Source: a virus
Taxonomy: Duplodnaviria; Heunggongvirae; Uroviricota; Caudoviricetes
Virus record (IMG/VR): IMGVR_UViG_2565956709_000007
Length of the DNA: 46,095 bases
Direction: 5' to 3' (one strand)
Part shown: in pieces, positions 1 through 46,095 of the stretch
How the letters are laid out: each line of letters begins with the position of its first letter
Position numbering within the stretch: position 1 is the first letter of the stretch
Program-made: the position numbers and the translations under genes
The notes under the pieces: generated by a model
Told to the model about the DNA's origin: nothing
What the model saw: the letters and a program-made list of their open reading frames with translations, nothing else
Databases searched by the model: none

Positions 1-1284
1 TTACAGACTTCTGGAAGGTTGCACAGCTCTTACAACACGCGGTTGATCTTCCGCAGCGTCTTCCAGCGCACTTAAATCACGGTCTTTCACTTCTGGCATT
101 TTCAGCGCAGAGATTAAACCAATCACTGAATATGCCATGATCATAATGGCGATCGGATACCAGGATTCCGTCATGGTGCAGAAAATACCCGCCAGGATAG
201 GACCAAAACCGGAAGCGATAAGACCACCAATTTCTTTAGAAATGGCCATCCGGGTAAAGCGGTTTTTACAGCCGAACATTTCTGCCATGGTAATGTTTTC
301 CAGAGCAAATAATCCCAGCACCGCACAGTTATGAATCACAATCAGTGCAACCATAATGGTGCTCGGGGCATAGCTTTTATCTACAATGATAGAAAGCATT
401 GGCCATGCCAGCACAATCGCGGAGGTATTCATAATAATATACGGGATCCGGCGACCAATTTTATCGGATAACCAACCAAGGAACGGAATGGTCATAAAGC
501 CGAGAATCGAACTAATCATCAATGCATCTGTTGGAATTGCTTTGTTAAACAATAACGTCTGCACTAAATAGCCTGCAAGGAAAGTCTGAATTAACCCGGA
601 GTTACCCGCCTGACCAAAACGCAGCCCTGTTGCCAGCCAGAAGGATTTGCTCTGGAACATGCTACCAGCAGGTGCAGGTTTTGCTGTGGGTTGGTTGCTG
701 TCATTAACCTTCTCAAAGACCGGGCTTTCTTTCAGATTCATACGTAACCAGATAGCAAAGACCATCACGACAACGCTCGCCAGGAACGGTATACGCCATC
801 CCCACGCCAGCAGTTCCTCTTTACTGAGAATGAAGAACATAAAGGCCCAGATTGCCGTTGCGCTCAAGGTTCCGCAGTTAGTTCCCATAGCTACAAATGA
901 GGAGATAATTCCGCGCTTACCTTTTGGTGCATATTCCGCCAGCATCGTACCGGCACCGGAAATTTCCGCACCTGCACCCAACCCCTGAATAATACGCAGC
1001 GTCACCAGCAAGATGGGGGCAAAAACACCAATCTGTGCATAGGTCGGTAACACACCAATTAAGGTGGTACAGATCCCCATCATGGTGATGGTAATAAAGA
1101 GCACTTTTTTACGCCCTATTCTGTCGCCCATTTTGCCGAAAATAAATGCTCCGACAATACGCGCCACATAACCTGCACCGTAGGTTCCCATTGCCAAAAT
1201 TAACGCCATTGCCGTTGATGATTCAGGAAAAAATATTTCATGAAACACTAACGCTGCGCCGAGCGAATATAACTGGAAATCCAT
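1..1284 (-). CDS. ydfJ: MFS metabolite:H+ symporter family transporter YdfJ (427 codons; appears to lack the N-terminal cytoplasmic tail of ProP/KgtP-type relatives, consistent with truncation by prophage insertion)
   Basis: ORF-track protein has 12-TM MFS architecture with the DWGWRIPF motif and aligns with ProP/KgtP from about their residue 30; stop codon at 1-3; in-frame stop two codons upstream of the ATG at 1284. Confidence 0.7.
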   Translation of the reverse strand: MDFQLYSLGAALVFHEIFFPESSTAMALILAMGTYGAGYVARIVGAFIFGKMGDRIGRKKVLFITITMMGICTTLIGVLPTYAQIGVFAPILLVTLRIIQGLGAGAEISGAGTMLAEYAPKGKRGIISSFVAMGTNCGTLSATAIWAFMFFILSKEELLAWGWRIPFLASVVVMVFAIWLRMNLKESPVFEKVNDSNQPTAKPAPAGSMFQSKSFWLATGLRFGQAGNSGLIQTFLAGYLVQTLLFNKAIPTDALMISSILGFMTIPFLGWLSDKIGRRIPYIIMNTSAIVLAWPMLSIIVDKSYAPSTIMVALIVIHNCAVLGLFALENITMAEMFGCKNRFTRMAISKEIGGLIASGFGPILAGIFCTMTESWYPIAIMIMAYSVIGLISALKMPEVKDRDLSALEDAAEDQPRVVRAVQPSRSL

Positions 1285-1523
1285 AATTCACAGATGTTTT
1301 TTCTCATTCTGTGGTTTCCTTGGCGCTTTCTAGGTTTTTTCAGATAGTTACATTTTTTCAAAAGCATCCTGAGTTCGATCTTACTATCTATCTGTGGCCT
1401 ATTTCTGTCCCATATATGCCCCAAAAAACACCCCAACAGATAAGCAGTCTTTTCATGGTGTTACGCGTAAAAACAATAACGGCTTGAAATTATTCAATAC
1501 ACTCTCGAAAGTGCATCAGCCAA

Positions 1524-1557
1524 CCGCAGAACGTTATTGCATACAACGTTTCTGCGG
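1524..1557. repeat. Imperfect inverted repeat (12-bp arms, 9-nt spacer, one bulge) with no adjacent T-run
   Basis: ccgcagaacgtt ... aacgtttctgcgg read directly. Confidence 0.4.
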
Positions 1558-2000
1558 CATATCACGAAACGATTACTTAATGACTGGGACTTCAGACCAC
1601 TCAATATCCGGTACAATTATGTATCAACGCAGTTTAACAACACCCTATATTTAATCCAGAGTGCGAGCAACGTTGTCCCTTTCTCTTTTGCACTCTTAAA
1701 ATATACGATTACTTAAGTGAAGATGCTTGACGAATCGCCAAATAAAACATCTTCATCAGCATAAAAATCCATATATGATTGAAAATTTAGTCATTAATAC
1801 CATTCATATCTGAATACTGACCTAATATGCTTACTAACCGTGAGAAATCTTTTTTTTCGACTTAATCACTCGAAATAAACTTTCACTCAATTGAAAACAA
1901 TTAGCTACAATTATCATTGCAATATCAAATCAAACATAACAACTTGCATAAATTCTCATGGGATACAGCATCAGTTGTGCCAAACACATAAGGAATTGAA

Positions 2001-2198
2001 ATGGACGGAGAAAGCTTTAACTTTGATGACAATGATATTGAATTTATTGCTTCAATGTATGCATCATGTAAATTATCAGGAAGTATCGCCCCCATAATGC
2101 ATATAATGGTTAGCATTCCAAAAAATAAGAAAAAACAATTCTACGAACGAGTTGAGCATTATTGTAGTTTATATTCCAATAAAAACCCACCTTCTTAA
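2001..2198 (+). CDS. Hypothetical 65-aa protein in the AT-rich left arm
   Basis: ORF with AAGGA 8 nt upstream of the ATG; no recognisable family. Confidence 0.2.
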   Translation: MDGESFNFDDNDIEFIASMYASCKLSGSIAPIMHIMVSIPKNKKKQFYERVEHYCSLYSNKNPPS

Positions 2199-2901
2199 AT
2201 TCGCTGCATTCTAGTGGATTCCATTAAGAAAACAATGACATACACTCAAACACATCTTTTTTATCAACAGTGAATTTCAGTTCGGCCAGTTTTTACCAGC
2301 TATTATAAAAATAGCATCCATATAAAGTTTTTACCCCACAGGTACAGCTGGCCATTCGATAACCGCACTAAGGAAGTGCCAACACGATATCAGCAAGACC
2401 CGATATTTCTTCCATGCCGCCAGCAACGATGTTAAGGTTAAATTAATTATAAAAAAATATATTATAACTCCATCTTCGCATTAAATTTCAACCTTTAATC
2501 TCCACACGGAACAAGTTGCATAGGTGACTATATTAGGAAAACTTATAACCACCAAAACATTTGCTTTGCAAACAAAAACAGTGACCATTGACTCTAAGAA
2601 AATTCCGATCTATTGTTAGGGTCATCAAAGTTACTTAACAGTATTCCGAAATGAAAATACAAAGCAAGCTAATTGTCTTATTAAACATTATCATTGCATT
2701 TATATTATTTGAGCTTTTAGCTCAAAAATTTGGTTTGAGTACATTATTTTAAAGCAAGATAAACAATATCGGGCACTCTAGTTTTTATAATTAACAATTA
2801 AACGTCCATAAAATGTTATTTACTTTTGTTCGCTATTGTCATATCTTAATATAGTGGCTTACGCCACTCTACTTTCATCACATTTTGTACGTTTATGTAC
2901 T

Positions 2902-2934
2902 CGCCATGAAGCTCTTTCATGGCGATTTTTTATT
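2902..2934 (+). terminator. Rho-independent terminator (10-bp GC-containing stem followed by T6)
   Basis: tcgccatgaa-gctct-ttcatggcga followed by tttttt. Confidence 0.5.
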
Positions 2935-3017
2935 CTTAATCCAAGAACATACTCCCTACCTATAGCAAAATCACTTTTTGAACAAAAGAATAACGTATTT
3001 AGGTAATCATTACGAAT

Positions 3018-3599
3018 TTACCCTATAGGTGCTACTGGCCATTCAATATCCGGTGCAGTTGTTGTATTAACACGGTTCAGCAACACCCGATACTTTTTCC
3101 AGGCTTCCAGCAACGAGTTTTCTTCCTCCGTTGCGATTTCCAGATCTACAGCATCCTGAAGTGGCGCAATATGCTCATTCGCTGCCTGCATCAGGCTGTT
3201 TTTTGTTTCTTCCGCCTCCCGGATCCGGAATAGTTTTTCTGCTTCTGCATCTTTCACCCAGGCTGTGCCGTTCCACTTCTGAAACTCCCCTTCCGGGGAT
3301 AACCAGGTGACATTTTCCGGTAATGAGCCGAGTTCAGAAATAAATAACGCGTCGCCGGAAGCCACGTCATAAACCGTTTTACCCCGATGATCTTCAACGA
3401 GATGCCACGATGACTCATCACTGTTGAAAACAGCCACGAAGCCAGCTGGAATATCTGGCGGTGCAATGTCGGTACTGTTTGCTGGCAGACCTGTATGAGG
3501 CGGAATATATGCATCACCTTCACCAATAAATTCATTAGTTCCGGACAGCAGATTATAAATTTTTATGGTCCGTGGTTGTTCACTCATTCTGAATGCCAT
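3018..3599 (-). CDS. tfa: Tail fiber assembly protein Tfa
   Basis: 193-aa product nearly identical over its length to my recollection of lambda Tfa ([18 protein letters not shown]...); start overlaps the stf stop. Confidence 0.9.
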
Positions 3600-6500
3600 T
3601 ATGCAAGCCTCACAATATAGTTAAATGCGATGTTTTTGACGGTGTTTTCCGCGTTACCAGCAGCGTTAACGGTGATGGTGTGTCCATGTGAACCAATCGC
3701 AACCGAGTGCGTATGCGCACCAATACCGACAGTATGTGCATGTGCACCTGCAGATGCTGCTGTGCCGGACAGCGAGTGGGTATGAGCACCATCTGATGAT
3801 GTCTTCCCTGCATTACGAGTCTGGCCACTACCGCTTGTTGTGCTCATAATCCCCGCGCTTGGATTTGAAATCGCGGTATAACCATTAGGGAAAATGCTCG
3901 TGTTCGTGCCACCAAATGCACCGGAACTCTTGTGTTGGTGCGCACCGGCACTATTTGCGGTCCCGCTAATACTATGGGTATGCGCCCCGGTGTTATTCGT
4001 GGATTTAGTGCCGTAATCAAACGACGATGTGGTTTTCGTCCCCAAATCCGTACTGGATGCGCTGGCGCTGTGGGTATGCGATTTAATGCCATCCTGTTCC
4101 TGAGACAATACGGCACGACCACTGGCGGGCTTGCCCTTAATCGTCCAGCCACGCATATCAGGGATCACGCCTGACGGATAAGCCGCTGCAAGTTTCGGGT
4201 AAGCAGATTTGTCAAAAGTCTGCCCCTGCATCAGGGCATAACCAGACGGAACGGTATCTGATGGCCACGGGATTGGTGCGCCAACTGGGTAGCTTTCTGG
4301 TGGAAGATTTTTCGAGGTATAAACTTCTGCCCAGCCTTCCTCAAAACCATAGCCATCTCTTGAGGAACGGTAGAACAGACCTCCATTTCTGTAATGCGCC
4401 TTCATCTGCAGGGTCCGGCAACTTCCGACTCCGGTATAGAAGTTAACCAGAATATAGGTGTCGCCAGAGCGGGTGACATTGTAAGCGCCTGATTCGGCAT
4501 TCCAGGGAACGCCACCATCCGCATCGGCATATGTATCCGTTGCCCTTCTGGCAAAAGCAGCCACATGCGCGGCGGTTAAAGTGATATCAGTAGAACCATC
4601 AAATGGAACACCGGATATTTTTCTTGCAGTCTGAAGTTTTGTAGCAGTTGCAGCATTACCAGTGGTGTTCTGATTACCCGTAGTGTTTACACCTGGAAGG
4701 TTAATATTTGCAGAACCGTCGAAAACAACTCCACCGATAGATCTTGCCGTCTGCAATTTCGTGGCTGTACTTGCATTACCATTCAATGAACCAGTTAATC
4801 CACCTGTAACAGACAACGGACCTGAAACTGTTCCTCCGGTTGTTGGCAGTGCTCCAATATCTGATGGTGTAGGTTTCTGATGTGAGCTATACATCGTATA
4901 AACAACACCATAGGTAACGCTGGAAGGCTTACTCGCTGAATATGTTGGCGAGGTATAAACAGAAACTGACGCATTTGCAGTACAATCCCAATGGATATTT
5001 ACACTCGTCGCATAATTGCCAATCTCAACGTAAATATCATATGTATCGCCGGATGTGTTGATCCAGGCGAAATTCGTTAATCCGACGGCTGTACGCTTCC
5101 ACAAAGCCCCGGTAATTCCTTTGGGGTTTCCATTGCCTGCTCGTAGAACCAGTTCTGAAATGCCTGCCTGATGTGGGGAACCGACGTTGTAACCAGCGCC
5201 ACCAATCAATGCGATGTAAACGATGGAACTCGCTTGTGGCATGGTAACCGTAGCCAGTTTGAACCACCCAGCCCCGCCAGAGAAAGACATCGTTACTGAA
5301 TTTAAAGTACCAATATCTTTCGGCGTTAATGTTATATCCGCAGTCAATGCTTTTCCGTTAACTTTTCGGTTAGATGGCACCCTGCTATTCGCATTGTCAT
5401 TGGCTGCTTTAACTGCTTTTGGCGTTGCGGCCAGCGATTCACTGGTGCTATCAACAGCACTGCTAAGTTTCACAACACCTTTAGTTGTAAGGCTTGCGTC
5501 TTCCATCGCAACTGCACCGGCAATCTCTTCAGCACGATCAGCAGCAGCTTCCGCACGGGTCGCAGCGGATTCAGCAGCAGTTTTGCTCTGAGATGCTGCC
5601 GTCGCACTGCCTGCCGCCTCTGTTGCCTTCGTGGATGCCGTCGTGGCGCTGCTCTTCGCTGCTGACGCCTGTCTGGTCGCCTCATCTTTTGAAGCAGACG
5701 CAGATGATGCCGATGACGCCGCCGAACTGGCGGACGATGCGGCAGCCGTTTTTGAGGATTCTGCACTGGTTTCCGACGCTTTCGCGTTCGTTTCGGATGT
5801 CTTCGCTGCGGAAGCAGACCTCGCTGCTGCGCTGGCCTGTTCAGTGGCTTCGCCAGCCTTCGTTGTGGCTGTTGAAGCAGACGATGCGGCGCTTTCTGCC
5901 GATTTTCCGGCGGCGGTGGCACTGGCTGAGGCCTGCCCGGCACTTGTTGACGCTGCACTGGCAGACGACGCAGCCGCTGTTTTTGAGCCTGCCGCAGCTG
6001 AGGCACTCTGTTCCGCTGCCGTTTCAGAAGACCTGGCGTTTGTCTCAGACGTTTTTGCCGCCTTCGCAGAATTTGCTGCCGCCGTTGCCGAGGAAGCTGC
6101 GCTGCTGGCGCTCGAGGCTGCGCTCGTTTCTGATGATTTCGCTGCCTCTTTTGAGGCCGCCGCATCCCGGGCTGAGGTGGCAGCTTCTGACGCCTTCGTG
6201 GTCGCGGCGGATGCAGAAGTGGCTGCTGATTGTTGTGACGCTGCCGCATTCGTTTCTGACGTTTTCGCCGCAGCGGCACTGGTAGCTGCCGCGCTTTTTG
6301 AGGACTCTGCAGCAGCAGCACTTTTCGATGCTTCACTGGCCTTTGTTGATGCCGTTCCTGCGCTGGAAGATGCTGACTGAGCCGACGACGCGGCCTGTCC
6401 GGCTGACGTGCTGGCTGCGCGTGCTGAGCCTGCAGCATCAGTCGCATGGGTTGCCGCCTCACGGGCTGATGTGCCGGCATCGCTGGCTGACTTCTTCGCG

Positions 6501-6877
6501 GCTGCCGTGTTCTGTGCCACCGCGGACGCGTTACGCGCCACCTCTTCCACCATCAGTTCAAAACGGCGCAGTGCCTCAGGACGGGCATCATCCTCCGTCA
6601 TGGCACCGAGAAAATTATTCAGCGTACCGGGTCGAGAATCTTCATACACGGTGATGGTCCCGGCATGTGACGGCGGGAATCCCTCCACCAACAGAATAAC
6701 GCTGTACTGCCCGTACTCAACGTCCATGCTGTAACGCCCGGCTTCATCCGGATTTTCTGAGGCAAGCGTGTTCACCACCACCGTGTTGCTGTTACGTTTT
6801 GCTTTCAGCTGGATTGTGCAGTTCTGTACCGGTTTTCCTGTGCCGTCTTTCAGTACACCTGAAATCTTTACTGCCAT
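3599..6877 (-). CDS. stf: Side tail fiber protein Stf, with a long Ala/Ser/Thr-rich repeat region and His-rich C-terminal repeats
   Basis: N-terminus [20 protein letters not shown]... and C-terminus ...[31 protein letters not shown] match lambda Stf; track ORF starts two codons earlier (6883). Confidence 0.85.
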
Positions 6878-6885
6878 ATTCACCC

Positions 6886-6915
6886 CACAAAAAAGCCCGC
6901 CTGAACCGGCGGGCT
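6886..6915 (-). terminator. Rho-independent terminator downstream of lom
   Basis: agcccgcc-tgaacc-ggcgggct hairpin with an A6 run on the plus strand (U-run on the minus transcript). Confidence 0.5.
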
Positions 6916-6941
6916 GTCATAACACTGTGTTACCTGGCTAA

Positions 6942-7541
6942 TCAGAATTTATAACCGACACCCACGATGAAACCGTCAGTGCGCCAGTCACCACTGCCGG
7001 AGCCTTCATAAGCAATATCAATGGCCACGGATTCGGTCGGGTTAAACTGCACGCCAGCCCCCCACGCCAGAGACGTGTTGCTGTGGCGACCGTCATCACT
7101 TCCGGTCAGCACATCGTGCTTTTTCCCCTTGTTGTCAGTTACGCGGAGATAATCCCCGGAGAAAGTCGACACACGGCTGTAAGCCACACCCGCCATCGCA
7201 TACGCGCTGAACCATTCATTCACGCGCACAGACGGCCCCGCCATTACGCTGAACCAGCGGTTACGAACGGAATCTTCATGCCAGCGGGTATCGCTGTAAC
7301 GGGTCAGCTGGCGATTCTTGTCTCCTGCATAGCTGAACGACGTCTCCAGCCCCAGTGTGTCCGTAAACTCATAACGGTATTTCACGTTAATCCCGTTCAG
7401 ATCATCACTGCCGGGAACGTTCGTCGAGGCATGAAGATACCCCGCGCTCAGCGTGGACTGATGTTCAGACGCCCATGCAGGCGCACCGGATACGGCCAGA
7501 CAAATGGCTGCGGACAAAATTGCTGCACAAACTTTACGCAT
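6942..7541 (-). CDS. lom: Outer membrane protein Lom (Ail/Lom family)
   Basis: 199-aa product with signal peptide and C-terminus ...AYEGSGSGDWRTDGFIVGVGYKF as in lambda Lom. Confidence 0.9.
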   Translation of the reverse strand: MRKVCAAILSAAICLAVSGAPAWASEHQSTLSAGYLHASTNVPGSDDLNGINVKYRYEFTDTLGLETSFSYAGDKNRQLTRYSDTRWHEDSVRNRWFSVMAGPSVRVNEWFSAYAMAGVAYSRVSTFSGDYLRVTDNKGKKHDVLTGSDDGRHSNTSLAWGAGVQFNPTESVAIDIAYEGSGSGDWRTDGFIVGVGYKF

Positions 7542-7564
7542 AATTACCTCTCGCTTTTCTGCAA

Positions 7565-7595
7565 TAAAAAAGGCGTCATTCCTGACGCCCTTTAT
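7565..7595 (-). terminator. Hairpin terminator between J and lom (T/A runs on both sides, could act bidirectionally)
   Basis: ggcgtca-ttcc-tgacgcc flanked by aaaaaa and ctttatt. Confidence 0.45.
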
Positions 7596-7611
7596 TGGGG
7601 TTATAAATATT

Positions 7612-10600
7612 TCAACGAATACTGATGCCGGAAGCGGCTTTTTTGGTCACAATCACCGTACAGTCGGTGATATTGCCTGCCCCCTGATTGCCTTTCTGGA
7701 AAATCTTAAACTCCAGAGTGACGCTTCCCCTGCCACTCGGCATATCAATAACTGCACTGTAACTACCGGGAATGGCCCCTTTAGTTTCTCTGGATGCGAT
7801 TAATACGCCGTTTTTGCGAACTTCAAAACCATAACCCGTGTATCTTGTACCTCCCGGGTTATTACCACTTCCCGGATCGCTATACGCTATTCCGTTAAAG
7901 ATAATGGGCGGAATAATGATTTGACGGTCAAAGTTATGATCATCGCTGATGGTGACTGTAACCGTCCCGTTTGGTGTTTCCGTATTACCCCACGTACCAG
8001 CCTGTTTCGGGAATGATTTGGATACAGCTTTAACGAAGTCACCTCTGACCTGAGTCGCCTCCAGCATGCCCTTAATCGTACAGTTTTCATTTACCGTGAC
8101 ATTGTTGAGCGTCCCGGCGTTCGCATTCACACTGCCACTGATATCCGCATTTTTAGCGGTCAGCTTTCCGTCCGGTGTCAGGGAAAATGCCGGCGGATTT
8201 CCACCGCTGGTAATGGTGGGGGCCGTCAGGCGCTTCAGGAACACGTCGTTCATGAATATCTGATTGCCCTGCGCCACAAACATCGGCGTTTCATTCCCGT
8301 TTGCCGGGTCAATAAACGCGATACGGTTAGCGGCAACCAGAAACTGACTCAGTTTGCCTTCCTCCGTGTCCTCCATACTGAGGCCAATACCCGCGACATA
8401 ATGTTTGCCGTCTTTGGTCTGCTCAATTTTGACAGCCCACATGGCATTCCATTTATCGTTGGCATCCTTCCACTCTTTCGAAAACTCATCCAGTCTGCTG
8501 GCGTTATCCTCCGTCAGATCGACTTTTTCCAGCAGCTCTTTACCGAGATGGGATTCGGTTATCTTGCCTTTGAAAAAATCCAGGTAACCTTCCGCATCAT
8601 CGCTCGCCCGACCGACGGCCTCCACGAATGCCGATTTGCCAACAGTGTTCACACTGCGGATATAAAAGTAATAATCATGGCCCGGCTTAATATTGATACT
8701 GGCGGCTATCCAGTACAGCGCCGTGCCAAGATAGCGGGCTGTGGTTTCAACCTGCCTGATATCAGCAATCCGCTTTTCCGAGAACCAGAACTCAAACTGT
8801 ACCGTCGGATCATAAACCGCAAGATGCGGCGTGGCGGTTATCTGAAAATAGCCCGGTGTCAGCTCAATCCGAGACGGCGCTGCCGGTGCGGCAATCCGGA
8901 ACGATACCGATGCCGGATCGCCCTGCTGTCCCCACGCATTTACCGCCCGGACTGTCAGCCTGTAGTTCCCCAGCGCCAGTTGCGTGAAGCGGTATGTGGT
9001 TTCCGTCGTCCGGGCCGTGCTGACCAGCCGCTCACTGCCGTCGTCCGCTGTTACGGTCAGACGGAGCAGGAAGCTCACCCCCTTCACCACCTTCGGCGTG
9101 TCCCAGCGCGCCAGCACCTGATATTCCCCGCTGTCTGCGGTGACTTCGGCAGTCAGGTGCTGCACCGCTGGCGGCGTGACACCATTAACCGTGCCGCTCT
9201 GGTCGCCGTCAAAGTGCGCCCCGTTATCCACGATGGCCTCTTTTTCCGGTACATGCTGCACGGCGGTGATGGCATACGTGCCGTCATCGTTCTCACGGAT
9301 ACTCACGCAGCGGAACAGGCGCTGGCGCAGCGTCGGCAGCTTCAGCCCCCATACGCTGTATCCGGCAACGCCGTCAGGAACACGGCTCACTTTCACCTTC
9401 ACGCCGTCGGTGACGGACTGGACCTCCACGCTGACCGGACTCCCCTGCCCGTCAACCAGGCTTATCAGCGTGGTACCGGAAGATGGCAGCGTGATTTCAC
9501 GGTCGAGCGTCAGCGTCCGGGTCTGGCTGTTCACCGCCAGCACGCGCCCGCCGGTGCTGATACCGGCATAGTCATCATCGCAGATTTCAATGACATCGCC
9601 CGGTACATGGCGAAGCCCTTCGGCACCCACGCTGAAGTCCACGGTCTGCGTCTCCAGCAGCTCCGTTTTAATCAGCCACAGCCCGGCGCGGTGTGCCTGC
9701 CCCCGGCTGGTACAGCCAAAGGCATCCATCTTCGTGACGTTACGACCGTAACGGAGAATGGCCTGCGTGTCCTCCACAAGCTCTGTCGCCGTCTCCCAGC
9801 CGTTATCCGGGTCAATCCAGTTCACCTCAACGGCATTATGGCGGTCTTTCAGGGCGCTGAAACTGTAGCGGAACGGCGCGCCATCATCCGGCATCACCAC
9901 ATTACTGCGGTTATAGGTCCACACCTTATCCGACGGTCGGTCCTGCACGAACGTCAGCGTCTGCCCGTTCCATACCGGCATACAGCGCATCGCCGAGCAG
10001 AAATCGCTGAGCACATCCCACGCCTTACGCTGTGTGGTCAGCCAGGCATTACAGGTGATGCGCGGCTCCGTGCCGCCAAAGCCGTCCGGCACTGACTGGT
10101 CGCAGTACTGGCCGATAAGATACAGCGCCCATTTATCCACATCCGCCGCACCAAGACGTTTTCCCATGCCGTAGCGCGGATGGGTCAGCATATCCCACAG
10201 ACACCAGGCCATGTTGTTGCTGTATGCTGGCTTAAACGTTCCGTCCCAGATACCGCTGTATTGCCGCGTCTGCGGGTTATAGTTCGACGGCACCTGCAGA
10301 ATGCGCCCGCGCAGATGATAATTACGGCTCACCTGCTGGCTGCCGAACTGCTCCGAATCCACCTGCACGCCGACCAGTGCCGTGTTCGGGTAGCACTGTT
10401 TCACATCGATGATTTCGGTGTATGACGACCAGAGCGTTTTGTTCTGCAGCTGGTCTGTGGTGCTGTCCGGCGTCATCCTGCGCATCCGGATGTTGAACGG
10501 GCGCGGCGGCAGATTATCCACCACTACCGAGGCCAGATACTGCGAGGTGGTTTTGCCCTTAATGGTGATGTCTTTTTCCGTCACCCAGCCACCGTTACGT

Positions 10601-11025
10601 TGTATCTGAACCAGCAGGCGAACTTCCGACGGATTCCGGTCCCCCTTTGAGGTGGTTTCCACCAGTGCCTGCACACCGAAGGTAAAGCGCAGACGGTCAA
10701 TGTTTGCCGACGTGATGGTCCGGGTGATCGGCGTGTCGTATTTCACTTCCGTACCCAGTACCGTCTCGGAGCCGGAGGATTCAAATCCCTCCGGCGGTGT
10801 CTGTTCCTGCTCACCTGCCCGGAACACCACCGTGACACCGGAGATGTTAGTATTCCTCTCACTGTCCAGCACCGGTGTACTGTTCAGCAGCACGCTTTTT
10901 AATCCATCCACCGGACCTTCAACCGGCCCTTCGCTGATGGCATCGATCACACTCAGCAACTGCGTGGACTTCAGGTTGTCCTTCGCTTCGCGCGGGGTAT
11001 GCCCCTTACTGCTGCCTTTACCCAT
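7612..11025 (-). CDS. J: Tail tip / host specificity protein J
   Basis: 1137-aa product; N-terminal about 980 aa match my recollection of lambda J ([34 protein letters not shown]...); C-terminal region appears divergent. Confidence 0.9.
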
Positions 11026-11044
11026 TCGTCACGCTCCATAAACG

Positions 11045-11066
11045 ACAAAACCGCCCGGAGGCGGTT
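11045..11066 (-). terminator. Terminator-like hairpin between I and J
   Basis: aaccgcc-cgga-ggcggtt preceded by an A-run on the plus strand. Confidence 0.35.
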
Positions 11067-11085
11067 TCACATAAAACATTTTGCA

Positions 11086-11733
11086 TCAGCGACCAATCAC
11101 CACAACCTGCCCACCATCCCCTTCGTCTGCCGTGCTGATTTCCTGAGAAACCACGCGTGACCCCACGCGCATTTCACCGTACAGAACCGGCAGAACATTG
11201 CCCTGGGCAACCATGTTATCCAGTGAGGAGAAATAGGTGTTCTGTTTGCCGTTATCTGTACTGGCTGCCGTGGGCGTCCTGGCTTTCGGTGCCAGCATCT
11301 GCGCCACTCCGCCCAGGATCATACTGGCCCCTGCCGCATACATGCCCGATACAGCCGCGGCCCCCAGCCAGCCCACAGGGTTCCACCATGCCACCGCAAT
11401 CAGCGCCGCCCCAAGCACCACCTGAAACACACCGCCACTTTTAGCTCCCGCCAGACGCGGCACGATGTGGATCACGGCACCATTTGCCAGCGGCTCATTA
11501 AGACGGGCAGATAATTCATTTTCGCCTGCATCACGCCCGGCAATGCGCACCTGATACCAGCCCTCATTCAGTTTCTGACGAAACACCGGGAGCTGTGTGG
11601 CCAGTGCCCGGATGGCTTCAGCCCCCGTTTTCACACGAAGGTCGATACGGCGACCAAATCGTTGCAAATCCCCGTAAAGGCAGATGCGTGCCATGCCCGG
11701 TGACGCCAGAGGGAGTGTGTGCGTCGCTGCCAT
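11086..11733 (-). CDS. I: Tail assembly protein I
   Basis: N-terminus MAATHTLPLASPGMARICLYGDLQRFGRRIDLRVKTGAEAIRALATQLP and C-terminus match lambda I. Confidence 0.85.
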   Translation of the reverse strand: MAATHTLPLASPGMARICLYGDLQRFGRRIDLRVKTGAEAIRALATQLPVFRQKLNEGWYQVRIAGRDAGENELSARLNEPLANGAVIHIVPRLAGAKSGGVFQVVLGAALIAVAWWNPVGWLGAAAVSGMYAAGASMILGGVAQMLAPKARTPTAASTDNGKQNTYFSSLDNMVAQGNVLPVLYGEMRVGSRVVSQEISTADEGDGGQVVVIGR

Positions 11734-12374
11734 TTGTCGGTGTACCTCTCTCGTTTACTCAGTTGTTCAGGAATATGGTGCAGCAGCTCGCCGTCGCCAC
11801 AGTAAATGGCGGCATGATTCGGCACCGATGAACCAAAACAGCACAGCAGCACGTCGCCAGGCTGCGCCTCTGTCAGTGGGACACGGTAAAAACCCGTTGC
11901 CTCCATATTGTCAAGATAGAGATTCTGGCCGTGACGCCACCAGTCATCCCCGCGATGCAAATCCGGCATCTCAATCCCCGCCAGATGATAAGCATCCCGG
12001 AACAGCGTGTAACAGTCCGTCACCCCGTGCTCAAAGCGCCGCCCGGTGAGATGCGGCACACAGCGGAACTTATGAATCGTCCTCCGGCAGACCAGCCACC
12101 ACGGCAAATCACTCTGCACCTGCAGCCGCCGGTCGGCCTCACTCAGCCAGGGCAGACCACCGGGGTGGCTGTGGACCAGCGCCACAATCTCACCCTGCAT
12201 TTCTGCCTGCAGCCAGTCTTCCGGCGACATACGGAAATACGCCTCCGGCTCACCGGAGATATTCACGCAGGGAAAATATCTTTCCCCCTCCGGCGTGCTT
12301 ACCACGAAGCCGCACGACTCCGCTGGCGCACATCGCCGGGCGTGCGCCAGAATCGCTGATTCTGTCTGTGTCAT
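11631..12374 (-). CDS. K: Tail assembly protein K (NlpC/P60-type plus JAB/MPN-like domains)
   Basis: 247-aa product with HSHP metal-binding motif and Cys/His peptidase region; overlaps I as in lambda. Confidence 0.85.
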   Translation of the reverse strand: MTQTESAILAHARRCAPAESCGFVVSTPEGERYFPCVNISGEPEAYFRMSPEDWLQAEMQGEIVALVHSHPGGLPWLSEADRRLQVQSDLPWWLVCRRTIHKFRCVPHLTGRRFEHGVTDCYTLFRDAYHLAGIEMPDLHRGDDWWRHGQNLYLDNMEATGFYRVPLTEAQPGDVLLCCFGSSVPNHAAIYCGDGELLHHIPEQLSKRERYTDKWQRRTHSLWRHRAWHASAFTGICNDLVAVSTFV

Positions 12375-12379
12375 GGGAT

Positions 12380-13078
12380 TTACTGCGAAAGTTTGTTAAT
12401 GGAAAGGAAGCCGCCAAAGTTGCCGACGTTATTGCGGAACTTACAACCGCTCAGGCATTTGCTGCATTTATCCTTCGTGATATCGGACGTTGGCTGGTCA
12501 TATTCATCCGCGACCGCCGGACCGTGATAACCGCACTCATCACCGCGATAGGTCCAGGTGCAGGTGTTGGCCAGCATGATACGTCCCGGAAAAACGGCAC
12601 CGTCCGTTTCCGTCGGCGTGGACAGTACAAAAGAGGCACTCACCGCGCTCAGTTCACTGCACTGCTCGATGCGCCAGCGGCTGATCACCTCCTGCTCCGG
12701 ATCGGCGTCACTGTTTCCGTTGACGAAGTTCACCGCATCCAGAAAACGGGCGTAAACCTTACGCCGGACCACCGTTCCTCCGACCAGACTCTGCAGGTCT
12801 TCCGCCATCCCGGTGACCATGCCGTGCAGGTTAGAAACCGTCAGTGTCGGACGGGCAGCACTGCCCTTGCCGTTCAGTTCAAATCCCGTCCCCTGAATGG
12901 GATACGCCTGATACTGTCGCCCCTGCCAGGTGACCGGCTCACCTTTTTCGTTCTGCTCATTACAGAAAAAATAACGTTCTCCACCGACCACTGTCAGATC
13001 GATTTCCCAGAGCACCACCTGGGCTGACTGAGTGAGGCGTGTCGTCTCATGATGTGTTTCCTGTGGAATATCCTGCAT
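12380..13078 (-). CDS. L: Minor tail protein L
   Basis: 232-aa product with conserved C-terminal Cys cluster (CTWTYRGDECGY...CSKCLSGCKF); position between K and M. Confidence 0.85.
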   Translation of the reverse strand: MQDIPQETHHETTRLTQSAQVVLWEIDLTVVGGERYFFCNEQNEKGEPVTWQGRQYQAYPIQGTGFELNGKGSAARPTLTVSNLHGMVTGMAEDLQSLVGGTVVRRKVYARFLDAVNFVNGNSDADPEQEVISRWRIEQCSELSAVSASFVLSTPTETDGAVFPGRIMLANTCTWTYRGDECGYHGPAVADEYDQPTSDITKDKCSKCLSGCKFRNNVGNFGGFLSINKLSQ

Positions 13079-13087
13079 CAGAGACTC

Positions 13088-13417
13088 CTATGCCACGACC
13101 TGTTCAAAATCTGCCGTTATGGTTACCCACAACGCCCCCACGCTTGCCGACCATTTACGACAAACCACCCTGATCGGTTTCCAGTCATAAGGTGGCGTCC
13201 ACTGAAATGCACGGACGCCACCGTGCCGTTCCAGAAAGGCTTTTAAAGATGGGTGGTCACATTTACGAACACGTATCGTCACGCTGTAAGTCGACAACTG
13301 GTTATTCAGTCCCGCCGCACGACGCTGTTCATAACCATCGCCCAGCTTCACTGTCACCACTTTCGGCTCTGATACCACATTCATATCCGGGCGCACTTTC
13401 CAGTGAAACGTCTCCAT
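13088..13417 (-). CDS. M: Minor tail protein M
   Basis: 109-aa product, position and size as lambda M. Confidence 0.85.
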   Translation of the reverse strand: METFHWKVRPDMNVVSEPKVVTVKLGDGYEQRRAAGLNNQLSTYSVTIRVRKCDHPSLKAFLERHGGVRAFQWTPPYDWKPIRVVCRKWSASVGALWVTITADFEQVVA

Positions 13418-16400
13418 TACCGATATGCTCCACTTAACCGACCACCATCACGGGCCTGCTGTTGCATAAAGTCCGCTGCCGCTTTTTTCCCGAGGTCATA
13501 AACCGCCTTCAGGGCAGCCGGACCTATCTGCCCGTTCGTGCCATCGTTATTGATCTCGATGTTGTACTGCGGAGAAAACATCGCCATACCTGACCCCCCA
13601 ATATCCGCCACAACCCCCAGCTTACCGTCAGCACCACGACGCAGTGGCAGAATGGCTTCAGGTCCCGCTTCCCCCATCACACCCGCGCCTTTTGCAAAAG
13701 CAAAAAACGTCGGACGGTTAACCACCGTGCCACTGTAACGACTCAAATCAGCAGACTGATAAATCCCCCCATTGGCATTCAGGGAAAGGCTGCTGAGATC
13801 AAATCCCAGTACACTGCCAATCCCTTTTATCGATTTCATCATGGTTGCCTGCGCCAGGATTTTCGCCATATCTGACAGCACAGAAGAGGTGAAGGATTTG
13901 AAATTGAGTTTGCCGGTAGTGACAAAAGTTGCCAGGCCATTTCCCATGTTGCTGAAGGCTGACGAGAACACCTGTTCTGCTGTTTCTGCCGTATTGTCTG
14001 CATCCACGGTAAAATCCTGAAATGCACGCAGGACTCCGTTTTTCCAGTTACCCTGAGCAATTTCAAGCTGTTGCCAGTAACGGCGATTCTCATTCAGTTG
14101 TCGGTTCAGGCTCTCCGTCAGCGCCTGCTCGGCCTTTCTGTAGTCATCCGTGTTATATGTTCCTTTCTGCTCACTATCCCGCCTCAACTGCTCCAGCTGT
14201 TGCTGGTATTTCTGGCGAAGACTCAGTTGTACCTGATATCGCTGCCGCTGCTGATCACCCATACCCACCGTGGCGATATCCAGGTCATGTTGCTGGCGCT
14301 GAGCGCGCTCTTCTTCAGCCAGTTGACTGGTCAGCTGAATTGTTTTTTTCTTCAGCTCGTTGAGTGCCGTCTGTTTCTGAAGCTCCTGCTGTTTTACATC
14401 CAGCAGCGTCAGTGCCTGAATCAGTTCATCTTTACGGGCCAGCACACTCTTTTCATCTTCCGTCAGTTTTTTCCCGTCCAGGTCGCTGATGCGCTGCTGC
14501 AGAGCCAGAAGCTGTTTATGCGCTTCTGTCATCCTTTCCGTGGCAATGCCTGCTGACTGTCTGGCAGCAGCAATCTGTCCTTCCACCTGTGCCTGTTGCT
14601 GACTGTACTGCAGCAATAACCGGGTGGCCTCATCATTACGGGTTTCGCGTGTTTTTTTCTTACCGGATGCCAGGGCTTTCTCGTAACGTTCATTTTCACG
14701 TTGTATCGCCGCATCCCTGACAGCCTGGTCGGCGTACTGCATGGCATTAATACGCGCAATTTCACGCTGATGTCGTGCTGCTTCCGTTTCATTCATCCGG
14801 TTCAGTGCAGCATTTTCAGCATTACGGCGTTTCTGTTGCTCCTGATAATTCCGCTCTGCCTGCTCTTTTGCATCCTGCAAATCCTTCTGGCGTTTTTTCT
14901 CCTGAAGATCGTTAAGACGCTGCTGATCGTATTCAACCTGAGAAGATGATGCCGTCCAGGGGAGTCTTTTCGCCCGCGACACTTTCTCCTGTAAAGCGGC
15001 AATCTGTTCATCCAGCGAGTCTTCACGACCAATATTCATGGCCGCATCCCAGAAACGACTCCACAAATCAGACAGATACTTCAGCGTACTGCCAAGCGCA
15101 TTGAGGTTATTATCAATATCCGCAGTACGCCGACCGGTTTCCTCTGCCAGTGCAGACATGGCTATCCGTGCAGCATCACTGGACCGTCCCTGATCCCCAA
15201 GGACACGTATCTGCTCAAGCTGAGTGGCAGTAAGAAAATGCAGCTCATTGTCCAGAGCCTTCGCGGCATTTACAGGATCATCCTTCAGCCGCTTAAACTG
15301 ATTTATGGTATCGCTGACCGACTGGCCAACCGATCGCTCCATCTGTGCGGCAGCTCTCGCCACCATACCGATATCGTTTCCACGAAATGCACCACTCCCC
15401 ACCACCTGAGCCAGCGCACCGGCTGCAGCATGTTGCGTGATACCATTCCCGGAAATAGCACGACTAAGCGTCCACAGCTGCCCGGCAGTGACTCCGGCAT
15501 AATGCCCCGTCAGCGACAACTGGCGGTTAAATTCTTCCCCCTCCTTCTGACCGTCATACCAGGCTTTACCCAGACCATAGACGGCCGCGGCAATACCGCC
15601 AATAACCCCGCCCAGCATCATGCCTTTCGGTGACATCAGTGTGTCTATCCATCCGGCACGGTTAGCCAGCGTTATCCCGGATCCCCTCAGCGCACCTAAA
15701 TTGCCGCGAGCCAGTTCACCTATCAGAACGCCTATCTCCTGGCGGGCCGCTGCACTTTTCAGCCCCAGCGAATGCGTGGCTTTTCCTGCCTGCTCCATTT
15801 TGCGGATATACACTTCTGCAGCACTGCTTACCCCCAGCTGGGCAGCCTTAGCACGAAGCAACTCAGAAGAAGAAAGATTCTGGCGGGTTGCCTGCTCTTT
15901 AAGCTGACGGATAAACGCCACTTTCTGTCGGGTAGCCTCTTCCTCAGCCTGTGTAAGAACACGGGTTTTCGCCGTAACCTCAGAAATCAGCGCCAGATAA
16001 TCCTGCTGACCAATCCCGCCACTGTTTCTGGCCTGTCGGATCTGCTGCTGAATACGCTGTAATTCCTGCAGCCCCGCACTGGCCTGTTTCACACTGTCAA
16101 TCTGACGATAAAACGCAGCAGCCGCTTTATCCTGAGCCTCCGCCAGAGCCATGGCCTGCGCCTGTTCCTCGCGCATTTTCTGGCTCAGCGCCTCCATGCG
16201 CTGGCGGGTTTTCTCCACCTCGCGGGCCATGCGTTCATGAGCCTGTGCGTTCTTCTCCACCGTCTGCGCATGGACGGATGCGGCTGTTGCAGCCGAAGAA
16301 GCCGCCTGCGTTGTCTGCCGGGCGGCCTGAGTCTGACGCTCCATAAAACGCTGCATACGGGCAGACGACCGTTCTGCATCGCTGGCGGCACCATTCAGAA

Positions 16401-16482
16401 GGTTTTTGATACGGGGAATTTCATTTTTAAACTCTGCCGCATCAATCCCCAAATCAATGACCAGGTTGGCTATCTGGTCCAT
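13417..16482 (-). CDS. H: Tail tape measure protein H
   Basis: About 1020-aa coiled-coil-rich protein; C-terminus ...INNDGTNGQIGPAALKAVYD... matches lambda H; likely start ATG at 16482 preceded by GGAGG (track ORF starts 10 codons earlier). Confidence 0.85.
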   Translation of the reverse strand: MDQIANLVIDLGIDAAEFKNEIPRIKNLLNGAASDAERSSARMQRFMERQTQAARQTTQAASSAATAASVHAQTVEKNAQAHERMAREVEKTRQRMEALSQKMREEQAQAMALAEAQDKAAAAFYRQIDSVKQASAGLQELQRIQQQIRQARNSGGIGQQDYLALISEVTAKTRVLTQAEEEATRQKVAFIRQLKEQATRQNLSSSELLRAKAAQLGVSSAAEVYIRKMEQAGKATHSLGLKSAAARQEIGVLIGELARGNLGALRGSGITLANRAGWIDTLMSPKGMMLGGVIGGIAAAVYGLGKAWYDGQKEGEEFNRQLSLTGHYAGVTAGQLWTLSRAISGNGITQHAAAGALAQVVGSGAFRGNDIGMVARAAAQMERSVGQSVSDTINQFKRLKDDPVNAAKALDNELHFLTATQLEQIRVLGDQGRSSDAARIAMSALAEETGRRTADIDNNLNALGSTLKYLSDLWSRFWDAAMNIGREDSLDEQIAALQEKVSRAKRLPWTASSSQVEYDQQRLNDLQEKKRQKDLQDAKEQAERNYQEQQKRRNAENAALNRMNETEAARHQREIARINAMQYADQAVRDAAIQRENERYEKALASGKKKTRETRNDEATRLLLQYSQQQAQVEGQIAAARQSAGIATERMTEAHKQLLALQQRISDLDGKKLTEDEKSVLARKDELIQALTLLDVKQQELQKQTALNELKKKTIQLTSQLAEEERAQRQQHDLDIATVGMGDQQRQRYQVQLSLRQKYQQQLEQLRRDSEQKGTYNTDDYRKAEQALTESLNRQLNENRRYWQQLEIAQGNWKNGVLRAFQDFTVDADNTAETAEQVFSSAFSNMGNGLATFVTTGKLNFKSFTSSVLSDMAKILAQATMMKSIKGIGSVLGFDLSSLSLNANGGIYQSADLSRYSGTVVNRPTFFAFAKGAGVMGEAGPEAILPLRRGADGKLGVVADIGGSGMAMFSPQYNIEINNDGTNGQIGPAALKAVYDLGKKAAADFMQQQARDGGRLSGAYR

Positions 16483-16783
16483 AACGCACACCTCCGGAAA
16501 TACCTTCCCCAAGATGCATCAGTTCTTCGTCCGTTCGCTCCGGTATCCCGTTCTCTTCCGGTAAAAGGCTGAAATCAACCACCGCAGCATCACTGCTACC
16601 GGACACCATTCTCACGATCAATGCCTTCAGCGAGGCAAACTGCGCATCCATCCACACATCACTGAAGCTCTGCATCTGGAAATAATCGCCCCATTCACCA
16701 AGCTCAGTGGCCGACATTTCCGACAGCATCCGCCGCCAGTCTGCCCGCCGGAACTCCCGGGCAAGCCGCATGACAAACTGCAT
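16454..16783 (-). CDS. T: T segment of the tail assembly chaperone G-T (expected to be expressed as a G-T fusion by -1 frameshift)
   Basis: ORF in the -1 frame relative to G, open across the G stop; overlaps the H start. Confidence 0.6.
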   Translation of the reverse strand: MQFVMRLAREFRRADWRRMLSEMSATELGEWGDYFQMQSFSDVWMDAQFASLKALIVRMVSGSSDAAVVDFSLLPEENGIPERTDEELMHLGEGISGGVRYGPDSQPGH

Positions 16784-16791
16784 TTCCCGCG

Positions 16792-17178
16792 TCAGGACTT
16801 TTCCGGCGTCAGCACCTCATGCTCCAAATCCCCGGCATTCTCAATGGCTCCCATACCGCTCAGCGACAGAACCATCTCCGCCCCCGCTCCCAGGGCATCA
16901 TACGACCATGTTGTAATAACGGATGCGCAAAGCGTCTCAACATCCTGAGACTGTTCCGCATTCCACAGTGAGCGGGAAACCAGCCAGGCATTGATATCCA
17001 TCCCCATCCGCAGAAAAGCAATCTGTCGTTCAGCCTCCGGCAGTTCTCCCTCTTCGGCATCAAACTTTGCCGTTCGCTGCTGAACAAACGCCAGATATTC
17101 AATTCTCTGCAGCCCGGACAGCTCACTGAGCACCACGGACTGCTTTTCATAATTAAACGAGCCCTGTTTCAGAAACAT
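16792..17178 (-). CDS. G: Tail assembly chaperone G
   Basis: Product MFLKQGSFNYEKQSVVLSELSGLQRIEYLAF... resembles lambda G; candidate slippery heptamer GGAAAAG just before its stop. Confidence 0.7.
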   Translation of the reverse strand: MFLKQGSFNYEKQSVVLSELSGLQRIEYLAFVQQRTAKFDAEEGELPEAERQIAFLRMGMDINAWLVSRSLWNAEQSQDVETLCASVITTWSYDALGAGAEMVLSLSGMGAIENAGDLEHEVLTPEKS

Positions 17179-17192
17179 CATGTTCTCCACCT

Positions 17193-17218
17193 GCAAAAAA
17201 GCCCCGGATAACCGGGGC
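17193..17218 (-). terminator. Hairpin terminator downstream of V
   Basis: gccccgg-ataa-ccggggc with an A6 run on the plus strand. Confidence 0.4.
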
Positions 17219-17238
17219 AAATGATGAGTATCGTCCTG

Positions 17239-17988
17239 TTAACCTGCGGCGCTGACAGCCACCGCAGCCACGGCCACAAAATCGCCGTCAGAAGTCATGC
17301 CCACAATGCTGACACTGCCCTGCTTCACGCCTTTCACCGTGGCCACAAGCCCGTTCAGGGTCACCGTGGCAGTCTGTGGATCTGTCGAATGCACACTGAT
17401 CGCTTTGTCACTGGCTCCGTCAGGTTTTACTGTAAAGGTCAGCGTGGTGGTTGCTCCCACTTTTACACTGGCAGATGCCGGTGCCACCGTCAGCCCGGTA
17501 ACGCTCACTGTTTCAGTGCCTTCCTCTGCCAGATGCGGACGCCCCACACCGCTGATTTTCACTGTGCGGGTCATCACGTCTTTTGAGGCAATGGTTTTAC
17601 CCAGTGAGCTCAGCCAGCCACGGAAAACATCAACAGTGCCGTTGGGATATTTGATACGAAACGCGCAGACTTCACCGGAGTCGAACAACTGAACCAGTTT
17701 TTTCTGCCCGCTGTCACCCGGACGCCAGGCCAGCGTCGCCGAAGTATCACCGACGGATTTCTGCCCCTGGGTTGTCGTTTTCCAGTCTGCATCTTCATCA
17801 TCGAGATAAGTGTCATCTTCTGCATCAGCGGTCATTTCGCCAGGTTGCAGATCCTTCACCATCGCAAGACGCAGCCAGTCAGTGTCCGATAAAGGGTTCG
17901 CAAACGCATCGCCCTTGCCGGTGTACATCCAGAACGTCGTTCCCGCACCTTTCGTTTTTGCCAGTGGATTTGGTGTGGTCATTGCCAC
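17239..17988 (-). CDS. V: Major tail protein V (with C-terminal Ig-like domain)
   Basis: 249-aa product with motifs KGAGTT, YLDDEDADW, FPNGTVDVFRGW as in lambda V. Confidence 0.9.
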   Translation of the reverse strand: MAMTTPNPLAKTKGAGTTFWMYTGKGDAFANPLSDTDWLRLAMVKDLQPGEMTADAEDDTYLDDEDADWKTTTQGQKSVGDTSATLAWRPGDSGQKKLVQLFDSGEVCAFRIKYPNGTVDVFRGWLSSLGKTIASKDVMTRTVKISGVGRPHLAEEGTETVSVTGLTVAPASASVKVGATTTLTFTVKPDGASDKAISVHSTDPQTATVTLNGLVATVKGVKQGSVSIVGMTSDGDFVAVAAVAVSAAG

Positions 17989-17993
17989 CTCCT

Positions 17994-18407
17994 TTAATTC
18001 GTGTACGTGATCTGGTACGTGATTTCCGCCATCGCCCAGGTGGCCATCTCATTATCACGTTGATAGTTAAAACCGAGAGGGATCAGGGTGTCGATGAGTC
18101 CGGAAAGTGCCGGTATATCATTCAGAGCCGGGAAAATGGTGCTCTCCATCCACATATCCAGCTCTGAATCCGGTGCCTGTGCCCGGATGAAGACAGCAAT
18201 ATGCAGAACAGCCTGCCAGTCATCTTCATCCGTCATTTTTCCGGTGTACTGAGCATCACTCAGCCACACCGCCACGGCAGGCAGTTCCTGCGCATCAATA
18301 AATGCCGGAAGCCCGTCAAAAAACGTGGCGCTGTCTCCACACTGTTCCCGAAGGCGTGCCAGTACGGCCTGGCGGATTTGTGTATGTCGGTTCATCGGGT
18401 CAGCCAT
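17994..18407 (-). CDS. U: Tail terminator protein U
   Basis: 137-aa product with ATFFDG and PDSELD.WMES motifs as in lambda U. Confidence 0.85.
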   Translation of the reverse strand: MADPMNRHTQIRQAVLARLREQCGDSATFFDGLPAFIDAQELPAVAVWLSDAQYTGKMTDEDDWQAVLHIAVFIRAQAPDSELDMWMESTIFPALNDIPALSGLIDTLIPLGFNYQRDNEMATWAMAEITYQITYTN

Positions 18408-18970
18408 AACCTCAGTTGTTGTTTCAGTGCATACCCCAGCTGTTTCGGCATTTCCGCAGCAATAATGCGGTCGCGGGCATCTTCAAATGCCTGTGTCAGC
18501 GGTCCGGACAGCGGGACTTTCACCACATCAATGGGGTAACGATTTTTGCCATCAATACGCCGCATCACATGCCAGCGACCATTCGCCAGTTGCTGAATAA
18601 ACGCATCCCGGAAAAGATATTTACCCACCTTCAGCACACTGCCACGGTACTGCAGTTTTCCACCACGCCGGGCCAGTCTGACCCGGGCTGTCCCCAGCTT
18701 AATAGCGGGCAGATTGCCCCGGTTAACGCGGATCCTGGCCGTCATTTTTCCTGACGGACTGGCTTTAAACACCCGGACACGCTGACGTACCAGTTTCAGG
18801 GGGATCCCTTTCACCTGGTTATCTCCCGCAACGGTATTCCCGGCAACCTGCCGGGTGGCGACCGAGACCGCTTTCTGTGCCACACGGTTTATCGCCCATG
18901 CGCTGGCCTGTGGCACCATACGGGTATCAAGGCTGTTCAGATTACGGATGGCATTCTCAAGCCCCTTCAT
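18392..18970 (-). CDS. Z: Tail completion protein Z
   Basis: 192-aa product, position between FII-like and U; N-terminus MKGLE.. Confidence 0.8.
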   Translation of the reverse strand: MKGLENAIRNLNSLDTRMVPQASAWAINRVAQKAVSVATRQVAGNTVAGDNQVKGIPLKLVRQRVRVFKASPSGKMTARIRVNRGNLPAIKLGTARVRLARRGGKLQYRGSVLKVGKYLFRDAFIQQLANGRWHVMRRIDGKNRYPIDVVKVPLSGPLTQAFEDARDRIIAAEMPKQLGYALKQQLRLWLTR

Positions 18971-18981
18971 CCCACACCTCT

Positions 18982-19257
18982 TTACTCAATAAAGATCATT
19001 GGCTTACCGTTAAAACGTTCATGCCGTGTGACCGTCCATTGTTGTCCGTCATAAACAACGCGATCCCCGCGCCGTGGGCGGTATCCCGAAGAAAACACCA
19101 CCAGAGAGACCGCAGGTCCGGACAGAGCATTCAGCTCTGCCAGTGTTTCTCCCGGGATCACAGTCATATCGGCATCATTAATCGAGGCTGTCTTTCCCAT
19201 CTTTCTGACCGTGATCGCATCCATACGCGCTGCCAGCCGGGAAAAGGGATCAGACAT
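18982..19257 (-). CDS. Head-tail connector protein (FII-like)
   Basis: 91-aa product with partial similarity to lambda FII (N-terminal MSDPFSRLAARMDA, RRGD motif); position. Confidence 0.6.
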   Translation of the reverse strand: MSDPFSRLAARMDAITVRKMGKTASINDADMTVIPGETLAELNALSGPAVSLVVFSSGYRPRRGDRVVYDGQQWTVTRHERFNGKPMIFIE

Positions 19258-19573
19258 TGAGTTTTACCGGCACTTCTTCTGCACTGGTTCCGGCATCTGC
19301 CCAGACAACCCCGACCAGCGGATCAGAGCCGCTGTTAGTCAGCTGAACTTTTCCGGACTTCAGATAAACCTTCTTACCCGTTTTCATGTCATCCGTTTTC
19401 AGCTTAGGCAGCATAAACACACCTTCGGTCATGCCGTCGCCTGTTTCACCCTGTGGAATATCGGTCAGCGCCACCGCAAAAACATCACCCACCTGCACCA
19501 GATCTCCGCTGCTGATGGCTGCACTGGCAACAATCGCCACCGTTTTTCCTTCTTCTACAAAATTCTTTGCCAT
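19250..19573 (-). CDS. DUF2190-like small head protein (putative decoration/cement protein)
   Basis: 107-aa product from ATG at 19573 with GGAG 7 nt upstream; directly downstream of the capsid gene; family assignment from memory. Confidence 0.4.
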   Translation of the reverse strand: MAKNFVEEGKTVAIVASAAISSGDLVQVGDVFAVALTDIPQGETGDGMTEGVFMLPKLKTDDMKTGKKVYLKSGKVQLTNSGSDPLVGVVWADAGTSAEEVPVKLNV

Positions 19574-19659
19574 AACTGTCTCCGCACAGCCCCGTTCAGG
19601 GGCTGATTTCAGGTACAAAAAAAGCCCTTACGGGCCATCAGAGTTGTTGTCTGCGACGT

Positions 19660-21618
19660 TTACGCCGTACATTTCACCAGACCGCGGTGATCAACTGGCG
19701 CGACACCGGCGTCAATACGCACTTTCGTTGTCACGCCATCCACACTGAAGCCCTCCATCTGATCAATATATGGCGTATCCACACCGTTGAGATAAGCCAC
19801 TTCAATCGTATCGGAGCCTTTTGACGCAGCCAGGTAGAAGGTGGTCTGGCTGTTATCATCAAGACGAGGCTCTGCAATAACGGTCGCAAAATCTTTCACC
19901 GGGTTAATAATACCGGCGTTAATGTCAGCCCCCTTGACACTTGAGGAGCGAATGACCTGGTTAGCAACAGACTCCATCGCCGTCGGTACCAGTACGAACG
20001 CAGGACGAATATTCAGATGACGCTCCCCCTCTTTCTGAACGCGCATCAACTGGCGGGCTTTATCCAGCGATGCCACGTCCATTGCAGCGCTCTCCAGTAC
20101 GTTTGCATGTTTCGCTTTATCGAACAGACTTACATTATCTGTGGAGATTTTCGGGTTAGACGTCAGAATGGCATAAACCAGATCGGCAATAGTGGATTTC
20201 GCCGCACGGCCCAGCTTCATCGGGACATCGGTCAGCATATTCAGATCATCATTGATAATGGCCTGACGGGTGATACTGAACAGCTCGCCATAGGTCGCCA
20301 GTGCAATAGTGGCCTGTTTATCTCCGGTGGTGACGTATTTATATTCCGCCCCTTCACGCACCTGACGCAGAGCACTGAAGCCCCCCATACCCACACGATG
20401 GGCAATTTTAAAATCAGACAACTGACCTTTCCGCGTCCACTGTTCATAGGTTTCAGGGGCATCTTCCCAGCCCTGCAGAATGGCTTTGTTCGCAACATCC
20501 AGCAGAATATTACCGAAGTCAGACGTACTGTGTGTGAACGCCGCACCGACCATCTGCATCGGGTTATAACCGGAAACCCCAATACCCCGTTCAGTCAGTG
20601 ACATACGGGCATATTCACGCAGGGTCATCCCGTTGTAGACATTATCACGTTCGGCTTTTTCAAATCCGGCACGCGCCATCAGCGCCTGGCGGATCCCGTC
20701 CCCCACAAAATTACCGTTACCGGCATAAATATGAGCCGGGGTATTTTTATTGGATGGCGTGGACTCGCGCCCCATCTCGTTCAACAGCTTTTCGCGGGCC
20801 TGCTCCAGCGAACATTCAGGATCGGCAAGACACTGAGCCTGCAGCGTCTGATAACGCCCGCCAAACATGGCAAACAGATCATTAATACCGTTTACACGCG
20901 CTTTTTGCTCTGCCAGTACCTGCGCACGGATGCTGTTTTCATCCACCACGGGTGCTGCTGCCTGCACTGGCGTCCGGGAGGCTTCAGGTTCATTATCCTG
21001 TACGCGTGGAGCACTGTTGCGTGGCGGAGTAATCATGTTTCGAATGGATTCCGGCATCTTTTTAAATTCCTCTGTACGTTTTGACTGAATACATGCCATT
21101 GCCTTAACGGCTGGCGTTACCTGATCAGCAAATCCCTGTGCCAGACATTCGGCACCAGACATCCAGGTCTCATCCGCCAGCATGGCAGCAATTTCATCGG
21201 TGGTTTTCCCGGTTTTCTGTGCATAAGCGGGTAACAGAACCGCCTCAACTTTATCGAGCAGGTCGGCATAGGTGCGCATGTCCTCCGCATCACCGCCCGT
21301 AAAGCCAAATGGTTTATGAATCATCATGAAGGTGTTTTCCGGCATAATGACCGGGTTTCCCACCATCGCAATGATCGACGCCATTGACGCCGCCACACCG
21401 TCGACATAAACGGTAATGGACGCACCATGTGTTTTCAGCGCATTAAAAATGGCGATGCCTTCAAAGACATCGCCACCCGGTGAATTGATATGGAGATTAA
21501 TGTGGGTGATATCGCCCAGTGCATTCAGATCACTGATAAACTGCTTCGCTGTAACACCCCAGAAACCAATCTCGTCATAAATATAAATATCCGCGTCACT
21601 CTGGTGACCAGCCTGCAT
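19660..21618 (-). CDS. Prohead protease (ClpP/S14-like) fused to major capsid protein
   Basis: N-terminal IYIYDEIGFWGV...HINSPGGDVFEG..VDGVAASMASIIAM is ClpP-like; long C-terminal capsid-like domain; ATG at 21618 lies 13 nt after the portal stop (track ORF extends into the portal gene). Confidence 0.7.
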   Translation of the reverse strand: MQAGHQSDADIYIYDEIGFWGVTAKQFISDLNALGDITHINLHINSPGGDVFEGIAIFNALKTHGASITVYVDGVAASMASIIAMVGNPVIMPENTFMMIHKPFGFTGGDAEDMRTYADLLDKVEAVLLPAYAQKTGKTTDEIAAMLADETWMSGAECLAQGFADQVTPAVKAMACIQSKRTEEFKKMPESIRNMITPPRNSAPRVQDNEPEASRTPVQAAAPVVDENSIRAQVLAEQKARVNGINDLFAMFGGRYQTLQAQCLADPECSLEQAREKLLNEMGRESTPSNKNTPAHIYAGNGNFVGDGIRQALMARAGFEKAERDNVYNGMTLREYARMSLTERGIGVSGYNPMQMVGAAFTHSTSDFGNILLDVANKAILQGWEDAPETYEQWTRKGQLSDFKIAHRVGMGGFSALRQVREGAEYKYVTTGDKQATIALATYGELFSITRQAIINDDLNMLTDVPMKLGRAAKSTIADLVYAILTSNPKISTDNVSLFDKAKHANVLESAAMDVASLDKARQLMRVQKEGERHLNIRPAFVLVPTAMESVANQVIRSSSVKGADINAGIINPVKDFATVIAEPRLDDNSQTTFYLAASKGSDTIEVAYLNGVDTPYIDQMEGFSVDGVTTKVRIDAGVAPVDHRGLVKCTA

Positions 21619-21631
21619 CCTGAACCAGGAA

Positions 21632-23140
21632 TTATTCTTCGGACTGGTCGTCGGTGTGCTGCGGCTCCTGTCGTTTCGTTGCGGCACTGCTGCCTCCTTT
21701 ATCACTGGCCGGATCGGTATCAAATACCAGATCCAGCTTGCGGTTTTCATCAATTTCGGCCTTGCGCCGACGTTTGACATCATCCGGATTACGACCACCT
21801 GCACGTACCCAGTCTGATTCTGTCGCTGCTCCACCACGAATCTGAATTTTCCAGGCCTCAGCCTCCTTAACAGGGTCAATCCACGGCATCACCGGTCCGG
21901 AGTACACCGCGGTATACAGTGAAGAACGGTCAAGATCGCGGGGTAGCCTGATAACACCGGATGCCACAGCCTGTTTCAGCCAGGCACGGTACATCGGGCG
22001 GGTGACAGCACCAATAAACCAGTCCTGCAGGATCAGGTAGCCATCAGTGGATTCAACCAGCTCCTGACGCTGGGCGCTGTAAGTGCCGTTATAGTTGCGC
22101 GCTGTACTGGAAAAACTCAGACGACTGCCCGCAGCCACGGCACGCAACTGACCATTACGAAAAGTTTCAAGGTTAGGATTGGGGCGATCCGACTTCACCA
22201 TTCCGATTTCTTCGCCGGGTTTCAGATCGTCGTAAATAATGCCTGGCTGAATGGTAAGCTCGCGTTCCTTATCCTTGCTGCCATTACCATCCGGTTCATA
22301 GCTCTGCCCGTCGCCTTTGCGGATGTACATCCCCAGAGCAGCGGCGATCCTTGCTGCAGTCAGCTCATAATCTTCATAATCTTTCAGGGCACTGAGGCGG
22401 ATCAGCACACCGGACAACAAAGACGTCCCGCGCATCTGGTGCAGACGGCGAACAAATTTAAGATGCAGCATTCGCTCTGCATCCACTTCTTTGGTTTCCA
22501 TCTGCCGTCCGGATACGGGACGGCTTTTATACACCAGATATTTTTCGGGACGCCCCCAGTCATCAACAAACACGCCCTGATTCAGCCTGTTGCTCTCATC
22601 ACTGGTCATGGGAATAAAGTCTGGCTCGAGCGCCTCCAGCCAGAAATGAACACCGGCAGAAGGCGTCAGGCTGTTTATGCGCCCGGAAACCATCTGGGCA
22701 AACACCTCACCATCGCGCAGCCAGGTACGCAGCATCAGACGTTCCAGCATCGGACGGGTAAACTGCCCGGTGACCTCCGGGCTGACAGACCATTCACTCC
22801 ATCGGGTACGTATCTCCGCTGCCAGATCACGGGCAATGGCCCCATTGCGTAATACCGGATGTGGCTCGACAATAATCCCGTTTTTCCCCACCACCCGTTC
22901 TTCCAGCTTGTCAAATACACCAATAACCAGATCGTGGTTGTTATCAAGGTAACGGGCCTGCTCACGTAACGACACGGCCCCGTACTGGCTTAGCTGGTCG
23001 GCAGTTCGGTTCTCCCGTCGGGCTTTGTGTGTCCGCGTCGTTTTTACGGCTTCATAAGCCTGGATCACCGCACGGGAACGCAGCCTTGCCGCTTTCCATC
23101 CTGGTGAAAAAACGCCAATCACATCATCAAGAATTGCCAT
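21632..23140 (-). CDS. B: Portal protein
   Basis: About 500-aa product; start MAILDD.. overlaps the W-like stop (ATGA); position between W and protease/capsid. Confidence 0.85.
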   Translation of the reverse strand: MAILDDVIGVFSPGWKAARLRSRAVIQAYEAVKTTRTHKARRENRTADQLSQYGAVSLREQARYLDNNHDLVIGVFDKLEERVVGKNGIIVEPHPVLRNGAIARDLAAEIRTRWSEWSVSPEVTGQFTRPMLERLMLRTWLRDGEVFAQMVSGRINSLTPSAGVHFWLEALEPDFIPMTSDESNRLNQGVFVDDWGRPEKYLVYKSRPVSGRQMETKEVDAERMLHLKFVRRLHQMRGTSLLSGVLIRLSALKDYEDYELTAARIAAALGMYIRKGDGQSYEPDGNGSKDKERELTIQPGIIYDDLKPGEEIGMVKSDRPNPNLETFRNGQLRAVAAGSRLSFSSTARNYNGTYSAQRQELVESTDGYLILQDWFIGAVTRPMYRAWLKQAVASGVIRLPRDLDRSSLYTAVYSGPVMPWIDPVKEAEAWKIQIRGGAATESDWVRAGGRNPDDVKRRRKAEIDENRKLDLVFDTDPASDKGGSSAATKRQEPQHTDDQSEE

Positions 23141-23358
23141 CAGAACCTCGCCAGCCGATACCCGGGATGCCCCCGTCGTCGTGTAATCAGAGCCGCAAGG
23201 CGGCGCTCCCACTCCTGCCGTCCCTGCCGGATCTCAGATAAGTTTTCCATGGTCATCTGCTGACCATTAAAGGTGACGGATTTTCCGTCCAGCACCGCCA
23301 TTTCAGCTTCCGTATAACGCTGAATCATGGCTTCGATATCATTCTGGTTCATAACCAT
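23140..23358 (-). CDS. W: Head-tail joining protein (gpW-like)
   Basis: 72-aa product ending ...RRRGHPGYRLARF, similar to lambda W; overlaps the terminase stop. Confidence 0.65.
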   Translation of the reverse strand: MVMNQNDIEAMIQRYTEAEMAVLDGKSVTFNGQQMTMENLSEIRQGRQEWERRLAALITRRRGHPGYRLARF

Positions 23359-25451
23359 CCTCCGGAAGTCAGCCAGGGGTTAACATCGTCAGTTACTGTT
23401 TTCTTCCGTTTTTGTTTTTTAACAGGCGTGGATACCGGTTCCGGTGAGGATGACGGTTCGGTACTGTCCGGGACACACTCCAGCCAGGTTTCCCGGCTCG
23501 CCCACTCCGGTGCATCCGGCCAGCGGATCTTTTCGTATCCATGCAGAATGACCAGAGCCTCGGCATACACCATCAGGTCAAAAGCTTCGTTGGCACCGCG
23601 ACCCGGCTTACTCCATTTCCCGTCACTGCTCCGCTCTTCATACGTCAGTTCGTCGTAAAACCAGCTCCCCAGCCAGTCAGGGAAATGCACATAGCCGGGA
23701 CCTGGCGAGTCACGCCATAACGCGTTATTCACCCGGTCTTTCAGTGCATCCGTCTGAAGAAGCCAGAGCGGCACATCACCTGCGGCCTGCGCCCGTCGGC
23801 CCGTTCGTCCGGTGTTATCAGGGAATGTACGGGTGATCAGTTTTGCGCGCCGGATGCTGTCGCCCTTAAACAGGTAAATACGTTTACCAAGGCCATCACG
23901 ACGGCAACGACGCCAGAATTTATAGGCATTATCAGTGACCCCGTCTTCACCGCCGGAGTCCACCGCCATTGCCATCAGTCGCATTTGTTGAGAAGGATCG
24001 GAGGCCAGCGGCCAGCTTTTATGAAAAACATCCGTCAGCAGGACATCCCAGTCTTCCGGATAGCTGGCCGGATCAATTCGCTGGCTCTCCCCGTCGCTGT
24101 CACCGCGCAATGACTGCGTGATGTTGTAACGATCAATAATCCAGCGTTCGCCACGGCTGCCATAGCCCGTTACCTGAACCACAAAACGGCGATGACGTCC
24201 CGCCTGCACATCCACTGTCGCCACAAGGAAATTAACGCCATCCGGCACACTGCGGGAAGGAACTGGCTCTGCCCGCTGCTCAAGCAGTTCACTTTTTCGT
24301 TGCTCCATGCTGGCGCGGGGAAGATAAGGTAATCCCCAGTCGGTATTGATAACCGTCTTGAGTGTTTCTTCACTTCCGGTTGTCTCGTATTCCTGTTCTG
24401 CAGTAAGCAGTTTGTAAACGAGTTGCGAGAGTGTCTGGTAAGCAGCTGCCGGACCCTCCATCCAGAATGACGCAATACGTGAGCGTCGGGGATCACCATA
24501 ACGACTGCCATCCGCATTGATGGATTCACCATCCCGCAACCAGACCCCACGTCCGTTCAGCTCACGTTTTTGTTCAGGCATAATCCGTCCTGAACAGGAA
24601 GGACACTGAATATAAGCCGCCTCACTTGCCAGCACGGGATCGGCAATATCACGGAAACCAGCAACCACATCGCCGCAGGGCTGAAAATACTCACCACAGT
24701 GTGGACAGGGCCAGTACCAGCGACGGCGATCACCACGGTTATAGAGCGACAGGATCCCCGTGGTTGGTGGAGCCTCATGCGGTGAAGTCCGTCGCCATTT
24801 CACATCCTTCACATCCCTGCCGGGGGAACTCTCCACCAGCGTCATACCGCTGGACATAAATGTGGTGGTACGTTTTGAGGCAAGAGAGAAAGCATCCCCC
24901 TCGCCATCAATATCTTCCGGAAAACGGTCATAATCCGTCAGCGCGACGCATTTATAATCTGATGAGGACATGATATTGACTGACGGCCAGCCGATTTTCA
25001 GGTAGTTACCAGCAAGGAATGTTCTGTCATAAACGTTGTTGTCATTTTTGTTCGGACTCAGGCGACTGACCACTTCCGGGCTGACGCGAAACGTTCTGGC
25101 GAGTCGTTTTTTGGAGTGTTCGCGGGCTTTTTCCTCCGTCATCTGAATGATCAGCATATCAGCAGGATCGCAAATCACGTTGTAAATCACCCAGCCGTCA
25201 ATCAGGCCGATAGTCTTGCCGGTTCGTGCCGGGCCAACAAATATCACTGCGTCGTATTCACGCGAGGCCAGGCAGTTCATCGGCTCAATAACATACGGTG
25301 CCACCAGCGGATCCCACGGGACTGAGTTCCCTGCCCCCATGGGCACCCGCATATACTGAGCAACGGCATCAGCAACCCGCATTCGTCTCGGTGCGCGAAG
25401 GATATAACCTGAATCGGTTCGTGCTGCCTTTGCGGTTTCCTGATTCAGCAT
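23349..25451 (-). CDS. A: Terminase large subunit (lambda A family)
   Basis: 700-aa product with Walker A (VGPARTGKT) and zinc-finger-like CPHCGEYFQ...CPSCSG motifs. Confidence 0.9.
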   Translation of the reverse strand: MLNQETAKAARTDSGYILRAPRRMRVADAVAQYMRVPMGAGNSVPWDPLVAPYVIEPMNCLASREYDAVIFVGPARTGKTIGLIDGWVIYNVICDPADMLIIQMTEEKAREHSKKRLARTFRVSPEVVSRLSPNKNDNNVYDRTFLAGNYLKIGWPSVNIMSSSDYKCVALTDYDRFPEDIDGEGDAFSLASKRTTTFMSSGMTLVESSPGRDVKDVKWRRTSPHEAPPTTGILSLYNRGDRRRWYWPCPHCGEYFQPCGDVVAGFRDIADPVLASEAAYIQCPSCSGRIMPEQKRELNGRGVWLRDGESINADGSRYGDPRRSRIASFWMEGPAAAYQTLSQLVYKLLTAEQEYETTGSEETLKTVINTDWGLPYLPRASMEQRKSELLEQRAEPVPSRSVPDGVNFLVATVDVQAGRHRRFVVQVTGYGSRGERWIIDRYNITQSLRGDSDGESQRIDPASYPEDWDVLLTDVFHKSWPLASDPSQQMRLMAMAVDSGGEDGVTDNAYKFWRRCRRDGLGKRIYLFKGDSIRRAKLITRTFPDNTGRTGRRAQAAGDVPLWLLQTDALKDRVNNALWRDSPGPGYVHFPDWLGSWFYDELTYEERSSDGKWSKPGRGANEAFDLMVYAEALVILHGYEKIRWPDAPEWASRETWLECVPDSTEPSSSPEPVSTPVKKQKRKKTVTDDVNPWLTSGGWL

Positions 25452-25945
25452 TACTCCTCCTGCTGTAATTCCTCCTCATCATCCGCACCTGCTTCAGTCA
25501 CCCGCAGGGCTATCTGATCGCGCAGATCATCAATAATGGACTGAACACGGCTCACAGCGGCAGGCTGCAGACCGCAGTCACGTTCCAGAATATCCGGTAA
25601 TGTCTCCAGCACCTGCACGACCGCTTTTGCCCAGATGGCAAACTCCCGTCTGACATCACTGGCCGGAATGAGTTGTGCCGTTTCCTGTTCGAACTTAAGA
25701 CGCTCACGTTCAGACTGATACCAGGCTTTGCGCTCATGCGCGTCCATTTCGCCTTCTGCAACCGGCGGTGGCAATGCCAGAAATGCCGACACAATATCAA
25801 CCACCCGATAAAGCTTGAGGTTGCTTTCATGCCCCCCTGCAACGGGTAGATTTTGCAGCCTTGCCGCAGCAGTCTGGCGATGTACACCTGACAGTGCCGC
25901 CAGTTGACTGATATTCAGCGTCAGATTTTTTAACTCTCGATCCAT
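25451..25945 (-). CDS. Terminase small subunit (Nu1-like, N-terminal HTH)
   Basis: 164-aa product with HTH LNISQLAALSGVHRQTAAARL and acidic C-terminus; immediately upstream of the large subunit. Confidence 0.8.
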   Translation of the reverse strand: MDRELKNLTLNISQLAALSGVHRQTAAARLQNLPVAGGHESNLKLYRVVDIVSAFLALPPPVAEGEMDAHERKAWYQSERERLKFEQETAQLIPASDVRREFAIWAKAVVQVLETLPDILERDCGLQPAAVSRVQSIIDDLRDQIALRVTEAGADDEEELQQEE

Positions 25946-26050
25946 ACCCGCTCCAGAATGTTTTAAACATGCATCTTGCGAACAACTTTAGGCAAACGGT
26001 GTTAGTGATGAACAAAAAACAATCAAAATCGACACCATAAAAATAAAACC

Positions 26051-26078
26051 ACTGTAATATCAATCTATTACAGTGGTG
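26051..26078. repeat. Perfect 11-bp inverted repeat with 6-bp spacer upstream of the small terminase gene (possible cosB/accessory protein site)
   Basis: ccactgtaata-tcaatc-tattacagtgg. Confidence 0.3.
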
Positions 26079-26114
26079 GTGATGACGAATGAAATTTCAA
26101 AAACTAGCCTTTTT

Positions 26115-26132
26115 CCGCGACGCTCCCGCCCC
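26115..26132. other. Candidate cosN (cohesive end site)
   Basis: Minus-strand GGGGCGGGAGCGTCGCGG resembles my recollection of lambda cosN (GGGCGGCGACCTCGCGG), about 180 bp upstream of the small terminase start. Confidence 0.35.
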
Positions 26133-26497
26133 GTGGCAGGGCCCCTCACTGGTAGGACCCGACAGCCTGACAACCGTGACGAGCATCTGAAACAGAGCTT
26201 TACATAATGGCATGGGGATAATTCAGAAGGACATCACAGCATGCCCACACAAATTAGTGTGAGTGTCCTGTTTCTTACTACGCGCAGGACTGACGAGCAT
26301 GAGGGGAAAATACGAGAACCGAAATGCCTTATCTTCAGAAATGCAGCCAGCATCCGAACTGGACGATATTGTAAATTCACCTAAATACGAGGCATTGCTG
26401 TAGTTGAATTACAGTACTGTATTAGCCTGACAGTGACAGAATACGATATTGACTCTGTCACTTGTGAAATGGTCAGAATGGTTAGCAGTTATGGTGA

Positions 26498-26704
26498 TCA
26501 ATCAACCACCAGGGAATAATCCTTCGTATTCTTATCGTGCTTCACTAACGCTGCCTCAATTGCCCTGAATGCTTCCAGAGATACTTGATGTTCTATACAT
26601 GCAATTATAACATCCGGGTAACTCATCGAAATGGTGCTATTAAGCATAGTTTTTACACGAACCTGCTCTTGGGAGGGGGCCTCAGTACATTGATCTTTAT
26701 GCAT
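26498..26704 (-). CDS. Small hypothetical protein (YbcW/YnfN-like by size and position)
   Basis: 68-aa ORF with GGAG 8 nt upstream of the ATG, AT-rich; family assignment tentative. Confidence 0.35.
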
Positions 26705-26991
26705 TTTGTCGCTCCATGCGTTTGTTCTTCACTTGTCGCTAAAAATATAACTTCAAATCTTTGAGCGTGGAAGTGTGGAAGTCACTGCGCGTTGATCTTG
26801 CATACATCGGTCGTTTGTTTCCCACCTGGCATATCAGAAAAACCAGGTTTTATAGCGGAATCAATACTATGTATTTTCCACCTGACTTTTGACATAAATC
26901 ATCAATAAAACATATAAAGGTCAGACCAGATTGAAACGATAAAAACGATCTTGCAAACTACGTGCCCTCATACCATATGGAAGGTTTATCT

Positions 26992-27402
26992 ATGGATCAG
27001 GTAGTCATTTTTAAACAAATATTTGATAAAGTTCGAAACGATTTAAACTATCAATGGTTTTATTCTGAGCTAAAACGTCACAATGTCTCACATTACATTT
27101 ACTATTTAGCTACAGATAATGTTCATATTGTATTAAAAAATGATAATACAGTGTTATTAAAGGGCCTAAAAAACATTGTGTCTGTCAAATTTTCAAAGGA
27201 TAGGCATCTTATAGAAACGACCGCTAATAAGCTGAAATCCAGTGAGATCACATTTCAGGAATACAGAAGAAACCTTGCTAAAGCAGGAGTTTTTCGGTGG
27301 GTTACAAATATCCACGAACAAAAAAGATATTACTATACCTTTGATAATTCATTACTCTTTACTGAAAACATACAGAGCACATCACAAATATTTCCACACT
27401 AA
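26992..27402 (+). CDS. DUF1398-family protein (YdfO/YbcV-like)
   Basis: 136-aa AT-rich ORF opposite to the late operon, GGAAGG 7 nt upstream of ATG 26992; same relative position as ydfO/ybcV in Qin/DLP12; family from memory. Confidence 0.5.
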
Positions 27403-27721
27403 ACCATAACGTCCGGTTTTTTCTACCCCAGCACCGGACTGGCTGACATAAAGAGCAACCCCACGTTAAGTTGACGCGTTAATAACCCGGTGTACATCGT
27501 TTTTGATTATTCCCCCACACTCGCGCAGAAGGAGTTCCCCGTCAGGCTACAGTCATAATTAATGCAAGAGTACAGCGACGATACAGCGCACAGAAATAAA
27601 TCAGGTATCCATTGACTTCACAAAGACGGTGCATAGCATCGACAGGAGTAATTGCGTAAATTGAACTCTTGGCACACTTTAGCCACAGGCGAATCTTCAG
27701 CGGATTATCCTTGGCCGGTTT

Positions 27722-28186
27722 TTATCTGAGGCATTGCTCTCGAATGTATAGCTGTGCCCCTTCAAGTTGTTTTTGCATTATTATCAGTCGCGCTCTGAGG
27801 GTGAAATAATCCCGTTCAGCGGTGTCTGCCAGTCGGGGGGAGGCTGCATTATCCACGCCGGAGGCGGTGGTGGCTTCACGCACTGACTGACAGACTGCTT
27901 TGATGTGCAACCGACGACGACCAGCGGCAACATCATCACGCAGAGCATCATTTTCAGCTTTCGCATCAGCTAACTCCTTCGTGTATTTTGCATCGAGCGC
28001 AGCAACATCACGCTGACGCATCTGCATGTCAGTAATTGCCGCGTTCGCCAGCTTCAGTTCTCTGACATTTTTGTCGCGCTGGGCTTTGTAGGTAATGGCG
28101 TTATCACGGTAATGATTCAGCCCCAGACTAAGCGCACCACAGGCCGCCAGCAGGGCAATGATGACCACGCACAGTACGCGGTTCAT
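27722..28186 (-). CDS. Rz: Spanin inner membrane subunit Rz
   Basis: Product ...[79 protein letters not shown]... near-identical to lambda Rz. Confidence 0.9.
27784..27966 (-). CDS. Rz1: Spanin outer membrane lipoprotein Rz1 (embedded in Rz, +1 frame)
   Basis: 60-aa product [24 protein letters not shown]... with lipobox and Pro-rich tail as in lambda Rz1. Confidence 0.8.
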
Positions 28187-28187
28187 T

Positions 28188-28286
28188 TCACCACCAGCGT
28201 ATCTGACCGATGAAATAACCGGAGGCCATAATCACAAACACCAGCCAGATAAGAATGAACTTCCAGGTGGATAATTTTTCAGCCAT
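28188..28286 (-). CDS. Hypothetical 32-aa single-TM peptide between endolysin and Rz (not in the ORF track)
   Basis: ATG 28286 with GGGAG upstream; translation [32 protein letters not shown]; stop 2 nt before the Rz ATG. Confidence 0.3.
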
Positions 28287-28361
28287 CACTCGAATCTCCC
28301 GAATCAGTTTGCTAAAATCAAACACACTTTCTCCTTTGACTTTTCCGGAGTCAGGAAACAC

Positions 28362-28396
28362 AAAACCCCGCTTGGTGCCAACAAACGGGGTTTTTA
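28362..28396. terminator. Terminator-like hairpin between endolysin and the small ORF/Rz
   Basis: aaaaccccg ... cggggttttt read directly. Confidence 0.4.
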
Positions 28397-28484
28397 CTTT
28401 TATTCACTTACGTTTCGCCTGTTCGCAGGATTTCATGTTATCCGCCCGCGTGGCCATGCCTTATTTTTCAGCAAAATATTCTGC

Positions 28485-29018
28485 TTATCTGTCGATACCC
28501 CAGCACGCCAGCGCGCTCTCCTGGTCACGACGGGATACCTGACCGTAGCAGTTGTTTGAACGAATACGGCAGTCTCTGCCACCGTCCTTAATCCACCAGC
28601 GAATCGCCTCACACGCGCCCCTGCGATCACCTGCATTAATTCGTTTATAAAACGTCGACGGGAAACACTTACTGGGACCAATGTTGTACGGACAGAATGA
28701 CGCGATCCCCGCTTTCTGGGGTTCGCTCAATGGCACTTTGATGTTTTTCTCCACCCATGCCAGCGCCTTATCACGCTCAATGGCGTTGACCTGGTCGCAT
28801 TTTTCCTTCGACAGTTTCATACCGGGAAAAACGGGTTTTCCATCCACCATCGTGGCCCCCCGACAGATGGTCCAGATGCCGGAACCATCGCGGTATGCCG
28901 TTGTGTGGTTACCCTCTTTTTCGTCCAGAAACTGGTCAAGTATCTGAGGAGCAGACGCGCCTGCAGCAATCAGCGCCAGAACAGCAGCTGACAGGGCGTA
29001 TTTGATTTTTGCGCTCAT
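28485..29018 (-). CDS. R: SAR endolysin (phage-21 R-type lysozyme)
   Basis: N-terminal signal-anchor-release segment KYALSAAVLALIAAGASAPQ followed by catalytic region EGNHTTAYRDGSGIWTICRGAT. Confidence 0.85.
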   Translation of the reverse strand: MSAKIKYALSAAVLALIAAGASAPQILDQFLDEKEGNHTTAYRDGSGIWTICRGATMVDGKPVFPGMKLSKEKCDQVNAIERDKALAWVEKNIKVPLSEPQKAGIASFCPYNIGPSKCFPSTFYKRINAGDRRGACEAIRWWIKDGGRDCRIRSNNCYGQVSRRDQESALACWGIDR

Positions 29019-29073
29019 GGATATTTATCAGGATGCTACCAATGAAAGATACCGGAAAGCCAACTGCAAAAAG

Positions 29074-29388
29074 CTAACAACCCGTAATCGAGTTATCAGA
29101 ACTGTTAATTTTTATGGTATACCGCGCCTCTGAACAGGGGCGCGTTTCTGGCAACAGCTCGTCCCCTTCACATAACCCGGCAGCAACATCCAGGAAGACC
29201 TGTCTGATGCTCCTTCTGGCTGCTGACTCATAAAACTCCAGCGCGGCACCTTCAACACGGTCCAGCGAGATGTCCAGGTCAAAAATTTCACCGTCAAAGC
29301 GTTTTTTGTCCCGTAACGCTAAAGTTACCGTAACTTTATTCTCAAAATTGCGGATCCCTTTCACAATCAGTTCATATTTTTGAGTCAT
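29074..29388 (-). CDS. YdfR-like (DUF1327-type) protein inserted between holin and endolysin
   Basis: 104-aa ORF at the position occupied by ydfR in the Qin lysis cassette; assignment from memory. Confidence 0.45.
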   Translation of the reverse strand: MTQKYELIVKGIRNFENKVTVTLALRDKKRFDGEIFDLDISLDRVEGAALEFYESAARRSIRQVFLDVAAGLCEGDELLPETRPCSEARYTIKINSSDNSITGC

Positions 29389-29392
29389 TGAA

Positions 29393-29608
29393 TTACTCTC
29401 CCCGTGCAGCCTTACGCTTGTCTTCTTTAATCTTGAAATAAAGGTTTGTCAGGTACGTCAGCAGGCCAAATACCAGGCTACCCAGCACACCTATTGCTGC
29501 CCACTGTGAGGGCGTGACTTTATCGAGCAGCTGTAAAAACCAGTAGCCAGCACTGCCTGCGGAGGTGCCGTAGGCAATGCCTGTTGAAATTTTGTCCATG
29601 GATTTCAT
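29393..29608 (-). CDS. S: Pinholin (S21-type) with dual start motif
   Basis: Product [71 protein letters not shown]; GGAGG upstream; two ATGs three codons apart. Confidence 0.85.
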
Positions 29609-29711
29609 AGCCTCACCTCCGCACGGAACGGATGGCATAGTTATTATGTGTAGGCTTCCAGACACATCAATCAGAGCCATAATTGATATATATGCTGGAG
29701 ACGATGCAATA

Positions 29712-29734
29712 TAAAAAGCTCGCCGTAGCGAGCT
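29712..29734 (-). terminator. Rho-independent terminator downstream of the lipoprotein cassette
   Basis: agctcgc-cgta-gcgagct with an A5 run on the plus strand (U-run on the minus transcript). Confidence 0.5.
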
Positions 29735-29859
29735 AATAAAATGTATTTCTCTGATATTATGTTTATTTGTATTAGCTCAGACTTGACATCACAGGTTTCG
29801 TATATAGAACATCATCAAATCTGTCAGTTTGCTATGAATGAGATATAGTAATTGAAGAG

Positions 29860-30255
29860 CTAACCTCGCATGTCAAAGCCAGATTTCTGAAAATCTCTGT
29901 AGACTTCCGGATTGTTGAAGGCCGGAAATTTGGCTTTATGAGCTGCGGACTTTATCGCTTCGCAATAGGCTTTATCACCGTTACTGGTAGATATTTTTAA
30001 CGCCGTGCCATCCTGAGAGAATTCCATATGCAACCTGCATTTTTTCCCTTTCCAGTTATGCGGCTCATCAAGTTTGGCATTAATTGCAGCTCTGATTCCC
30101 CGCGCTTGCGCCCCCCATTCATCCTGATCATCCCAGCGTCCTGAACTGCAACTACCTGTAGCAGTAGTTTTGTGGCAATCTGAAGGGTGTAAAGGTGTGC
30201 ATCCCGCAACAAAACCGACCCAAAAAGTCAACATAACGATTTTCTTTAATCCCAC
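29860..30255 (-). CDS. Lipoprotein with divergent TolA domain-III-like C-terminal domain
   Basis: GTG start with GAGGAG upstream; signal peptide MGLKKIVMLTFWVGFVAGC (lipobox); C-terminal ...KGKKCRLHMEFSQDGTALKIS..GDKAYCEAIKSAAHKAKFPAFNNPEVYRDFQ paralogous to the next gene. Confidence 0.5.
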   Translation of the reverse strand: MGLKKIVMLTFWVGFVAGCTPLHPSDCHKTTATGSCSSGRWDDQDEWGAQARGIRAAINAKLDEPHNWKGKKCRLHMEFSQDGTALKISTSNGDKAYCEAIKSAAHKAKFPAFNNPEVYRDFQKSGFDMRG

Positions 30256-30405
30256 TTCTTGCTCCTCAATCCATTAAAATCTCAGCAATAGTAGTTGTTA
30301 CGTCCGCCACTGGCTCAGAGCTGACTATCCGCTAAATTTAGCTCAGTGCCGTAGTTGTGTCAGAACAAACCTAAGCCGAAACCGTTTATTACAAAACAAT
30401 AAATA

Positions 30406-30834
30406 TCAGGGTTTAAAATCCAGCACCCCATTTTGAAATACTTTATATACTTCCGGCGAAGGGGGGGCAGGTATATCAGCATTCTTTATCGCATTCATCG
30501 CTTCACGACATAAATCGAGGTCTCCACTTTCTCTTTTAACCTCCAGTAGAAGGCCATTCGGGGCCATATGCATTCTCAGTGTACACTCTTTTCCTGAATA
30601 CTTACTCGCATCCCCGAACTGTTTTTCGATGGCGCTCTTGATTTGATGGGCATACAGACGGATATCCTCACTAACATCAGAAGTACGTTCAGATGAACTC
30701 ACATACTGTGTCTCTATTGCTTTATCGGAGTAATATGATGTACGGTCATGATAATTTGTCGATACAGCATCAGTGCACCCGATAATAATCCCACTAATAA
30801 TCAACGTAAGAATTGATGCGCTACGAAAACCCAT
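30406..30834 (-). CDS. Lipoprotein with TolA domain-III-like C-terminal domain
   Basis: Signal peptide with lipobox IIGC; C-terminal HQIKSAIEKQFGDASKYSGKECTLRMHMAPNGLLLEVKRESGDLDLCREAMNAIKNADIPAPPSPEVYKVFQNGVLDFKP closely resembles my recollection of the E. coli TolA C-terminus. Confidence 0.55.
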   Translation of the reverse strand: MGFRSASILTLIISGIIIGCTDAVSTNYHDRTSYYSDKAIETQYVSSSERTSDVSEDIRLYAHQIKSAIEKQFGDASKYSGKECTLRMHMAPNGLLLEVKRESGDLDLCREAMNAIKNADIPAPPSPEVYKVFQNGVLDFKP

Positions 30835-30863
30835 TTTTCCTCACATATGTCATATAGTAAAGG

Positions 30864-30893
30864 ATTATATATACCGTTGTTTTGGACGCTCAA
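30864..30893 (-). promoter_or_regulatory. Candidate sigma70 promoter for the lipoprotein cassette
   Basis: Minus-strand TTGAGC, 18-bp spacer, TATAAT about 30 nt upstream of the ATG at 30834. Confidence 0.35.
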
Positions 30894-31367
30894 ACAGCGA
30901 ATCAGATCAAATAAAACGCACATTTGTTAACATTTACACAAAGTCTGCGTGGGATATTCTGAAAGAATATCCATAATGTGGAGAGAATCTATTGAAGTGC
31001 ATGGTGCCGGGTGCCTCCCGGTGAATTCAGTACCAGCACCTGAATCCGCGATTATCCCATATACCTACTCGCTGATTGCCCCTCCGCACAGGGGGATTCA
31101 CCATGCCAGTTTCTTTTAACAAACTCCCCGCAAACCAGAGAACAGTCAACCGCCTGAATTGTGAAGTATTTAAAAATTTCTCCCGCTAACTGATACCCGG
31201 CTAACAGTCTGGCGTTTTCTTTTTCAGCAACGGGAAAGCAACAACCACCACACCCGCCACCAGCACACCGTCAGCCAGCACTGACATTATCCGGCTGCTG
31301 CAATGCCATTCACAAAAACAGTAAGCAATCACTTTTTACCGTAACAGGTGATAATCCAGATATGTAT

Positions 31368-31721
31368 CTACCCCAGATGAGTAATCCGAAGTTCATCCAT
31401 ACCACAGGTCCTGGCTATTCTGTTGTACTCCTGAACAAGAGCAAATAATTCTGAATTAGCAACCATGAACTCATCGCAAACCCTCTGTATAGCATCACTA
31501 TTCAGAATAATAACGTCTCTTCCCGAAAGACGATCAGGAGTACAAAACAAAACTGTCAAACGGCTGAAGGCCTTTGCTCGTGCTGCATTGACTATATCAA
31601 TACGCTGCCTAAGGATGAAACACCCCGACGCCTCATCAATATTCACTCTACCCACACCATATGAATGATAAATATTTAATGCTGAAAAAACCATTAGACG
31701 GTATAACAAACACTCAATCAA
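31368..31721 (-). CDS. Hypothetical protein (117 codons, poor translation signals; may be a decayed gene)
   Basis: Long ORF in AT-rich DNA downstream of tRNA-Arg; no recognisable family; no clear RBS. Confidence 0.25.
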   Translation of the reverse strand: MIECLLYRLMVFSALNIYHSYGVGRVNIDEASGCFILRQRIDIVNAARAKAFSRLTVLFCTPDRLSGRDVIILNSDAIQRVCDEFMVANSELFALVQEYNRIARTCGMDELRITHLG

Positions 31722-31831
31722 TACTTAACAGAACTTTTATTTTTGACAAACATATAATATTTTCAACAAGATCCTGAGCCAGGTATATTTCAGTATAAGG
31801 CTCTGCCGGAAGGAATCTGGAAGAATGAATA

Positions 31832-31908
31832 TGGCGCGCTGTACTGGATTCGAACCAGTGACCGATTGCTTAGAAGGCAATTGCTCTGTCCGGCTGAGCT
31901 AACAACGC
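31832..31908 (-). tRNA. tRNA-Arg (anticodon UCU)
   Basis: Cloverleaf folded by hand: acceptor GCGTTGT/ACAGCGC, D-arm GCTC..GAGC, anticodon stem ATTGC/GCAAT with loop CTTCTAA, T-arm ACTGG-TTCGAAT-CCAGT, 3' GCCA. Confidence 0.85.
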
Positions 31909-31942
31909 TGAATACCGATAATGGACCGCCATCGGGGACCCG

Positions 31943-31954
31943 CCCCCCCCCCCC
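31943..31954. repeat. Homopolymeric C12 (G12 on the minus strand) tract between the two tRNA genes
   Basis: cgcccccccccccccgcacc read directly. Confidence 0.9.
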
Positions 31955-32015
31955 GCACCAACAACCCTGTTATCGTGTCGTCTGCTCTTCCTGATAAGCT
32001 CATGGCGGTTTGTGA

Positions 32016-32091
32016 TGGTGGCCCTTGCTGGATTTGAACCAGCGACCTGGCGATTATGAGTCGCTCGCTCTCACCACTGAGCTAAAGGACC
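32016..32091 (-). tRNA. tRNA with anticodon CAU (Ile2/ileX-like; Met-type not excluded)
   Basis: GGTCCTTTAGCTCAGTGGTGAGAGCGAGCGACTCATAATCGCCAGGTCGCTGGTTCAAATCCAGCAAGGGCCACCA folds as a cloverleaf and resembles E. coli ileX. Confidence 0.8.
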
Positions 32092-32130
32092 GGGAGCAGA
32101 ATAATAACGGTCCGTAATTAATTCCGCAAT

Positions 32131-32152
32131 AAAAAACCCGCTCGGTGGCGGG
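32131..32152 (-). terminator. tR'-like terminator downstream of the late promoter
   Basis: cccgc-tcggtg-gcggg with an A6 run on the plus strand, between Q and the tRNA genes. Confidence 0.5.
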
Positions 32153-32201
32153 TTGTAGAAACTCTTCTAACGTCAGGTATAAAAAGCCCATCGTTATGAC
32201 G

Positions 32202-32229
32202 AATTTACCACAGATTCCGGAAAAATCAA
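32202..32229 (-). promoter_or_regulatory. Candidate late promoter pR' (with qut expected to overlap)
   Basis: Minus-strand TTGATT, 16-bp spacer, TAAATT immediately downstream of the Q stop. Confidence 0.3.
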
Positions 32230-32234
32230 CCTTG

Positions 32235-33056
32235 TTACCTAGTTACCTTTTTTAACTGCCGCTCAGCCCATGCTTCTTCAATATCAAACCGGGTCACCAG
32301 CGCATCATAGAATTTCTTAACTGTTTTTTCCCATGACGCGCGTGTTATCTGGTTTGTCACCTCGCATATAGCATTAAATGCCTCCGTTGATGGTAGTCTT
32401 TCATAGCCACGACCACCACAACGCTGGCAGTCTCTGATAACAGGCATACCACGTTTTACCGACTCTTCACGGTGAATGGCGACACCACGCCCACGGCAAT
32501 CCTTACAGACGGTGGAAACCTCACCCTTTCCGCCACACTCCGGACAGGCAACTTTTACCACCTCCCTGACTTTTTTCCATTCTTCCCAGTAAGACGGATA
32601 CACACCTTTCGTACACTTTGCCCATACCGGCGGCTTACCATCCGGATACTGGACCTTGTTTGTAAAAACTACGCTTTCAATAAATTTTTCCCCATAGCAA
32701 CAAGGGCACTGCTTTTTACTCGCTGCGCTGCGGGCATAATCCTCAAAAGCGTACGAAGCCATAATGCGCATCACTACCGGTTTTATTTCTGCCGGAAGTT
32801 TTCTCAACGCCGCCACACGATCGCACCGACTGAGTGCATAATCTGCCAGTAATTCTGTTGCCCGCGCCCTGTCATTCATACTGATGCCCATCTTCCCCAG
32901 GAACGCAGAAAACCCCATCTCAGCCCGATTCTGTGTCATGCCCTGCGCGGCCATCACATCAGTGATACTCAGCGCATCTTTTGACGTTGAGGCCGATGCA
33001 TCGGTCAGGCAAGGGGATTTTGGGGAGTAGTATTTCGGTAAATCTTCCAGTTTCAT
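32235..33056 (-). CDS. Putative late antiterminator Q (QuuQ-like, multiple CxxC zinc motifs)
   Basis: 273-aa product with CPCC, CPECGGKG..CKDCRGRG, CQRCGGRG motifs; position immediately upstream of pR'/tR'/tRNAs/lysis genes. Confidence 0.5.
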   Translation of the reverse strand: MKLEDLPKYYSPKSPCLTDASASTSKDALSITDVMAAQGMTQNRAEMGFSAFLGKMGISMNDRARATELLADYALSRCDRVAALRKLPAEIKPVVMRIMASYAFEDYARSAASKKQCPCCYGEKFIESVVFTNKVQYPDGKPPVWAKCTKGVYPSYWEEWKKVREVVKVACPECGGKGEVSTVCKDCRGRGVAIHREESVKRGMPVIRDCQRCGGRGYERLPSTEAFNAICEVTNQITRASWEKTVKKFYDALVTRFDIEEAWAERQLKKVTR

Positions 33057-33427
33057 TTTTTGACCTGCTCTTCATGCATTATGGGGTAAATCTTCACCCC
33101 CAGACGTCCACCAGATACTGGCTGACCACGAACGATATTGATTTCATCAAACTGCTCATCGTCCATTAACACTCCCGCATGCGTCAGCGCATCCAGCGGT
33201 GCTTTCAGGATATTGTCCAGGTCGCGACGACGCTTATCCGGTGGCTCTGCAATCACCTTTATCGCCAGCCTTCCGGACAGGCTTAATTTCAGCCGCTGCT
33301 GGCGAACAATAAGCGCCACAGCACGGCGATAACGCTTTCCCTCCTCCGAGATAAAATATGTGCTGCCACGGCGTCGCCAGTAAGTGTTCACCGTCGGCGG
33401 GTAAGGTAAAACCAAATCTATGAGCAT
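33053..33427 (-). CDS. rusA: Holliday junction resolvase RusA
   Basis: 124-aa product with conserved RRRDLDN and ...D..L..AGV..DD..V... motifs of RusA. Confidence 0.85.
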   Translation of the reverse strand: MLIDLVLPYPPTVNTYWRRRGSTYFISEEGKRYRRAVALIVRQQRLKLSLSGRLAIKVIAEPPDKRRRDLDNILKAPLDALTHAGVLMDDEQFDEINIVRGQPVSGGRLGVKIYPIMHEEQVKK

Positions 33428-33439
33428 CAGTCACCTCTT

Positions 33440-34489
33440 TTACCCAAGCACGCCAGTTGCAAAGGCGTGATCAAGAAAACGAAAAATTAAATCAACCTGA
33501 GAACCATGCTTTTCTTCGAACGCCAGCGGATCCGCATGAAGCTCGTTGTGATGCTCCCGACACAGCGGTAGCGTGAAAATATCGTGAGATTTTGTCCCCA
33601 TTCCGCCCTGACCATGACCAATCAGGTGATGGGGATCGTCGGCTGGCTTACCACAACACGCACACGGCTGTGTCTTCACCCAGCGTGTGTATTTCTCGTT
33701 AACCCAGCGGCGACGTTTAGGTCGTTTCATGAAAGATTCCGGAGACTCAGGATCAACGGCAATGCTGACCACCGTCTTTTCCTGTGGTGGGTTCTGTTGC
33801 TGGTGGGCGTGAGGCAGCGGCGCAAGATTTTTTGTGCGCTGTTTCAGTATGCTGGTGGCGGTCTGCTCTCCCGGTACGATGTCGCTTTCACGGTACATTG
33901 AGCGGATTTTTTCCGCACGCAACCCCAGCGAACGACGTAATACCGCTTCCGGTAGCGCGTCCGCCAGCTGATTGCGGACCGCCCACCAGGATAATTCAGC
34001 CAGAGATAATTCACGCTCCTGCGTACCGCTTATTGCGTGACCGATGACGTCAATCATCCATGCTGACAGGTTTTGATGAGCAAGTTGCTCGAGTGATTCG
34101 GATGTCTGGTCACGCAGCTGGTTGTCGCAGTGCCAGCACAACACCATTGCGCCGGTACCATATCGGTGAATAACGGTTTCGCTGTGATGATAATCGCCGT
34201 GTGGCCACTGGCAGGATTTAATATGGCGCAACAGCCAGTCAGACAATGCACCAGCACCACCAGCAGCACGAATTACCCGTGCGTTACTGAAAAACGGCAG
34301 CAATGTTTTGTCTTCCACCAGCGGCTGGCGAACGGCAGGAACGACCCCGGACGGCATATTACGCATGCTTTTCGGTTCCGGCTCCACCAGTACCCGGGTA
34401 TTGTGGAATACCGGCATGGATTCACGGCCCGGCTTAACGACCACCAGCCCGAGTTCCGGTACCAGAACAGGTCGAAGTAATACCCGCAC
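33440..34489 (-). CDS. DUF968-like protein with C-terminal HNH-type Cys/His motif (YdfU-like); N-terminal start uncertain
   Basis: C-terminal CACCGKPADDPHHLIGHGQGGMGTKSHDIFTLPLCREHHNELH; position next to rusA/Q as ydfU in Qin; family from memory. Confidence 0.5.
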   Translation of the reverse strand: MRVLLRPVLVPELGLVVVKPGRESMPVFHNTRVLVEPEPKSMRNMPSGVVPAVRQPLVEDKTLLPFFSNARVIRAAGGAGALSDWLLRHIKSCQWPHGDYHHSETVIHRYGTGAMVLCWHCDNQLRDQTSESLEQLAHQNLSAWMIDVIGHAISGTQERELSLAELSWWAVRNQLADALPEAVLRRSLGLRAEKIRSMYRESDIVPGEQTATSILKQRTKNLAPLPHAHQQQNPPQEKTVVSIAVDPESPESFMKRPKRRRWVNEKYTRWVKTQPCACCGKPADDPHHLIGHGQGGMGTKSHDIFTLPLCREHHNELHADPLAFEEKHGSQVDLIFRFLDHAFATGVLG

Positions 34490-34490
34490 G

Positions 34491-34769
34491 TTACCTCCAG
34501 ATGCGTTGCTGGAATGTACGGGACGGACGCGGTGGGCGTTCGGAGTAAGGCAATCTGACTGAGATTATCCAGTGACGGTAGTCGAGGCTAAGGGCTTTTT
34601 TAACCTCGTATCCGCGCCTGCGGTAACACTGAATTATCCATTCAGCCTGCTCTTCAGTGCATGGTGGATGCTGGAACCAGTCCGATTTGAATGCATGAAA
34701 ACGCCGTCCGCACCTGCTGGCAAAGACGGCAGAATCATCAGAATTGTGTAATTTGGTATCGTGCGCCAT
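34491..34769 (-). CDS. Hypothetical protein (Rem-like by position); start uncertain
   Basis: ORF directly upstream of the DUF968 gene in another frame; Cys/His-containing; weak RBS. Confidence 0.25.
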   Translation of the reverse strand: MAHDTKLHNSDDSAVFASRCGRRFHAFKSDWFQHPPCTEEQAEWIIQCYRRRGYEVKKALSLDYRHWIISVRLPYSERPPRPSRTFQQRIWR

Positions 34770-35130
34770 CGGTTGTCTCTGCTGGCGCAGCAGGTGCCAG
34801 TTGTTCAGGCTGGCGTATAAAGTATAAATAAACTGGTTCCAGTGTAAAGCCCCTACATTAATGGAATAAAAGTCAAACAACAGATTGTTGGGATAAACAC
34901 AACGCTTATTATTAAAAGCGATTAGATAAATTAAATTTTAATGTTATGCAATTTTACCAGATCACCATAACATCTCGTTTGAAACCACCGAAACAACAAC
35001 CATATCAATATTGATTATGTTAAAGTGAGTAAATATGGAAAACAACAAATCTGCACATTACGCTCCTTTTTTATCTGTGATACTTTTTGTTTTATGCTGT
35101 GTGTGGGCATTATTTTTATAAAAATATTTA

Positions 35131-35158
35131 CAGATAAAATAAACCCGCCGAAGCGGGT
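35131..35158 (-). terminator. Rho-independent terminator of the hok transcript
   Basis: acccgc-cgaa-gcgggt with AT-rich run (U-run on minus); a second perfect 9-bp hairpin ggcgaggga-tttc-tccctcgcc lies at 35201-35222. Confidence 0.5.
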
Positions 35159-35227
35159 TAAGCGCGGGTGCGTTGAGGATGCCTGACACATCAGAGGCGG
35201 CGAGGGATTTCTCCCTCGCCAAGTCTC

Positions 35228-35383
35228 TTACTCCTCAGGTTCGTAGACTGTGAAGACAGCGACCTCCATCTGGCCGGTTCGGATTCGTACCTCGCAGAGG
35301 TCTTTCCTCGTTACCAGTGCCGTCACTATGACGGTTAAACAGATGACGATCAGGGCGATTAACATCGCCTTTTGCTGCTTCAT
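35228..35383 (-). CDS. hok: Hok/Gef-family type I toxin (HokD/RelF-like)
   Basis: 51-aa product MKQQKAMLIALIVICLTVIVTALVTRKDLCEVRIRTGQMEVAVFTVYEPEE; AAGGAG upstream; an in-frame ATG 19 codons further upstream (35440). Confidence 0.8.
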   Translation of the reverse strand: MKQQKAMLIALIVICLTVIVTALVTRKDLCEVRIRTGQMEVAVFTVYEPEE

Positions 35384-35641
35384 AGCCTGCTTCTCCTTGC
35401 CTTTCGGCACGTAAGAGGCTAACCTAGATTTGCCGTTCATAGATTGAGCCTCAGATTAATGTTAAGCGTCTTGCAGGACGCGTAATGTTAACTGGGGCTT
35501 TTCTCTATCTGCCTTTGGTGTTCATGCCTGAGGCAGATAGCCTCAAGCACCCGCAGTCATTCTACTTAACTAAGATTTCCCCGCAAACCGTTTTTGTCCA
35601 GCACAATAAATATCCAACTAAACCAATGGAGTTCGCTGTAT

Positions 35642-35821
35642 TTACCGCCAGTATTCAATGCACATGACCGCCATGAACACCCCTAAAAAAAGGGCATTTA
35701 TATATCCAAATATTAATATCAAAACATCAACTTTTTCCATATACCTTGCTGTGAAGATGATGGGCATACATGATACGAACAACCAGAACGCAACAAACAA
35801 AAACTGCAATGCGTTTTTCAT
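35642..35821 (-). CDS. Hypothetical 59-aa two-TM membrane protein
   Basis: ATG 35821 with AGGAGG 4 nt upstream; hydrophobic product MKNALQFLFVAFWLFVSCMPIIF... Confidence 0.4.
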   Translation of the reverse strand: MKNALQFLFVAFWLFVSCMPIIFTARYMEKVDVLILIFGYINALFLGVFMAVMCIEYWR

Positions 35822-36252
35822 TATTCCTCCTACAATCAATGTGCAATTACATTTAAACACACCTCAATTTGGCCGGACATATAAATATCTAAACTAGAAA
35901 AAATCACTTACATAGCGTTACAAACTCTTTAGTCTAAAGGTTCATCGTAAAACACTCCCCATACTTATCAGTCCGTTCCGCGCCAGGTAGCTTATTGCCT
36001 TATCTGGCAACCTATAATCAGGTTTCCGCTTTTTCAGTTGGCTGGTCGTTTAACCGACATAGTTAACCCATTAATCTAGTTGCCGGATGTTGGTGGATTT
36101 TCGCGTTTTAGTTGTTCATAAAAGTGCACAGCTTTAACCAGTTCTTCTGATGTAACCAGGGCTGGTGAGGCAGTGAATAAGGCCTGAATTTGATAGTTCG
36201 GCCTGTCGTTACAATCCTCTTTTTTCGGTACATATTTCCAGTCAACAGACCA

Positions 36253-36363
36253 CTACTTCTCCTGAAAGTCCGTAACGCCTTTTTTCACGTAGCGATATCG
36301 CCATGCCACTGGTTTTGCTTGCTCCGCCGTTTCATACCCTTCCTGATAATTAATCTCGCTCAT
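36253..36363 (-). CDS. Hypothetical 36-aa protein (not in ORF track)
   Basis: ATG overlaps the upstream gene stop (ATGA); MSEINYQEGYETAEQAKPVAWRYRYVKKGVTDFQEK. Confidence 0.25.
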   Translation of the reverse strand: MSEINYQEGYETAEQAKPVAWRYRYVKKGVTDFQEK

Positions 36364-36536
36364 TCATCGCCCCACTCATCACAATATGCTTCGACCGGAT
36401 TTTTTCCTGCTTCATAATCATCACGCCATGCTTCAGCATCAGCAGCACTGCCACCACGTAACTCTGCATAGTCCATTAACAGTTCATGCCATTTTTCAAA
36501 ACTGACGTTGTATTTAGTTGAACCAAAATCAGCCAT
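36360..36536 (-). CDS. Hypothetical 58-aa acidic protein (not in ORF track)
   Basis: ATG overlaps the 3' end of the upstream gene; MADFGSTKYNVSFEKWHELLMDYAELRGGSAADAEAWRDDYEAGKNPVEAYCDEWGDE. Confidence 0.3.
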   Translation of the reverse strand: MADFGSTKYNVSFEKWHELLMDYAELRGGSAADAEAWRDDYEAGKNPVEAYCDEWGDE

Positions 36537-36711
36537 TTTGCTCTTCCTCTTCGTCTTTTATTTCGTGATATGAGTAATTGCAGTAGTTAAAGAAAATATC
36601 TTTTGCTTCGTCATGTATTTCATCAGGCGTCGCATCAGCATCCACTTCGAATTCATCCTCGAAATCTCCACCAGCCATTCCCGTTTCAATAATTATTTTG
36701 AACTTTCGCAT
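36529..36711 (-). CDS. Hypothetical 60-aa highly acidic protein
   Basis: Track ORF MRKFKIIIETGMAGGDFEDEFEVDADATPDEIHDEAKDIFFNYCNYSYHEIKDEEEEQNG. Confidence 0.3.
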   Translation of the reverse strand: MRKFKIIIETGMAGGDFEDEFEVDADATPDEIHDEAKDIFFNYCNYSYHEIKDEEEEQNG

Positions 36712-36804
36712 TTCACTACCGCCCTTTCGGGTGGCCTCCTGCTGTTCTGAGGGTGCAGAAATCCCTCCGGTTAAGGATTAAATTTTTAACAGTGCTAAAT
36801 TTAA

Positions 36805-37161
36805 TTATTCAGTTTTGGATTTTGTCACCCTGCGTATCCACGCTTTCCCGTTACGCTCAATCTGAATTAGCTTTTCTATATTTTTTCGCCTTTCCCGTTC
36901 CTCCTGGCGCAAGAGCCTTACATCATCTGCCAGTCTGGTTTCTCTTTTCGCCACAGAGAGCATCCAGTCAAATGGCTCCACAACTGCACCGCAGATTTTA
37001 CAGCGGACCTGACGCTCTTTTTCGTCAACCCGGACAGAAGCGTGATGGCAATATGGTCTTTCCGATGGCTCATAAAGAAAATTAACCTGATTACGAGGGT
37101 CATCCTCTTTTATCGGAAATAAAACGATATTGCTTAACTAATCCTCTGGTTTTATTTCCAT
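36805..37161 (-). pseudogene. Zinc-ribbon protein gene interrupted by an in-frame TAG after codon 7 (amber pseudogene, or downstream/non-canonical start)
   Basis: AGGAG-ATG at 37161, MEIKPED, TAG, then 110 open codons encoding ...PYCHHASVRVDEKERQVRCKICGAVVEPFDWMLSVAKRETRLADDVRLLRQEERERRKNIEKLIQ... Confidence 0.3.
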
Positions 37162-37218
37162 GCTCCTCTCCTTTGATGCGAATGCCAGCGGCAATTGAAG
37201 CCTGATAGCTAATTTCAC

Positions 37219-37641
37219 TCACAGTACCGCCTCCTGAAAATTACCCTGATAGAAAGCCAGTACACGCTGCATAGCTTCGCTCTTCCGGCACTCGCGACAG
37301 ATTATATTCAGGCGCCTGTCGTAGCGGCGTATTTCTCCGTCTGGTAATGACCAGATTAGGTCCGGATCAACCGCAGATGGTTTCTTCGGCTTTGCCCTTG
37401 AGAGCTTTTTACGGGCATTTTGCCAGTCCTTACGCGCCTGTTCAGACGGGAATAACCCGTAACCAGAGTTGTATACATCGCCACTGGCAACCAGCTCTCT
37501 GGCCAGAACGCTCATCAGATATCTTGTTGCCCCAGTTTTAGTTTCCAGTTGTCGTAACGTCTCGCGCCCACTTTGGCGTACGAGTTCAACAACCTGCCCT
37601 TTAATTTTTTCCCGCTCTTCTTGTGTAAAAACTTTTGCCAC
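37219..37641 (-). CDS. Hypothetical protein with HTH-like N-terminus and CxxC motif, downstream of the replication initiator
   Basis: 140-aa ORF; no similarity to DnaC/P-type helicase loaders recognised. Confidence 0.4.
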   Translation of the reverse strand: MAKVFTQEEREKIKGQVVELVRQSGRETLRQLETKTGATRYLMSVLARELVASGDVYNSGYGLFPSEQARKDWQNARKKLSRAKPKKPSAVDPDLIWSLPDGEIRRYDRRLNIICRECRKSEAMQRVLAFYQGNFQEAVL

Positions 37642-37681
37642 AAGCCCTCCTGAAAATTACCTCATGACCAGAAATTAACAC

Positions 37682-38752
37682 TTACCCCCTGAAGCCCGGC
37701 GGAATTTCGTTATCCGGTTCAGAAATATGATTCACACAACGCTGGTTGTTCGTGCCGCTTACCGGGAGCAACCAGGGGTTCTCAAAATTCCGGTCCGGTC
37801 CAAAAAACGTCGTCGCTCGCTGAACAAATTCCGTTCCCGTTTTCCCGGTAGCCGCCAAGTATCTTGCGTAACGCCTCACGCCATCCAGCATGGCCTCTGG
37901 TGGCACCCCCTCGCGTAATCTGGCCTTCCAGGCACTGAAAGCGGATTTCTTCGGGTTTGCTCCGGCACGCAACGGGTACTCCCGCCAGACCTGTTCGAAC
38001 ACATCCGGATAATCCACTCGTCCCACAGACTGCCCGGTGTTTTCCGGGACTACCCGATCGGCTTCCCGCTGAATGGCGGAATCGGCTTCGGGCTGCTGCA
38101 GTTGGTGTGATTGCTCCGGCCTTGCGGTCATCACCTGCTGCACAGCGCCCGAATCGGCTTTCAGCGCATACGCTGAATCGGCTTCCGGTGTCGTGCCTGC
38201 TGGCTGACCAAGATTGACGGTCTGAACATCCCCTGCCTGGTTCGTGGCGTTTTTTACGCCATGGACCATAGTGTTTTGATCTTCTTGATCTGTATCTTTA
38301 TCTGTATCTTTATCTGTCGTGACTCGTCGTGACATATGCGTGACATTTCGTGACGCGCCGTGACAATCGCCATTTTGTTCCCGCTTTCTTTCCCTCTCTC
38401 GCTGCGCCCTCTTGCGCTCTGCAGGAGATTTTGCGGTTTGCGAAATATTGCCGTTGTCCTCTTTAAGCACCTGGCGTTTTTCCCATCCAGTGATTAAATC
38501 ACCATCAAGTACCCGCCCCTGCATCGTCTGCAAAATTGAATCAATTACCTCTTCTGTCACGTCGAGCGCACTTGCCAAATCTTCTGTCGTGACCTCAATG
38601 TGACCTCGCGTGACATTTCGTGACGCGCTCACCAGGAGGTGGATATACACTGCCATCACTGTTGCAATTGGCTGCCCTGACACCCTGGCAATTGTTCGCC
38701 ACTTAGGGTCATTTGGCATGTCATGCCATAATCTGAGCCAGGCGTTAGCCAT
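37682..38752 (-). CDS. Replication initiator (O-like) containing the origin iterons
   Basis: ATG 38752 with GAGGTG upstream; two clusters of 10-11-bp spaced CGTGAC repeats inside the coding sequence. Confidence 0.6.
   Translation of the reverse strand: MANAWLRLWHDMPNDPKWRTIARVSGQPIATVMAVYIHLLVSASRNVTRGHIEVTTEDLASALDVTEEVIDSILQTMQGRVLDGDLITGWEKRQVLKEDNGNISQTAKSPAERKRAQRERERKREQNGDCHGASRNVTHMSRRVTTDKDTDKDTDQEDQNTMVHGVKNATNQAGDVQTVNLGQPAGTTPEADSAYALKADSGAVQQVMTARPEQSHQLQQPEADSAIQREADRVVPENTGQSVGRVDYPDVFEQVWREYPLRAGANPKKSAFSAWKARLREGVPPEAMLDGVRRYARYLAATGKTGTEFVQRATTFFGPDRNFENPWLLPVSGTNNQRCVNHISEPDNEIPPGFRG
38317..38364. repeat. Iteron cluster 1 (five CGTGAC repeats at 10-11 bp spacing), preceded by a tandem atctgtatcttt repeat
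   Basis: tgtcgtgactcgtcgtgacatatgcgtgacatttcgtgacgcgccgtgacaa read directly. Confidence 0.6.
38588..38624. repeat. Iteron cluster 2 (four (C)GTGAC repeats; shares the 20-mer cgtgacatttcgtgacgcgc with cluster 1)
   Basis: cgtgacctcaatgtgacctcgcgtgacatttcgtgacgcgc read directly; an inverted copy gtcacg sits about 30 bp upstream. Confidence 0.55.
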
Positions 38753-38823
38753 ACTCACCTCTTTTGATACCGAATCTTTTTACTCACAAATTGCCGGAAG
38801 CGATCCGGTATGAATATTGCGAG

Positions 38824-39249
38824 TCAATGCACAGCCACAATATTTCCTGCAGGGCCACCACGATTCATCTGGTTGAAACCAGCGATCGCCACTGCGACAA
38901 AATCATCAGCGTCTCTCACCAGTCGTTCCCGCGTCTCCACTAGTTCCCGAAAATAGGCTGAGCTATGACTGCGCATTCGGGCCACCAGCAGAGGTGGCAT
39001 TGCTTTTTCGATAGCTGGTAACAACGCCTGAATTTTTTTAACCGCATCAGGGGTGTCTTTCTCCACCCAGCGGAAAATTTTCTGAGTATTGCGAGCCAGG
39101 GCTTCCGGATGGCTGTCGTCATACAGTTCCGGGAACGTCATTCCCAGCTCGAAATACGCTTTGGTAATTTTCGCAGCCGGTACTTTTTCGCCGTCCGGAT
39201 GCGCCCAGGCATTCATCGCCATGCGGATGTGTTCATGCTTGATTTTCAT
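38824..39249 (-). CDS. CII-like / YdaT-family regulator (putative)
   Basis: 141-aa ORF whose ATG overlaps the Cro-like stop; position equals cII/ydaT; family tentative. Confidence 0.4.
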   Translation of the reverse strand: MKIKHEHIRMAMNAWAHPDGEKVPAAKITKAYFELGMTFPELYDDSHPEALARNTQKIFRWVEKDTPDAVKKIQALLPAIEKAMPPLLVARMRSHSSAYFRELVETRERLVRDADDFVAVAIAGFNQMNRGGPAGNIVAVH

Positions 39250-39500
39250 GAATCAACTCCCATCAGCTTTTTCGTAGTAGTTTTATTCCTGCCAATAGTT
39301 AAAATTGCATCGGCAGAAAATAATCCGTTTGATGCAAGAGCGATTTTTTCAGCGTAATTTGTTTCGCCGGTATATTCTGTGCGAGGCAATTTTCCGTTAT
39401 CCATCCATTTATAGATTGCTCTTTGGCTGACACCACAAACGTCGGCCACAACAGCAACGCGAACAGTTTTGATTACATCTTCAAGTGTTTTCTGGTTCAT
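39246..39500 (-). CDS. Cro/DicC-like HTH regulator
   Basis: 84-aa product MNQKTLEDVIKTVRVAVVADVCGVSQRAIYKWMDNGKLP... with HTH; divergent from the repressor; GAGGGTGA upstream. Confidence 0.6.
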   Translation of the reverse strand: MNQKTLEDVIKTVRVAVVADVCGVSQRAIYKWMDNGKLPRTEYTGETNYAEKIALASNGLFSADAILTIGRNKTTTKKLMGVDS

Positions 39501-39512
39501 ATCACCCTCACA

Positions 39513-39555
39513 ATGTGAACTTTGAGTACATGCTATAACAGAACTGACAGTACAT
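39513..39555. promoter_or_regulatory. OR-like operator/promoter region between the cro-like and repressor genes
   Basis: Repeated half-sites AGTACAT (39525-39531, 39549-39555) and near-palindrome ATGTGAACTTTGAGTACAT. Confidence 0.4.
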
Positions 39556-39579
39556 TCAAGAGCGAATATCATTGAACTT

Positions 39580-39999
39580 ATGGTTCATGAAGATAAAGCG
39601 CGTAAAGAGTTCGCCAGTAGGCTTGCGCTAGCCTGTGAAAACGCTGGTTATGAACAACATGGAAGGCAGGCAGAAATTGCCCGTCGAATGAAATTAACAC
39701 CAAAAGCGGTTAGCAAATGGTTTAATGGCGAAACAATTCCTCGCCGGGAGAAATTAAGGGAATTAGCAACACTAATAGGAACAACACCAACCTATCTTTT
39801 GGGAGAGGATACAGAAGAAAGTGGACAGGTACGTTTCTATCAGGAGTTAAATCCAAGACAAAAAATCATCATTGACCTTCTGGACGAGCTCCCTGACAGT
39901 GAGACAGATGAACTTTTAAAAACTCTTGAAGAGAAAAAACAGAAGTACAATGCAATTTACGAAGAGTTAGCACGAAAGAAAAAACAAAAAGCCTCTTAA
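39580..39999 (+). CDS. Immunity repressor, DicA/C2-like XRE-family HTH protein (no LexA-type peptidase domain)
   Basis: 139-aa product with N-terminal HTH (QAEIARRMKLTPKAVSKWFNGETIP) and short C-terminal domain; divergent from cro-like gene. Confidence 0.65.
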   Translation: MVHEDKARKEFASRLALACENAGYEQHGRQAEIARRMKLTPKAVSKWFNGETIPRREKLRELATLIGTTPTYLLGEDTEESGQVRFYQELNPRQKIIIDLLDELPDSETDELLKTLEEKKQKYNAIYEELARKKKQKAS

Positions 40000-40074
40000 A
40001 CCAGCATAAATCCGGTAGCGCCTTCCTCCGGGTTTGTGCTTCACTTTATCCCATCTCATTTTTTTACACACAAA

Positions 40075-40120
40075 ATGTACTAAATGTACTTTACAACAAT
40101 GAACACAAAGTACATTATAT
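40075..40120 (+). promoter_or_regulatory. OL/PL-like promoter with operator half-sites driving the early-left (dicB) operon
   Basis: ATGTACT at 40075-40081 and 40084-40090, inverted AGTACAT at 40109-40115, bracketing candidate -35 TTTACA (40090-40095) and -10 CATTAT (40113-40118). Confidence 0.4.
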
Positions 40121-40296
40121 ACCTGCCACCCACCCCGCCCCACAGAATGCAGGGCAATACTTCGAGTTACCAGGCAGTGGTCAGGGGTTAAGTAGCCAGC
40201 CCGAGGCGTAAGAACATGACGGCAGGGTTCAACTTTAATAACTATGCAGCAGGTTTTTGTTCCGCTACCCCGGCGTTAAGGGGAAATGAGGTCAGC

Positions 40297-40452
40297 ATGG
40301 ATACTATCAATCTTGGCAACAGCGAATCTCTGGTATGTGGCGTGTTCCCCAACCAGGACGGTACGTTCACCGCAATGACGTATACCAAAAGCAAAACGTT
40401 TAAAACCGAAAATGGTGCCCGTCGCTGGCTGGAAAGAAACTCAGGTGAGTGA
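40297..40452 (+). CDS. ydfA: YdfA-like small protein (51 aa)
   Basis: MDTINLGNSESLVCGVFPNQDGTFTAMTYTKSKTFKTENGARRWLERNSGE; GAGG 5 nt upstream; first gene of the dicB-type operon. Confidence 0.55.
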   Translation: MDTINLGNSESLVCGVFPNQDGTFTAMTYTKSKTFKTENGARRWLERNSGE

Positions 40453-40453
40453 T

Positions 40454-41029
40454 ATGGATTTCGACACAATCATGGAAAAGGCTTACGAAGAATACTTCGA
40501 AGGCCTTGCCGAAGGCGAAGAAGCTCTCAGCTTCAGTGAGTTTAAACAGGCACTCAGAATAAGAATGTGCTCTCACAATGACGCGGAGCACAAATATGAG
40601 AAGCAAAATCAGACCGCAGAAAATTTTGTTCTGGAACCCGGAGAAACGCTTTTCAAAATTCCCGTTACGTGCCCCATTTGCGGTTTTACATCAGAAGAAC
40701 TTGACGACTCCTGTAACAATCAGGAAACAACCAAGTATGTCGAAGATGATACCGAGTGCGCACGAAGAACGATTATATCCACGAGTCCAAACTCCAGGGC
40801 CAATAAATCTCACTTTGAGAGGGTGATTAATCCACTCCCCCAAACCAATAAAAAAGATGCCGGAGGACAAAAAACCCAATGGAACAACGGGATATCTGTC
40901 AAAAAAAGACGTTCCATTAAAGACAAACAACGCAGCGCCAACAACTGTAAGCGCTTTATACCAGTAATCAATTTTCATGTTCTTAAGCGGATTTATTGGT
41001 GGTTGCGACATTGCTTAATGAATCCTTAA
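40454..41029 (+). CDS. YdfB/YdfC-like protein as one contiguous 191-aa ORF with a CPICG zinc-ribbon motif
   Basis: ATG 40454 two nt after the ydfA stop; N-terminus MDFDTIMEKAYEEYFEGLAEGEEALSF... Confidence 0.4.
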   Translation: MDFDTIMEKAYEEYFEGLAEGEEALSFSEFKQALRIRMCSHNDAEHKYEKQNQTAENFVLEPGETLFKIPVTCPICGFTSEELDDSCNNQETTKYVEDDTECARRTIISTSPNSRANKSHFERVINPLPQTNKKDAGGQKTQWNNGISVKKRRSIKDKQRSANNCKRFIPVINFHVLKRIYWWLRHCLMNP

Positions 41030-41287
41030 AACTGTGGTGATTTTAAGGATACCACCTCGCCTGACGTGGTTAAAAGCAGGCACACAACACGAAAGCGCAC
41101 GGCGAAGTTCGTCTCACTGTACGGTGTCGTTAAATTTAATTCGACCGTGCGCTTCCGGTTGTGGCAACCCGCAAAATGGCGCGGCGGTAAGTATGGCGGG
41201 GTTATTCCTTCCCCGTTGAGGACACCGGGTTGTCAGGTTGACCATACGCTTAAGTGACAACCCCGCTGCAACGCCCTCTGTTATCAA

Positions 41288-41346
41288 TTTTCTGGTGACG
41301 TTTGGCGGTATCAGTTTTACTCCGTGACTGCTCTGCCGCCCTTTTT
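41288..41346 (+). ncRNA. dicF: DicF small RNA
   Basis: tttctggtgacgtttggcggtatcagttttactccgtgactgctctgccgcccttttt matches my recollection of E. coli DicF, including the 3' terminator hairpin. Confidence 0.8.
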
Positions 41347-41515
41347 AAAGTGAATTTTGTGATGTGGTGAATGCGGCTGAGCGCACGCGGAACAGTTAAA
41401 ACCAAAAACAGTGTTATGGGTGGATTCTCTGTATCCGGCGTTAATTGTTAACTGGTTAACGTCACCTGGAGGCACCAGGCACTGCATCACAAAATTCATT
41501 GTTGAGGACGCGATA

Positions 41516-41704
41516 ATGAAAACGTTATTACCAAACGTTAATACGTCTGAAGGTTGTTTTGAAATTGGTGTCACTATCAGTAACCCAGTATTTACTGAAG
41601 ATGCCATTAACAAGAGAAAACAAGAACGGGAGCTATTAAATAAAATATGCATTGTTTCAATGCTGGCTCGTTTACGTCTGATGCCAAAAGGATGTGCACA
41701 ATGA
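41516..41704 (+). CDS. dicB: Cell division inhibitor DicB
   Basis: 62-aa product MKTLLPNVNTSEGCFEIGVTISNPVFTEDAINKRKQERELLNKICIVSMLARLRLMPKGCAQ; GAGGA upstream. Confidence 0.8.
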   Translation: MKTLLPNVNTSEGCFEIGVTISNPVFTEDAINKRKQERELLNKICIVSMLARLRLMPKGCAQ

Positions 41705-41892
41705 ATTCAGCATTTGTGCTTGTTCTGACAGTTTTTCTTGTTTCCGGAGAGCCAGTTGATATTGCAGTCAGTGTTCACAGGACAATGCAGGAGTGTATGA
41801 CTGCAGCAACCGAACAGAAAATTCCCGGTAACTGTTACCCGGTCGATAAAGTTATTCACCAGGATAATATCGAAATCCCGGCAGGTCTTTAA
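41701..41892 (+). CDS. ydfD: YdfD-like small membrane (lysis-associated) protein
   Basis: 63-aa product MNSAFVLVLTVFLVSGEPVDIAVSVHRTMQECMTAATEQKIPGNCYPVDKVIHQDNIEIPAGL; ATG overlaps the dicB stop. Confidence 0.6.
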   Translation: MNSAFVLVLTVFLVSGEPVDIAVSVHRTMQECMTAATEQKIPGNCYPVDKVIHQDNIEIPAGL

Positions 41893-41984
41893 AACAGTTC
41901 CGTAATAAATATCCGGTTTCATTCTTATATGCCAGCAATGGCAGGGATTTGTTCATCCTTAAATCTGTCATGAGGTTAAAACAA

Positions 41985-44456
41985 ATGAGTAAAGTCTTTA
42001 TTTGCGCCGCTATTCCTGACGAACTGGCAACAAGGGAAGAAGGCGCTGTGGCTGTAGCCACAGCCATTGAAGCTGGCGACGCACGCCGTGCTCGAGCAAA
42101 ATTTCACTGGCAATTCCTGGAACATTATCCGGCTGCTCAGGACTGCGCTTATAAATTTATTGTCTGCGAGGATAAACCTGGCATACCCCGCCCTGCCCTC
42201 GATTCATGGGATGCTGAATATATGCAGGAAAACCGCTGGGATGAGGAGTCTGCTTCTTTTGTCCCGGTTGAGACTGAATCCGATCCGATGAACGTCACTT
42301 TTGACAAGCTGGCCCCTGAAGTACAGAACGCTGTCATGGTTAAGTTCGACACATGTGAAAACATCACCGTTGATATGGTTATTAGCGCACAGGAATTGTT
42401 GCAGGAAGACATGGCAACATTCGACGGACATATCGTTGAAGCGTTGATGAAAATGCCAGAAGTTAACGCCATGTATCCGGAGCTTAAGTTGCACGCCATT
42501 GGGTGGGTTAAGCATAAATGTATTCCTGGTGCTAAATGGCCCGAAATTCAGGCAGAGATGCGCATCTGGAAAAAACGTCGCGAAGGTGAACGCAAGGAAA
42601 CCGGAAAATACACGTCTGTTGTTGATCTCGCCCGCGCCAGAACCAATCAACAGTACAGTGAAAATTCAACAGGAAAAATCAGCCCGGTCATTGCTGCCAT
42701 TCATCGCGAATACAAGCAGACATGGAAAACACTGGATGACGAACTGGCCTACGCTCTCTGGCCTGGTGATGTGGATGCCGGAAACATTGACGGCAGCATC
42801 CATCGCTGGGCAAAAAATGAAGTTATCGACAACGACCGCGAAGACTGGAAGCGTATCTCGGCATCAATGCGCAAACAGCCTGATGCCCTTCGCTACGACC
42901 GCCAAACTATTTTTGGCCTTGTCCGTGAGCGTCCGATCGACATTCACAAAGATCCCGTAGCACTGAACAAATATATCTGCGAATACCTGACGACAAAGGG
43001 CGTGTTTGAGAATGAAGAAACAGACCTGGGCACTGTTGATGTTCTCCAGTCATCAGAAACACAAACTGATGCAGTGGAAACTGAGGTATCTGATATCCCA
43101 AAAAATGAAACCGCGCCGGAAGCTGAACCATCTGTAGAGCGTGAGGGGCCGTTCTATTTCCTCTTCGCAGATAAGGACGGAGAAAAATACGGTCGCGCAA
43201 ACAAACTTTCTGGTCTGGATAAGGCACTGGCTGCTGGCGCCACTGAAATCACAAAAGAAGAATATTTTGCCCGAAAAAATGGCACATACACGGGCTTACC
43301 GCAAAATGTAGATACCGCTGAAGATTCAGAACAACCAGAGCCGATAAAAGTTACCGCTGACGAAGTAAACAAAATTATGCAGGCAGCCAATATCATCCAG
43401 CCTGACGCCGATAAGTTGCTTGCTGCATCACGTGGTGAATTTGTTGAAGGGATTAGTGACCCGAATGATCCGAAATGGGTTAAGGGGATCCAGACCCGCG
43501 ATTCTGTGAACCAGAACCAGCATGAATCGGAACGGAACTACCAAAAAGCGGAACAAAACAGCCCAAATGCGTTACAAAACGAGCCAGAAACGAAACAGCC
43601 TGAATCAGTGGCGCAACAGGAAGTGGAAAAAGTCTGCACCGCCTGCGGTCAGACCGGCGGCGGCAACTGCCCTGATTGTGGCGCGGTAATGGGCGACGCA
43701 ACATACCAGGAAACATTCGATGAAGAGTATCAGGTTGAAGTTCAGGAAGATGATCCGGAGGAAATGGAAGGCGCTGAACATCCACACAAGGAGAACACTG
43801 GCGGCAATCAGCATCACGATAGCGATAATGAAACTGGCGAGACGGCAGATCACTCAATTAAGGTGAACGGTCATCCAGAAATCACATCCACCAGCAGGAC
43901 GTGTGACCATCTAATGATCGACCTTGAAACCATGGGAAAAAATCCTGATGCCCCGATCATCTCAATAGGTGCAATATTTTTCGATCCGCAAACCGGAGAT
44001 ATGGGACCGGAATTTAGTAAGACTATCGATCTGGAAACTGCTGGCGGAGTCATTGATCGGGACACCATTAAATGGTGGCTTAAGCAATCACGCGAAGCGC
44101 AATCTGCCATTATGACCGATGAAATCCCGTTAGATGATGCACTGTTACAATTGCGGGAATTTATCGACGAAAACTCCGGTGAATTTTTTGTTCAGGTCTG
44201 GGGAAATGGAGCCAACTTCGACAACACGATTTTGCGCCGTTCATACGAACGGCAGGGGATCCCCTGCCCGTGGCGTTACTACAACGATCGCGATGTACGC
44301 ACAATCGTTGAGCTGGGGAAAGCCATAGACTTCGATGCCAGAACGGCTATTCCATTCGAAGGTGAGCGCCATAATGCACTTGATGACGCCCGTTACCAGG
44401 CAAAATACGTTTCAGTTATCTGGCAAAAACTGATCCCGAGTCAGGCTGATTCTTAA
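41985..44456 (+). CDS. Large early-left protein (YdfE-like, about 823 aa) with C-terminal DEDDh (DnaQ-like) 3'-5' exonuclease domain
   Basis: C-terminal motifs LMIDLETMG (Exo I), WGNGANFDNTIL (Exo II), HNALDDARYQAKYV (Exo III); central CTACGQTGGGNCPDCG zinc ribbon; acidic linker; GAGG upstream of ATG 41985. Confidence 0.5.
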   Translation: MSKVFICAAIPDELATREEGAVAVATAIEAGDARRARAKFHWQFLEHYPAAQDCAYKFIVCEDKPGIPRPALDSWDAEYMQENRWDEESASFVPVETESDPMNVTFDKLAPEVQNAVMVKFDTCENITVDMVISAQELLQEDMATFDGHIVEALMKMPEVNAMYPELKLHAIGWVKHKCIPGAKWPEIQAEMRIWKKRREGERKETGKYTSVVDLARARTNQQYSENSTGKISPVIAAIHREYKQTWKTLDDELAYALWPGDVDAGNIDGSIHRWAKNEVIDNDREDWKRISASMRKQPDALRYDRQTIFGLVRERPIDIHKDPVALNKYICEYLTTKGVFENEETDLGTVDVLQSSETQTDAVETEVSDIPKNETAPEAEPSVEREGPFYFLFADKDGEKYGRANKLSGLDKALAAGATEITKEEYFARKNGTYTGLPQNVDTAEDSEQPEPIKVTADEVNKIMQAANIIQPDADKLLAASRGEFVEGISDPNDPKWVKGIQTRDSVNQNQHESERNYQKAEQNSPNALQNEPETKQPESVAQQEVEKVCTACGQTGGGNCPDCGAVMGDATYQETFDEEYQVEVQEDDPEEMEGAEHPHKENTGGNQHHDSDNETGETADHSIKVNGHPEITSTSRTCDHLMIDLETMGKNPDAPIISIGAIFFDPQTGDMGPEFSKTIDLETAGGVIDRDTIKWWLKQSREAQSAIMTDEIPLDDALLQLREFIDENSGEFFVQVWGNGANFDNTILRRSYERQGIPCPWRYYNDRDVRTIVELGKAIDFDARTAIPFEGERHNALDDARYQAKYVSVIWQKLIPSQADS

Positions 44457-44528
44457 TGTTCAACTGTCGCCGGTTGTGACTGGTATTCTGCAACCGGCGC
44501 TCGTCTAATGTAAGAGATAAAGAAATCG

Positions 44529-44780
44529 ATGAGCGAAGTAATCATGATTGTCTCTCCCGGCAAATGGGTATCCGAAGAGCAGTTAATTGCGCTGAAAGGA
44601 ATAAAAAAAGGTACGTTAAAAAAGGCCCGGGAAAAATCGTTTATGGAAGGAAGGGAATATAAGCATGTCGCTCATGACGGTATGCCATGGGATAACAGTC
44701 CATGCTTTTACAACCTGGAAGAAATTGATCGCTGGATTGAGCGCCAGGCATCAGCGAGACCAAGACGTCATCTTACTTGA
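44529..44780 (+). CDS. xis: Excisionase (Xis-like)
   Basis: 83-aa basic product with GREY-containing region, immediately upstream of int. Confidence 0.55.
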   Translation: MSEVIMIVSPGKWVSEEQLIALKGIKKGTLKKAREKSFMEGREYKHVAHDGMPWDNSPCFYNLEEIDRWIERQASARPRRHLT

Positions 44781-44799
44781 CTAAAAGCCACACTAACTA

Positions 44800-46095
44800 A
44801 TGAGAGAAGTTGAAATGAAATATCCGACAGGCGTGGAAAACCATGGAGGGAAATTACGTATCTGGTTTGTTTATAAAGGCGTAAGAGTCAGGGAAAACCT
44901 GGGGGTTCCTGACACAGCAAAAAACAGGCGCGTTGCAGGTGAACTACGCTCCTCTGTTTGTTACGCAATAAAAACTGGTGTTTTCGACTATGCAAAACAG
45001 TTTCCCTCCTCACGCAATCTGGAAAAATTTGGTGAGGCCCGACAAGATTTAACCATAAAAGAACTGGCTGAAAAATTTCTGGCACTGAAAGAAACTGAAG
45101 TCGCCAAAACATCACTCAACACATACCGTGCCGTCATCAAAAATATCCTGAGCATAATCGGTGAAAAAAATCTTGCCTCATCGATTAATAAAGAAAAATT
45201 ACTGGAGGTTCGTAAAGAGTTACTGACTGGATACCAGATCCCCAAAAGTAACTATATTGTTACACAACCAGGGAGATCGGCTGTAACTGTAAATAATTAC
45301 ATGACAAATCTTAACGCCGTGTTCCAGTTTGGTGTTGATAACGGTTACCTGGCAGATAATCCGTTTAAGGGGATCTCGCCATTAAAGGAATCAAGAACCA
45401 TTCCGGATCCTCTTTCGCGGGAAGAATTTATCCGTCTTATCGATGCGTGCAGAAATCAGCAAGCAAAAAATTTATGGTGTGTTTCTGTTTATACTGGCGT
45501 TCGCCCTGGTGAGCTGTGTGCACTTGGATGGGAGGACATAGATCTGAAAAATGGAACAATGATGATCAGGAGAAATTTAGCAAAAGACCGTTTCACGGTA
45601 CCAAAAACACAGGCGGGAACCAATCGGGTCATTCATCTTATTAAGCCAGCAATCGACGCTCTCCGGAGTCAGATGACATTAACGAGACTGAGCAAAGAGC
45701 ATATCATTGATGTTCACCTCAGAGAGTATGGCAGAACAGAAAAACAAAAATGCACCTTTGTTTTTCAACCTGAAGTGTCAGCGAGAGTAAAAAATTATGG
45801 TGACCATTTTACCGTTGACTCAATAAGGCAGATGTGGGACGCAGCGATAAAACGTGCCGGACTCCGCCATCGAAAATCATATCAGTCGAGACATACTTAT
45901 GCCTGCTGGTCGCTGACAGCTGGTGCTAACCCGGCATTTATAGCAAACCAGATGGGCCATGCAGATGCGCAAATGGTATTTCAGGTATACGGAAAATGGA
46001 TGTCTGAAAACAATAATGCACAGGTAGCTTTGTTAAATACACAGTTAAGCGAGTTTGCCCCAACCATGCCCCATAACGAAGCAATGAAAAATTAA
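44800..46095 (+). CDS. int: Tyrosine site-specific integrase
   Basis: 431-aa product with catalytic region VRPGELCAL (R), HQSRHTYACW (H-x-x-R), MGHADAQMVFQVYGKW (H...Y); last gene before the window end. Confidence 0.85.
   Translation: MREVEMKYPTGVENHGGKLRIWFVYKGVRVRENLGVPDTAKNRRVAGELRSSVCYAIKTGVFDYAKQFPSSRNLEKFGEARQDLTIKELAEKFLALKETEVAKTSLNTYRAVIKNILSIIGEKNLASSINKEKLLEVRKELLTGYQIPKSNYIVTQPGRSAVTVNNYMTNLNAVFQFGVDNGYLADNPFKGISPLKESRTIPDPLSREEFIRLIDACRNQQAKNLWCVSVYTGVRPGELCALGWEDIDLKNGTMMIRRNLAKDRFTVPKTQAGTNRVIHLIKPAIDALRSQMTLTRLSKEHIIDVHLREYGRTEKQKCTFVFQPEVSARVKNYGDHFTVDSIRQMWDAAIKRAGLRHRKSYQSRHTYACWSLTAGANPAFIANQMGHADAQMVFQVYGKWMSENNNAQVALLNTQLSEFAPTMPHNEAMKN

Follow-up and report, generated by a model that had tools for sequence, protein, structure and literature searches.

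A complete-looking lambda-like prophage in Escherichia coli ydfJ and its relationship to the defective K-12 element Qin

The transporter gene ydfJ is a documented prophage site (PMC8112680). A 46,095-nt stretch of DNA (the window) that begins in a truncated ydfJ and ends with an integrase gene raises the question of whether it holds a complete phage, a cryptic remnant or parts of more than one prophage. The window contains one complete-looking lambda-like E. coli prophage of 44.8 kb inside ydfJ. We assign a probability of about 85% to the reading that this is one complete lambdoid temperate phage genome, integrated in the Campbell manner at ydfJ codon 28/29, the Qin site. Modules were assigned from Pfam and PHROG profile matches; RusA, K (a C40 tail peptidase), Lom and the holin were named from the RefSeq annotation of E. 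coli strain E04 and from identity to proteins of phage mEp460_ev081 (ev081 below) or K-12.

The ydfJ insertion and its att site

The initial annotation had the window bounded by the stop codons of ydfJ and of the integrase, and the open reading frames bear this out (1-1284 on the minus strand, 44815-46095 on the plus strand); the final base of the window is also that of the integrase frame. The prophage extends over about 44.8 kb, from 1287 to 46095 plus about 48 nt past the window end, with its IntQ-type integrase and excisionase together at one end. The ydfJ end is organized as follows (strands are given as + or -).

1..1284 (-): ydfJ', the 3' 427 codons of the MFS transporter gene ydfJ, cut by the prophage (ORF call)
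1276..1286 (no strand): att core GAAATCCATAA, 11 bp at the ydfJ-side junction, including the start ATG (Met29) of the truncated ORF
1287..3017 (no strand): att-adjacent phage arm, low-GC (35%) filler by composition, with direct repeats D1-D3
2001-2198 (+): orphan 65-aa ORF within this arm

The arm also contains two decayed tfa 3' ends (1590-1691 and 2330-2429; tblastn with TfaQ), and the orphan ORF had no match in Pfam, PHROG or PADLOC. RefSeq labels the same ydfJ' ORF in E04 'incomplete; missing N-terminus'. The window stops short of the far att junction, which was taken from the near-identical genome of E04, not from the source genome. There, a second copy of the 11-bp core is located 37 nt beyond the int stop codon, and the displaced 84-bp ydfJ 5' segment (28 codons) lies just past the integrase, on the other side of the prophage. 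Joining of both pieces rebuilds a full-length YdfJ of 455 aa; the prophage thus splits ydfJ into two pieces, 427 codons at the 3' side and 28 codons at the 5' side.

The att sequences were compared four ways (both prophage junctions, attP and attB). The rebuilt attB was 100% identical to the uninterrupted ydfJ-rspB site, and 2006 of 5426 complete E. coli genomes carry such a site. As reconstructed, attP was contiguous in the virion genomes of ev081 (128/132 positions matching) and Tritos. The insertion into ydfJ, proposed earlier from the short YdfJ product, is upheld by the duplicated core, the missing codons beyond the integrase in E04, the empty site in the 2006 genomes and attP in the phages; both the att repeats and the missing 5' segment, which flanking sequence had been expected to supply, are present in E04 (99.86% identical). 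The att of ydfJ prophages has been given as 18-19 bp (PMC8112680), and the 11-bp core falls within it.

Packaging, virion and lysis genes

The packaging and virion genes occupy the minus strand from the arm to a putative packaging site.

3018..3599 (-): Tfa, tail fibre assembly (TfaQ-like; PF02413), 93% identical to K-12 TfaQ; an Rfam IS009 match lies inside the gene (3058-3256)
3599..6877 (-): Stf, side tail fibre (PF08400 and Collar domain), C-terminal part 92% to K-12 StfQ
6942..7541 (-): Lom/Ail outer-membrane protein, 96% to ev081 Lom (RefSeq annotation)
7612..11025 (-): J, tail tip attachment, six gpJ Pfam domains, full length, 97% to ev081
11086..13417 (-): tail tip assembly block I-K-L-M, all four full length, 92-99% to ev081
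11086-11733 (-): I (Pfam Lambda_tail_I)
11631-12374 (-): K (RefSeq name, C40 family peptidase)
12380-13078 (-): L (Pfam Phage_tail_L)
13088-13417 (-): M (Pfam Phage_min_tail)
13417..16482 (-): H, tape measure (TMP_2 and Tape_meas_lam_C), 99.4% to ev081
16454..17178 (-): tail assembly chaperones G (16792-17178) and T (16454-16783) (PF06894, PF06223)
17239-17982 (-): tail tube V (Pfam Phage_TTP_12)
17994-18395 (-): terminator U (Pfam Phage_tail_U)
18392-18970 (-): Z (Pfam Minor_tail_Z)
18982-19257 (-): head-tail joining protein, Gifsy-2 family (PF13856), 99% to ev081
19250-19573 (-): cement/decoration protein (PF09956), 99% to ev081
19660..21687 (-): ClpP-type prohead protease fused to the major capsid protein (CLP_protease and Phage_capsid_4), full length, 98.8% to ev081
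21632-23140 (-): portal, lambda-family (PF05136), 98.6% to ev081
23140-23352 (-): small head-tail adaptor, 100% to ev081
23349-25451 (-): TerL, terminase large subunit (GpA_ATPase and GpA_nuclease), terminase 99.4% to ev081
25451-25945 (-): TerS, terminase small subunit (DUF1441), terminase 99.4% to ev081
25946..26140 (-): putative cos/packaging-site region upstream of TerS; the deposited mEp460 genome ends join at 25970/25971

From TerS to Tfa, each of the 21 packaging and virion genes keeps its full length, with 92-100% protein identity to ev081 (97-100% for V, U and Z); Stf is the exception, its alignment falling into two pieces at 75-89%. On inspection, T has an open -1 frame that runs over the end of G; the canonical lambda slippery heptamer was not found before the G stop codon, and the G-T frameshift is a candidate. 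The segment from about 26080 to TerS is conserved in ev081 and mEp460 with few differences. Next to it lie the lysis cassette, accessory genes and RNAs.

26498-26704 (-): YbcW-like small ORF, in the 26498..27402 block for which phrog_657 is listed
26992-27402 (+): YdfO-like DUF1398 gene (PF07166), 95% to K-12 YdfO
27722..29608 (-): lysis cassette of Rz/Rz1, lysozyme R, YdfR-like gene and holin
27722-28186 (-): Rz with embedded Rz1 lipoprotein (27784-27966; lipobox VVGC), from translations, both frames intact
28485-29018 (-): lysozyme R (PF00959), 90% to K-12 RrrQ
29074-29388 (-): YdfR-like DUF1327, 65% to K-12 YdfR
29393-29608 (-): holin, EssD/EssQ-like, 90% to K-12 EssQ
29860-30234 and 30406-30834 (-): two paralogous lipoproteins with a TolA C-terminal domain (PF06519, E 1e-14 and 2e-23)
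30945..31135 (-): STnc100-family sRNA match (Rfam, 114 bits; gathering score 47)
31832-31908 (-): tRNA-Arg(UCU) (ARAGORN, Rfam, RefSeq)
32016-32091 (-): tRNA with anticodon CAU (ARAGORN, Rfam; RefSeq name tRNA-Ile)

The paired TolA-domain lipoproteins, 100% identical to ev081 ORFs, are moron candidates. The predicted genes of the late and early modules are all open frames, two small early ORFs excepted (below). None of the virion, packaging, lysis, Q, replication, immunity and int/xis genes is truncated, and they share 88-100% protein identity with plaque-forming phages. The full lambda-type gene set described earlier holds in that every module is present at full length, but those for the head and the small terminase subunit belong to the mEp460/Gifsy-2 type and not to lambda's.

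Early region, immunity and the dicB operon

Beyond the tRNAs, the early genes are arranged towards a divergently oriented repressor.

32235..33056 (-): Q late-gene antiterminator (PF03589), 98.5% to ev081 Q, 40% to K-12 YdfT
33053-33427 (-): RusA resolvase (RefSeq annotation)
33440-34489 (-): YdfU/DUF968, 86% to K-12 YdfU
34491-34769 (-): 92-aa ORF in the RusA-YdfU block (33053..34769; phrog_1212 listed for the block)
35228-35383 (-): hok of the hokD/mok toxin gene (block 35228..35552), 96% to K-12 HokD
35378-35552 (-): sok region (Rfam sok, 111.7 bits)
35942..36363 (-): small accessory gene, degenerate, with an amber TAG at 36253-36255 followed by frame breaks; RefSeq 'frameshifted; internal stop'
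36360-36536 (-): small acidic ORF, open frame (RefSeq)
36529-36711 (-): small acidic ORF, DUF7167, open frame (RefSeq)
36805..37222 (-): second amber-interrupted small gene, Zn-ribbon-like (weak PF08271 match), TAG at about 37130-37132 against GAG in phage vB_EcoS-640R1
37219-37641 (-): DUF977 'Ren-like' protein (PF06163), 94% to Tritos
37682-38752 (-): replication initiator/DnaD-like loader (phrog_3729, E 2e-257), 98.9% to Tritos; the replication module (37219..38752) matches phrog_3729 and phrog_142
38824-39249 (-): YdaT/CII-like protein (PF06254), 98.6% to Tritos
39246-39572 (-; 39500 by RefSeq start): Cro-like HTH protein, 99% to Tritos; the pair (38824..39572) matches phrog_163 and phrog_35
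39516..39561 (no strand): operator-like repeats, GAAC-N5-AGTACAT twice, between the repressor and cro-like genes (repeat search; putative operator), with a promoter-like site at 39544-39572
39580..39999 (+): DicA-type prophage repressor, 139 aa, Pfam HTH_3 only
40074..40121 (no strand): operator-like repeats, ATGTAC twice and GAAC-N5-AGTACAT, over a PL-like promoter (promoter-like site 40090-40118) upstream of the ydfA-dicB operon
40297-40452 (+): ydfA, 94% to K-12 YdfA
40412-41029 (+): 205-aa ORF, full-length match to phrog_35040
41289..41341 (+): DicF sRNA (Rfam 76.7 bits), exact match to the 53-nt K-12 DicF
41516-41704 (+): dicB, 100% protein identity to K-12
41701-41892 (+): ydfD, 100% protein identity to K-12
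41985..44456 (+): 823-aa exonuclease with C-terminal DEDDh domain (PF16473, phrog_2082), 98.7% to Tritos
44529..44780 (+): excisionase (DUF1233; PF06806), 100% to ev081 and Tritos
44815..46095 (+): tyrosine integrase, IntQ type (Arm-DNA-bind_2 and Phage_integrase), 99.3% to ev081 and Tritos

The signature genes that had suggested kinship with Qin are confirmed by comparison with K-12: DicF, DicB and YdfD (100%), YdfA (94%), HokD (96%), YdfO (95%), YdfU (86%) and YdfR (65%). The ydfB/ydfC stretch is rearranged relative to K-12; the first 34 YdfB residues are encoded at 40454-40555, inside the region of the 205-aa ORF, and comparison with K-12 proteins showed ydfC to be absent from the ydfA/205-aa ORF stretch. 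Collinearity identifies K-12 ydfE as a 5' fragment of the 823-aa exonuclease gene, and the 3' 1160 nt of int match the K-12 intQ remnant at 99.8% identity.

The repressor agrees with Tritos CI at every residue (139/139, 100%) and is only 29% identical to K-12 DicA. Pfam detected no S24 peptidase (cleavage) domain in it, and neither a LexA box nor a Rem antirepressor or ImmA homologue was found in the window. The DicA-type short repressor would keep the prophage silent, as gene content and near-identical relatives suggest, probably by binding GAAC-N5-AGTACAT-like operators both in the gap that separates its gene from the cro-like gene and upstream of the leftward ydfA-DicF-dicB-ydfD-exo-xis-int operon. 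We infer, from the analogy with dicBp (PMC10448788), that the repeats at 40074..40121 act as an operator over the PL-like promoter. Derepression would switch on the rightward operon (cro, CII/YdaT-like, replication initiator, RusA, Q), and Q would allow read-through into the tRNAs, holin-lysozyme-Rz/Rz1, the cos-type terminase, the mEp460-type head and the lambda-type tail genes. The prophage is probably induced spontaneously or through an antirepressor rather than by RecA cleavage. The homoimmune phage Tritos makes virions spontaneously and is not induced by ciprofloxacin or trimethoprim (PMC9928086). Because the repressor lacks a cleavage domain, no LexA box is found and Tritos is not drug-induced, a negative mitomycin C test would not disprove viability.

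A single amber-interrupted small ORF had been noticed at first; there are two. These, together with the lack of an identifiable induction signal (S24, LexA box or Rem), favour a recently inactivated prophage, complete in looks, in which an early amber ORF or a missense change blocks the lytic cycle and which, like Qin, persists solely because of host-side functions such as DicBF, Hok/Sok and Lom. We regard this as unlikely, though worth weighing: the known-essential genes are all full length and 88-100% identical to those of plaque-forming phages, whereas the amber-hit genes are small, accessory and absent from ev081 and Tritos (match search with the first one). The first is degenerate in vB_EcoS-640R1 too, and both are presumably dispensable.

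Copies in other genomes and comparison with known phages

An independent complete genome, that of E04, carries the same 46.1-kb arrangement end to end in one alignment at 99.86% identity, and IS-bearing copies of the arrangement are present in five other genomes. The presence of IS2, IS421 and ISEc22 in most near-identical copies elsewhere suggests long prophage residence, which again fits inactivation. Against this, the prophage differs from that of E04 at only 42 of 44,811 positions (20 of them in one patch, 26146-26824), compared with 21 of 1284 in the adjoining piece of ydfJ; differences in the prophage are far rarer, so that the phage shows much stronger conservation than its host background, which, judged from these alignments, indicates recent horizontal spread. 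We favour a complete phage, and consider it fairly probable that the prophage still yields infectious particles.

The same copies bear on whether the window is an assembly chimera or a tandem two-prophage cluster. ydfJ often holds two to four prophages in O157:H7 strains (PMC8112680), and the genome is mosaic, with modules also seen in different phages. Nevertheless, the window contains only one int, one set of terminase genes and one immunity region, its size suits a lambda-type head, and the arrangement recurs in E04 and the five IS-bearing genomes, making either possibility very improbable.

The single complete phage genome resembles lambda in overall gene order, the lambda-family TerL and portal, the tail genes (Z, U, V, G, T, H, M, L, K, I, J, lom, stf, tfa), the Q antiterminator and the holin-endolysin-Rz/Rz1 cassette. 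It differs in its DUF1441 TerS, the single ClpP-capsid fusion in place of separate protease and capsid, the repressor without S24, the integrase and att site, and a single initiator plus DUF977 replacing O and P; no lambda N homologue was identified in the window. The STEC PPydfJ prophages, known here by description, are likewise lambda-like, in ydfJ and with a short att, their attB having been defined from a strain with an empty ydfJ, but carry T3SS effector loci (nleC, nleG) and are often clustered, neither of which applies to the window (Nakamura et al., 2021; PMC8112680).

The element belongs to the Tritos/mEp460_ev081 phage group. Tritos, prophage 3 of AIEC strain LF82 (OV696610), forms siphovirus particles and plaques (Misson et al., 2023; PMC9928086). 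It shares CI, Cro, YdaT-like protein, initiator, DUF977, exonuclease, Xis and Int at the identities listed above, an attP identical except for one core base, portal, capsid, tape measure and J at 97-99.6%, and also DicF, DicB, YdfD, HokD and YdfU. However, it has its own TerS (42%), TerL (88%), Q (41%) and DUF2514-type Rz, other tail fibres with a Pin invertase, and csp, gnsB and ynfN morons plus an ImmA/XRE gene beside hok, none of them in the window. ev081 (LR597641), described as a functional temperate phage from infant faeces (PMC10448788), shares the 21 full-length genes from TerS to Tfa (mostly 92-100%), Int, Xis, Q, RusA (100%) and attP, but has a K-12 DicA-type immunity region with a rem antirepressor gene, its own replication initiator, and a Pin invertase and ydfK-like gene near att. 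mEp460 (NC_019716) is a structural relative with only late genes in common and a different integrase.

Kinship with the defective K-12 Qin (MG1655, 1632277-1652745), as first proposed, is borne out by the same att site, the same integrase (99.8% over its surviving part) and ten collinear blocks at 85-99.8% identity that cover 38% of Qin. The blocks include dicF-dicB-ydfD-ydfE (98.5% identical) and collinear tfaQ/stfQ, ydfO, rrrQ, ydfR/essQ, ydfU, hokD and ydfA/B. Qin, at 20.5 kb, is without head, tail and replication genes, has its terminase reduced to a nohA fragment and its int and ydfE broken by IS2, and is of another immunity type; its rem, relBE, csp genes and pinQ are absent from the window. 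The prophage is the full-length counterpart of Qin, Qin a collinear remnant of such a phage, and the element what Qin was before its deletions. Functional Qin-like phages have already been published (PMC9928086; PMC10448788), and the finding is not new.

Insertion into ydfJ and the attachment site

The window opens with a 427-aa minus-strand ORF (1-1284 in the six-frame ORF list), a ydfJ piece that RefSeq labels 'incomplete; missing N-terminus', and closes with a plus-strand block in which the stop codon of the integrase ends at the last base. Thousands of E. coli chromosomes match both ends. [quoted passage not shown] The 11-mer GAAATCCATAA lies at 1276-1286, at the ydfJ-side junction, and a second copy is found in E04 37 nt beyond the integrase stop codon, directly followed by the reverse complement of the first 84 nt of ydfJ. 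Simple integration would give, past 46095, the order TTTAATATTTATCAAATAGTTGACACGTATGACTCTT, GAAATCCATAA, the 84-nt ydfJ 5' piece (reverse complement) and rspB. Joining of the two ydfJ halves restored a 455-aa YdfJ; the truncated ORF begins at its Met29, whose ATG falls inside the core.

The rebuilt empty site (427 nt) was 100% identical to contiguous ydfJ-rspB sequence, which is present in 2006 of 5426 complete E. coli genomes, prophage-free engineered K-12 strains such as BLK9 and BLK16 among them. Most remaining genomes match the rebuilt site in two separate places, the pattern of an occupied or rearranged ydfJ, and this state accounts for ~62% of complete E. coli genomes. A phage attP was rebuilt from the right end of the window, 48 nt from E04 and the phage left end of the window. 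It matched contiguous sequence of the virion genome of phage mEp460_ev081 (LR597641, hereafter ev081) at 128 of 132 positions, and the sequence is also found, with one core mismatch, in Tritos (prophage 3 of LF82, OV696610), so that the reconstruction and both virion genomes have this attP in common. The integrase is of the IntQ type, a tyrosine integrase accompanied by a DUF1233 excisionase (Pfam), with 99.8% nucleotide identity to the K-12 intQ remnant. Judged from these alignments, the duplicated att core, the split ydfJ with its displaced 5' fragment (far junction read from E04), the empty site and the phage attP make up a complete Campbell picture. The initial annotation had proposed insertion into ydfJ, with att repeats and the missing 5' segment to be sought in flanking sequence, and both were located with the help of the E04 genome. 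ydfJ is a documented prophage hotspot; its use as a prophage site, with an att of 18-19 bp, was already defined by Nakamura et al. (PMC8112680).

Gene content, viability and spread

After ydfJ come the late genes, in a long minus-strand series, then a divergent pair of small HTH genes at ~39.5 kb and the plus-strand block. GC content falls to 35% where the phage DNA borders ydfJ and ranges from 52-60% over the tail genes. RefSeq gene calls mapped to the window are all open frames except for one annotated pseudogene, and the order is lambda-like: att-int-xis, early left operon, immunity, replication, Q, lysis, cos/terminase, head and tail. Pfam and PHROG searches assigned the packaging and head genes (TerS DUF1441, TerL gpA ATPase plus nuclease, lambda-family portal, ClpP-protease/capsid fusion, cement protein and a Gifsy-2-family head-tail protein), the tail genes (Z, U, V, G, T, H, M, L, I, J, Stf and Tfa), lysozyme and Q, the replication and regulatory genes (an initiator whose C-terminus is DnaD-like, DUF977, a YdaT/CII-like protein and two HTH regulators) and the leftward operon (an 823-aa DEDDh exonuclease, the DUF1233 excisionase and the tyrosine integrase with its arm-binding domain). 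The Q antiterminator (PF03589, E 2e-54, 32235-33056) is located upstream of the holin, lysis and late genes. The names of RusA, K (C40 peptidase), Lom and holin follow the E04 RefSeq annotation and protein identity with ev081 and K-12. Rz and its embedded Rz1 lipoprotein are intact. The full lambdoid gene set described in the initial annotation is thus present, with the expected modules open and assigned; in the classical definition, a lambdoid phage is one that recombines with lambda into viable hybrids. A chimera or a tandem prophage cluster was considered and rejected, given the single-piece match in E04 and a matching prophage in five other genomes. Rfam, which also detected sok, and the tRNA annotation added the following features.

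41290-41341: DicF (Rfam)
30945-31135, minus strand: STnc100 (Rfam), overlapping a RefSeq 'partial hypothetical' on the opposite strand
3058-3256, minus strand: IS009 (Rfam), inside tfa
31832-32091, minus strand: tRNA-Arg(UCU) and a second tRNA, anticodon CAU, annotated as tRNA-Ile in RefSeq (Rfam and ARAGORN), downstream of Q

The virion and packaging genes are full length and nearly identical to those of ev081 and Tritos. Each of the 21 genes of the TerS-Tfa stretch aligns end to end with ev081 at 92-100% protein identity, with the exception of Stf, a mosaic that aligns in two pieces at 75-89%. The junction of the deposited ends of the structural relative mEp460 (NC_019716) corresponds to 25970/25971, upstream of TerS, in a stretch conserved with few differences. 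The mEp460 record begins at an ATG, so its deposited ends may be arbitrary, and the ev081 record carries a short terminal duplication; conservation of the region upstream of TerS is all that we claim for the putative cos. The sole lambda-like heptamer for a G-T frameshift, GGGAAAT at 16788, is located after the G stop codon.

Several accessory loci were recorded. Two paralogous small lipoproteins with lipoboxes VAGC and IIGC (29860-30234 and 30406-30834, respectively, both on the minus strand) lie between the Q/tRNA region and the holin. Both have a fold of the C-terminal TolA domain III type (PF06519, E 1e-14 and 2e-23) and are 100% identical to ev081 ORFs; a literature search on TolA-domain prophage lipoproteins turned up nothing specific. 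A role as morons that hinder Tol-dependent entry of colicins or (filamentous) phages is conceivable. A PADLOC defence scan of ten candidate morons gave just a generic DEDDh match on the exonuclease. This 823-aa protein (41985-44456, plus strand) commonly goes by 'exodeoxyribonuclease VIII' in phage records. Its sole Pfam match above cut-off is a DEDDh 3'-5' exonuclease domain (Rv2179c-like, PF16473) at the C-terminus, and no gene for a single-strand annealing partner was seen in its operon. The 3' end of tfa occurs in three direct copies (1590-1691, 2330-2429 and 3017-3116), the real tfa and two decayed downstream remnants, separated by 35%-GC filler; the stack looks like relics of successive tail-fibre cassette replacements. 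Pin invertase is absent from the window but present in K-12 Qin, Tritos and ev081. In the low-GC arm adjoining att, a 65-aa orphan ORF (2001-2198, plus strand; RefSeq hypothetical) matched no Pfam, PHROG or PADLOC family. The lysozyme gene and Rz are separated by 300 bp, which contain a 57-aa ORF with one transmembrane segment (28188-28361, minus strand); this ORF is possibly left over from a replaced Rz of the DUF2514 type, the type found in K-12 RzpQ and Tritos.

We consider the prophage probably still viable, at a probability of roughly 0.65-0.7. All genes with an established essential function are undamaged and near-identical to those of phages recovered as particles, and the window copy carries no IS insertion. 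Infectious particles were demonstrated only for its relatives: Tritos is released spontaneously at ~3x10^6 genomes per mL, is a siphovirus by imaging and forms plaques on MG1655 hsdR- (PMC9928086), and ev081, from infant faeces, has been described as temperate and functional (PMC10448788). Evidence against viability comes from two small early-region ORFs with amber stops, where the initial annotation had counted only one. The gene interrupted by TAG 36253-36255 is degenerate in phage vB_EcoS-640R1 as well; its absence from ev081 and Tritos makes it probably dispensable. The second TAG (~37130-37132) falls within a Zn-ribbon-like small gene (36805-37222, minus strand). The codon is GAG in vB_EcoS-640R1, where the gene is one uninterrupted ORF of 137 aa, and RefSeq annotates the region of the window as a pair of 'hypothetical proteins', one of which starts at ATC.

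The prophage differs from that of E04 at 42 positions in 44.8 kb, versus 21 differences in the 1284-bp ydfJ piece. Conservation so much stronger in the prophage than in its host context points to recent horizontal spread. Twenty of the 42 differences are packed into 680 bp (26146-26824) between cos and the DUF1398 gene, which suggests a small recombination patch. In five other genomes the prophage matches at 99.8% or above over the early half of the window, and each of these copies bears an IS, as listed below. Among the six genomes matching at least at this level, five thus have an IS inside the prophage; only E04 and the window copy are IS-free.

IS2: strain 53 (genome stretch L001, 28823-30051) and OZ121084
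IS421: strain 205
ISEc22: strains 61 and 64

Immunity and induction

The immunity/replication module is unlike that of both K-12 Qin and ev081 (29% identity to DicA) and is of the Tritos type: CI is identical over 139/139 residues, Cro 99%, the YdaT-like protein 98.6%, the initiator 98.9% and DUF977 94%. The repressor (39580-39999, plus strand), divergent from the cro-like gene, is a 139-aa protein with HTH_3 as its only Pfam domain; like DicA, it is short and lacks the RecA-cleavable S24 peptidase domain. Two copies of GAAC-N5-AGTACAT are located between the repressor and cro-like genes, and a further copy is upstream of ydfA, beside two inverted ATGTAC copies. The motif overlies promoter-like sites in both control regions, and the copies are read as putative OR-like and OL-like operators. 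The dicBF operon (ydfA, DicF, dicB, ydfD) is present, and we infer repressor control of its leftward promoter.

The LexA box CTGT-N8-ACAG had no match in the window, where 0.55 would be expected by chance, giving no evidence for an SOS-controlled antirepressor. Gifsy phages carry a cognate Rem-like antirepressor gene under LexA control. No such gene was found in the window by tblastn with K-12 Rem, and the position of rem (34787-35140, between hok and ydfU) consists of AT-rich DNA and the hok terminator and shows no convincing ORF; an antirepressor non-homologous to Rem may exist. The Tritos ImmA/XRE gene likewise has no counterpart in the window. K-12 DicA is controlled by the antirepressor Rem, and dicBp is unresponsive to mitomycin C, although urea and high temperature are reported to derepress it (PMC10448788). 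Neither ciprofloxacin nor trimethoprim induced Tritos (PMC9928086), whose CI is identical to that of the window. Given these data and the lack of an S24 domain, LexA box, Rem or ImmA, the proposal of the initial annotation that a functional phage would be refuted by failure of excision or particle production upon induction is unsafe where mitomycin C is the inducer. SOS inducers are the wrong test for this DicA-type/Tritos immunity.

The Tritos-immunity group may possess a non-SOS lytic switch, in which a signal acts on a DicA-type repressor through a partner that is neither Rem nor ImmA; taken jointly with the moron role suggested for the TolA-domain lipoproteins, we regard this as an unlikely speculation. 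The partner could be a small unannotated early ORF or a factor supplied in trans. If this is true, the window, without Rem and ImmA, would be a minimal natural system for finding it.

Comparison with K-12 Qin and functional relatives

Elements of this kind are already known: near-identical copies are annotated in RefSeq, and functional relatives have been published. Two functional Qin-like phages, Tritos (PMC9928086) and ev081 (PMC10448788), exist as isolates and are discussed in the literature as Qin's living relatives. The main value of the analysis is a clean negative, namely that the finding is correct but ordinary, and the window serves as a convenient IS-free example.

Kinship with the cryptic K-12 Qin, also proposed initially, was borne out. 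Qin and the window share ten collinear blocks of 85-99.8% identity, covering 7868 of Qin's 20,469 bp: ydfJ plus the att junction, tfaQ/stfQ, ydfO, rrrQ, ydfR/essQ, ydfU, hokD, ydfA/B, dicF-dicB-ydfD-ydfE and intQ. DicF, DicB and YdfD are identical in the two elements. K-12 ydfE is a 5' fragment of the 823-aa exonuclease gene. In the ydfA/B region, a predicted 205-aa frame (40412-41029, plus strand) overlaps the end of ydfA; 40454-40555 encodes the first 34 YdfB residues, ydfC is missing, and RefSeq calls a partial ydfB alone. Its first 48 residues match the small family phrog_2061, the remainder being an unrelated 170-aa tail, and it has a full-length match to phrog_35040.

The Qin cargo (RelBE, CspB/F/I, GnsB, PinQ, YdfK, FlxA and YdfV) had no matches in the window. 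The window as simply Qin plus its missing genes was rejected on the absence of this cargo. The ten collinear blocks, the identical DicF, DicB and YdfD and the cargo without counterpart argue that Qin is a deletion remnant of such a phage with some modules exchanged. Seen against the window, the dicBF, ydfD, hokD, ydfU, ydfO and lysis genes of Qin are ordinary parts of a working phage.

What the first reader, a model, noticed from the sequence alone, without database searches (positions are those of the whole stretch)
28188..28396. Untracked 32-aa transmembrane ORF and a terminator-like hairpin inserted between endolysin and Rz
Lambda and phage-21-type cassettes normally run S-R-Rz/Rz1 contiguously. 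Here about 300 bp separate R from Rz. They contain a hairpin (28362-28396) and a 32-codon ORF (28188-28286, GGGAG upstream, single predicted TM helix) that stops 2 nt before the Rz ATG. This could be an extra lysis regulator or membrane peptide, or a relic.
Basis: seen in the sequence. Interest (0 to 1): 0.45.

Follow-up and report, generated by a model that had tools for sequence, protein, structure and literature searches.

The report
Portable hairpin plus membrane-peptide gene cassette
The gap between the endolysin and Rz genes of this E. coli prophage holds a conserved 217-bp cassette, a terminator-type hairpin followed by a 45-codon gene for a small membrane peptide, which recurs in the late operons of many enterobacterial phages but whose function has never been studied.

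Summary
R (28485-29018) and Rz (27722-28186), both on the minus strand, are separated by 298 bp that contain the hairpin (28362-28394) and the ORF.

It has 45 codons and starts at GTG 28325, with AAGGAG 5 nt upstream.

It is catalogued only as a hypothetical protein (WP_000459345.1, phrog_6632). There is no Pfam, NCBIfam, PADLOC or PDB match, and I found no paper on it.

Across 235 copies, 233 keep 44-45 codons. pN/pS is 0.34-0.42. The hairpin shows compensatory changes, so this is not a relic.

Hairpin and ORF travel as one unit (28188 to about 28404, 43% GC against 53-54% in the flanks). The unit sits between endolysin and spanin genes of several unrelated types, and also between baseplate genes of myoviruses.

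Most likely it is an accessory late-expressed inner-membrane peptide, perhaps modulating lysis. It is dispensable, because the K-12 DLP12 and Qin cassettes lack it.

Synonymous sites in codons 1-14 are unusually frozen. A conserved promoter-like motif on the opposite strand could explain this, giving an antisense RNA that ends at the hairpin, as in a type I toxin system. A second start at Met14 could also explain it. Neither is tested. Interest is moderate.

The parts
28188..28325 (-). 45-codon CDS (GTG start, TGA stop): [45 protein letters not shown]. It has an amphipathic charged N-terminus (residues 2-19), one transmembrane segment (about residues 22-41) and a 4-5-residue tail. It belongs to family phrog_6632.
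   Evidence: phrog_6632, E=1e-29; the start is GTG or TTG in 37/37 distinct CDS; codon position 2 is almost invariant; pN/pS is 0.34 for codons 2-13 and 0.42 for codons 15-43; hydropathy.
28188..28286 (-). It is the part of the 45-codon CDS from the invariant internal Met14. It may be a second translation start.
   Evidence: ATG is invariant in 37/37. Some gene callers pick this start (P0026, P0027).
28331..28336 (-). Shine-Dalgarno AAGGAG, 5 nt upstream of GTG 28325.
   Evidence: An SD-like purine run 5-6 nt before the start is kept in every lineage although the surrounding sequence differs.
28296..28300 (-). GGGAG (codons 9-10 of the CDS), 9 nt upstream of Met14. It may be an internal Shine-Dalgarno.
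   Evidence: The GG of codon 9 is kept in 36/37 distinct CDS and the GAG of codon 10 in all 37.
28330..28358 (-). Predicted weak second stem-loop in which the U/C tract after the hairpin (UUUCCU) pairs with the Shine-Dalgarno (AGGAGA).
   Evidence: The SD is 4-5 of 5 nt paired in most lineages, at -7 to -11 kcal/mol. This is prediction only.
28362..28394 (.). Intrinsic-terminator-type hairpin with an A-tract 5' and a U-tract 3', so terminator-like on both strands.
   Evidence: -18.9 kcal/mol on the minus strand, -15.8 on the plus strand; 13 pairs, 6 with compensatory changes, 0/500 shuffles.
28395..28404 (-). A-rich left edge of the cassette (ATAAAAGTAAAAA). Homology with copies in other genomic contexts starts here.
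   Evidence: alignment A5.
28290..28318 (+). Candidate antisense promoter on the plus strand: TCGAAT, 17 nt, TAAAAT with an upstream TG (TGCTAAAAT, 28310-28318). A transcript from it would start near 28324-28326 and end at the hairpin (about 28400). The predicted RNA is about 75-80 nt and complementary to the SD and GTG.
   Evidence: codons 3-6 are frozen at synonymous sites; it is the best antisense-strand hit, at the same position, in 61/61 distinct cassettes, but the score of 8.7-12 bits is unexceptional against shuffles. This is a hypothesis.
28405..28484 (-). R-proximal linker. It is not part of the portable cassette. It is shared with lambdoid relatives that carry other inserts.
28485..29018 (-). 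Endolysin R (phage lysozyme, R21-type, with an Ala/Gly-rich N-terminal signal-anchor-like segment).
   Evidence: PF00959, E=5e-24.
27722..28186 (-). Rz (i-spanin). Its ATG lies 1 nt after the stop of the small CDS.
   Evidence: PF03245, E=1e-52.
27784..27966 (-). Rz1 (o-spanin lipoprotein), embedded in Rz.
   Evidence: PF06085, E=5e-20.
29393..29608 (-). S21-type holin (pinholin family).
   Evidence: PF04971, E=9e-36.

Best explanation
Window 28188 to about 28404 (minus strand) is one discrete, horizontally mobile cassette embedded in the Q-dependent late operon. It has three parts:
1. An intrinsic-terminator-type hairpin.
2. A short leader whose Shine-Dalgarno is predicted to be partly occluded.
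3. A 45-codon GTG-initiated gene. Its stop abuts the next gene's start.

The gene encodes a single-pass inner-membrane peptide. The conserved amphipathic N-terminal helix would lie in the cytoplasm and only 4-5 residues outside.

Shown:
- The gene is real and under purifying selection.
- The hairpin is selected as a structure.
- The two always occur together.
- The unit is accessory and compositionally foreign.

Inferred:
- In the lysogen the hairpin stops stray read-through.
- After induction, Q-modified RNA polymerase reads through it, and the peptide is made together with S, R and Rz/Rz1.
- The peptide acts in the inner membrane as a non-essential modulator of the late membrane or lysis stage. 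That stage includes pinholin triggering, release of the membrane-tethered endolysin and spanin activation.
- The next gene (Rz) is translated by ribosomes that terminate 1 nt upstream.
For: Gene:
- The start is GTG or TTG in 37/37 distinct CDS.
- Summed entropy at codon position 2 is 0.48, against 4.9 at position 1 and 4.6 at position 3, for codons 2-13.
- Synonymous pairs occur: CGG/AGG and CTG/CTA/TTA.
- pN/pS is 0.34 for codons 2-13 and 0.42 for codons 15-43.
- 233/235 copies keep 44-45 codons.
- phrog_6632 matches at E=1e-29.
- PGAP calls the 45-aa form.

Membrane character: hydropathy 2.13 and N-terminal hydrophobic moment 0.49.

Hairpin. G-U wobbles occur mostly on the gene's own strand (16 cells against 3), as counted from the pair tables.

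Unit:
- The hairpin lies 33-40 nt before the start in every lineage and context.
- Homology with the baseplate-context copies runs from just 5' of the hairpin to the stop codon and ends there.

Accessory and foreign: DLP12 and Qin lack it. GC is 43% against 53-54%.

Late-operon setting: a Q antiterminator and the S-R-Rz-terminase order are seen in an identical prophage.

Lysis association: the cassette sits between R21-type lysozyme and Rz, between a GH19-type endolysin and other spanin-like genes, and between a third endolysin type and Rz.

Coupling: the next ORF starts 1-8 nt after the stop in nearly all copies.
Against: - No experiment or paper bears on function.
- No functional family matches in Pfam, NCBIfam, PADLOC or PDB.
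- Fourteen copies lie between baseplate genes, not in lysis cassettes. The lysis role therefore rests only on position.
- A terminator inside baseplate operons, which are not known to be antiterminated, is awkward for the insulator idea.
- The strong freezing of synonymous sites in codons 1-14 (pS 0.24 against 0.72) is not explained by this account alone.
Confidence: 0.55

Rival explanations
1. Antisense-controlled cassette, like a type I toxin-antitoxin system. The hairpin also serves as terminator of a roughly 75-80-nt RNA transcribed from the plus strand. Its promoter would be an extended -10 (TGCTAAAAT, 28310-28318) inside codons 3-6 of the peptide gene. The RNA would be complementary to the peptide's Shine-Dalgarno and GTG, and would keep a potentially toxic membrane peptide silent. 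It might also act on host mRNAs.
For: - Third positions of codons 3-5 are invariant in 37 distinct CDS, and each falls on a key base of the motif.
- The motif is the best antisense-strand promoter hit, at the same position, in 61/61 distinct cassettes.
- The F4I variant gives TAATAT, which still fits a -10.
- The hairpin has a U-tract on the plus strand too (TTTTTACTTTTATT) and folds at -15.8 kcal/mol.
- The predicted RNA has a 5' stem-loop plus a terminator.
- The peptide's Shine-Dalgarno is predicted to be occluded, as in inert type I toxin transcripts.
- The peptide is small and hydrophobic.
Against: - The promoter score (8.7-12 bits) lies between the median and about the 90th percentile of shuffled sequences, and the -35 matches only 3 of 6.
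- The built-in promoter scan did not report it.
- G-U wobbles favour folding of the sense strand.
- The cassette has no promoter of its own for the peptide mRNA.
- No Rfam family matches. The only hit is a weak rimP-leader match, E=0.41.
- The Hfq-bound sRNA catalogue for E. coli O157 Sakai cannot test this, because Sakai carries other inserts at this junction.
Confidence: 0.25
2. Dual-start gene. Both GTG 28325 (45 aa) and ATG 28286 (32 aa) would be used, giving two isoforms with different activity, as in holin/antiholin pairs. This does not exclude the other explanations.
For: - Met14 is invariant, and GGGAG lies 9 nt upstream in essentially all copies.
- The first Shine-Dalgarno is predicted to be paired, while the region before Met14 is mostly unpaired.
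- Two overlapping initiation regions would account for much of the frozen synonymous sites in codons 1-14.
Against: - Met and Arg-Glu can be conserved for protein reasons.
- The long fold pairs the internal GGGAG as well.
- No expression data exist.
- The peptide lacks the charged C-terminal domain typical of holins.
Confidence: 0.2
3. A lysogenic-conversion or superinfection-exclusion moron. The peptide would be a membrane protein made in the lysogen that blocks DNA entry of other phages, like HK97 gp15.
For: - It is a small membrane peptide that is accessory, AT-richer than its flanks, and found in tail/baseplate operons as well as lysis cassettes.
Against: - It has no promoter of its own.
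- A terminator-type hairpin lies directly upstream, and the gene is tightly joined to the next late gene. Expression in the lysogen is therefore unlikely.
- PADLOC has no match.
Confidence: 0.1
4. A decaying relic or chance ORF next to the endolysin's own terminator.
For: - ORFs of this size and terminator-like hairpins are common by chance.
- Many annotations omit the ORF.
Against: - Length is preserved in 233/235 copies.
- Purifying selection and codon periodicity are clear.
- The hairpin covaries.
- The hairpin accompanies the ORF in contexts that have no endolysin.
Confidence: 0.03

Closest known systems
Morons of lambdoid phages (Juhala et al. 2000, as cited in PMC4104026). Examples recalled from my own knowledge: HK97 gp15, lambda bor and lom.
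   Same: It is extra DNA between two conserved late genes, present in some relatives and absent in others. Its base composition differs from the flanks. It is a single small accessory gene with an associated hairpin.
   Different: A classical moron has its own promoter upstream and a terminator downstream, and is expressed in the lysogen. Here the hairpin is upstream, no promoter for the gene is found, and the stop codon abuts the next late gene.
Type I toxin-antitoxin loci (hok/sok, tisB/istR, zorO/orzO, ibs/sib). Recalled from my own knowledge.
   Same: It encodes a hydrophobic single-helix peptide of no more than 50 aa. The ribosome-binding site is predicted to be occluded. A conserved promoter-like motif and a terminator are placed so as to give a short antisense RNA over the translation start. 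It resides in a prophage.
   Different: It has no autonomous toxin promoter. The antisense RNA is only predicted. Toxicity is unknown. There is no sequence similarity to any known toxin family.
Accessory lysis regulators that are small membrane proteins: the S21-71 and S107 antiholins, T4 RI/RIII, Mu releasin gp25 (Chamblee et al. 2022). Recalled from my own knowledge.
   Same: It is a small membrane protein encoded inside a lysis cassette next to a membrane-tethered (signal-anchor-release) endolysin. It is dispensable in related cassettes. It may have a dual start.
   Different: No homology was detected. The periplasmic part is only 4-5 residues. The same cassette also occurs outside lysis cassettes.
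phrog_6632 / RefSeq WP_000459345.1 / CP-1639 CAH23245.1 'putative bacteriophage protein'
   Same: The same protein family. The profile matches full length at E=1e-29.
   Different: These entries give only 'unknown function' or 'hypothetical protein'. They say nothing about the hairpin, the cassette nature or the frozen 5' codons.

Membership tests
phrog_6632 (phage protein family of unknown function) | Full-length match to the family profile | tested here: met
   E=1.2e-29, residues 1-45 against profile positions 1-45.
Intrinsic (Rho-independent) terminator | G+C-rich stem-loop immediately followed by a U-run | tested here: met
   (13 pairs, then GTGTTTCC, preceded by UUUU within the stem end). 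(-18.9 kcal/mol, z = -3.3). Covariation. Termination activity itself was not tested.
Moron | Extra DNA between neighbours that are adjacent in related phages | tested here: met
   In K-12 DLP12 and Qin, R overlaps Rz. Other inserts occupy the same junction in Sakai Sp10 and Sp15.
Moron | Own promoter upstream of the gene | tested here: not met
   No consistent sense-strand promoter was found in the cassette.
Moron | Own terminator downstream of the gene | tested here: not met
   The stop codon is 1 nt from the Rz ATG. The hairpin lies upstream of the gene.
Moron | Base composition different from the flanks | tested here: met
   43% GC against 54% in R and 53% in Rz.
Type I toxin-antitoxin | Small hydrophobic peptide (under about 60 aa) with one transmembrane helix | tested here: met
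   45 aa; hydropathy maximum 2.13.
Type I toxin-antitoxin | Antisense RNA that overlaps or pairs with the toxin mRNA | tested here: inconclusive
   A conserved extended -10-like motif and a two-way terminator are present. The promoter score is unexceptional and no expression data exist.
Type I toxin-antitoxin | Toxicity of the peptide when over-expressed | not testable with these tools
   This needs an expression experiment.
Holin / antiholin | Match to a holin family, or a transmembrane domain plus a highly charged hydrophilic C-terminal domain | tested here: not met
   No Pfam hit. The C-terminal tail is only QIRWW.
Holin / antiholin | Dual-start motif that yields two isoforms | tested here: inconclusive
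   GTG and the invariant Met14 each have an upstream SD-like element. Usage is unknown.
Spanin (i-, o- or u-spanin) | A periplasmic domain long enough to reach the outer membrane, or a lipoprotein signal | tested here: not met
   Only 4-5 residues follow the transmembrane segment, and there is no lipobox. Rz and Rz1 are present separately.
Anti-sRNAs AgvB / AsxR of EHEC prophages | Sequence family and position 3' of PR', between Q and S | tested here: not met
   The sequences in the supplement of PMC4104026 are unrelated, and they map between Q and S.

The most novel reading that the evidence does not exclude
The cassette is a self-contained regulatory module of a kind not yet described in phage late operons. 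It would combine a membrane peptide with a short antisense RNA, where the antisense promoter is written into the peptide's first codons and the terminator is the upstream hairpin. This would resemble a type I toxin system that has lost its own promoter and rides on late transcription. Together with the tandem small membrane-peptide genes seen at the same endolysin-Rz junction in other E. coli prophages, it would define a new class of lysis-timing or membrane-integrity regulators in Shiga-toxin-type and related phages.
Probability: 0.2. Interest if true: 0.65.

Novelty: new member of a known kind. Interest (0 to 1): 0.42.

Why it matters
Related DNA is present in 2061 of 5426 complete E. coli genomes. 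It is also in H-19B and in many Stx1, Stx2a and Stx2c phages, inside the cassette that decides when the cell bursts and releases phage and toxin.

A conserved, never-studied membrane peptide at that position is a cheap and direct target for genetics. It could add a component to the well-studied pinholin / membrane-tethered-endolysin / spanin pathway.

The cassette is also a clean example of how a small gene, together with its flanking RNA structure, is exchanged between unrelated late operons. If the antisense RNA exists, it would be a case of a promoter embedded in the coding sequence it regulates.

If the peptide has no phenotype, this is just one more small accessory phage gene.

Tried and rejected
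- **Rfam, permissive threshold.** The only hit is a weak rimP-leader match (24.7 bits against a gathering score of 47, E=0.41). It is explained by the terminator-like hairpin.
- **AgvB/AsxR anti-sRNAs.** I considered these because the plus-strand sequence is CA-rich. They map between Q and S and their sequences are unrelated.
- **Hfq-CRAC sRNA table of E. coli O157 Sakai.** EcOnc11, 12 and 10 looked promising, but in Sp10 EcOnc11 lies downstream of Rz. Sakai Sp10 and Sp15 carry an antirepressor gene plus a 48-aa ORF instead of this cassette. Sp4 is disrupted. The dataset therefore cannot test the antisense idea.
- **Plus-strand 95-aa ORF 28255-28542.** It is annotated in CP-1639. I rejected it because its 5' part lies in DNA that is not conserved across contexts.
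- **A 17-codon ORF in the R-proximal linker.** It is interrupted in Sakai Sp10.
- **A sense-strand promoter inside the cassette.** None is consistent across lineages.
- **Pfam, NCBIfam, PADLOC and PDB sequence searches.** No matches.
- **Profile search of 5.8 billion proteins.** It returned only 'hypothetical' or 'phage protein' entries from Enterobacterales.
- **Literature searches.** Searches by topic, peptide strings and accessions found nothing relevant.
- **Structure prediction.** Not run. A 45-residue helix-kink-helix would not discriminate between the hypotheses.

Full report
**1. What is in the sequence**

The lysis cassette lies on the minus strand. It contains, in order of transcription:
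- an S21-type holin (29393-29608, PF04971);
- a DUF1327/YdfR-like gene (29074-29388);
- a phage lysozyme R with an Ala/Gly-rich N-terminal segment (28485-29018, PF00959);
- a 298-bp gap;
- Rz (27722-28186, PF03245), with Rz1 embedded (27784-27966, PF06085).

- The 32-codon ORF 28188-28286 is there, with GGGAG 9 nt before its ATG.
- Its TGA is followed by one base and then the Rz ATG.
- The hairpin has its stem at 28394->28362, with 13 pairs and a 7-nt loop. It folds at -18.9 kcal/mol, z = -3.3.

Taken alone, neither feature exceeds chance. There are 57 ORFs of at least 20 aa in 3.5 kb. There are 3 terminator-like sites against 2.7 expected. The case rests on comparison with other sequences.

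**2. The gene is real, and longer than 32 codons**

Related DNA occurs in 2061 of 5426 complete E. coli genomes. In 871 of them it covers at least 80% of the query. It is also in H-19B, CP-1639, TL-2011c and many Stx1a, Stx2a and Stx2c phages at about 94% identity.

Some records annotate a 45-aa protein that starts at the GTG corresponding to window 28325:
- WP_000459345.1;
- CAH23245.1 in CP-1639;
- SEN34_23;
- rac58 in Rac-SA53.

The peptide matches phrog_6632, a family of unknown function, over its full length at E=1e-29. Pfam, NCBIfam, PADLOC and PDB give nothing.

Scans of genome, viral and metagenome contigs gave 235 copies, with 37 distinct full coding sequences and 30 distinct peptides. 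The hosts are Escherichia, Salmonella, Citrobacter, Yersinia, Pantoea, Brenneria, Sodalis, Providencia and Trabulsiella. The protein search adds Enterobacter, Klebsiella and Cronobacter.

The evidence that this frame is translated:
- 233 of 235 copies have 44 or 45 codons.
- The start is GTG in 32 and TTG in 5 of the 37 distinct sequences.
- A purine-rich Shine-Dalgarno lies 5-6 nt upstream in every lineage, although the surrounding sequence differs.
Summed entropy is 4.9 at position 1, 0.48 at position 2 and 4.6 at position 3.
- Clear synonymous pairs occur there: CGG/AGG, CTG/CTA/TTA and ATT/ATA.
- pN/pS is 0.34 for codons 2-13 and 0.42 for codons 15-43.

The supported gene is therefore 28325->28188.

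The product has three parts:
- an amphipathic, charged N-terminal helix (residues 2-19, hydrophobic moment 0.49);
- a Pro/Ser-Asn break and a conserved Trp-Lys-Phe;
- one transmembrane segment (hydropathy maximum 2.13) followed by a 4-5-residue tail.

From the charge distribution I infer that the N-terminus is cytoplasmic.

**3. Hairpin and gene are one portable unit**

In every lineage the hairpin lies 33-40 nt upstream of the start codon.

An alignment of 30 distinct hairpins gives 13 pairs. Six of them show compensatory changes. Overall 96.4% of cells are paired, 27 cells show a change on both sides, and none of 500 shuffles reaches these values. Sliding the partner column collapses pairing to 44-64%.

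G-U wobbles are mostly on the gene's strand: 16 cells, against 3 that would be wobbles on the other strand, by my count. This suggests the structure is selected at least in the mRNA. A-tracts 5' and U-tracts 3' make it terminator-like in both directions.

The genomic contexts differ:
- R21-type lysozyme -> Rz: about 180 copies, from E. coli and from Salmonella phages SPN3UB and FSL SP-016.
- GH19-type endolysin -> other spanin-like genes: Citrobacter and metagenome contigs.
- A third endolysin type -> Rz: locus L103.
- Baseplate V-like -> W-like genes: 14 copies, in SEN34, Rac-SA53, an Actinobacillus phage record, Yersinia and Pantoea.
- A few others, including after a tail fibre gene in Sodalis, and in Brenneria.

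A near-identical allele (87-91% at the protein level) sits in the baseplate context of Rac-SA53 and Yersinia. Aligned to the window, its homology begins at the A-rich run just 5' of the hairpin (window about 28404) and stops exactly at the stop codon, 28188.

The cassette is AT-richer than its neighbours: 43% GC, against 54% for R and 53% for Rz. It is absent from K-12 DLP12 and Qin, where R overlaps Rz.

In nearly all copies the next ORF starts 1-8 nt after the stop. The insertion therefore preserves a tight, probably translationally coupled, junction with the downstream late gene.

**4. An unexplained layer: frozen synonymous sites in codons 1-14**

Synonymous divergence is 0.24 in codons 2-13 against 0.72 in codons 15-43. 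GAT TTT AGC AAA (codons 3-6), GAG (codon 10), CGA (codon 12) and ATG (codon 14) never change, except for two nonsynonymous variants at first positions. I considered two explanations, which do not exclude each other.

(a) *A promoter on the opposite strand.*
- The reverse complement of codons 3-6 reads TGCTAAAAT, an extended -10 (window plus strand 28310-28318). TCGAAT or TCGCAA lies 17 nt upstream of its TAAAAT hexamer.
- A transcript from it would start at about the GTG, run through the anti-Shine-Dalgarno and end at the hairpin. That gives an RNA of about 75-80 nt with a 5' stem-loop and a terminator.
- The site is the best antisense-strand hit, at the same place, in 61 of 61 distinct cassettes.
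- Its score (8.7-12 bits) is only between the median and about the 90th percentile of shuffles. The argument therefore rests on conservation, not on strength.

(b) *Two overlapping translation-initiation regions.*
- One would serve GTG. Its Shine-Dalgarno is predicted to pair with the UUUCCU tract behind the hairpin in most lineages.
- The other would serve Met14, with GGGAG 9 nt upstream.

I could find no expression data. The Hfq-bound sRNA catalogue of E. coli O157 Sakai does not help, because Sakai has other inserts at this junction.

**5. How it most likely works**

Shown: the cassette is a conserved, accessory, compositionally foreign unit consisting of a selected hairpin plus a selected membrane-peptide gene, embedded in late operons.

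Inferred:
- In this prophage the late operon is driven by a Q antiterminator. An identical prophage shows Q, tRNA genes, TolA-like genes, then S, DUF1327, R, the cassette, Rz and terminase.
- Without Q, the hairpin would stop read-through into the peptide gene and Rz/Rz1.
- With Q-modified polymerase it is read through, so the peptide appears together with holin, endolysin and spanins.
- The peptide inserts into the inner membrane, and its conserved cytoplasmic helix is the likely interaction surface.

Because the unit recurs between endolysin and spanin genes of unrelated families, I favour a non-essential modulator of the late membrane or lysis stage. I put that specific role at about 0.35-0.4. 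I put the overall description at 0.55.

The baseplate-context copies are also in late operons. They do not contradict a cell-wide late function, but they remove the positional argument for those phages.

Rivals, with my confidence in each:
- an antisense-controlled, type I toxin-like module (0.25);
- dual-start isoforms (0.2, compatible with the others);
- an exclusion or conversion moron (0.1; disfavoured because there is no promoter and a terminator lies upstream);
- a relic (0.03; contradicted by the conservation data).

**6. Comparison with known systems**

It resembles a moron in being extra, AT-richer, accessory DNA. It fails two defining features: it has no promoter of its own and no downstream terminator.

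It resembles type I toxin loci in peptide size, hydrophobicity, an occluded ribosome-binding site and a possible antisense RNA. It has no autonomous promoter, and the antisense RNA and toxicity are untested.

It resembles small lysis regulators (antiholins, Mu releasin) only in position and size.

It is a member of phrog_6632, which carries no functional information. Searches of the paper library by topic, peptide strings and accessions found nothing.

**7. Verdict**

The gene family is already catalogued as hypothetical. The new points are the cassette structure, its mobility between late-operon junctions, and the frozen 5' codons with a possible embedded antisense promoter.

Novelty: a new member of a known kind, namely small accessory phage membrane-protein genes. 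Interest is moderate (0.42). The cassette is very common in E. coli and in Stx phages and is easy to test, but no mechanism has yet been demonstrated.

Noticed in passing
L096:1895-2380 (Escherichia phage vB_EcoS-783R2); the same allele occurs in about 110 of the 235 loci: The commonest E. coli variant has four tandem small single-helix ORFs between R and Rz: 44 aa (phrog_6632), 43 aa (phrog_4906), 38 aa (phrog_1115/3246/4493) and about 33 aa. The third and fourth look paralogous. The last ends ...AIRWW-TGA-T-ATG(Rz), like the window's ORF. All these families have unknown function.
   Followed up: partly
L239:4286-5278 (E. coli O157 Sakai Sp10); L241:749-1734 (Sp15): At the same R-Rz junction Sakai carries a different insert: an antirepressor gene plus a 48-aa membrane ORF (phrog_4906). 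The insert begins right after the shared linker ...GTGAATAAAGT and also opens with a hairpin followed by a T-rich run. The junction looks like an exchange point for cassettes.
   Followed up: partly
window 28405-28484 (-): The 80-bp linker after the R stop (including CCACGCGGGCGGATAACA) is conserved between E. coli and Salmonella lambdoid phages and is kept whatever insert follows it. Its function is unknown. No promoter or conserved ORF was found in it.
   Followed up: partly
window 29074-29388 (-): A DUF1327/YdfR-like gene (104 aa) sits between holin and endolysin, as ydfR does in K-12 Qin. It is another uncharacterised member of this cassette type (PF07041, E=1e-38). A terminator-like hairpin overlaps its 3' end at 29099-29074.
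   Followed up: no
window 29860-30255 (-): An ORF with a lipoprotein-like signal (…FVAGC) is annotated in identical prophages as a TolA C-terminal-domain protein. It lies in the Q-to-S region upstream of the holin, next to a truncated tolA-like pseudogene in those records.
   Followed up: no
L097 (Actinobacillus phage vB_Apl-pPE4) against L098 (Escherichia phage Rac-SA53): The two records have the same gene order and coordinates over the first 3 kb of the region fetched, and the same peptide, although they are assigned to hosts from different bacterial orders. The host assignment of one record may be wrong, or the transfer is very recent.
   Followed up: no
window 29393-29680 (-): The holin reading frame is open for 95 codons from an upstream ATG. 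The S21 family match covers the last 71 codons, which begin MKSMDK. This is the Met1...Met4 arrangement known as the S21 dual-start motif.
   Followed up: no
L242:2118-2273 (E. coli strain 53; prophage identical to the window over the 351 bp queried): The same prophage carries an annotated type I toxin gene, hokD, upstream of the Q region. I did not check whether it lies inside the window.
   Followed up: no

Follow-up and report, generated by a model that had tools for sequence, protein, structure and literature searches.

Two prophage-encoded lipoproteins with a predicted TolA domain III fold as candidate decoys for colicins and filamentous phages

Two adjacent genes of an mEp460-like prophage, here named P1 and P2, encode lipoproteins whose profile matches and structure models indicate genuine TolA domain III (TolAIII) folds. 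We propose, with a confidence slightly short of even, that both proteins act as decoys which draw incoming colicins and g3p of filamentous phages away from native TolA. Phages and plasmids frequently carry proteins of the P1/P2 type, and their domain is already named by RefSeq/PGAP, where both genes are called TolA C-terminal-domain proteins. Full-text searches of the open-access literature found no study of their functional role, the genes appearing only as annotations; the original prediction, made from the same DNA, likewise knew of no characterized system of this kind.

Results

Domain identity and fold

The domain content of P1 and P2 was analyzed by profile search. Against the Pfam profile of the TolA C-terminal domain (PF06519, gathering score 25 bits), P2 scored 82.6 bits (E=2.4e-23) and P1 54.6 bits (E=1.3e-14); TolA and TonB_2 were the only Pfam families found in the two proteins. 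A phmmer comparison of P2 with the PDB TolAIII chains 1s62, 3qdp, 2x9a, and 1tol gave E-values of ~1e-27 to 1e-28. P2 is 60.5% identical to residues 334-421 of E. coli TolA over 86 residues, and this is the closest full-length TolA relative of its domain, other representatives reaching at most 55.8%. P1 shows 33.8% identity to E. coli TolA and 28% to P2. The cysteine pair of enterobacterial TolAIII is conserved in P2 and invariant in 26 aligned sequences. Furthermore, the β3 strand of P2 (LDFKP) is identical to TolA 417-421; the corresponding strand of P1 (FDMRG) keeps the Asp, a β-former, and a basic residue. The most diverged element of P2 is helix α2.

AF2 models of both proteins reached a pLDDT of about 90 in the domain and below 50 in the linker. 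The predicted secondary structure follows the TolAIII order of helix, two strands, helix, helix, and C-terminal strand. In Foldseek, the top matches of both predicted models were all E. coli TolAIII (rmsd 0.6-1.7 Å, TM 0.81-0.93 relative to the target), the P2 model superimposing on 2x9a_B with an rmsd of 0.6 Å (TM 0.93) and the P1 model on 3qdp with 1.1 Å (TM 0.89). TolA domain III-like C-termini had been predicted for both proteins, with profile search and structural superposition named as checks; PF06519 scores above the gathering score for both, the phmmer matches, and the superpositions bear this out.

P2 consists of a signal peptide, a disordered linker (residues 21-53), and TolA domain III (54-142). 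In P1, the signal peptide is followed by a linker with a Cys loop, CHKTTATGSC...GRWDDQDEWG, which is nearly invariant across genera, and by TolA domain III (~44-131). The full-length TolA architecture is absent from both, as they are without transmembrane domain I and helical domain II. P1 and P2 are not TolA orthologues; their matches to the NCBIfam equivalog profiles of TolA cover profile positions 265-387 only, i.e. the domain alone, with 107.8 bits (P2) and 53.7 bits (P1) for NF007065 (cut-off 213) and 75.6 and 47.2 bits for TIGR02794 (cut-off 59.45). The TIGR02794 score of P2, which exceeds the cut-off on the domain alone, may be the reason why PGAP/RefSeq labels this protein 'cell envelope integrity protein TolA', a name that is misleading for a protein comprising domain III only.

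Lipoprotein anchor

Signal peptides were examined for a basic n-region, a hydrophobic core, and a lipobox of the form [LVI][ASTVI][GAS]C, all of which are present in both proteins. The signal of P2 reads MGFRSASILTLIISGIIIG-C (lipobox IIGC, Cys20) and that of P1 MGLKKIVMLTFWVGFVAG-C (lipobox VAGC, Cys19), each followed by Thr at +2. The lipobox signal peptides described originally were thus recovered; in addition, all 26 aligned homologues keep the lipobox Cys, the Gly before it is nearly invariant, and Asp at +2 never occurs in the aligned family. Asp at this position is the Lol-avoidance signal, and by the +2 rule a Thr predicts sorting to the outer membrane. Since +2 is Thr and not Asp, P1 and P2 are probably anchored in the outer membrane. 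Short lipoproteins with a TolA_C domain are a broad class: a lipobox was found in 42 of the 68 short TolA_C representatives. The family comprises hundreds of 90% clusters and corresponds to PHROG family 5772, 'unknown function'.

The domains of P1 and P2 are under purifying selection, with omega values of 0.06-0.09 for P1 and 0.28 for P2 and an overall range of 0.06-0.33.

Organization of the locus

The window, i.e. the whole stretch of 46,095 nt that was analyzed, contains P1 and P2 as a cassette between Q with its tRNA genes and the holin gene (Table 1). The genes and peptides quoted in the original prediction are correct, as is the location of the pair between tRNA genes and holin.

Table 1. 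Features of the P1+P2 cassette and its surroundings; positions refer to the window.
Feature	Position	Strand	Remarks
Holin (EssD-type)	29393..29608	-	first gene of the lysis cassette; PGAP annotation, identical region of E. coli 55989
Block common to Rac-like prophage backbone	29410..31020	-	99% identity
Intrinsic-terminator-like hairpin	29707..29734	-	AGCTCGC...GCGAGCT, then TTTTTAT; consensus match only
P1 ORF	29860..30255	-	131-aa lipoprotein with TolA domain III; GTG start
P2-P1 intergenic spacer	30256..30405	-	150 nt
P2 ORF	30406..30834	-	142-aa lipoprotein with TolA domain III
Sigma70-like promoter	30864..30893	-	TTGAGC, 18-nt spacer, TATAAT; consensus match only
STnc100-family sRNA gene	30945..31135	-	RF02076, 114 bits (gathering score 47); adjoins the cassette on its upstream side
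tRNA-Arg(TCT)	31832-31908	-	context, downstream of Q
tRNA-Met/Ile(CAT)	32016-32091	-	context, downstream of Q
Late antiterminator Q	32235..33056	-	PF03589, E=2e-54

The putative promoter (30893-30864) scored 10/12 and was the top site in the scanned 3.1 kb (29300-32400), a region with 10 promoter-like sites as compared to 6.6±2.9 expected by chance. The promoter region was not conserved upstream of the solitary P2-type variant of strain 89-3156; therefore, the promoter call gets no support from conservation. The ATG of P2 is located about 30 nt downstream of the promoter-like site, with GAGGAA as Shine-Dalgarno sequence. A weak promoter-like site was found by consensus scan within the P2-P1 spacer (30363-30335), and the start context before P1, GAGGAGCAA..(G/A)TG including the Shine-Dalgarno sequence GAGGAG, is kept in pO157, IncK, Enterobacter, and Serratia loci. 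The terminator-like hairpin, located with its T-run at 29734-29717 in the scan, has a 7-bp stem with five GC pairs and lies 126 nt past the P1 stop codon, just before the holin gene; a further such hairpin at 32154-32135 is the likely tR' of Q. Both signals ascribed to the pair beforehand, an own sigma70-like promoter and a terminator, were therefore found again, as consensus matches only. The predicted AT-richness also holds, with a GC content of 41.6% for the cassette as compared to 49.8% for the window; the immediate flanks range from 44 to 54%, so the contrast with them is modest.

The pair had furthermore been placed at the position where Stx phages carry stx. This is correct for the slot between Q and holin, but the exact sub-slot directly after the tRNAs is occupied, in another prophage, by a solitary P2-type variant, which nanS-p separates from the holin gene. 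Here, the cassette is located further downstream, beyond the STnc100-family sRNA gene. Elements of this sRNA family recur at cassette boundaries in related prophages; copies were found beside stx2B in an Stx2a phage, beside the P2-type variant (L017), and upstream of P2 (L059).

Distribution of the cassette and of P1-type genes

Of 5,426 complete E. coli genomes, about 780 (~14%, roughly one in seven) contained the P1+P2 cassette with at least 99% identity. Among 80 IMG/VR contigs, 43 were homologous to the window solely in the block shared with a Rac-like backbone, again at 99% identity; this block runs from the 3' part of the sRNA element through promoter, P2, P1, and terminator to the holin gene. 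The flanks in the Rac-like backbone consist of another Q, another endolysin, and trkG. The cassette is thus present in at least two phage backbones. Its promoter-like and terminator-like sites, its low GC content, its position between phage modules, and its occurrence in two backbones give it the anatomy of a self-contained, horizontally mobile moron with predicted promoter and terminator.

P1 was originally regarded as a more divergent paralog of P2. Instead, it represents a separate and much more widespread lineage and shows 78-89% identity both to plasmid genes and to solitary genes on the chromosomes of, among others, Enterobacter, Citrobacter, Serratia, and Leclercia. That the pair arose by tandem duplication is rejected in view of the 28% identity, the separate lineages, and the differing distributions. 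P1-type genes occur singly at unrelated chromosomal sites in ~30 species of Enterobacterales and on ~600 plasmids. No conserved gene neighborhood was found among 31 species loci, which thus indicate nothing beyond a solitary mobile gene. Individual neighbors include toxB on the virulence plasmid pO157 and GmrSD/HEPN defence genes in Serratia; on I-complex conjugative plasmids, the P1-type gene directly follows the relaxase gene nikB, near the transfer genes.

Additionally, a Klebsiella ColRNAI plasmid, which carries genes for a colicin-like tRNase bacteriocin, its immunity, and lysis, encodes a TolA_C lipoprotein (lipobox LTAC) with 39% identity to P2 over the domain. Its gene overlaps a gene for a secreted TonB_C protein, a pair that is mentioned as an annotation only (PMC10269471).

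Discussion

TolAIII and the proposed decoy mechanism

TolAIII makes the contact through which the Tol-Pal system transmits force, and group A colicins as well as filamentous phages of the Ff, If1, IKe, and CTXphi type all use it as a common handle for entry; phage IF1 adsorbs to I pili. The g3p of IF1 is bound to TolAIII in PDB 2x9a. TolB, ColN-T, and g3p-N1 are contacted by backbone hydrogen bonds from TolAIII D418 and K420, proline at these positions abolishes all three interactions, and β-strand propensity outweighs sequence for ligand binding (PMC4339652). Pal had originally been named as a contact of TolAIII as well. This is outdated, as purified proteins show no TolAIII-Pal binding and the endogenous partner is the N-terminus of TolB (PMC7391070). 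When TolAIII is targeted to the periplasm in large amounts, E. coli releases periplasmic proteins, an effect that is used as a secretion tool (PMC6195910, citing Levengood-Freyermuth 1993 and Wan & Baneyx 1998 for exported TolAIII).

As decoys, P1 and P2 would be sorted by their +2 Thr to the inner leaflet of the outer membrane, and the linker of 25-35 residues would allow the TolAIII domain to range through the space just under this membrane. The tethered domains would compete with TolA, itself anchored in the inner membrane, for ligands that attach to TolAIII by β-strand addition, mainly the translocation domains of Tol-dependent (group A) colicins and bacteriocins and g3p-N1 of pilus-specific filamentous phages. 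These ligands bind TolAIII at ~1 µM as compared to ~40 µM for the endogenous TolB N-terminus. A decoy unconnected to the TolQR motor would capture the invader unproductively, and the lysogen would become tolerant to Tol-dependent colicins and Ff/If1-type phages. Periplasmic TolAIII is reported to cause colicin tolerance. Two diverged domains could widen the ligand range, with P2 mimicking E. coli TolAIII and P1 deriving from a cross-genus family. The cassette's own promoter would provide expression in the lysogen, and Q-antiterminated read-through would add strong late expression.

Decoy and Tol-Pal-altering roles had both been suggested originally; the comparative context favours the protective one. 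Protection rather than lysis is suggested by where homologues are found, namely on the Klebsiella bacteriocin plasmid, next to nikB, and beside the Serratia GmrSD/HEPN genes. The Klebsiella TolA_C and TonB_C proteins would provide one domain for each bacteriocin import route, and the solitary P1-type genes at unrelated sites resemble orphan immunity genes. The identity of the ligand-binding β3 strand in P2 (L417-P421) also counts for the decoy reading, as do lipobox invariance, purifying selection, moron anatomy, and presence in ~780 genomes. Against it stands the leakage caused by exported TolAIII, which means that competition could mainly affect TolB and Tol-Pal. The divergence of helix α2 in P2, the 34% identity and FDMRG strand of P1, and the location inside the late operon adjoining the holin gene count in the same direction; furthermore, many genera keep P1-type genes stably in the chromosome, which could point to a housekeeping role in the envelope.

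A wider proposal, which we put forward with some reserve, is that mobile elements of Enterobacterales carry an unrecognized class of immunity genes encoding membrane-tethered or secreted periplasmic decoys that copy the ligand-binding ends of envelope energy transducers, namely TolA domain III and, on some plasmids, also the TonB C-terminal domain, with broad tolerance as the outcome. Carriers would be prophages, conjugative, virulence, and bacteriocin plasmids, and chromosomal islets, the P1+P2 cassette being the prophage version. Unlike known toxin-specific immunity, such genes would provide tolerance to whole bacteriocin classes and to pilus-specific filamentous phages.

Comparison with known systems

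E. coli TolA domain III (~329-421; PDB 1S62, 1TOL, 2X9A, 3QDP/3QDR) shares with P1 and P2 the Pfam family, the cysteines, and, as far as the models go, the fold of three helices and a three-stranded sheet. In contrast to TolA, in which the domain is linked to a TolQR-coupled domain I and a helical domain II, P1 and P2 carry their domain on a short disordered linker behind a lipoprotein signal peptide, which would suspend it from the membrane (predicted to be the outer one) without a motor; their genes are located on mobile elements, outside the tol-pal operon. Engineered periplasmic TolAIII is likewise an exported domain without domains I and II which acts in trans on the envelope (PMC6195910). 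It is artificial, soluble, and overproduced, whereas P1 and P2 are natural, diverged, and under purifying selection, with a predicted lipid anchor and promoter of their own.

Cor of the phi80/HK022/mEp phages, Llp of T5, and TraT of F are also small mobile-element lipoproteins made in the carrier cell. These proteins block phage or colicin entry at an outer-membrane receptor (FhuA, OmpA); the mechanism proposed here would be the opposite, with a periplasmic co-receptor being mimicked and no surface receptor being masked. Cor-type exclusion occurs in the mEp phage group, to which the source prophage is related. No sequence or family relationship of P1 or P2 to Cor, Llp, or TraT was found with Pfam, PHROG, and PADLOC, and PADLOC gave no match for either protein. 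P1 and P2 are thus outside the described defence and exclusion families of this comparison, and an exclusion function is suggested by analogy alone, family membership giving no basis for it. Periplasmic g3p or colicin T-domains lead to tolerance to group A colicins and Ff phages. Competition takes place at the β-strand-addition site of TolAIII, a site described in PMC4339652, but there the ligand saturates TolA, whereas in our proposal surplus TolAIII would soak up the ligand. The Klebsiella pair resembles P1 and P2 in having a lipoprotein TolA_C on a mobile element; it differs in its lineage, its TonB C-terminal partner, and its link to a bacteriocin operon. Finally, the cassette shares with stx and other lambdoid morons an insertion slot that follows Q and the tRNAs, along with the association with STnc100-family elements, but its cargo is unrelated to Shiga toxin and in the window it comes after the sRNA element and not immediately behind the tRNAs.

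Alternative explanations

The main rival to the decoy reading is modulation of Tol-Pal by titration of TolB, which we regard as unlikely but deserving attention. Tethered TolAIII would bind the TolB N-terminus at the outer membrane and keep TolA from pulling TolB off Pal, and, with the same low probability, the resulting partial tol phenotype (loosened outer membrane, hypervesiculation, leakage) would aid lysis or the release of virions or cargo. The TolB N-terminus indeed uses the β3 site that is identical in P2 (PMC4339652; PMC7391070), an outer-membrane tether would place the domain beside TolB-Pal complexes, and exported TolAIII leads to leakage of periplasmic proteins (PMC6195910). The cassette is also located right upstream of the holin gene and downstream of Q, in the slot of a released toxin in Stx phages. 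A role in lysis is, however, hard to reconcile with a phage that already has the full set of holin, endolysin, and Rz, with the nanS-p gene between the solitary P2-type variant and the holin, and with homologues on plasmids and at scattered chromosomal sites without lysis genes nearby. The predicted own promoter and terminator argue that the cassette is not simply a late gene. Furthermore, the affinity of TolAIII for TolB is weak (~40 µM; PMC4339652), and cells would pay a price for a constitutive tol phenotype, yet they stably keep P1-type genes, which are under strong purifying selection.

An improbable explanation is that the fold serves as a general β-strand-addition module tethered to the outer membrane in an envelope or virulence lipoprotein with another ligand, e.g. 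CpoB/YbgF, porins, or a conjugation component. Serum resistance of the Bor/Iss/TraT kind, conjugation exclusion, or stress tolerance would be possible outcomes. TolAIII has been described as an interaction hub (PMC7391070), the near-invariant linker of P1 hints at a second binding element, and P1-type genes occur as chromosomal singletons in ~30 species, on pO157 near toxB, and after nikB near transfer genes. Against this, no conserved neighbor among the 31 species loci suggests a partner, P2 tracks E. coli TolAIII specifically with an identical ligand-binding strand, and it is difficult to account for a TonB C-terminal partner on a bacteriocin plasmid other than by the two import pathways. 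That the genes are debris, i.e. host tolA fragments acquired by illegitimate recombination and mis-called as genes, is extremely improbable. Phages do acquire host gene fragments, and PGAP calls P2 a full-length 'TolA'; but both ORFs have gained a Shine-Dalgarno sequence and a signal peptide of the lipoprotein type, omega is 0.06-0.33, conservation is 99-100% in ~780 genomes, and hundreds of 90% clusters, PHROG 5772, and confident AF2 domains exist. The debris explanation is judged already refuted by these selection and distribution data.

If the decoy reading is true, lysogenic conversion and plasmids would confer a new, pathway-level tolerance to colicins and phages. This would bear on bacteriocin and phage therapeutics, on host choice in phage display, and on gut competition, and it could explain a gene beside the relaxase on conjugative plasmids, which expose their host to pilus-specific phages. 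If TolB titration is true, P1 and P2 would represent naturally occurring inhibitors of Tol-Pal, which has been proposed as an antibiotic target, and they might promote vesiculation in pathogenic E. coli.

The linker of P1 contains the motif SSGRWDDQDEWG, which was considered as a mimic of the ColE9 TolB box GASDGSGWSSENNPW and rejected because the Trp spacing differs and the defining TolB-box core DG[ST]GW was not found in P1 or P2. Judged by the AF2 model, the motif seems to extend helix 1 at its N-terminal end.

Fold, anchor and annotation of P1 and P2

The lipoproteins P2 and P1 had been proposed, from sequence, to end in copies of TolAIII, the C-terminal domain III of E. coli TolA. A profile search with the Pfam TolA C-terminal domain (PF06519) matched both proteins, with E-values of 2.4e-23 for P2 and 1.3e-14 for P1; P2 matched solved E. 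coli TolAIII chains with E ~1e-27 to 1e-28. P2 is 60.5% identical to TolA residues 336-421 and P1 33.8% identical to TolAIII, with 28% identity between P1 and P2; the TolAIII cysteine pair is invariant within the family. AlphaFold2 models were confident over the domain (pLDDT ~90; residues 54-142 in P2, 40-131 in P1) and scored <50 across signal peptides and linkers. Foldseek superposition on E. coli TolAIII gave 0.6 Å for the P2 model (2x9a_B) and 1.1 Å for the P1 model (3qdp); TonB C-terminal domains were distant matches only. Both N-termini consist of a basic n-region and a hydrophobic core followed by a lipobox (P2, ...GIIIG-C20-TD; P1, ...GFVAG-C19-TP). Profile matches, fold and lipoboxes confirm the TolAIII-like lipoproteins, and the structural part of the original prediction was correct. 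TolA domains I and II are absent from both proteins; therefore, P1 and P2 are not TolA orthologues.

The two ORFs are separated by 150 nt. The predicted P1 start, a GTG at 30255 with GAGGAG 5' of it, is backed by the conservation of its context in homologues; this context (ATG or GTG) is retained in the pO157, IncK, Enterobacter and Serratia copies. RefSeq/PGAP starts P1 at an internal ATG (124 aa), by which the n-region is lost; the upstream GTG/ATG and GAGGAG are conserved across genera. P2 is labeled 'cell envelope integrity protein TolA' (gene tolA), though it holds domain III only. The name may arise because P2 passes the TIGR02794 cut-off on this domain alone.

The beta3 strand of TolAIII is where TolB, colicin N and g3p-N1 all attach, by a beta-strand addition in which beta-propensity outweighs sequence; D418P and K420P abolished all three interactions and gave a full tol phenotype, and colicin A contacts the opposite edge, beta2 (Ridley & Lakey, PMC4339652). 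The P2 C-terminus, ...VLDFKP, is identical to TolA L417-P421; judged by this identity, P2 has the structural means to bind these ligands. P1 ends in ...GFDMRG, and for it such binding is plausible but less certain. Helix alpha2 is the most diverged element of P2 (6/16 residues identical). The full-length TolA representative whose domain III comes closest to the P2 domain is that of E. coli, consistent with mimicry of the host protein.

Genomic setting

The window is a lambdoid prophage. Across 29600-31000 it shares 99.9% identity with phage mEp460_ev081, and prophages in many strains, E. coli 55989 among them, match it at 100%. In the order of minus-strand transcription, RusA, Q, a terminator-like hairpin, tRNA-Met/Ile and tRNA-Arg are followed by a 117-aa ORF, a small DUF3927 ORF, an STnc100-family sRNA gene, the cassette (promoter, P2, P1, terminator) and then holin, DUF1327, lysozyme and Rz. 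The order in a Stx2a phage is Q, methylase, three tRNAs, stx2AB, STnc100 element, nanS-p, holin. By this comparison the cassette occupies the stx slot, broadly defined. The claimed stx position thus held for the slot; the exact spot expected for stx2AB is instead taken, in the prophage of strain 89-3156 (L017), by a solitary P2-type variant of 82% nucleotide identity directly after the tRNAs. The cassette has a GC content of 41.6% versus 49.8% for the window. Its promoter-like site scored highest in the scanned 3.1 kb, where the count of such sites was not above chance. The 117-aa ORF, conserved in comparison locus L050 and without annotation in the 55989 record, is a candidate gene.

Features of the window and of comparison loci (L-numbers)
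Feature	Position	Strand	Remark
IS009 RNA	3058-3256	-	Rfam, above gathering score; overlaps tail-fibre assembly gene region
DUF1398 gene	26962-27402	+	
Terminator-like hairpin and T-run	29734-29717, tail to ~29707	-	3' of P1; consensus match
P1 gene	29860-30255	-	131 aa, GTG start
P2 gene	30406-30834	-	142 aa, ATG start
Promoter-like site	30893-30864	-	TTGAGC-18-TATAAT; consensus match
STnc100-family sRNA gene	31135-30945	-	just upstream of cassette
117-aa ORF	31368-31721	-	TTG start; between tRNAs and sRNA element; no Pfam match
Terminator-like hairpin after Q	32154-32135	-	
Q	32235-33056	-	5' of tRNA genes
sok antitoxin RNA	35378-35552	-	Rfam, above gathering score; hokD nearby per 55989 annotation
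DicF sRNA	41290-41341	+	Rfam, above gathering score
STnc100-family copies	L018 3815-4026; L059 3125-3311		
STnc100-family copies	L017 4682-4894, 2727-2922, 2454-2663, 2194-2392, 1943-2132		five tandem
Both annotation problems (P1 start, P2 name)	window 29860-30255, 30406-30834; L001 6261-6635, 6807-7235		
TolA_C/TonB_C overlapping pair	L009 1841-2574		Klebsiella pneumoniae plasmid NZ_CP028788.2
P1-type gene 3' of nikB	L013 8815-9246; L015 6965-7396; L016 6965-7396		68 nt, same strand
TolA_C gene 3' of thioredoxin-fold gene	L011 5229-6258		Klebsiella pCuAs

Mobility and selection

The P2 gene was found in 888 of 5,426 complete E. coli genomes, almost always on the chromosome (782 records at >=99% identity, 97 at 80-90%), and the P1 gene in 1,269 (825 chromosomal and 525 plasmid copies). 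The P1+P2 unit, with >=80% of 29600-31000 covered, was present in 774. A relative is encoded by 154 IMG/VR viral contigs; in 43 of the best 80 of these, homology to the window is limited to 29410-31020, and the flanks are those of a Rac-like backbone, which has trkG and whose Q and endolysin differ from those of the window. This shows that the cassette has moved from one backbone to another.

Members of the STnc100 family (Rfam RF02076), scoring 87-172 bits against a gathering score of 47, border the Q-to-holin cargo, lying just upstream of the cassette in the window and the Rac-like backbone, and just downstream of stx2B in the Stx2a phage. The copy after stx2B may be the anti-sRNA AsxR. Since homology between backbones breaks within the element (window ~31020-31126), it may provide an arm for the recombination that swaps cassettes; STnc100 element and holin gene are likely the homology arms of the cassette.

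Pairwise comparison with the pO157, IncK, Enterobacter and Serratia copies gave a dN/dS of 0.06-0.09 for the P1 domain, and comparison with the L017 variant gave 0.28 for the P2 domain; the linkers evolve faster than the domains. P1 and P2 are real genes under selection.

A wider family

Clustered at 90% identity, P1-type proteins fall into at least 370 groups. Their genes are solitary, at unrelated chromosomal sites of ~30 species-representative genomes, with hosts including Enterobacter, Leclercia, Lelliottia, Kluyvera, Klebsiella, Raoultella, Pluralibacter, Pantoea, Citrobacter, Yokenella, Serratia (beside GmrSD and HEPN genes) and Rouxiella. Copies of 80-90% identity reside on ~600 plasmids: on pO157 flanked by toxB and the psiB-psiA-hok leading region, on I-complex conjugative plasmids (IncK2/Z, IncI1/B/O) directly downstream of nikA-nikB. 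The gene follows the relaxase gene nikB by 68 nt on the same strand and so may share a transcript with the oriT operon.

Lipoprotein TolAIII genes of more distant kinship are carried by 660 Klebsiella plasmid records, much of which are plasmids similar to L009. This 10-kb ColRNAI plasmid encodes a colicin-like tRNase bacteriocin together with immunity and lysis genes, and has a lipoprotein TolA_C gene (lipobox LTAC) whose overlapping partner encodes a TonB C-terminal domain that is secreted; PMC10269471 mentions the pair solely as an annotation. In a third arrangement, on IncFIB/FII Klebsiella plasmids, TolA_C immediately follows a thioredoxin-fold (Thioredoxin_2/DsbA-like) gene, which may be relevant to TolAIII disulfide formation. 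Two contigs binned as Lachnospiraceae (L020) and Treponemataceae (L021) MAGs hold a P1-type gene 89% identical to that of E. coli; these are probably plasmid or phage contigs of enterobacteria that were assigned to the wrong bin.

Among 1.84 billion representatives 333 relatives were found, and 42 of the 68 short proteins (100-170 aa) in the top 150 have a lipobox; lipoprotein plus TolAIII is thus a broad architecture. The homology itself was already known, the domain being named in RefSeq and covered by PHROG 5772 ('unknown function'). Lipoprotein-tethered, motor-less TolAIII domains appear to be newly recognised; a large mobile-element family with two lineages joined in one prophage cassette, and a natural counterpart in which TolAIII is combined with the C-terminal domain of TonB, likewise appear new. 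Full-text searches of the open-access literature found no functional study of lipoprotein-TolAIII proteins.

Proposed function

Domain, fold, anchor motif, selection and mobility of P1 and P2 are established; that they are debris is highly improbable. Their +2 Thr suggests sorting to the outer membrane, where they would compete with native TolA. At moderate dose, tethered motor-less TolAIII would preferentially capture colicin translocation domains and g3p under the outer membrane, since affinities are ~1 µM for ColN-T and g3p-N1 versus ~40 µM for TolB (PMC4339652); capture would confer tolerance with little effect on Tol-Pal. This decoy reading is put forward tentatively and may well be correct. 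The TolA_C/TonB_C pairing on a bacteriocin plasmid and the P1-type gene beside the relaxase on pilus-encoding plasmids fit a protective role, which the orphan-like scatter of P1-type genes fits as well. The pili of those conjugative plasmids attract the TolA-dependent phage If1. PDB 2x9a is cited for this dependence.

As the main alternative, competition might mostly titrate the TolB N-terminus and loosen the outer membrane. Leaky cells from exported TolAIII (PMC6195910) and the place of the cassette in the late operon, adjoining the holin, argue for such Tol-Pal modulation, which we consider rather unlikely. Both effects are compatible and could depend on dose, with protection in the lysogen and envelope loosening after Q-dependent read-through. 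Another ligand or role is more doubtful still. If the decoy reading is true, P1 and P2 would bring a co-receptor decoy to the exclusion and tolerance lipoproteins of mobile elements.

A strongly AT-rich patch of the window (26800-27400, GC 0.31-0.32) holds a DUF1398 gene oriented opposite to the neighbouring minus-strand lysis and terminase genes, and looks like another moron-like insertion.

Follow-up and report, generated by a model that had tools for sequence, protein, structure and literature searches.

Evidence for a conserved two-gene cassette and a decayed third gene in the nin-equivalent region of an E. coli lambdoid prophage

How many genes are encoded in a run of very small, overlapping reading frames in the early region of a lambdoid prophage, and what might their products do? 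The window (the whole 46,095-nucleotide stretch of DNA analysed here, IMG/VR record IMGVR_UViG_2565956709_000007) raises this question at positions 36253–36711. A preliminary description had listed three translationally coupled minus-strand ORFs there and a possible fourth, and had proposed a candidate anti-defence or host-takeover cluster. The frames of 60, 58 and 36 aa lie exactly where that description placed them and overlap as it said, through ATGGCTGA between the first two and ATGA between the second and third. The first two are indeed very acidic: ORF1 has a pI of 4.06 and a net charge of −14 (D+E 19 vs K+R 5), and ORF2 has a pI of 4.17 and a net charge of −10 (D+E 15 vs K+R 5). The count of genes, as set out below, comes to two rather than three or four. 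The features discussed are:

36712–36740, minus strand: cassette leader, with AGGAGG at 36740–36735 and a hairpin at 36734–36719, then TAGTGAA and the ATG
36529–36711, minus strand: ORF1, 60 aa, DUF7167 / phrog_1997, PGAP WP_001224679.1
36360–36536, minus strand: ORF2, 58 aa, phrog_519, PGAP WP_000753064.1, no Pfam family
36253–36363, minus strand: ORF3, 36 codons, 5′ stump of a decayed phrog_660-family gene, ending in TAG at 36255–36253
35942–36363, minus strand: the whole phrog_660-family pseudogene, PGAP ‘frameshifted; internal stop’
36108–36245, minus strand: ORF4, 41 aa from ATG 36233 or 45 aa from TTG 36245, pI 11.1

The ORF1/ORF2 region is situated between replication genes (O-like, DUF977) on one side and hokD/DUF968/rusA/Q on the other. 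This flanking makes it the equivalent of the nin region, within the early rightward operon of a Qin/Rac-like lambdoid E. coli prophage, in agreement with the nin-like location first proposed. Many E. coli chromosomes are 100% identical over a 1.4-kb stretch holding the cassette, and 3011 of 5426 complete genomes match at least part of that stretch. An annotated identical copy is present in NZ_CP048359 (L004), where the PGAP gene order reads exonuclease, ydfD, dicB, ydfA, a cI-like HTH gene, a cro-like HTH gene, YdaT, an O-like protein, DUF977, two short hypothetical proteins, a DUF7167 family protein (ORF1), a hypothetical protein (ORF2), a pseudogene, hokD, DUF968, RusA and antiterminator Q. 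The immediate neighbours are a zinc-ribbon phrog_1621 gene upstream, which carries a TAG in the window, and the phrog_660 pseudogene and hok/sok downstream; sok/hok was also the one Rfam match in the region. A consensus scan of the minus strand from 35400 to 37700 detected no promoter-like or terminator-like site, so the ORFs most simply belong to a read-through early operon rather than to an autonomous moron. Small ORFs are abundant by chance in such DNA (58 ORFs of at least 25 aa in 4 kb), and it is therefore conservation, not mere presence, that sets ORF1 and ORF2 apart.

ORF1 belongs to an existing family. It scores 52.6 bits against Pfam PF23768 (DUF7167; gathering cut-off 24.4), with residues 2–53 aligning end to end to profile positions 1–60 of 60, and it matches phrog_1997 at E 1.3e-29. 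It is a plain member of this family, differing from it in no respect, and PGAP names it accordingly (‘DUF7167 family protein’, WP_001224679.1). Homologues in Klebsiella phages, 48–66% identical, match the same DUF7167 model; against these, dN is 0.22 and 0.41 and synonymous sites are saturated. Among close E. coli alleles, ORF1 polymorphism amounts to 5 synonymous and 2 non-synonymous differences. Our literature search found no paper mentioning DUF7167 or PF23768.

ORF2 is a member of phrog_519 (E 5.1e-22, 79.8 bits), covering positions 76–137 of the 143-position profile only; read-through or fusion seems to have produced the longer members of phrog_519. With the ORF2 alignment as the query, an exhaustive HMMER search gave 78 clusters at 50% identity, nearly all of them stand-alone proteins of 50–65 aa, with the family core F-E-E-W-x-x-x-L-…-A-…-G-x-S-x-A-D-x-x-A-W-R-x-D-Y-D-x-G-x-T-P-x-x-A-W-x-D-E-W. 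None of 27 diverse family members matches a Pfam family. A GenBank label on the Morganella phage homologue assigns it to ‘DUF5419’; this assignment was not reproduced with current Pfam, and we found no paper using DUF5419. Homologues in Vi01-like phages are 50–57% identical to ORF2.

Divergence between relatives indicates that both frames encode proteins under constraint. Compared with its Enterobacter relative, ORF2 has 27.5 synonymous differences over 33.5 sites (saturated) and 17.5 non-synonymous differences over 140.5 sites, and its dN/dS is 0.107 against the P2-like, 0.103 against the Morganella phage and 0.219 against the Vi01 homologue. For the distant homologues of ORF1 and ORF2 taken together, synonymous sites are saturated whereas dN is only 0.14–0.5, and we therefore take ORF1 and ORF2, on codon-level evidence, to be bona fide protein-coding genes. 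The close E. coli alleles of ORF2 have 16 non-synonymous and 4 synonymous variable sites, an approximately neutral ratio, with the variation concentrated at residues 4–15, 22 and 46. It may be that constraint on ORF2 has recently been weak, or has acted on the core alone; the pattern, from a small sample, fits either relaxation in the poorly conserved N-terminal third or diversifying selection.

The two genes are also conserved as a pair. In 81 of 84 related loci, drawn from phage records and IMG/VR, ORF1 and ORF2 are both full-length and ungapped and share the identical ATGGCTGA overlap. The three exceptions are a cut at a contig end, a 1-nt deletion in ORF2 and an in-frame 6-nt deletion. The set comprises 15 DNA haplotypes, with both frames open in every one. 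The exact ORF1 and ORF2 proteins each occur on at least 1000 contigs, under the names ‘hypothetical’, ‘prophage protein’ or ‘DUF7167’. Both are already annotated in RefSeq and belong to catalogued families of hypothetical proteins. A scan of genome contigs with ORF2 alone as the query gave no match.

The ATG of ORF2 lies 8 nt inside the end of ORF1 (AAT GGC TGA / ATG GCT GA), and a Shine-Dalgarno-like GAGG is found 9 nt 5′ of this ATG, inside the EEEE codons of ORF1. The conserved overlap combined with this GAGG is what is expected of a coupled pair, and ORF1–ORF2 is accordingly predicted to be translationally coupled. The preliminary description had extended the coupling to three ORFs; the prediction applies to ORF1 and ORF2 as a conserved pair, but ORF3 is a stump, cut off by a TAG, of a 171-aa gene.

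Upstream of ORF1, the leader hairpin CCACCC-GAAA-GGGCGG (36734–36719) has CCGCCC as its first arm in most alleles, and the leader possibly forms a split Shine-Dalgarno arrangement. A comparison of fetched loci showed that the 30 nt before the ORF1 ATG are conserved in three different upstream contexts, which makes the cassette boundary sharp. Taken as a whole, the 121-nt leader has no significant predicted fold (z −1.37). Among the alignments, A3 contains 4 loci only and A5 is very diverse.

ORF3 begins at an ATG that overlaps the ORF2 stop as ATGA, and its predicted product is neutral (pI 6.1). The TAG that ends it occupies codon 37, where intact alleles have CAG or CCG. Past this TAG the same frame continues as WSVDWKYVPKKEDCNDRPNYQIQALF… and shares 76% identity (E 5e-31) with residues 38–92 of the intact protein. 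Since the downstream frame is homologous to the intact 171-aa protein, ORF3 is the stump of a pseudogene, the 5′ end of a decayed phrog_660-family gene, rather than as a 36-aa gene. Besides the TAG at codon 37, the window's copy of this gene has, relative to intact alleles, lost 90 nt in frame and another 4 nt and gained a second TAG, and its conserved end, GTTTTACGATGA, falls at 35942, exactly at the PGAP pseudogene boundary. The identical copy in L004 (6938–7359) is likewise annotated ‘frameshifted; internal stop’. ORF3 itself matches phrog_660 at E 3e-06 over positions 34–68, and the intact 171-aa allele does so at 4e-75; against a full-length frame of ~171 aa, ORF3 did not qualify as a functional member of the family.

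A survey of the 84 loci revealed that the third gene, at the ATGA overlap, varies widely. Its commonest intact form is 171 aa; other lengths are 129, 119 and 104 aa, degraded forms are 36, 40, 70, 76 and 85 aa, and in some loci the gene is replaced by an Ead/Ea22-like gene of 211 or 239 aa. More than half of the loci sampled have it in a degraded form, with ORF1 and ORF2 intact. One source of variation is an A-run, which is A6 in the window and A7 or A8 in other alleles; the A7 allele gives the 40-aa form and the A8 alleles give the 85-aa ‘hypothetical proteins’ of phage 640R1. The first ~18 residues of ORF3, MSEINYQEGYETAEQA, resemble those of λ Ea22, VSEINSQALREAAEQA. The true Ead/Ea22 (PF13935) proteins are, by contrast, the replaced 211- or 239-aa alleles only, and ORF3 is truncated at codon 37: in the Pfam search the replacement 211-aa allele alone matched Ead_Ea22 (3.5e-39), and the 119-aa and 171-aa alleles and ORF3 matched no Pfam family, including Ead_Ea22. 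The conservation and synteny that the preliminary description had named as a check on its three ORFs therefore hold for ORF1 and ORF2 (the 81 loci above), but fail at the third position, which is variable in length.

The fourth, basic 41-aa ORF does not stand up as a gene. ORF4 has no Pfam, PHROG or NCBIfam match, and its frame differs from the homologous frame of the pseudogene. It is joined to the ORF3 N-terminus as a C-terminal extension in the A8-run frameshift alleles only. By frame comparison, ORF4 is an out-of-frame by-product inside the pseudogene. The corrected annotation of the locus has two genes, and the short third and fourth ORFs are not worth pursuing as small proteins. This anatomy, a two-gene cassette of ORF1 and ORF2 followed by a dead third gene, is very likely correct.

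Among lambdoid phages of E. coli the cassette travels in one piece, being found in the nin region of the window and of phages 640R1 and 689R5, and in the early-left region of Stx phage ArgO145, beside Ead/Ea22-like genes. The gene 3′ of the cassette always starts MSEI(N/D)YQ, an Ea22-type N-terminus, and this motif has the look of a junction left by recombination between mosaic lambdoid genomes. Outside this cassette the two families part company. ORF2 relatives follow an Ead_Ea22 gene in the early-left region of Enterobacter prophages, where DUF7167 is absent; they come directly after the replication gene gpA in P2-like phages and after the major capsid gene in virulent Vi01-like Ackermannviridae, and they lie within runs of anonymous small ORFs on metagenomic phage contigs. 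They are present in 196 phage records, mostly ~157-kb Salmonella, Klebsiella and Escherichia phages. DUF7167 is rarer (17 phage records), occurring in E. coli phages, Klebsiella lambdoid phages and a virulent Guernseyvirinae phage; in the Klebsiella phages it precedes unrelated genes (phrog_926 then DUF551, or an exonuclease). Both families were found in phages only. Since each occurs elsewhere without the other, they do not form an obligate pair outside the E. coli cassette, and we infer that they are independent modules joined in it.

AlphaFold2 models were examined for both proteins. The ORF1 model (pLDDT 78, core >90) has strands at residues 2–9 and 16–23 and a helix at 29–46, the predicted fold being a beta-hairpin packed against a long helix, plus an acidic tail (KDEEEEQNG) that is disordered. 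The ORF2 model (pLDDT 78) has helices at residues 13–26, 34–42 and 47–55, a predicted three-helix bundle. Sequence and profile searches of the PDB with ORF1 and ORF2 gave no match, and fold comparison with the PDB gave none either (best Foldseek E for ORF2, 7.5). The BFVD search returned only uncharacterised phage proteins of ~57 aa (phAPEC8, Lactococcus phage 949 and Stenotrophomonas YB07), at TM 0.6–0.7 and E >0.05. No catalytic, membrane or DNA-binding motif was detected in either protein. Acidity and small size are, taken alone, weak predictors.

The small genes of the λ exo-xis and nin regions (orf60a/DUF1317, orf61, orf63/DUF1382, ea8.5, ea22 and ninD/E/F/H) are the obvious point of comparison. 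They are likewise early, tightly packed ORFs of 55–95 aa, non-essential, often overlapping, and placed in mosaic accessory regions of lambdoid genomes, and ArgO145 carries the ORF1–ORF2 cassette in the equivalent early-left region. ORF1 and ORF2 differ from most of these proteins in being far more acidic, and their families reach virulent phages. Against 12 λ proteins, including orf60a, orf61, orf63, Ea8.5, Ea22 and NinB/D/E/F/H, phmmer --max and the A5 profile gave scores of at most 2 bits, and a Pfam scan found none of the λ exo-xis/nin families (DUF1317, DUF1382, NinE and others). A relationship of ORF1 to λ orf60a, which is also 60 aa, was considered and rejected since no homology was found.

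Inhibitors of host or defence proteins come, as a rule, from small acidic early genes in accessory regions. Acidic phage inhibitors and DNA mimics include T7 Ocr, T7 Gp5.9, λ Gam, PBS2 Ugi, φ29 p56 and many Acrs. ORF1 and ORF2 share with these that they are small, single-domain, strongly negative, early and phage-restricted; the resemblance is one of physical properties only, and no sequence or structural similarity was found. The charge of ORF1 (net −14 over 60 aa) and ORF2 (net −10 over 58 aa) is in the range of a DNA mimic, and neither a structural likeness to a known mimic nor a DNA-like charge pattern was found. A search of PADLOC-DB with ORF1, ORF2, the intact third gene, DUF977 and the upstream gene produced no match at E 0.1 or better. 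The family identifiers and sequence words searched for ORF1 and ORF2 are absent from the supplements of an anti-defence catalogue of 268 proteins and of an E. coli phage accessory-gene screen, a limited negative. No aca-like HTH regulator adjoins ORF1 or ORF2, as an anti-CRISPR locus would have, and the Enterobacter, P2-like and metagenomic contexts show no conserved neighbour that would suggest a target. The locus was also considered as a toxin-antitoxin or defence module; this was rejected, there being no PADLOC match and no toxin family, and both proteins being acidic. The sole functional claim that we found in the literature for either family is a machine-learning prediction (PaCRISPR/AcRanker), with no validation, that phrog_519 members of Kuttervirus are anti-CRISPRs (10.1101/2022.06.14.493971). 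A further literature match to ‘phrog_519’ (PMC11370258) proved to be phrog_5197 instead.

The explanation that we favour, which we put at somewhat better than even, combines the two-gene cassette and dead third gene with a binding role for the proteins. Given the overlap and the lack of a promoter or terminator on the coding strand, ORF1 and ORF2 would be made from an early transcript that reads through, and ORF2 would be translated by the ribosomes that have just completed ORF1. Each product would be one ~60-residue domain (beta-beta-alpha with an acidic tail for ORF1, a three-helix bundle for ORF2) with a net charge of −10 to −14. A single, strongly acidic domain that is too small for an enzyme and shows no membrane or DNA-binding signature would probably work through binding to another protein. 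ORF1 and ORF2 may each bind, stoichiometrically, a host, defence or rival-phage protein, probably one that itself binds nucleic acid, and inhibit or redirect it early in infection; we offer this mechanism tentatively, at somewhat less than an even chance. That virulent phages also carry ORF2 relatives makes a host target more plausible than one in lysogeny control. It is rather doubtful that ORF1, ORF2 or both are founders of new families of stoichiometric inhibitors, DNA-mimic or Acr-like, directed against a host immunity or DNA-transaction protein.

Other readings of the locus account for part of these observations. That ORF1 and ORF2 tune phage development or host physiology (the lysis–lysogeny decision, induction timing or host replication) in the manner of the exo-xis genes is suggested by their early-left position, near Ead/Ea22-like genes and xis/int, in ArgO145 and Enterobacter prophages; exo-xis genes of comparable size in λ and Φ24B influence lysogenisation and induction (PMC3824215, PMC7093339). 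Yet neither protein is related in sequence to orf60a, orf61, orf63, Ea8.5, Ea22 or NinD–H, strictly virulent phages of the Vi01 type, which have no lysogeny decision to make, commonly carry ORF2 relatives, and DUF7167 occurs in a virulent Guernseyvirinae phage, so that we consider this reading unlikely. The original proposal, in which three or four coupled small proteins act jointly as an anti-defence or host-takeover module, draws on the real overlap geometry and acidity of ORF1 and ORF2, on their accessory early location and on the machine-learning Acr prediction for phrog_519. As a multi-gene module it is quite improbable: ORF3 is a piece of a 171-aa gene truncated by a nonsense codon, ORF4 lies out of frame, the third position ranges from 36 to 239 aa or is swapped for an Ead/Ea22 gene, ORF1 and ORF2 are found apart in other phages, and known anti-defence proteins and catalogue identifiers are unmatched.

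The state of the locus could also be taken to mean that ORF1 and ORF2 are functionless passengers of a decaying prophage that have not yet been mutated, since both flanking genes carry nonsense mutations in the window and the polymorphism of close ORF2 alleles (16 non-synonymous : 4 synonymous) looks neutral. Long-range dN/dS of 0.1–0.2 with saturated synonymous sites, the intact state of 81/84 loci, the 5 synonymous : 2 non-synonymous polymorphism of ORF1 and the persistence of the families in functional virulent and temperate phages make this, in our judgement, very unlikely. We give hardly any credence to a reading in which a neighbouring Ead/Ea22-type or phrog_660 protein has ORF2, and possibly ORF1, as its partner or cofactor. 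In its favour, 5/5 Enterobacter loci and the ArgO145-type cassette have an Ead_Ea22 gene flanking ORF2, and the Ea22-like MSEI(N/D)YQ invariably opens the downstream gene. Against it, ORF2 relatives in the P2-like, Vi01-like, Morganella and metagenomic settings have no Ead/Ea22 gene nearby, ORF1 and ORF2 are intact where the downstream partner is dead, and a junction left by mosaic-genome recombination accounts better for the motif that the N-termini share.

At present ORF1 and ORF2 are conserved hypothetical early phage genes of a routine kind. At the same time, few uncharacterised small prophage proteins of E. coli are more widespread, and the ORF2 family extends to Vi01-like phages of Salmonella and Klebsiella of the therapeutic type. 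Should either protein prove to inhibit a defence or host protein, it would add to the anti-defence repertoire and bear on host range in phage therapy. Were ORF1, ORF2 or both founders of new inhibitor families, those families would be common to temperate lambdoid and P2-like phages and virulent Ackermannviridae, and the clustering of non-synonymous changes at ORF2 residues 4–15, in the N-terminal third, and at residue 46 would reflect an arms race with the target.

A minor observation concerns P0123, a 127-aa protein considered as a natural ORF1–ORF2 fusion that might point to an interaction of the two, a reading that was rejected. Its N-terminus, at first sight DUF7167-like, is DUF1187/phrog_5753 (hhalign probability against DUF7167, 0.1), and P0123 is thus a fusion of DUF1187 with an ORF2 domain, present on a single contig only.

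The two intact genes of the cassette, the 60-aa acidic ORF1 and the 58-aa acidic ORF2, are flanked by a conserved leader on one side and by altered or decayed genes on both. The leader lies directly upstream of ORF1:

36712-36740, minus strand: ORF1 leader, consisting of AGGAGG, a GC hairpin and 7 nt, then the ATG

The strong AGGAGG in the window stands 23 nt upstream of the ORF1 ATG, and a GC hairpin, capped by a GAAA tetraloop and followed by 7 nt, fills the interval. In most alleles the hairpin reads CCGCCC-GAAA-GGGCGG; the window has CCACCC as the first arm. Comparison of upstream sequences showed that the 30-nt leader is conserved in three differing upstream contexts, and a fold test of the whole leader gave no significance. 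If formed, the hairpin would reduce the Shine-Dalgarno-to-ATG spacing to 7 nt, a 'split Shine-Dalgarno' arrangement for ORF1. T4 gene 38 has such an arrangement, and the ORF1 leader resembles it provided that the ORF1 hairpin forms.

Two features lie further upstream:

36805-37161, minus strand: phrog_1621-family gene, immediately upstream of ORF1, with a C-H-H…CxxC zinc-ribbon-like motif
37100-37222, minus strand: 40-aa ORF (MSEISYQASIAAGIRIKGEEHGNKTR…), an Ea22-type N-terminus joined directly to an Ea22-type C-terminus

Read from a well-placed ATG at 37161, the phrog_1621-family gene carries a GAG-to-TAG change at codon 8 (37140-37138, minus strand); the related phage 640R1 has GAG at this position. 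With a TAG in this upstream gene as well, the intact ORF1-ORF2 pair has amber mutations in the genes on either side. PGAP annotation rescues a 107-aa product via an ATC start. In sequence comparison, the C-terminus of the 40-aa ORF is comparable to those of λ Ea22 (…DAGIRIKGE) and a 239-aa allele (…AAGIRIKGEEHGNKTRR), and the ORF looks like the scar of an Ead/Ea22 gene with an internal deletion. The motif MSEIxYQ, which recurs at gene starts throughout the region, may be a recombination linker.

Downstream of ORF2, the decayed phrog_660-family gene (the third gene) contains a homopolymer, and a toxin-antitoxin locus follows:

36277-36282, minus strand: A-run in GTGAAAAAAGGC, in the third gene
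35228-35552, minus strand: hok/sok type I toxin-antitoxin locus, immediately downstream of the cassette and pseudogene
35228-35440, minus strand: hokD-containing ORF, part of the hok/sok locus

The homopolymer varies among prophages (loci including L001 and L084): A6 is in-frame, A7 yields a 40-aa and A8 an 85-aa product. The tract represents a slippage hotspot, or else it may be phase-variable. Phage records list the 85-aa products as hypothetical proteins despite their out-of-frame tail. The Rfam sok match spans 35378-35552 (111.7 bits).

ORF2 relatives also occur elsewhere. In P2-like phages (L090-L093, positions 4001-5037), one lies directly 3' of the replication gene gpA; next come a 62-aa phrog_8110 protein and a 227-aa protein with a Terminase_6N match. 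This site is the variable region of P2-like phages known as a carrier of anti-phage systems (PMC9122126). Another copy, 93% identical to E. coli ORF2, lies on a 3-kb scaffold (L104, JAIHTM010000290.1) of a 'Collinsella sp.' MAG, an actinobacterium bin; most likely this scaffold comes from an enterobacterial phage and was mis-binned.

Follow-up and report, generated by a model that had tools for sequence, protein, structure and literature searches.

The window analysed here, a 46,095-nucleotide stretch of viral DNA (IMGVR_UViG_2565956709_000007), carries at positions 41288-41892 the sRNA gene dicF and the short coding sequences dicB and ydfD, which very probably represent the dicBF module of a lambdoid prophage of the Qin type that looks complete, the module being situated in a PL-type early-left operon. 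Along the + strand the order is repressor gene, candidate promoter and operators, ydfA, a shortened ydfB (ydfB'), a 517-bp cassette, dicF, dicB, ydfD, exonuclease, xis and int, with a cro-like gene and a member of the YdaT family pointing away from the repressor gene. A first-pass annotation made from the sequence had assigned the module to the early-left operon, and the co-directional run of genes from just past the repressor gene to exonuclease, xis and int bears this out.

On the upstream side of the module, ydfA (DUF1391; 40297-40452, +) is identical to its K-12 counterpart at 49 of 51 residues, and the 5' part of ydfB (40454-40555, +) keeps 34 codons as in K-12 and then reads through in frame into the ORF of the cassette, whose end is at 41029. 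Beyond ydfD lie a full-length exonuclease gene (41985-44456, +), whose K-12 equivalent is the pseudogene ydfE, and the xis (44529-44780, +) and int (44815-46095, +) genes. Window positions 41072-42751 align with K-12 1649162-1650844 at 98.5% identity, and positions 44936-46095 are 99.8% identical to K-12 intQ.

A comparison with E. coli strain 53 gave 99.99% identity over window positions 27339-46095 and about 98.3% over the remainder, and the strain 53 element sits between ydfJ and rspB, which is the Qin site. Its annotation lists integrase, excisionase, a full-length 823-aa exonuclease, replication genes, hokD, an antiterminator and tRNAs, and in addition a lysis cassette and genes for terminase, portal, capsid and tail. 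Strain 53 carries an IS2 between its lysis and terminase regions (window about 27339-27343) that is missing from the window, and by this comparison the window copy of the prophage looks less degraded. Rfam also placed two tRNA genes downstream of the antiterminator gene (31835-32091, -) and an IS009 match of 212.3 bits near the tail-fibre end (3058-3256, -).

The dicBF module

DicF is a 53-nt sRNA at 41289-41341 (+), located by Rfam, by identity with K-12 and by its fold. The RF00039 model matched at 41290-41341 (+) over its full length (1-52) with 76.7 bits against a gathering score of 48 (E 2.6e-15), as the single DicF match in an Rfam scan of the whole window, and K-12 dicF (b1574, 53 nt) has an exact copy at 41289-41341 (53/53 nt). 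The 3' half folds into the expected bulged hairpin (MFE -15.9 kcal/mol) with UUUUU directly after it, as in a terminator and an Hfq-type 3' end, although the z-score of this hairpin, -1.8, is by itself modest. Recognition of DicF in the first-pass annotation was therefore correct, but the length of 58 nt given there was not: the sRNA has 53 nt and is followed by a terminator TTTTT run that continues to 41346. The start given at 41288 is likewise 1 nt too early relative to the K-12 copy.

Folding and alignment with K-12 further revealed a long hairpin upstream of DicF (GAAAGCGCACGGCGA...UCGACCGUGCGCUUCC; 41086-41160, +). K-12 RNase III gives a 190-nt species and RNase E the 53-nt DicF (PMC10448788). 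In the window, the expected 5' end of the 190-nt precursor, ~41152, falls inside the 3' arm of the hairpin and so would fit cleavage by RNase III, making the hairpin a candidate RNase III site from which the precursor may arise. A C/U difference from K-12 within the hairpin preserves pairing. An alignment of window 41060-41530, which takes in all of the sequence between ~41125 and the dicB start, contains one difference from K-12, and the hairpin and the sequence from ~41125 on are as in K-12.

The spacer between DicF and dicB (41342-41515, +) has the same sequence as in K-12. A stretch spanning it (41339-41548, +) also resembles the STnc100 RNA family below threshold, scoring 34.4 bits where the gathering score is 47 (E about 3e-5), and the hairpin CACCNGGAGGCACCNGGCAC, with one compensatory change, is common to both. 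The late region has a full STnc100 match of 114 bits at 30945-31135 (-), downstream of the tRNAs.

Both coding sequences of the module are recognisable as DicB and YdfD, as the first-pass annotation had it, by 100% nucleotide identity with K-12 and by matches to family profiles. The 62-aa dicB product (41516-41704, +) is identical to that of K-12 at 189/189 nt and 62/62 aa and scores 136.8 bits against Pfam PF05358 (cut-off 27) and 132.8 bits against NCBIfam NF049927 (cut-off 100). The 63-aa ydfD product (41701-41892, +) is identical at 192/192 nt and 63/63 aa and scores 91.1 bits against 25 for DUF1482 (Pfam PF07358). The dicB stop and the ydfD ATG overlap (ATGA). Nucleotide alignment with K-12 dicF and dicB thus returned exact identity, and the proposed homology holds. 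After ydfD, a scan found a hairpin with a T-rich tail (41930-41953, +), a putative terminator that would agree qualitatively with the K-12 transcript ending after ydfD (PMC10448788).

The 3' region of DicF pairs with the ftsZ ribosome-binding site (PMC5069750), and xylR, pykA and manX are other mRNAs that it represses (PMC5069750, PMC10448788). As the sRNA sequence is identical to the K-12 copy, these functions should apply here, and transfer from the identical K-12 sRNA supports pairing of the window DicF with the ftsZ ribosome-binding site. DicB brings MinC to the septum and thereby blocks division, and together with MinC it blocks ManYZ, so that phages relying on ManYZ for injection are excluded (PMC6832061; PMC10448788); YdfD binds IspG and causes cell lysis when over-expressed ectopically (PMC8835842). 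The identity of the proteins with those of K-12 similarly supports inhibition of division and of ManYZ by DicB, and IspG-linked lysis by YdfD. The published DicF and DicB functions that the first-pass annotation had invoked would accordingly carry over with the sequences (PMC5069750, PMC6832061, PMC10448788). Its description of the module as one of lysis control needs trimming, in that cell lysis by YdfD has been seen only with ectopic expression, and the prophage has a separate lysis cassette. The host genes ftsZ, minC and manXYZ are outside the window.

Repressor, candidate operators and candidate promoter

Upstream of the operon lies a 139-aa prophage repressor gene (39580-39999, +) whose product has a Pfam HTH_3 domain and is without a peptidase domain. 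The NCBIfam DicA model (NF007257) gave it 56.8 bits, under the cut-off of 101, and the printed sequences of the window repressor and K-12 DicA have no obvious similarity. It is therefore a short HTH repressor of the general kind of DicA, but, judged by sequence, not DicA. Divergent from it is an 84-aa cro-like HTH gene (39246-39500, -; strain 53 annotation, PHROG 35, Pfam HTH_17), whose product is not similar to K-12 DicC. Phage Tritos has a 'CI repressor' of exactly the same sequence (100% identity), and the Tritos repressor gene is transcribed in LF82 lysogens (PMC9928086).

Two pairs of operator-like sites accompany this repressor. The cro/repressor intergenic region contains the 15-mers TGAACTTTGAGTACA (39516-39530) and AGAACTGACAGTACA (39540-39554), 24 bp apart, and past the repressor gene lie the candidate operators TGTACTAAATGTACT (40076-40090) and TGAACACAAAGTACA (40100-40114), again 24 bp apart. 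The second pair, 76-115 bp past the repressor stop, brackets and overlaps a candidate promoter, TTTACA (40090-40095)-17-CATTAT (40113-40118), and together these elements form the putative PL/dicBp analogue (40076-40118, +). All four sites contain a GWAC-N5-GTAC 13-mer, at 39517, 39541, 40077 and 40101, with the 24-bp spacing in both pairs. This pattern has 7 strand-matches in the window compared with 1.3 expected, a number reached in 0 of 100 shuffles, and 5 of the 8 window copies of AGTACAT fall within two short stretches. The candidate promoter matches the sigma-70 type at 9 of 12 positions, and the regional promoter scan that contains it returned 4 sites where 4.2 were expected by chance.

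The sites follow the type of repressor. They are kept in Tritos, with its identical repressor, and in L008, an Escherichia sp. prophage with a 96% identical repressor, and they are missing in L009 and L013, whose repressors are unrelated. The two matching site pairs thus support a classical OR/OL arrangement, in which repressor binding and promoter activity would be predicted, and the operators that the first-pass annotation put at 40075-40115 gain in silico support from the 24-bp pairing and from this co-variation. A further promoter-like sequence, CTGACA-17-TATCAT (39544-39572), ends 7 nt before the repressor ATG (39580), and the operator-like site at 39540-39554 overlaps its -35 hexamer. 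With so short a distance to the ATG, the repressor mRNA may be leaderless or nearly so; lambda cI transcribed from PRM offers a comparison of the same leaderless type.

We also searched for determinants of induction. A tblastn search with K-12 Rem against the window gave a best E of 0.49, with no homolog of the antirepressor, and the window contains no perfect match to the LexA box CTGT-N8-ACAG. A 92-aa hypothetical ORF (34491-34769, -) occupies the same place as K-12 rem, between hokD and the DUF968/ydfU gene; the tblastn search gave no Rem match there, and by position the ORF is an antirepressor candidate for the heteroimmune repressor. The sok antitoxin RNA (Rfam, 111.7 bits) adjoins hokD at 35378-35552 (-).

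Proposed mechanism and alternatives

In K-12, the dicBF transcript starts at dicBp, a PL analogue under DicA repression, and no internal promoter was found (PMC10448788). Following the K-12 experiments, a polycistronic transcript would begin shortly after the repressor gene, cuts by RNase III followed by RNase E would release the 53-nt DicF, and the 3' hairpin and U-run of DicF would act as a leaky terminator, with the read-through RNA encoding DicB and a translationally coupled YdfD. DicF would then act on the ftsZ ribosome-binding site and on the xylR, pykA and manX mRNAs, DicB would act through MinC at the septum and block ManYZ, and YdfD would inhibit IspG, leading to lysis if over-produced. 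For the window, we infer that the 139-aa heteroimmune repressor binds 40076-40090 and 40100-40114 and so shuts the promoter at 40090-40118, such that the module would be made upon derepression or in a small fraction of spontaneously switching cells.

Scans of the intervening DNA detected no terminator-like sites on the + strand from 40118 to 41289. For the 40119-40296 leader, permissive Rfam scans of 39900-42000 returned DicF and the sub-threshold STnc100 likeness only, with no N/nut or put-type antitermination element. A convergent gene (41011 to 40691), which we describe below as a membrane-protein gene, lies between the promoter and dicF and could act by transcription interference. The K-12 transcripts as published, of 1,146 and 1,608 nt with cleavage at 813/814, gave inconsistent start sites when placed on the window coordinates, and we propose neither an exact transcription start nor an exact 3' end.

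Since the convergent gene sits between PL and dicF, it might be thought to insulate the module from PL, and the module would then be driven by an internal promoter upstream of dicF or dicB. An earlier study did propose a promoter upstream of dicB, as noted in PMC10448788, and the upstream context here is unlike that of K-12, with the cassette replacing ydfC. We nevertheless consider such a promoter quite improbable: PMC10448788 found no additional promoters and traced DicF to the processed dicBp transcript, our scan gave zero promoter-like sites on the + strand from 40119 to 41516, and the + frame is open across the cassette and in frame with ydfB, which fits transcription and translation passing through. 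Still less credible, to the point of being extremely unlikely, is the view of the module as an inert remnant that recombination has carried along, of the sort left in a cryptic prophage under decay. K-12 Qin is indeed defective and the same DNA is found in many mosaic contexts, but here the reading frames and the sRNA are all intact and identical to functional K-12 alleles, the surrounding prophage has a full-length exonuclease together with xis, int, replication, lysis, head and tail genes and is free of the IS2 of strain 53, Tritos forms plaques with the same module, and activity has already been demonstrated for the identical K-12 allele.

A different emphasis places the main role of the module in the lysogen, where low-level or stochastic expression would bring about exclusion by DicB of phages that depend on ManYZ, and metabolic tuning by DicF. 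K-12 has about 1% spontaneous dicBp induction and accumulates DicF in stationary phase (PMC10448788), transient dicBF expression protects from lambda (PMC6832061), and 85% of the complete E. coli genomes have kept the module in near-identical form, those with any copy having it at 2 places in the median. The early-left position by exo, xis and int argues instead for co-expression with lytic and excision functions. The lysogenic role, which we regard as conceivable if short of probable, shifts the stress within the same anatomy and does not contradict derepression of an early-left operon, and the sequence separates neither role from the other.

Relation to known systems

The module, its products and their functions are already known, and the module is annotated in at least one deposited functional phage genome. 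The spread of the dicBF module among E. coli prophages has been described previously (PMC5069750). We matched the 605-bp module in 4638 of 5426 complete E. coli genomes, 3779 of them with at least 80% coverage, and in genomes having any copy the median number of places was 2 and the maximum 9.

The K-12 Qin prophage (ydfABC-dicF-dicB-ydfDE, under DicA/DicC control) shares with the window identical dicF, spacer, dicB and ydfD, as well as the gene order, the site downstream of the repressor gene and the chromosomal site on the rspB side. It differs in that the window repressor and cro are unrelated in sequence to DicA and DicC, the operators are other ones and a Rem homolog is absent, and in that a 517-bp cassette stands for ydfC and the 3' end of ydfB. 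Moreover, K-12 Qin is truncated, defective and IS-disrupted, whereas the exonuclease, xis and int of the window are intact.

Among the deposited phages that carry the module, three provide further points of comparison. Tritos, a plaque-forming temperate siphovirus, is prophage 3 of the AIEC strain LF82, from which virions and plaques were made (PMC9928086); it shares the identical repressor and the order DicF (annotated), dicB, ydfD, exonuclease, xis and int, but has K-12-type ydfB and ydfC, is cassette-free, and has an operator one base off (AAAAGTAC versus AAATGTAC). HannyBb matches window 40259-42000 at 99.1%, cassette and module included, but has another repressor, and its DicF, dicB and ydfD are recorded as 'hypothetical'. 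The functional phage mEp460_ev081 carries dicB, dicF, dicAC and rem (PMC10448788), and differs from the window by its K-12-type DicA and Rem.

The Kil protein of lambda and KilR of Rac are small products of the early-left PL operon that, like DicB, block FtsZ-dependent division on derepression. Both are unrelated to DicB in sequence and lack an sRNA partner, and DicB for its part acts through MinC; in L008 and L009, KilR takes the equivalent position.

Here the module belongs to a prophage that looks complete and has a repressor other than DicA, which supports published work that regards dicBF as an ancestral early-left function of phages and not as a relic of K-12. It also shows the module being swapped as one piece among immunity types. 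Within the locus, the antisense cassette next to the module is the only part that might merit further study.

The antisense cassette

Homology with K-12 ends at 40554 and returns at 41072, delimiting a 517-bp cassette (40555-41071) that takes the place of the last ydfB codons and the entire ydfC. We found the cassette in 806 of the 5426 genomes, in almost every case with an identity of at least 99%. Its minus strand has a gene (40691-41011, -) that converges on the early-left operon and encodes a 106-aa three-helix membrane protein bearing the motifs DYWYKA and GLGEWINHP.

Strain 53 leaves this gene unannotated, and the records of HannyBb and mEp390 have their CDS for the same stretch on the other strand. 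Comparison with copies of 84-88% identity revealed that 36 of 54 and 23 of 41 differences fall at third codon positions, and the same differences alter 17 residues in the membrane-gene frame as against 43 in the opposite frame. By this concentration of substitutions at third codon positions, 40691-41011 (-) is a real gene. Its relatives include genes of phage mEp390 and Burkholderia phage Bcep176 (gp33). The protein has 60 homologs of 100-110 aa, none with a Pfam family, and itself has zero matches in Pfam, PHROGs, NCBIfam and PADLOC. An AlphaFold model (pLDDT 83) comprises three long helices and a beta hairpin, and searches of PDB and BFVD with the model returned no fold relatives (best E 0.65 and 0.026, TM below 0.5).

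A first scan of viral contigs recovered near-identical E. coli copies only; six divergent loci came from a second scan, seeded with a distant member. Seven enterobacterial prophage loci have the membrane gene directly after the repressor gene and pointing towards it, irrespective of which type of repressor is present. More distant relatives, with roughly 40% identity, occur outside a prophage context.

The + strand of the cassette has an ORF of its own (40565-41029, +; ATG at 40565, stop at 41029) that, in the window, also shares its frame with the ydfB start at 40454. It wholly contains the membrane gene in a codon-aligned frame, so that TTA, CTA and TCA codons in the membrane gene are stops in the opposite-strand frame. 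We counted these codons in ten phage-borne sequences (window, L008, L009, L010, L013, mEp390, L099, L101, L102 and L103) and compared the counts with a model based on the base composition of each gene. All ten contained 0, compared with 2.5-4.3 expected per gene. Controls fit the model, with 3 observed and 4.6 expected in Bcep176 and with observed/expected counts of 5/5.2, 6/6.4, 14/10.5 and 17/13.5 in non-prophage homologs. The contrast is striking, but as the phage-borne lineages are not fully independent, we give it without a single P value.

Just outside the overlap, the + ORF keeps a CPxCG motif at the amino acid level through synonymous changes, in the versions IPVTCPICGFT, IPVVCPVCGFT, IPTECPICGFV, IPIECPICGFR and KCPRCGCD; in L009 the ORF has a stop directly past CPVC. 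Within the overlap, the protein sequence of the + frame is not conserved. What is kept therefore appears, on this comparative evidence, to be an open + frame and not a protein sequence. We had considered the long ORF (40412-41029) as an artefact of the codon-aligned antisense frame, and dropped this explanation given the CPxCG motif outside the overlap and the lack of TTA, CTA and TCA.

About 15% of E. coli genomes, like the window, thus have the antisense pair on the path from the early-left promoter to dicF, dicB, ydfD, exo, xis and int, with the membrane gene as the member probably expressed in the lysogen. One speculative model, which we think rather doubtful, is that ribosomes must translate through the antisense gene to shield the early-left transcript from Rho-dependent polarity. 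The cassette would then be a switch point, ahead of the toxic DicF/DicB module, at which lysogenic (antisense) and lytic (sense) transcription collide.

Two further features concern the cassette and its relatives. Immediately upstream of the membrane-gene start lies a perfect 10-bp inverted repeat, ATCCTTAAAA-N9-TTTTAAGGAT (41024-41052), whose downstream arm (minus strand) holds the only Shine-Dalgarno-like AAGGA of the membrane gene; the repeat could be an operator or a translational hairpin. In the distant viral contig L102 (IMGVR_UViG_3300004176_000001, 2453-2932), the membrane gene runs in the same direction as two lipoprotein-like ORFs and an HTH ORF resembling a repressor, and the opposite-strand ORF with a CPRCG motif and its open frame is still there. 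The arrangement thus differs with the pair retained, suggesting that the antisense pair travels together.

Follow-up and report, generated by a model that had tools for sequence, protein, structure and literature searches.

The DNA analyzed here, called the window, is a stretch of 46,095 nucleotides, and all the features described below lie on its plus strand. The gene under study, predicted to be a full-length 3'-5' exonuclease CDS of the YdfE family built on a RecE scaffold, extends from 41985 to 44456 and encodes 823 aa, with its stop codon at 44454-44456. This CDS is present in the ORF list, phrog_2082 matched it end to end in a PHROG scan (residues 1-822 of 823), and its DNA is 99.9% identical to that of the annotated 'exonuclease' WP_053886169.1. 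A Shine-Dalgarno-like GAGG was read in the sequence (41972-41975), 9 nt upstream of the ATG at 41985. The same ATG was chosen by PGAP in the near-identical gene of strain 53, and a longer alternative start, TTG at 41949, is possible. The DicF sRNA (41290-41341; Rfam, 76.7 bits), dicB (41516-41704) and ydfD (41701-41892) are located upstream; xis, the excisionase gene (44529-44780), and int, the integrase gene (about 44815-46095), follow downstream, the four protein genes being placed from ORFs and from the annotated strain 53 locus, which is collinear. According to the ORF list and the strain 53 locus, the exonuclease gene and xis adjoin, without any gene between them. Rfam, ORFs and strain 53 annotation thus agree with the original prediction, which had positioned the gene between DicF/dicB/ydfD and xis-int. 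A candidate dicBp or PL-type promoter (TTTACA-17-CATTAT, 40090-40118) was picked up by a consensus scan only; the organization of this operon and its repression by DicA have been described in K-12 (PMC10448788). The consensus scan gave no promoter-like site inside or just upstream of the exonuclease gene, and the hairpin that follows the stop codon (44468-44499) was not significant (z -1.6) and had no T-run.

In phage lambda, exo and bet also lie upstream of xis-int in the early-left operon, a region that carries gam and kil as well. The slot occupied by the exonuclease gene is that of lambda exo/bet and of Rac recET, in line with the proposal that a lambda-type exo/bet module has been replaced, and this slot just upstream of xis-int is kept at three integration sites. 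The absence of a RecT, Bet, Erf or RecB-type gene, also announced, was borne out among the early ORFs of the window by the PHROG scan and by the annotation of the collinear strain 53 prophage. Over the window prophage, these two sources revealed no 5'-3' exonuclease, annealase or Gam, and the annealase was absent from the four other copies examined as well.

The last 183 residues (641-823; 43905-44453) constitute a DEDDh 3'-5' exonuclease domain of the PF16473 family (Rv2179c-like / T4 DexA), as indicated by Pfam, PDB 8kel, EcD and dN/dS. A Pfam check of the C-terminal part, suggested together with the original prediction, gave PF16473 over residues 642-813 with an E-value of 2.4e-67 and 226.5 bits (cut-off 27), covering model positions 2-177 of 177, which places this profile match far beyond chance. 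The catalytic pentad D646, E648, D746, H796 and D801 was invariant in an alignment of eight sequences (window protein, T4 DexA, EcD and five phage homologues). The Exo I motif D646-L-E648 (43920-43928, read from the DNA) aligns with D7/E9 of DexA, the invariant Exo II aspartate D746 (44220-44222) with D119, and the Exo III motif H796-N-A-L-D-D801 (44370-44387), with its invariant H and D, with H186/D191. DnaQ-like motifs had been expected in the last 200 residues or so, and PF16473 indeed covers this part with an intact pentad; D-x-E and H-x4-D were found as announced, whereas N-x-x-F-D was not strict, the actual sequence being N741-G-A-N744-F-D746.

A sequence search of the PDB retrieved 8kel (DexA, E 5.5e-8) as the only solved relative, and no solved Rv2179c-type chain at E <= 10. 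The predicted order of secondary structures in the C-terminal domain is compatible with an RNase H-like (DnaQ) fold, in a region where AF2 pLDDT is below 50; such values extend over residues 561-823 of the full-length model, because the input alignment mixed unrelated C-termini. The dN/dS of the domain is 0.11. Judging from its sequence, it is a bona fide DEDDh exonuclease. Stand-alone PF16473 genes of phages are found within replication/recombination modules, where they often adjoin a helicase gene, as in T4 dexA-dda.

The scaffold that precedes this domain starts with N1, a domain of the YdfE_N type (residues 1-200; 41985-42584) made of an alpha/beta subdomain and then a helical bundle (AF2 pLDDT 83-95; dN/dS 0.09-0.10). 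Linker 1 (residues 201-244; 42585-42716), which is predicted to be disordered (pLDDT <50; dN/dS 0.46-0.79), leads to M1, an all-helical domain of the YdfE_C type (residues 245-343; 42717-43013; pLDDT 80-94; dN/dS 0.07-0.10) common to RecE residues ~278-360, based on BLASTP and on a partial NCBIfam NF007259 match. After linker 2, acidic and disordered (residues 344-385; 43014-43139; pLDDT 24-47; dN/dS 0.68-1.25), comes M2, a small domain of beta-hairpins and helices (residues 386-437; 43140-43295; pLDDT 74-85; dN/dS 0.02-0.05). Conservation within the scaffold peaks in M2, with invariant alignment columns (ERxGPFY...GRANK...EI), and M2 has no aligned counterpart in K-12 RecE. Motif M3, LLAASRGEFVEGISDPNDPKWVKGIQTRD (residues 455-510; 43347-43514), is almost identical in RecE (BLASTP, phmmer domain map). 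A zinc-ribbon-like CxxC-x7-CxxC with its flanks (43617-43709; CxxC pairs C551/C554 and C562/C565, at residues 551-554 and 562-565) has its counterpart in RecE residues 517-545, and is followed by an acidic linker (residues 576-640; 43710-43904) in which the RecE homology stops at ~633; D and E make up ~35% of residues 561-620. The sequence read thus confirmed the zinc ribbon and the acidic linker that had been described ahead of the nuclease domain. The overall dN/dS of 0.19-0.25 breaks down into 0.02-0.11 for the folded domains and 0.46-1.25 for the linkers: every folded domain is under purifying selection, and the linkers are not.

A copy of Pfam without PF27430 and PF27432 gave no match for residues 1-640, nor for ten relatives of the scaffold. 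With these newly named families, YdfE_N (PF27430) and YdfE_C (PF27432), residues 1-343 were assigned via the labels of both families carried by homologues near and far; for example P0001, which is 94% identical, is labelled PF27430, PF16473 and PF27432 in a precomputed table. The statement that some 550 N-terminal residues could not be assigned must therefore be revised for residues 262-633 (RecE homology) and 1-343 (YdfE_N/YdfE_C). Foldseek was uninformative both for the full model against the PDB (best E 0.33) and for the scaffold model against BFVD (best E 0.025), so that these structure searches provided no structural relative indicating DNA binding by the scaffold. Pfam and PADLOC scans of the scaffold revealed no known anti-defence domain.

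The relationship to RecE extends over window residues 262-633 and RecE residues 278-599 (BLASTP: 39% identity over 372 columns, E 5e-62), with near-identity over window residues 475-625, Zn ribbon and acidic linker included. The homology ends where the nuclease domain of RecE starts (RecE ~599), which defines a breakpoint. The RecE equivalog NF007259 reached 282.7 bits versus a cut-off of 1269, and aligned residues 246-626 to model positions 271-603 only. PF12684 (PD-(D/E)XK), which matches residues 615-850 of K-12 RecE, has no match in the window protein, and PF06630 (Exonuc_VIII N-terminus), present in RecE residues 2-178, is absent. A true RecE was ruled out by the failure of these three defining features. 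The possibility, raised at the outset, of a known RecE-type enzyme is right as far as a chimera on a RecE scaffold is concerned, and wrong as regards the PD-(D/E)XK nuclease and PF06630, both lacking. Proteins of this type are named exodeoxyribonuclease VIII in many records; from its domain content, the window protein is not exodeoxyribonuclease VIII. Other copies are labelled 'exonuclease' or '3'-5' exonuclease' and, in many PGAP records, '3'-5' exoribonuclease'; we found no functional study of YdfE or of the full-length exonuclease in the literature. The annotation as an exonuclease was already known from databases; on sequence evidence, the protein is a chimera of a RecE scaffold and a DexA-type nuclease. 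Full-length RecE, scaffold included, has been reported to enhance linear-linear recombination, and the function of its non-catalytic N-terminal part has been described as unknown (PMC11611040).

With the full protein as query, the only homologues obtained were alleles of 87-94% identity and one 739-aa fragment, whereas an exhaustive search for the scaffold gave 245 clusters in total. Two N-terminal types (YdfE-like and RecE-like) and three C-terminal effectors (DEDDh, RecE PD-(D/E)XK and a putative Rad52-like annealase) were observed, in all six combinations; phage vB_EcoS-813R8, for example, carries a RecE-type N-terminus with DEDDh in the same slot. The third C-terminal class gave no match in a PDB profile search. 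Sub-threshold PF04098 hits were obtained for 8 of 10 members (best E 0.0024), the class shows end-to-end homology to a stand-alone phage protein annotated by its depositors as RAD52-like, itself without Pfam hit, and the class or its stand-alone homologue is paired with Gp157/Gam-like genes. On account of the PF04098 hits, the RAD52-like homologue and the Gp157/Gam-like pairing, we consider the class as a putative Rad52-like annealase. With DEDDh, PD-(D/E)XK and Rad52-like partners, all partners of the scaffold would therefore be recombination functions.

The K-12 pseudogene ydfE (b1577) corresponds to residues 1-256, with 253 of 256 positions identical, and is then interrupted by IS2E. The suggestion that K-12 ydfE is a truncated remnant of this gene is well founded, the alignment giving 99% identity over residues 1-256 up to the IS2 cut. 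A match was found in 4800 of the 5426 complete E. coli genomes, and it covered at least 80% of the gene in 3537 of them, with partial copies in some genomes; up to 10 matching places occur per genome, and O157:H7 has several copies. Sequence records of the phages HannyBb and mEp460_ev081 contain the gene too, mEp460 being described as a functional temperate phage (PMC10448788). The window gene is thus a real, intact and very common prophage gene of E. coli, and the full-length form of ydfE.

Regarding function, we give about an even chance to a DNA 3'-5' exonuclease that a RecE-type platform would bring to DNA ends in lytic growth, a role that we infer. The exonuclease would be made only once a DicA-type repressor is lifted. 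The scaffold would act as a delivery or tethering platform that brings any effector to one substrate, linear DNA ends or recombination/replication intermediates, where the nuclease would trim DNA 3' ends by two-metal chemistry, by analogy with DexA and EcD. It would thereby take part in end-processing or recombination of phage DNA with a polarity opposite to that of lambda Exo and RecE, no phage annealase being involved. The RecE homology and its breakpoint, the shuffled recombination cargoes, the slot, the selection and the action of DexA and EcD on DNA speak for end-processing. Several observations point the other way. To our knowledge, all characterized phage recombination exonucleases are 5'-3', and the 3' tails they leave would be degraded by an enzyme of 3'-5' polarity. 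The annealase is missing in the window prophage and in four other copies; the name-giver of the family, Rv2179c, is an exoribonuclease; and EcD, the only tested relative from E. coli, has been reported as an antiphage nuclease and not as a recombination enzyme. Also, the scaffold has no DNA-binding structural relative, and the C-terminal domain is of low confidence in the AF2 model.

Exclusion or defence is the main rival to this end-processing role, although we consider it unlikely: the nuclease would attack the DNA of other phages that superinfect or compete, modified T-even DNA for instance, in the manner reported for the stand-alone homologue EcD, and the scaffold would contribute targeting or regulation. 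The 'HREX' exonuclease EcD of E. coli (HAK9828821.1; Kang et al. 2025) has been reported to digest the T4 genome, with specificity for DNA containing 5hmC, and to confer protection from T4 on E. coli (PMC12153337). We rebuilt its sequence from the published primers and IMG/VR contigs (189 aa, with Ala78 as published), and the 3' end fits the reverse primer except for one base. The window domain is 37% identical to this reconstructed EcD over 183 residues, i.e., the whole domain (E 3e-36). The window gene is not EcD itself, as the EcD primers have no match in the window. An exclusion role is further favored by the gene being intact in thousands of genomes, in up to 10 places each, under purifying selection, by the operon neighbor DicB, reported to block some phages (PMC10448788), and by a weak PADLOC match to a CRISPR-associated DEDDh model (E 1.8e-5). 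However, the gene lies in a repressor-controlled PL-type operon without internal promoter-like site, and is thus expected to stay off in most lysogens, in contrast to typical prophage defence morons. W152 and D169 of DexA have been reported to recognize 5hmC (PMC12153337); W152, which EcD keeps as Trp, is Tyr766 in the window protein, and D169 aligns with Ala780, a weak result in a loosely aligned stretch. EcD itself is situated in a phage early operon beside a methyltransferase, so that its status of 'bacterial defence' is not settled, and the other cargoes of the scaffold are recombination proteins.

It is improbable that the enzyme is an RNA exoribonuclease, trimming RNA 3' ends as has been reported for Rv2179c or for the ISG20-like 'TONDO' prophage exonucleases active against RNA phages, or processing transcripts of phage or host such as the polycistronic dicBF RNA. 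The name of PF16473, after a 3'-5' exoribonuclease, and the matching PGAP label on many copies invite such a reading, and a defence against MS2 and Qbeta has been reported for prophage DEDDh exonucleases with auxiliary domains (PMC13344964). Also, the gene shares its operon transcript with an sRNA, which is released from that transcript by processing (PMC10448788). However, DexA and EcD, the only members that are both detectable by sequence and biochemically tested, act on DNA, and relaxing the PDB sequence search to E <= 10 still brought up no solved Rv2179c-type chain. The search behind the TONDO proteins started from human ISG20 and was limited to hits below 500 aa, and these proteins were set apart from other defence-associated DEDDh domains (PMC13344964). 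Both the fusion partner of the nuclease and the cargoes that take its place elsewhere belong to DNA recombination; the window protein is probably not an exoribonuclease.

Host takeover or counter-defence has, in our estimate, only a small probability. Here the enzyme would break down host DNA fragments to salvage nucleotides or destroy a host immune nucleic acid (retron msDNA, DNA or oligonucleotide signals), or the scaffold would shield phage ends from RecBCD. Scavenging of host DNA is one of the roles reported for DexA (PMC12153337). The early-left location is that of lambda gam and kil, and the window prophage has no Gam homologue, the Rad52-like variants being followed by a Gp157/Gam-like gene. 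Nevertheless, we know of no temperate lambdoid phage that degrades the host chromosome, which counts against takeover; the sole PADLOC match is the weak one to CRISPR-associated DEDDh, the scaffold displays no anti-defence domain, and the structure searches gave no lead. Finally, a decaying prophage remnant without current function, to which the IS2-cut K-12 copy and the partial copies in some genomes might point, is hardly credible, given the intact frame with all catalytic residues, the matches of at least 80% coverage in 3537 genomes, the presence of the gene in HannyBb and mEp460_ev081 and the functional state of mEp460, and a decaying pseudogene is ruled out by dN/dS (0.19-0.25 overall, 0.02-0.11 in folded domains).

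Beyond the end-processing role itself, we tentatively propose a broader view, which we hold as possible but rather doubtful. The N-terminal region of RecE would represent one form of a self-contained, exchangeable platform for delivery (YdfE- or RecE-type N-termini with shared middle modules), which enterobacterial prophages arm with an exonuclease of 5'-3' or of 3'-5' polarity or with an annealase; in the window, a nuclease of reverse polarity would drive either annealase-independent end-processing/recombination or end-targeted exclusion of incoming linear phage DNA. Scaffold modules of this kind carry three DNA-processing cargoes in nature, the annealase being a putative one and one of the others a nuclease of opposite polarity, and the puzzle of the RecE N-terminus becomes a testable question, namely what a cargo-independent platform binds. 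The prophage variants constitute ready-made natural chimeras for such experiments. The gene is among the most widespread prophage genes of E. coli. Since its only tested relative from E. coli is claimed as an antiphage nuclease, the choice between a recombination and an exclusion role bears on prophage biology and on host range in phage therapy. Should the protein prove to be an ordinary accessory nuclease, one would still gain a correct annotation.

Among known systems, RecE of the Rac prophage in K-12 is similar in size (866 aa, versus 823 aa for the window protein) and likewise occupies an early-left operon slot near xis-int. Its 5'-3' PD-(D/E)XK nuclease (PF12684) is replaced in the window protein by a DEDDh 3'-5' nuclease and its PF06630 N-terminus by a YdfE_N-type domain, and recT adjoins recE in K-12, whereas the window gene is directly followed by xis. 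K-12 YdfE retains only the first 256 residues before IS2E, whereas the window protein is full length. Lambda Red (Exo/Bet/Gam) has the same early-left position upstream of xis-int, and the scaffold family also carries recombination effectors; however, lambda Red and RecET possess a 5'-3' exonuclease and an annealase, and the window prophage has neither, and no Gam. T4 DexA (PDB 8KEL/8KEN), a 3'-5' exodeoxyribonuclease reported in intron homing, a double-strand-break repair process (PMC12153337), belongs to the same DEDDh subfamily, with all five catalytic residues aligned, and is also a phage-encoded early gene. Unlike the window protein, DexA stands alone (227 aa), with extra loops and without scaffold, and is ~23% identical to the window domain in the alignment. 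EcD is also a stand-alone protein, of 189 aa, as opposed to an 823-aa multidomain protein, and in viral contigs it adjoins a DNA methyltransferase and is near an integrase, outside any dicB-ydfD-xis-int cassette. Rv2179c of M. tuberculosis, the name-giver of PF16473, has the DEDDh set in common with the window protein, but is described as a stand-alone exoribonuclease and is too distant for a hit in the PDB sequence search.

The predicted 823-aa open reading frame proved to be real, as the ORF list contains a single long plus-strand frame running from an ATG at 41985 to 44456. An alternative TTG start at 41949 would give 835 aa; a GAGG lies 9 nt 5' of the ATG at 41985, and the start assigned by PGAP to the 99.9% identical gene of Escherichia coli strain 53 is the same ATG. 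Residues 642-813 matched Pfam PF16473 (Rv2179c-like 3'-5' exoribonuclease domain) with 226.5 bits for a cut-off of 27, covering positions 2-177 of the 177 of the model. The three DnaQ-like motifs of the original prediction were borne out as D646-x-E648, N744-F-D746 and H796-x4-D801. The domain was aligned with T4 DexA, the E. coli DexA homologue EcD and stand-alone homologues from five phages with Salmonella, Pseudomonas, Vibrio and Pseudoalteromonas hosts. The five catalytic positions, which correspond to DexA D7, E9, D119, H186 and D191, were invariant. Judged by its sequence and catalytic residues, the protein is a member of PF16473, and the alignment demonstrates that its DexA-type DEDDh catalytic domain is intact. 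The closest solved protein by sequence was T4 DexA (PDB 8KEL, E = 5.5e-8), with no other solved match. The counterpart of DexA W152 in the alignment is Tyr766, the tryptophan being retained in EcD, and that of DexA D169 is Ala780, in a part where the alignment is loose. The sole PADLOC match, to a model for CRISPR-associated DEDDh proteins, was weak (E = 1.8e-5).

An AlphaFold2 model built from a diverse alignment showed three confident units joined by low-confidence linkers: an alpha/beta subdomain with a helical bundle (residues 1-200), an all-helical unit (residues 245-343) and a unit of two beta-hairpins and helices (residues 386-437). The pattern of dN/dS (Nei-Gojobori, window gene against two alleles of 94% and 88% DNA identity) agrees with these boundaries. 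Values were 0.09-0.10, 0.07-0.10 and 0.02-0.05 in the three units, respectively, and 0.11 in the exonuclease domain for the more divergent allele; they reached 0.46-0.79 in linker 201-244 (window 42585-42716) and 0.68-1.25 in linker 344-385 (window 43014-43139). The folded units are constrained and the linkers are not; this is therefore a maintained multidomain protein and not a decaying one. Evolution is almost neutral in both interdomain linkers. Constraint within the protein is strongest in the 52-residue domain 386-437, with the motif ERxGPFY...GRANK, for which no alignment was found in K-12 RecE.

K-12 ydfE had been suspected to be a truncated remnant of this gene, and the translation of the pseudogene is indeed identical to residues 1-256 at 253 of 256 positions, followed by IS2E. 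The anticipated CxxC...CxxC ribbon (pairs 551-554 and 562-565) and acidic linker (residues 561-620, about 35% acidic) are both present. The N-terminal 550 or so residues, considered unassignable, turned out to be in part homologous to RecE and in part covered by YdfE_N (PF27430) and YdfE_C (PF27432), which are precomputed Pfam labels on homologues of the window protein; it still holds that the first 640 residues can be assigned only partly. Residues 246-626 match positions 271-603 of the NCBIfam RecE equivalog model (283 bits, cut-off 1269), and by BLASTP residues 262-633 align with K-12 RecE 278-599 at 39% identity overall. Identity is nearly complete over residues 475-625, which contain the motif LLAASRGEFV(E/D)GISDPNDPKWVKGIQTRD, the ribbon and the acidic linker. 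This homology ends at the start of the RecE PD-(D/E)XK nuclease domain (PF12684, RecE residues 615-850), and Pfam found the RecE N-terminal domain PF06630 absent from the window protein. Homology and selection data together establish residues 1-640 as a RecE-related scaffold that is maintained by selection and, at the level of sequence, non-catalytic. Window segment 43404-43851 (residues about 474-622) shows 85-88% DNA identity to recE or PD-(D/E)XK-type genes of other strains, its flanks being unrelated to those genes. The mosaic joint is located at the linker immediately preceding the nuclease domain, suggesting that prophages recombined there recently.

An exhaustive HMMER search with residues 1-640 over 1.84 billion cluster representatives (E <= 0.001) retrieved 245 clusters only. 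Domain mapping by phmmer on representatives of at least 450 aa revealed two N-terminal types, YdfE-like and RecE PF06630-like, and three main C-terminal classes: a DEDDh exonuclease (e.g., representatives P0122, P0128, P0141, P0247), the RecE PD-(D/E)XK nuclease (e.g., P0131, P0197, P0230, P0242) and a third class (17 representatives, e.g., P0129, P0134, P0186, P0238). All 6 of the 6 combinations of N-terminal type and main C-terminal class were seen. For example, phage vB_EcoS-813R8 carries a RecE-type N-terminus with a DEDDh domain (813 aa) in the same slot, without recT. The third class has the signature KKSLTDAxKKALSxLGFSADVxLGLYD, gives sub-threshold matches to Rad52_Rad22 (PF04098) in 8 of 10 members (best E 0.0024), and shows full-length homology (hhalign probability 100%) to a protein of 248 aa from a Pseudomonas phage, named RAD52-like by its depositors. 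The gene of the latter is followed by a Gp157/Gam-like gene, and in an Enterobacter prophage a fusion of the scaffold to the third class precedes a PF05565 Sipho_Gp157 gene. A PDB profile search with the third class found nothing, nor did the stand-alone 248-aa protein match any family when scanned directly against Pfam. We regard this class as a probable, not a proven, annealase.

Fusions of the scaffold to a C-terminal domain of about 270 aa bearing the Rad52-like signature occur in many prophages of Enterobacter, Klebsiella and Citrobacter (also P0136, P0296 and others; locus L038, 5001-7897), with a Sipho_Gp157/Gam-like gene next in order. They are labelled "exodeoxyribonuclease VIII" or "exonuclease" in databases, and a nuclease domain is not detectable in them. 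In P0205 (703 aa), a RecT-like annealase domain (phrog_148) follows directly on the RecE N-terminal region; this arrangement arose either naturally, by fusion of recE to recT or by deletion, or as an artefact of assembly. A fourth C-terminal class of about 260 aa (phrog_26058; P0126, P0260, P0264; locus L040, 5001-7109) had no Pfam match; in Enterobacter prophages, these fusions have kilR on one side and xis-int on the other.

At its Qin locus (ydfJ to rspB), strain 53 has a complete lambdoid prophage with which the window is collinear. The plus-strand order is a DicA-like repressor, the ydfA/B region, DicF (Rfam, 76.7 bits), dicB, ydfD, the exonuclease gene, xis and int. Promoter-like sites on this strand were restricted to the stretch upstream of the repressor gene and to 40090-40118, the scan finding none within or just before the exonuclease gene. 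In K-12, the dicBF operon has a PL-like promoter under DicA repression and is said to span ydfA through ydfE; its products other than DicF, DicB and YdfD are described as uncharacterised (PMC10448788). The expression context of the gene is a repressor-controlled early-left operon, and no partner annealase for the exonuclease was found in the prophage. The dicB-ydfD-gene-xis-int cassette is also present at the ompW and potC sites with other integrases. Phages HannyBb (PP925841) and mEp460 carry the gene as well. Of 5426 complete E. coli genomes, 4800 have a match to the gene, at up to 10 places per genome, and in 3537 of the 5426 a match spans 80% or more of it. It already belongs to a PHROG of its own and is annotated as "exonuclease" or "3'-5' exonuclease"; it is thus neither rare nor unseen. 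We found in the literature no functional study of the gene and no published description of the combinatorial scaffold-cargo pattern.

Several other elements were observed in the window. A hairpin at 44468-44499 (+), between the exonuclease stop and xis, consists of a GC-rich inverted repeat of 9 bp around a 14-nt loop; a T-run is absent and the folding energy is unremarkable (z -1.6). The first 48 residues of a 205-aa ORF at 40412-41029 (+) are YdfB-like (phrog_35040, a hypothetical protein in the annotation of phage HannyBb). It is overlapped on the opposite strand by a 106-aa ORF with many hydrophobic stretches at 40691-41011 (-); the PGAP annotation of this region is limited to ydfA and a truncated ydfB. 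At 30945-31135, 31835-32091 and 35378-35552 (all -), Rfam identified an STnc100 sRNA, two tRNA genes and a sok antitoxin RNA. The tRNA genes lie downstream of the Q-type antiterminator region and sok adjoins a hokD-type toxin gene, all of them typical lambdoid prophage cargo.

EcD, termed "HREX" by its authors, is reported to digest T4 DNA and to protect against T4 (PMC12153337). Its sequence was rebuilt by using the published primers and scanning viral contigs for exact matches, giving 189 aa with Ala78 as published and a 3' end that fits the reverse primer except for one base. The EcD primers had no match in the window and the rebuilt protein shares 37% identity over 183 residues with the window domain, ruling out that the two genes are the same; EcD is therefore a member of the family. 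On IMG/VR contigs (loci L014, L019, L029, L030, L032, L035; e.g., L035 6401-6991, -), rebuilt EcD adjoins a DNA methyltransferase near regulator and integrase genes, and in this viral setting it appears to be itself a temperate-phage early gene. Stand-alone PF16473 genes of other phages are set in replication and recombination surroundings: in 9NA the neighbours are a helicase and a primase, in a Vibrio phage DUF2800 and an OB-fold protein, and in PH1 a primase-polymerase region on one side and a Dda-like helicase on the other. T4 dexA is near dda, and the gene of Salmonella phage F1055 is two genes upstream of the integrase.

By analogy with DexA and EcD, the domain would perform two-metal 3'-5' hydrolysis at DNA ends. 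The scaffold may act as a cargo-independent platform that delivers its effector to recombination intermediates or the ends of linear DNA, since the alternative cargoes are the RecE nuclease, a probable annealase and RecT; action would take place during lytic growth. We give this reading as a whole roughly an even chance, the enzymology being on much firmer ground than the biological role. An exclusion nuclease of the EcD kind, the main rival, is rather unlikely: the degree to which the gene is retained, which is extraordinary, and the reported antiphage role of the neighbour DicB speak for it, but the gene lies in a repressed operon and encodes a tyrosine in place of DexA W152, a tryptophan reported to recognise 5hmC. 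A role directed at RNA is improbable; a 2026 preprint describes prophage ISG20-like DEDDh exonucleases with auxiliary domains that block RNA phages, in a set seeded with human ISG20 and comprising hits of <500 aa only (PMC13344964). Slightly less probable still is a takeover or counter-defence role. That the gene is a dead prophage remnant is contradicted by the dN/dS data.

As to known systems, an identity of the EcD/HREX type was rejected on architecture and recognition residues. The proposed DNA-end exonuclease on a scaffold resembles RecE in its platform and operon slot, and would work partly like it. Three defining features of RecE failed, and the protein should therefore not be named exodeoxyribonuclease VIII. 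Tentatively, the RecE N-terminus itself might be explained as an exchangeable end-targeting platform, which here would bear a nuclease of reverse polarity.
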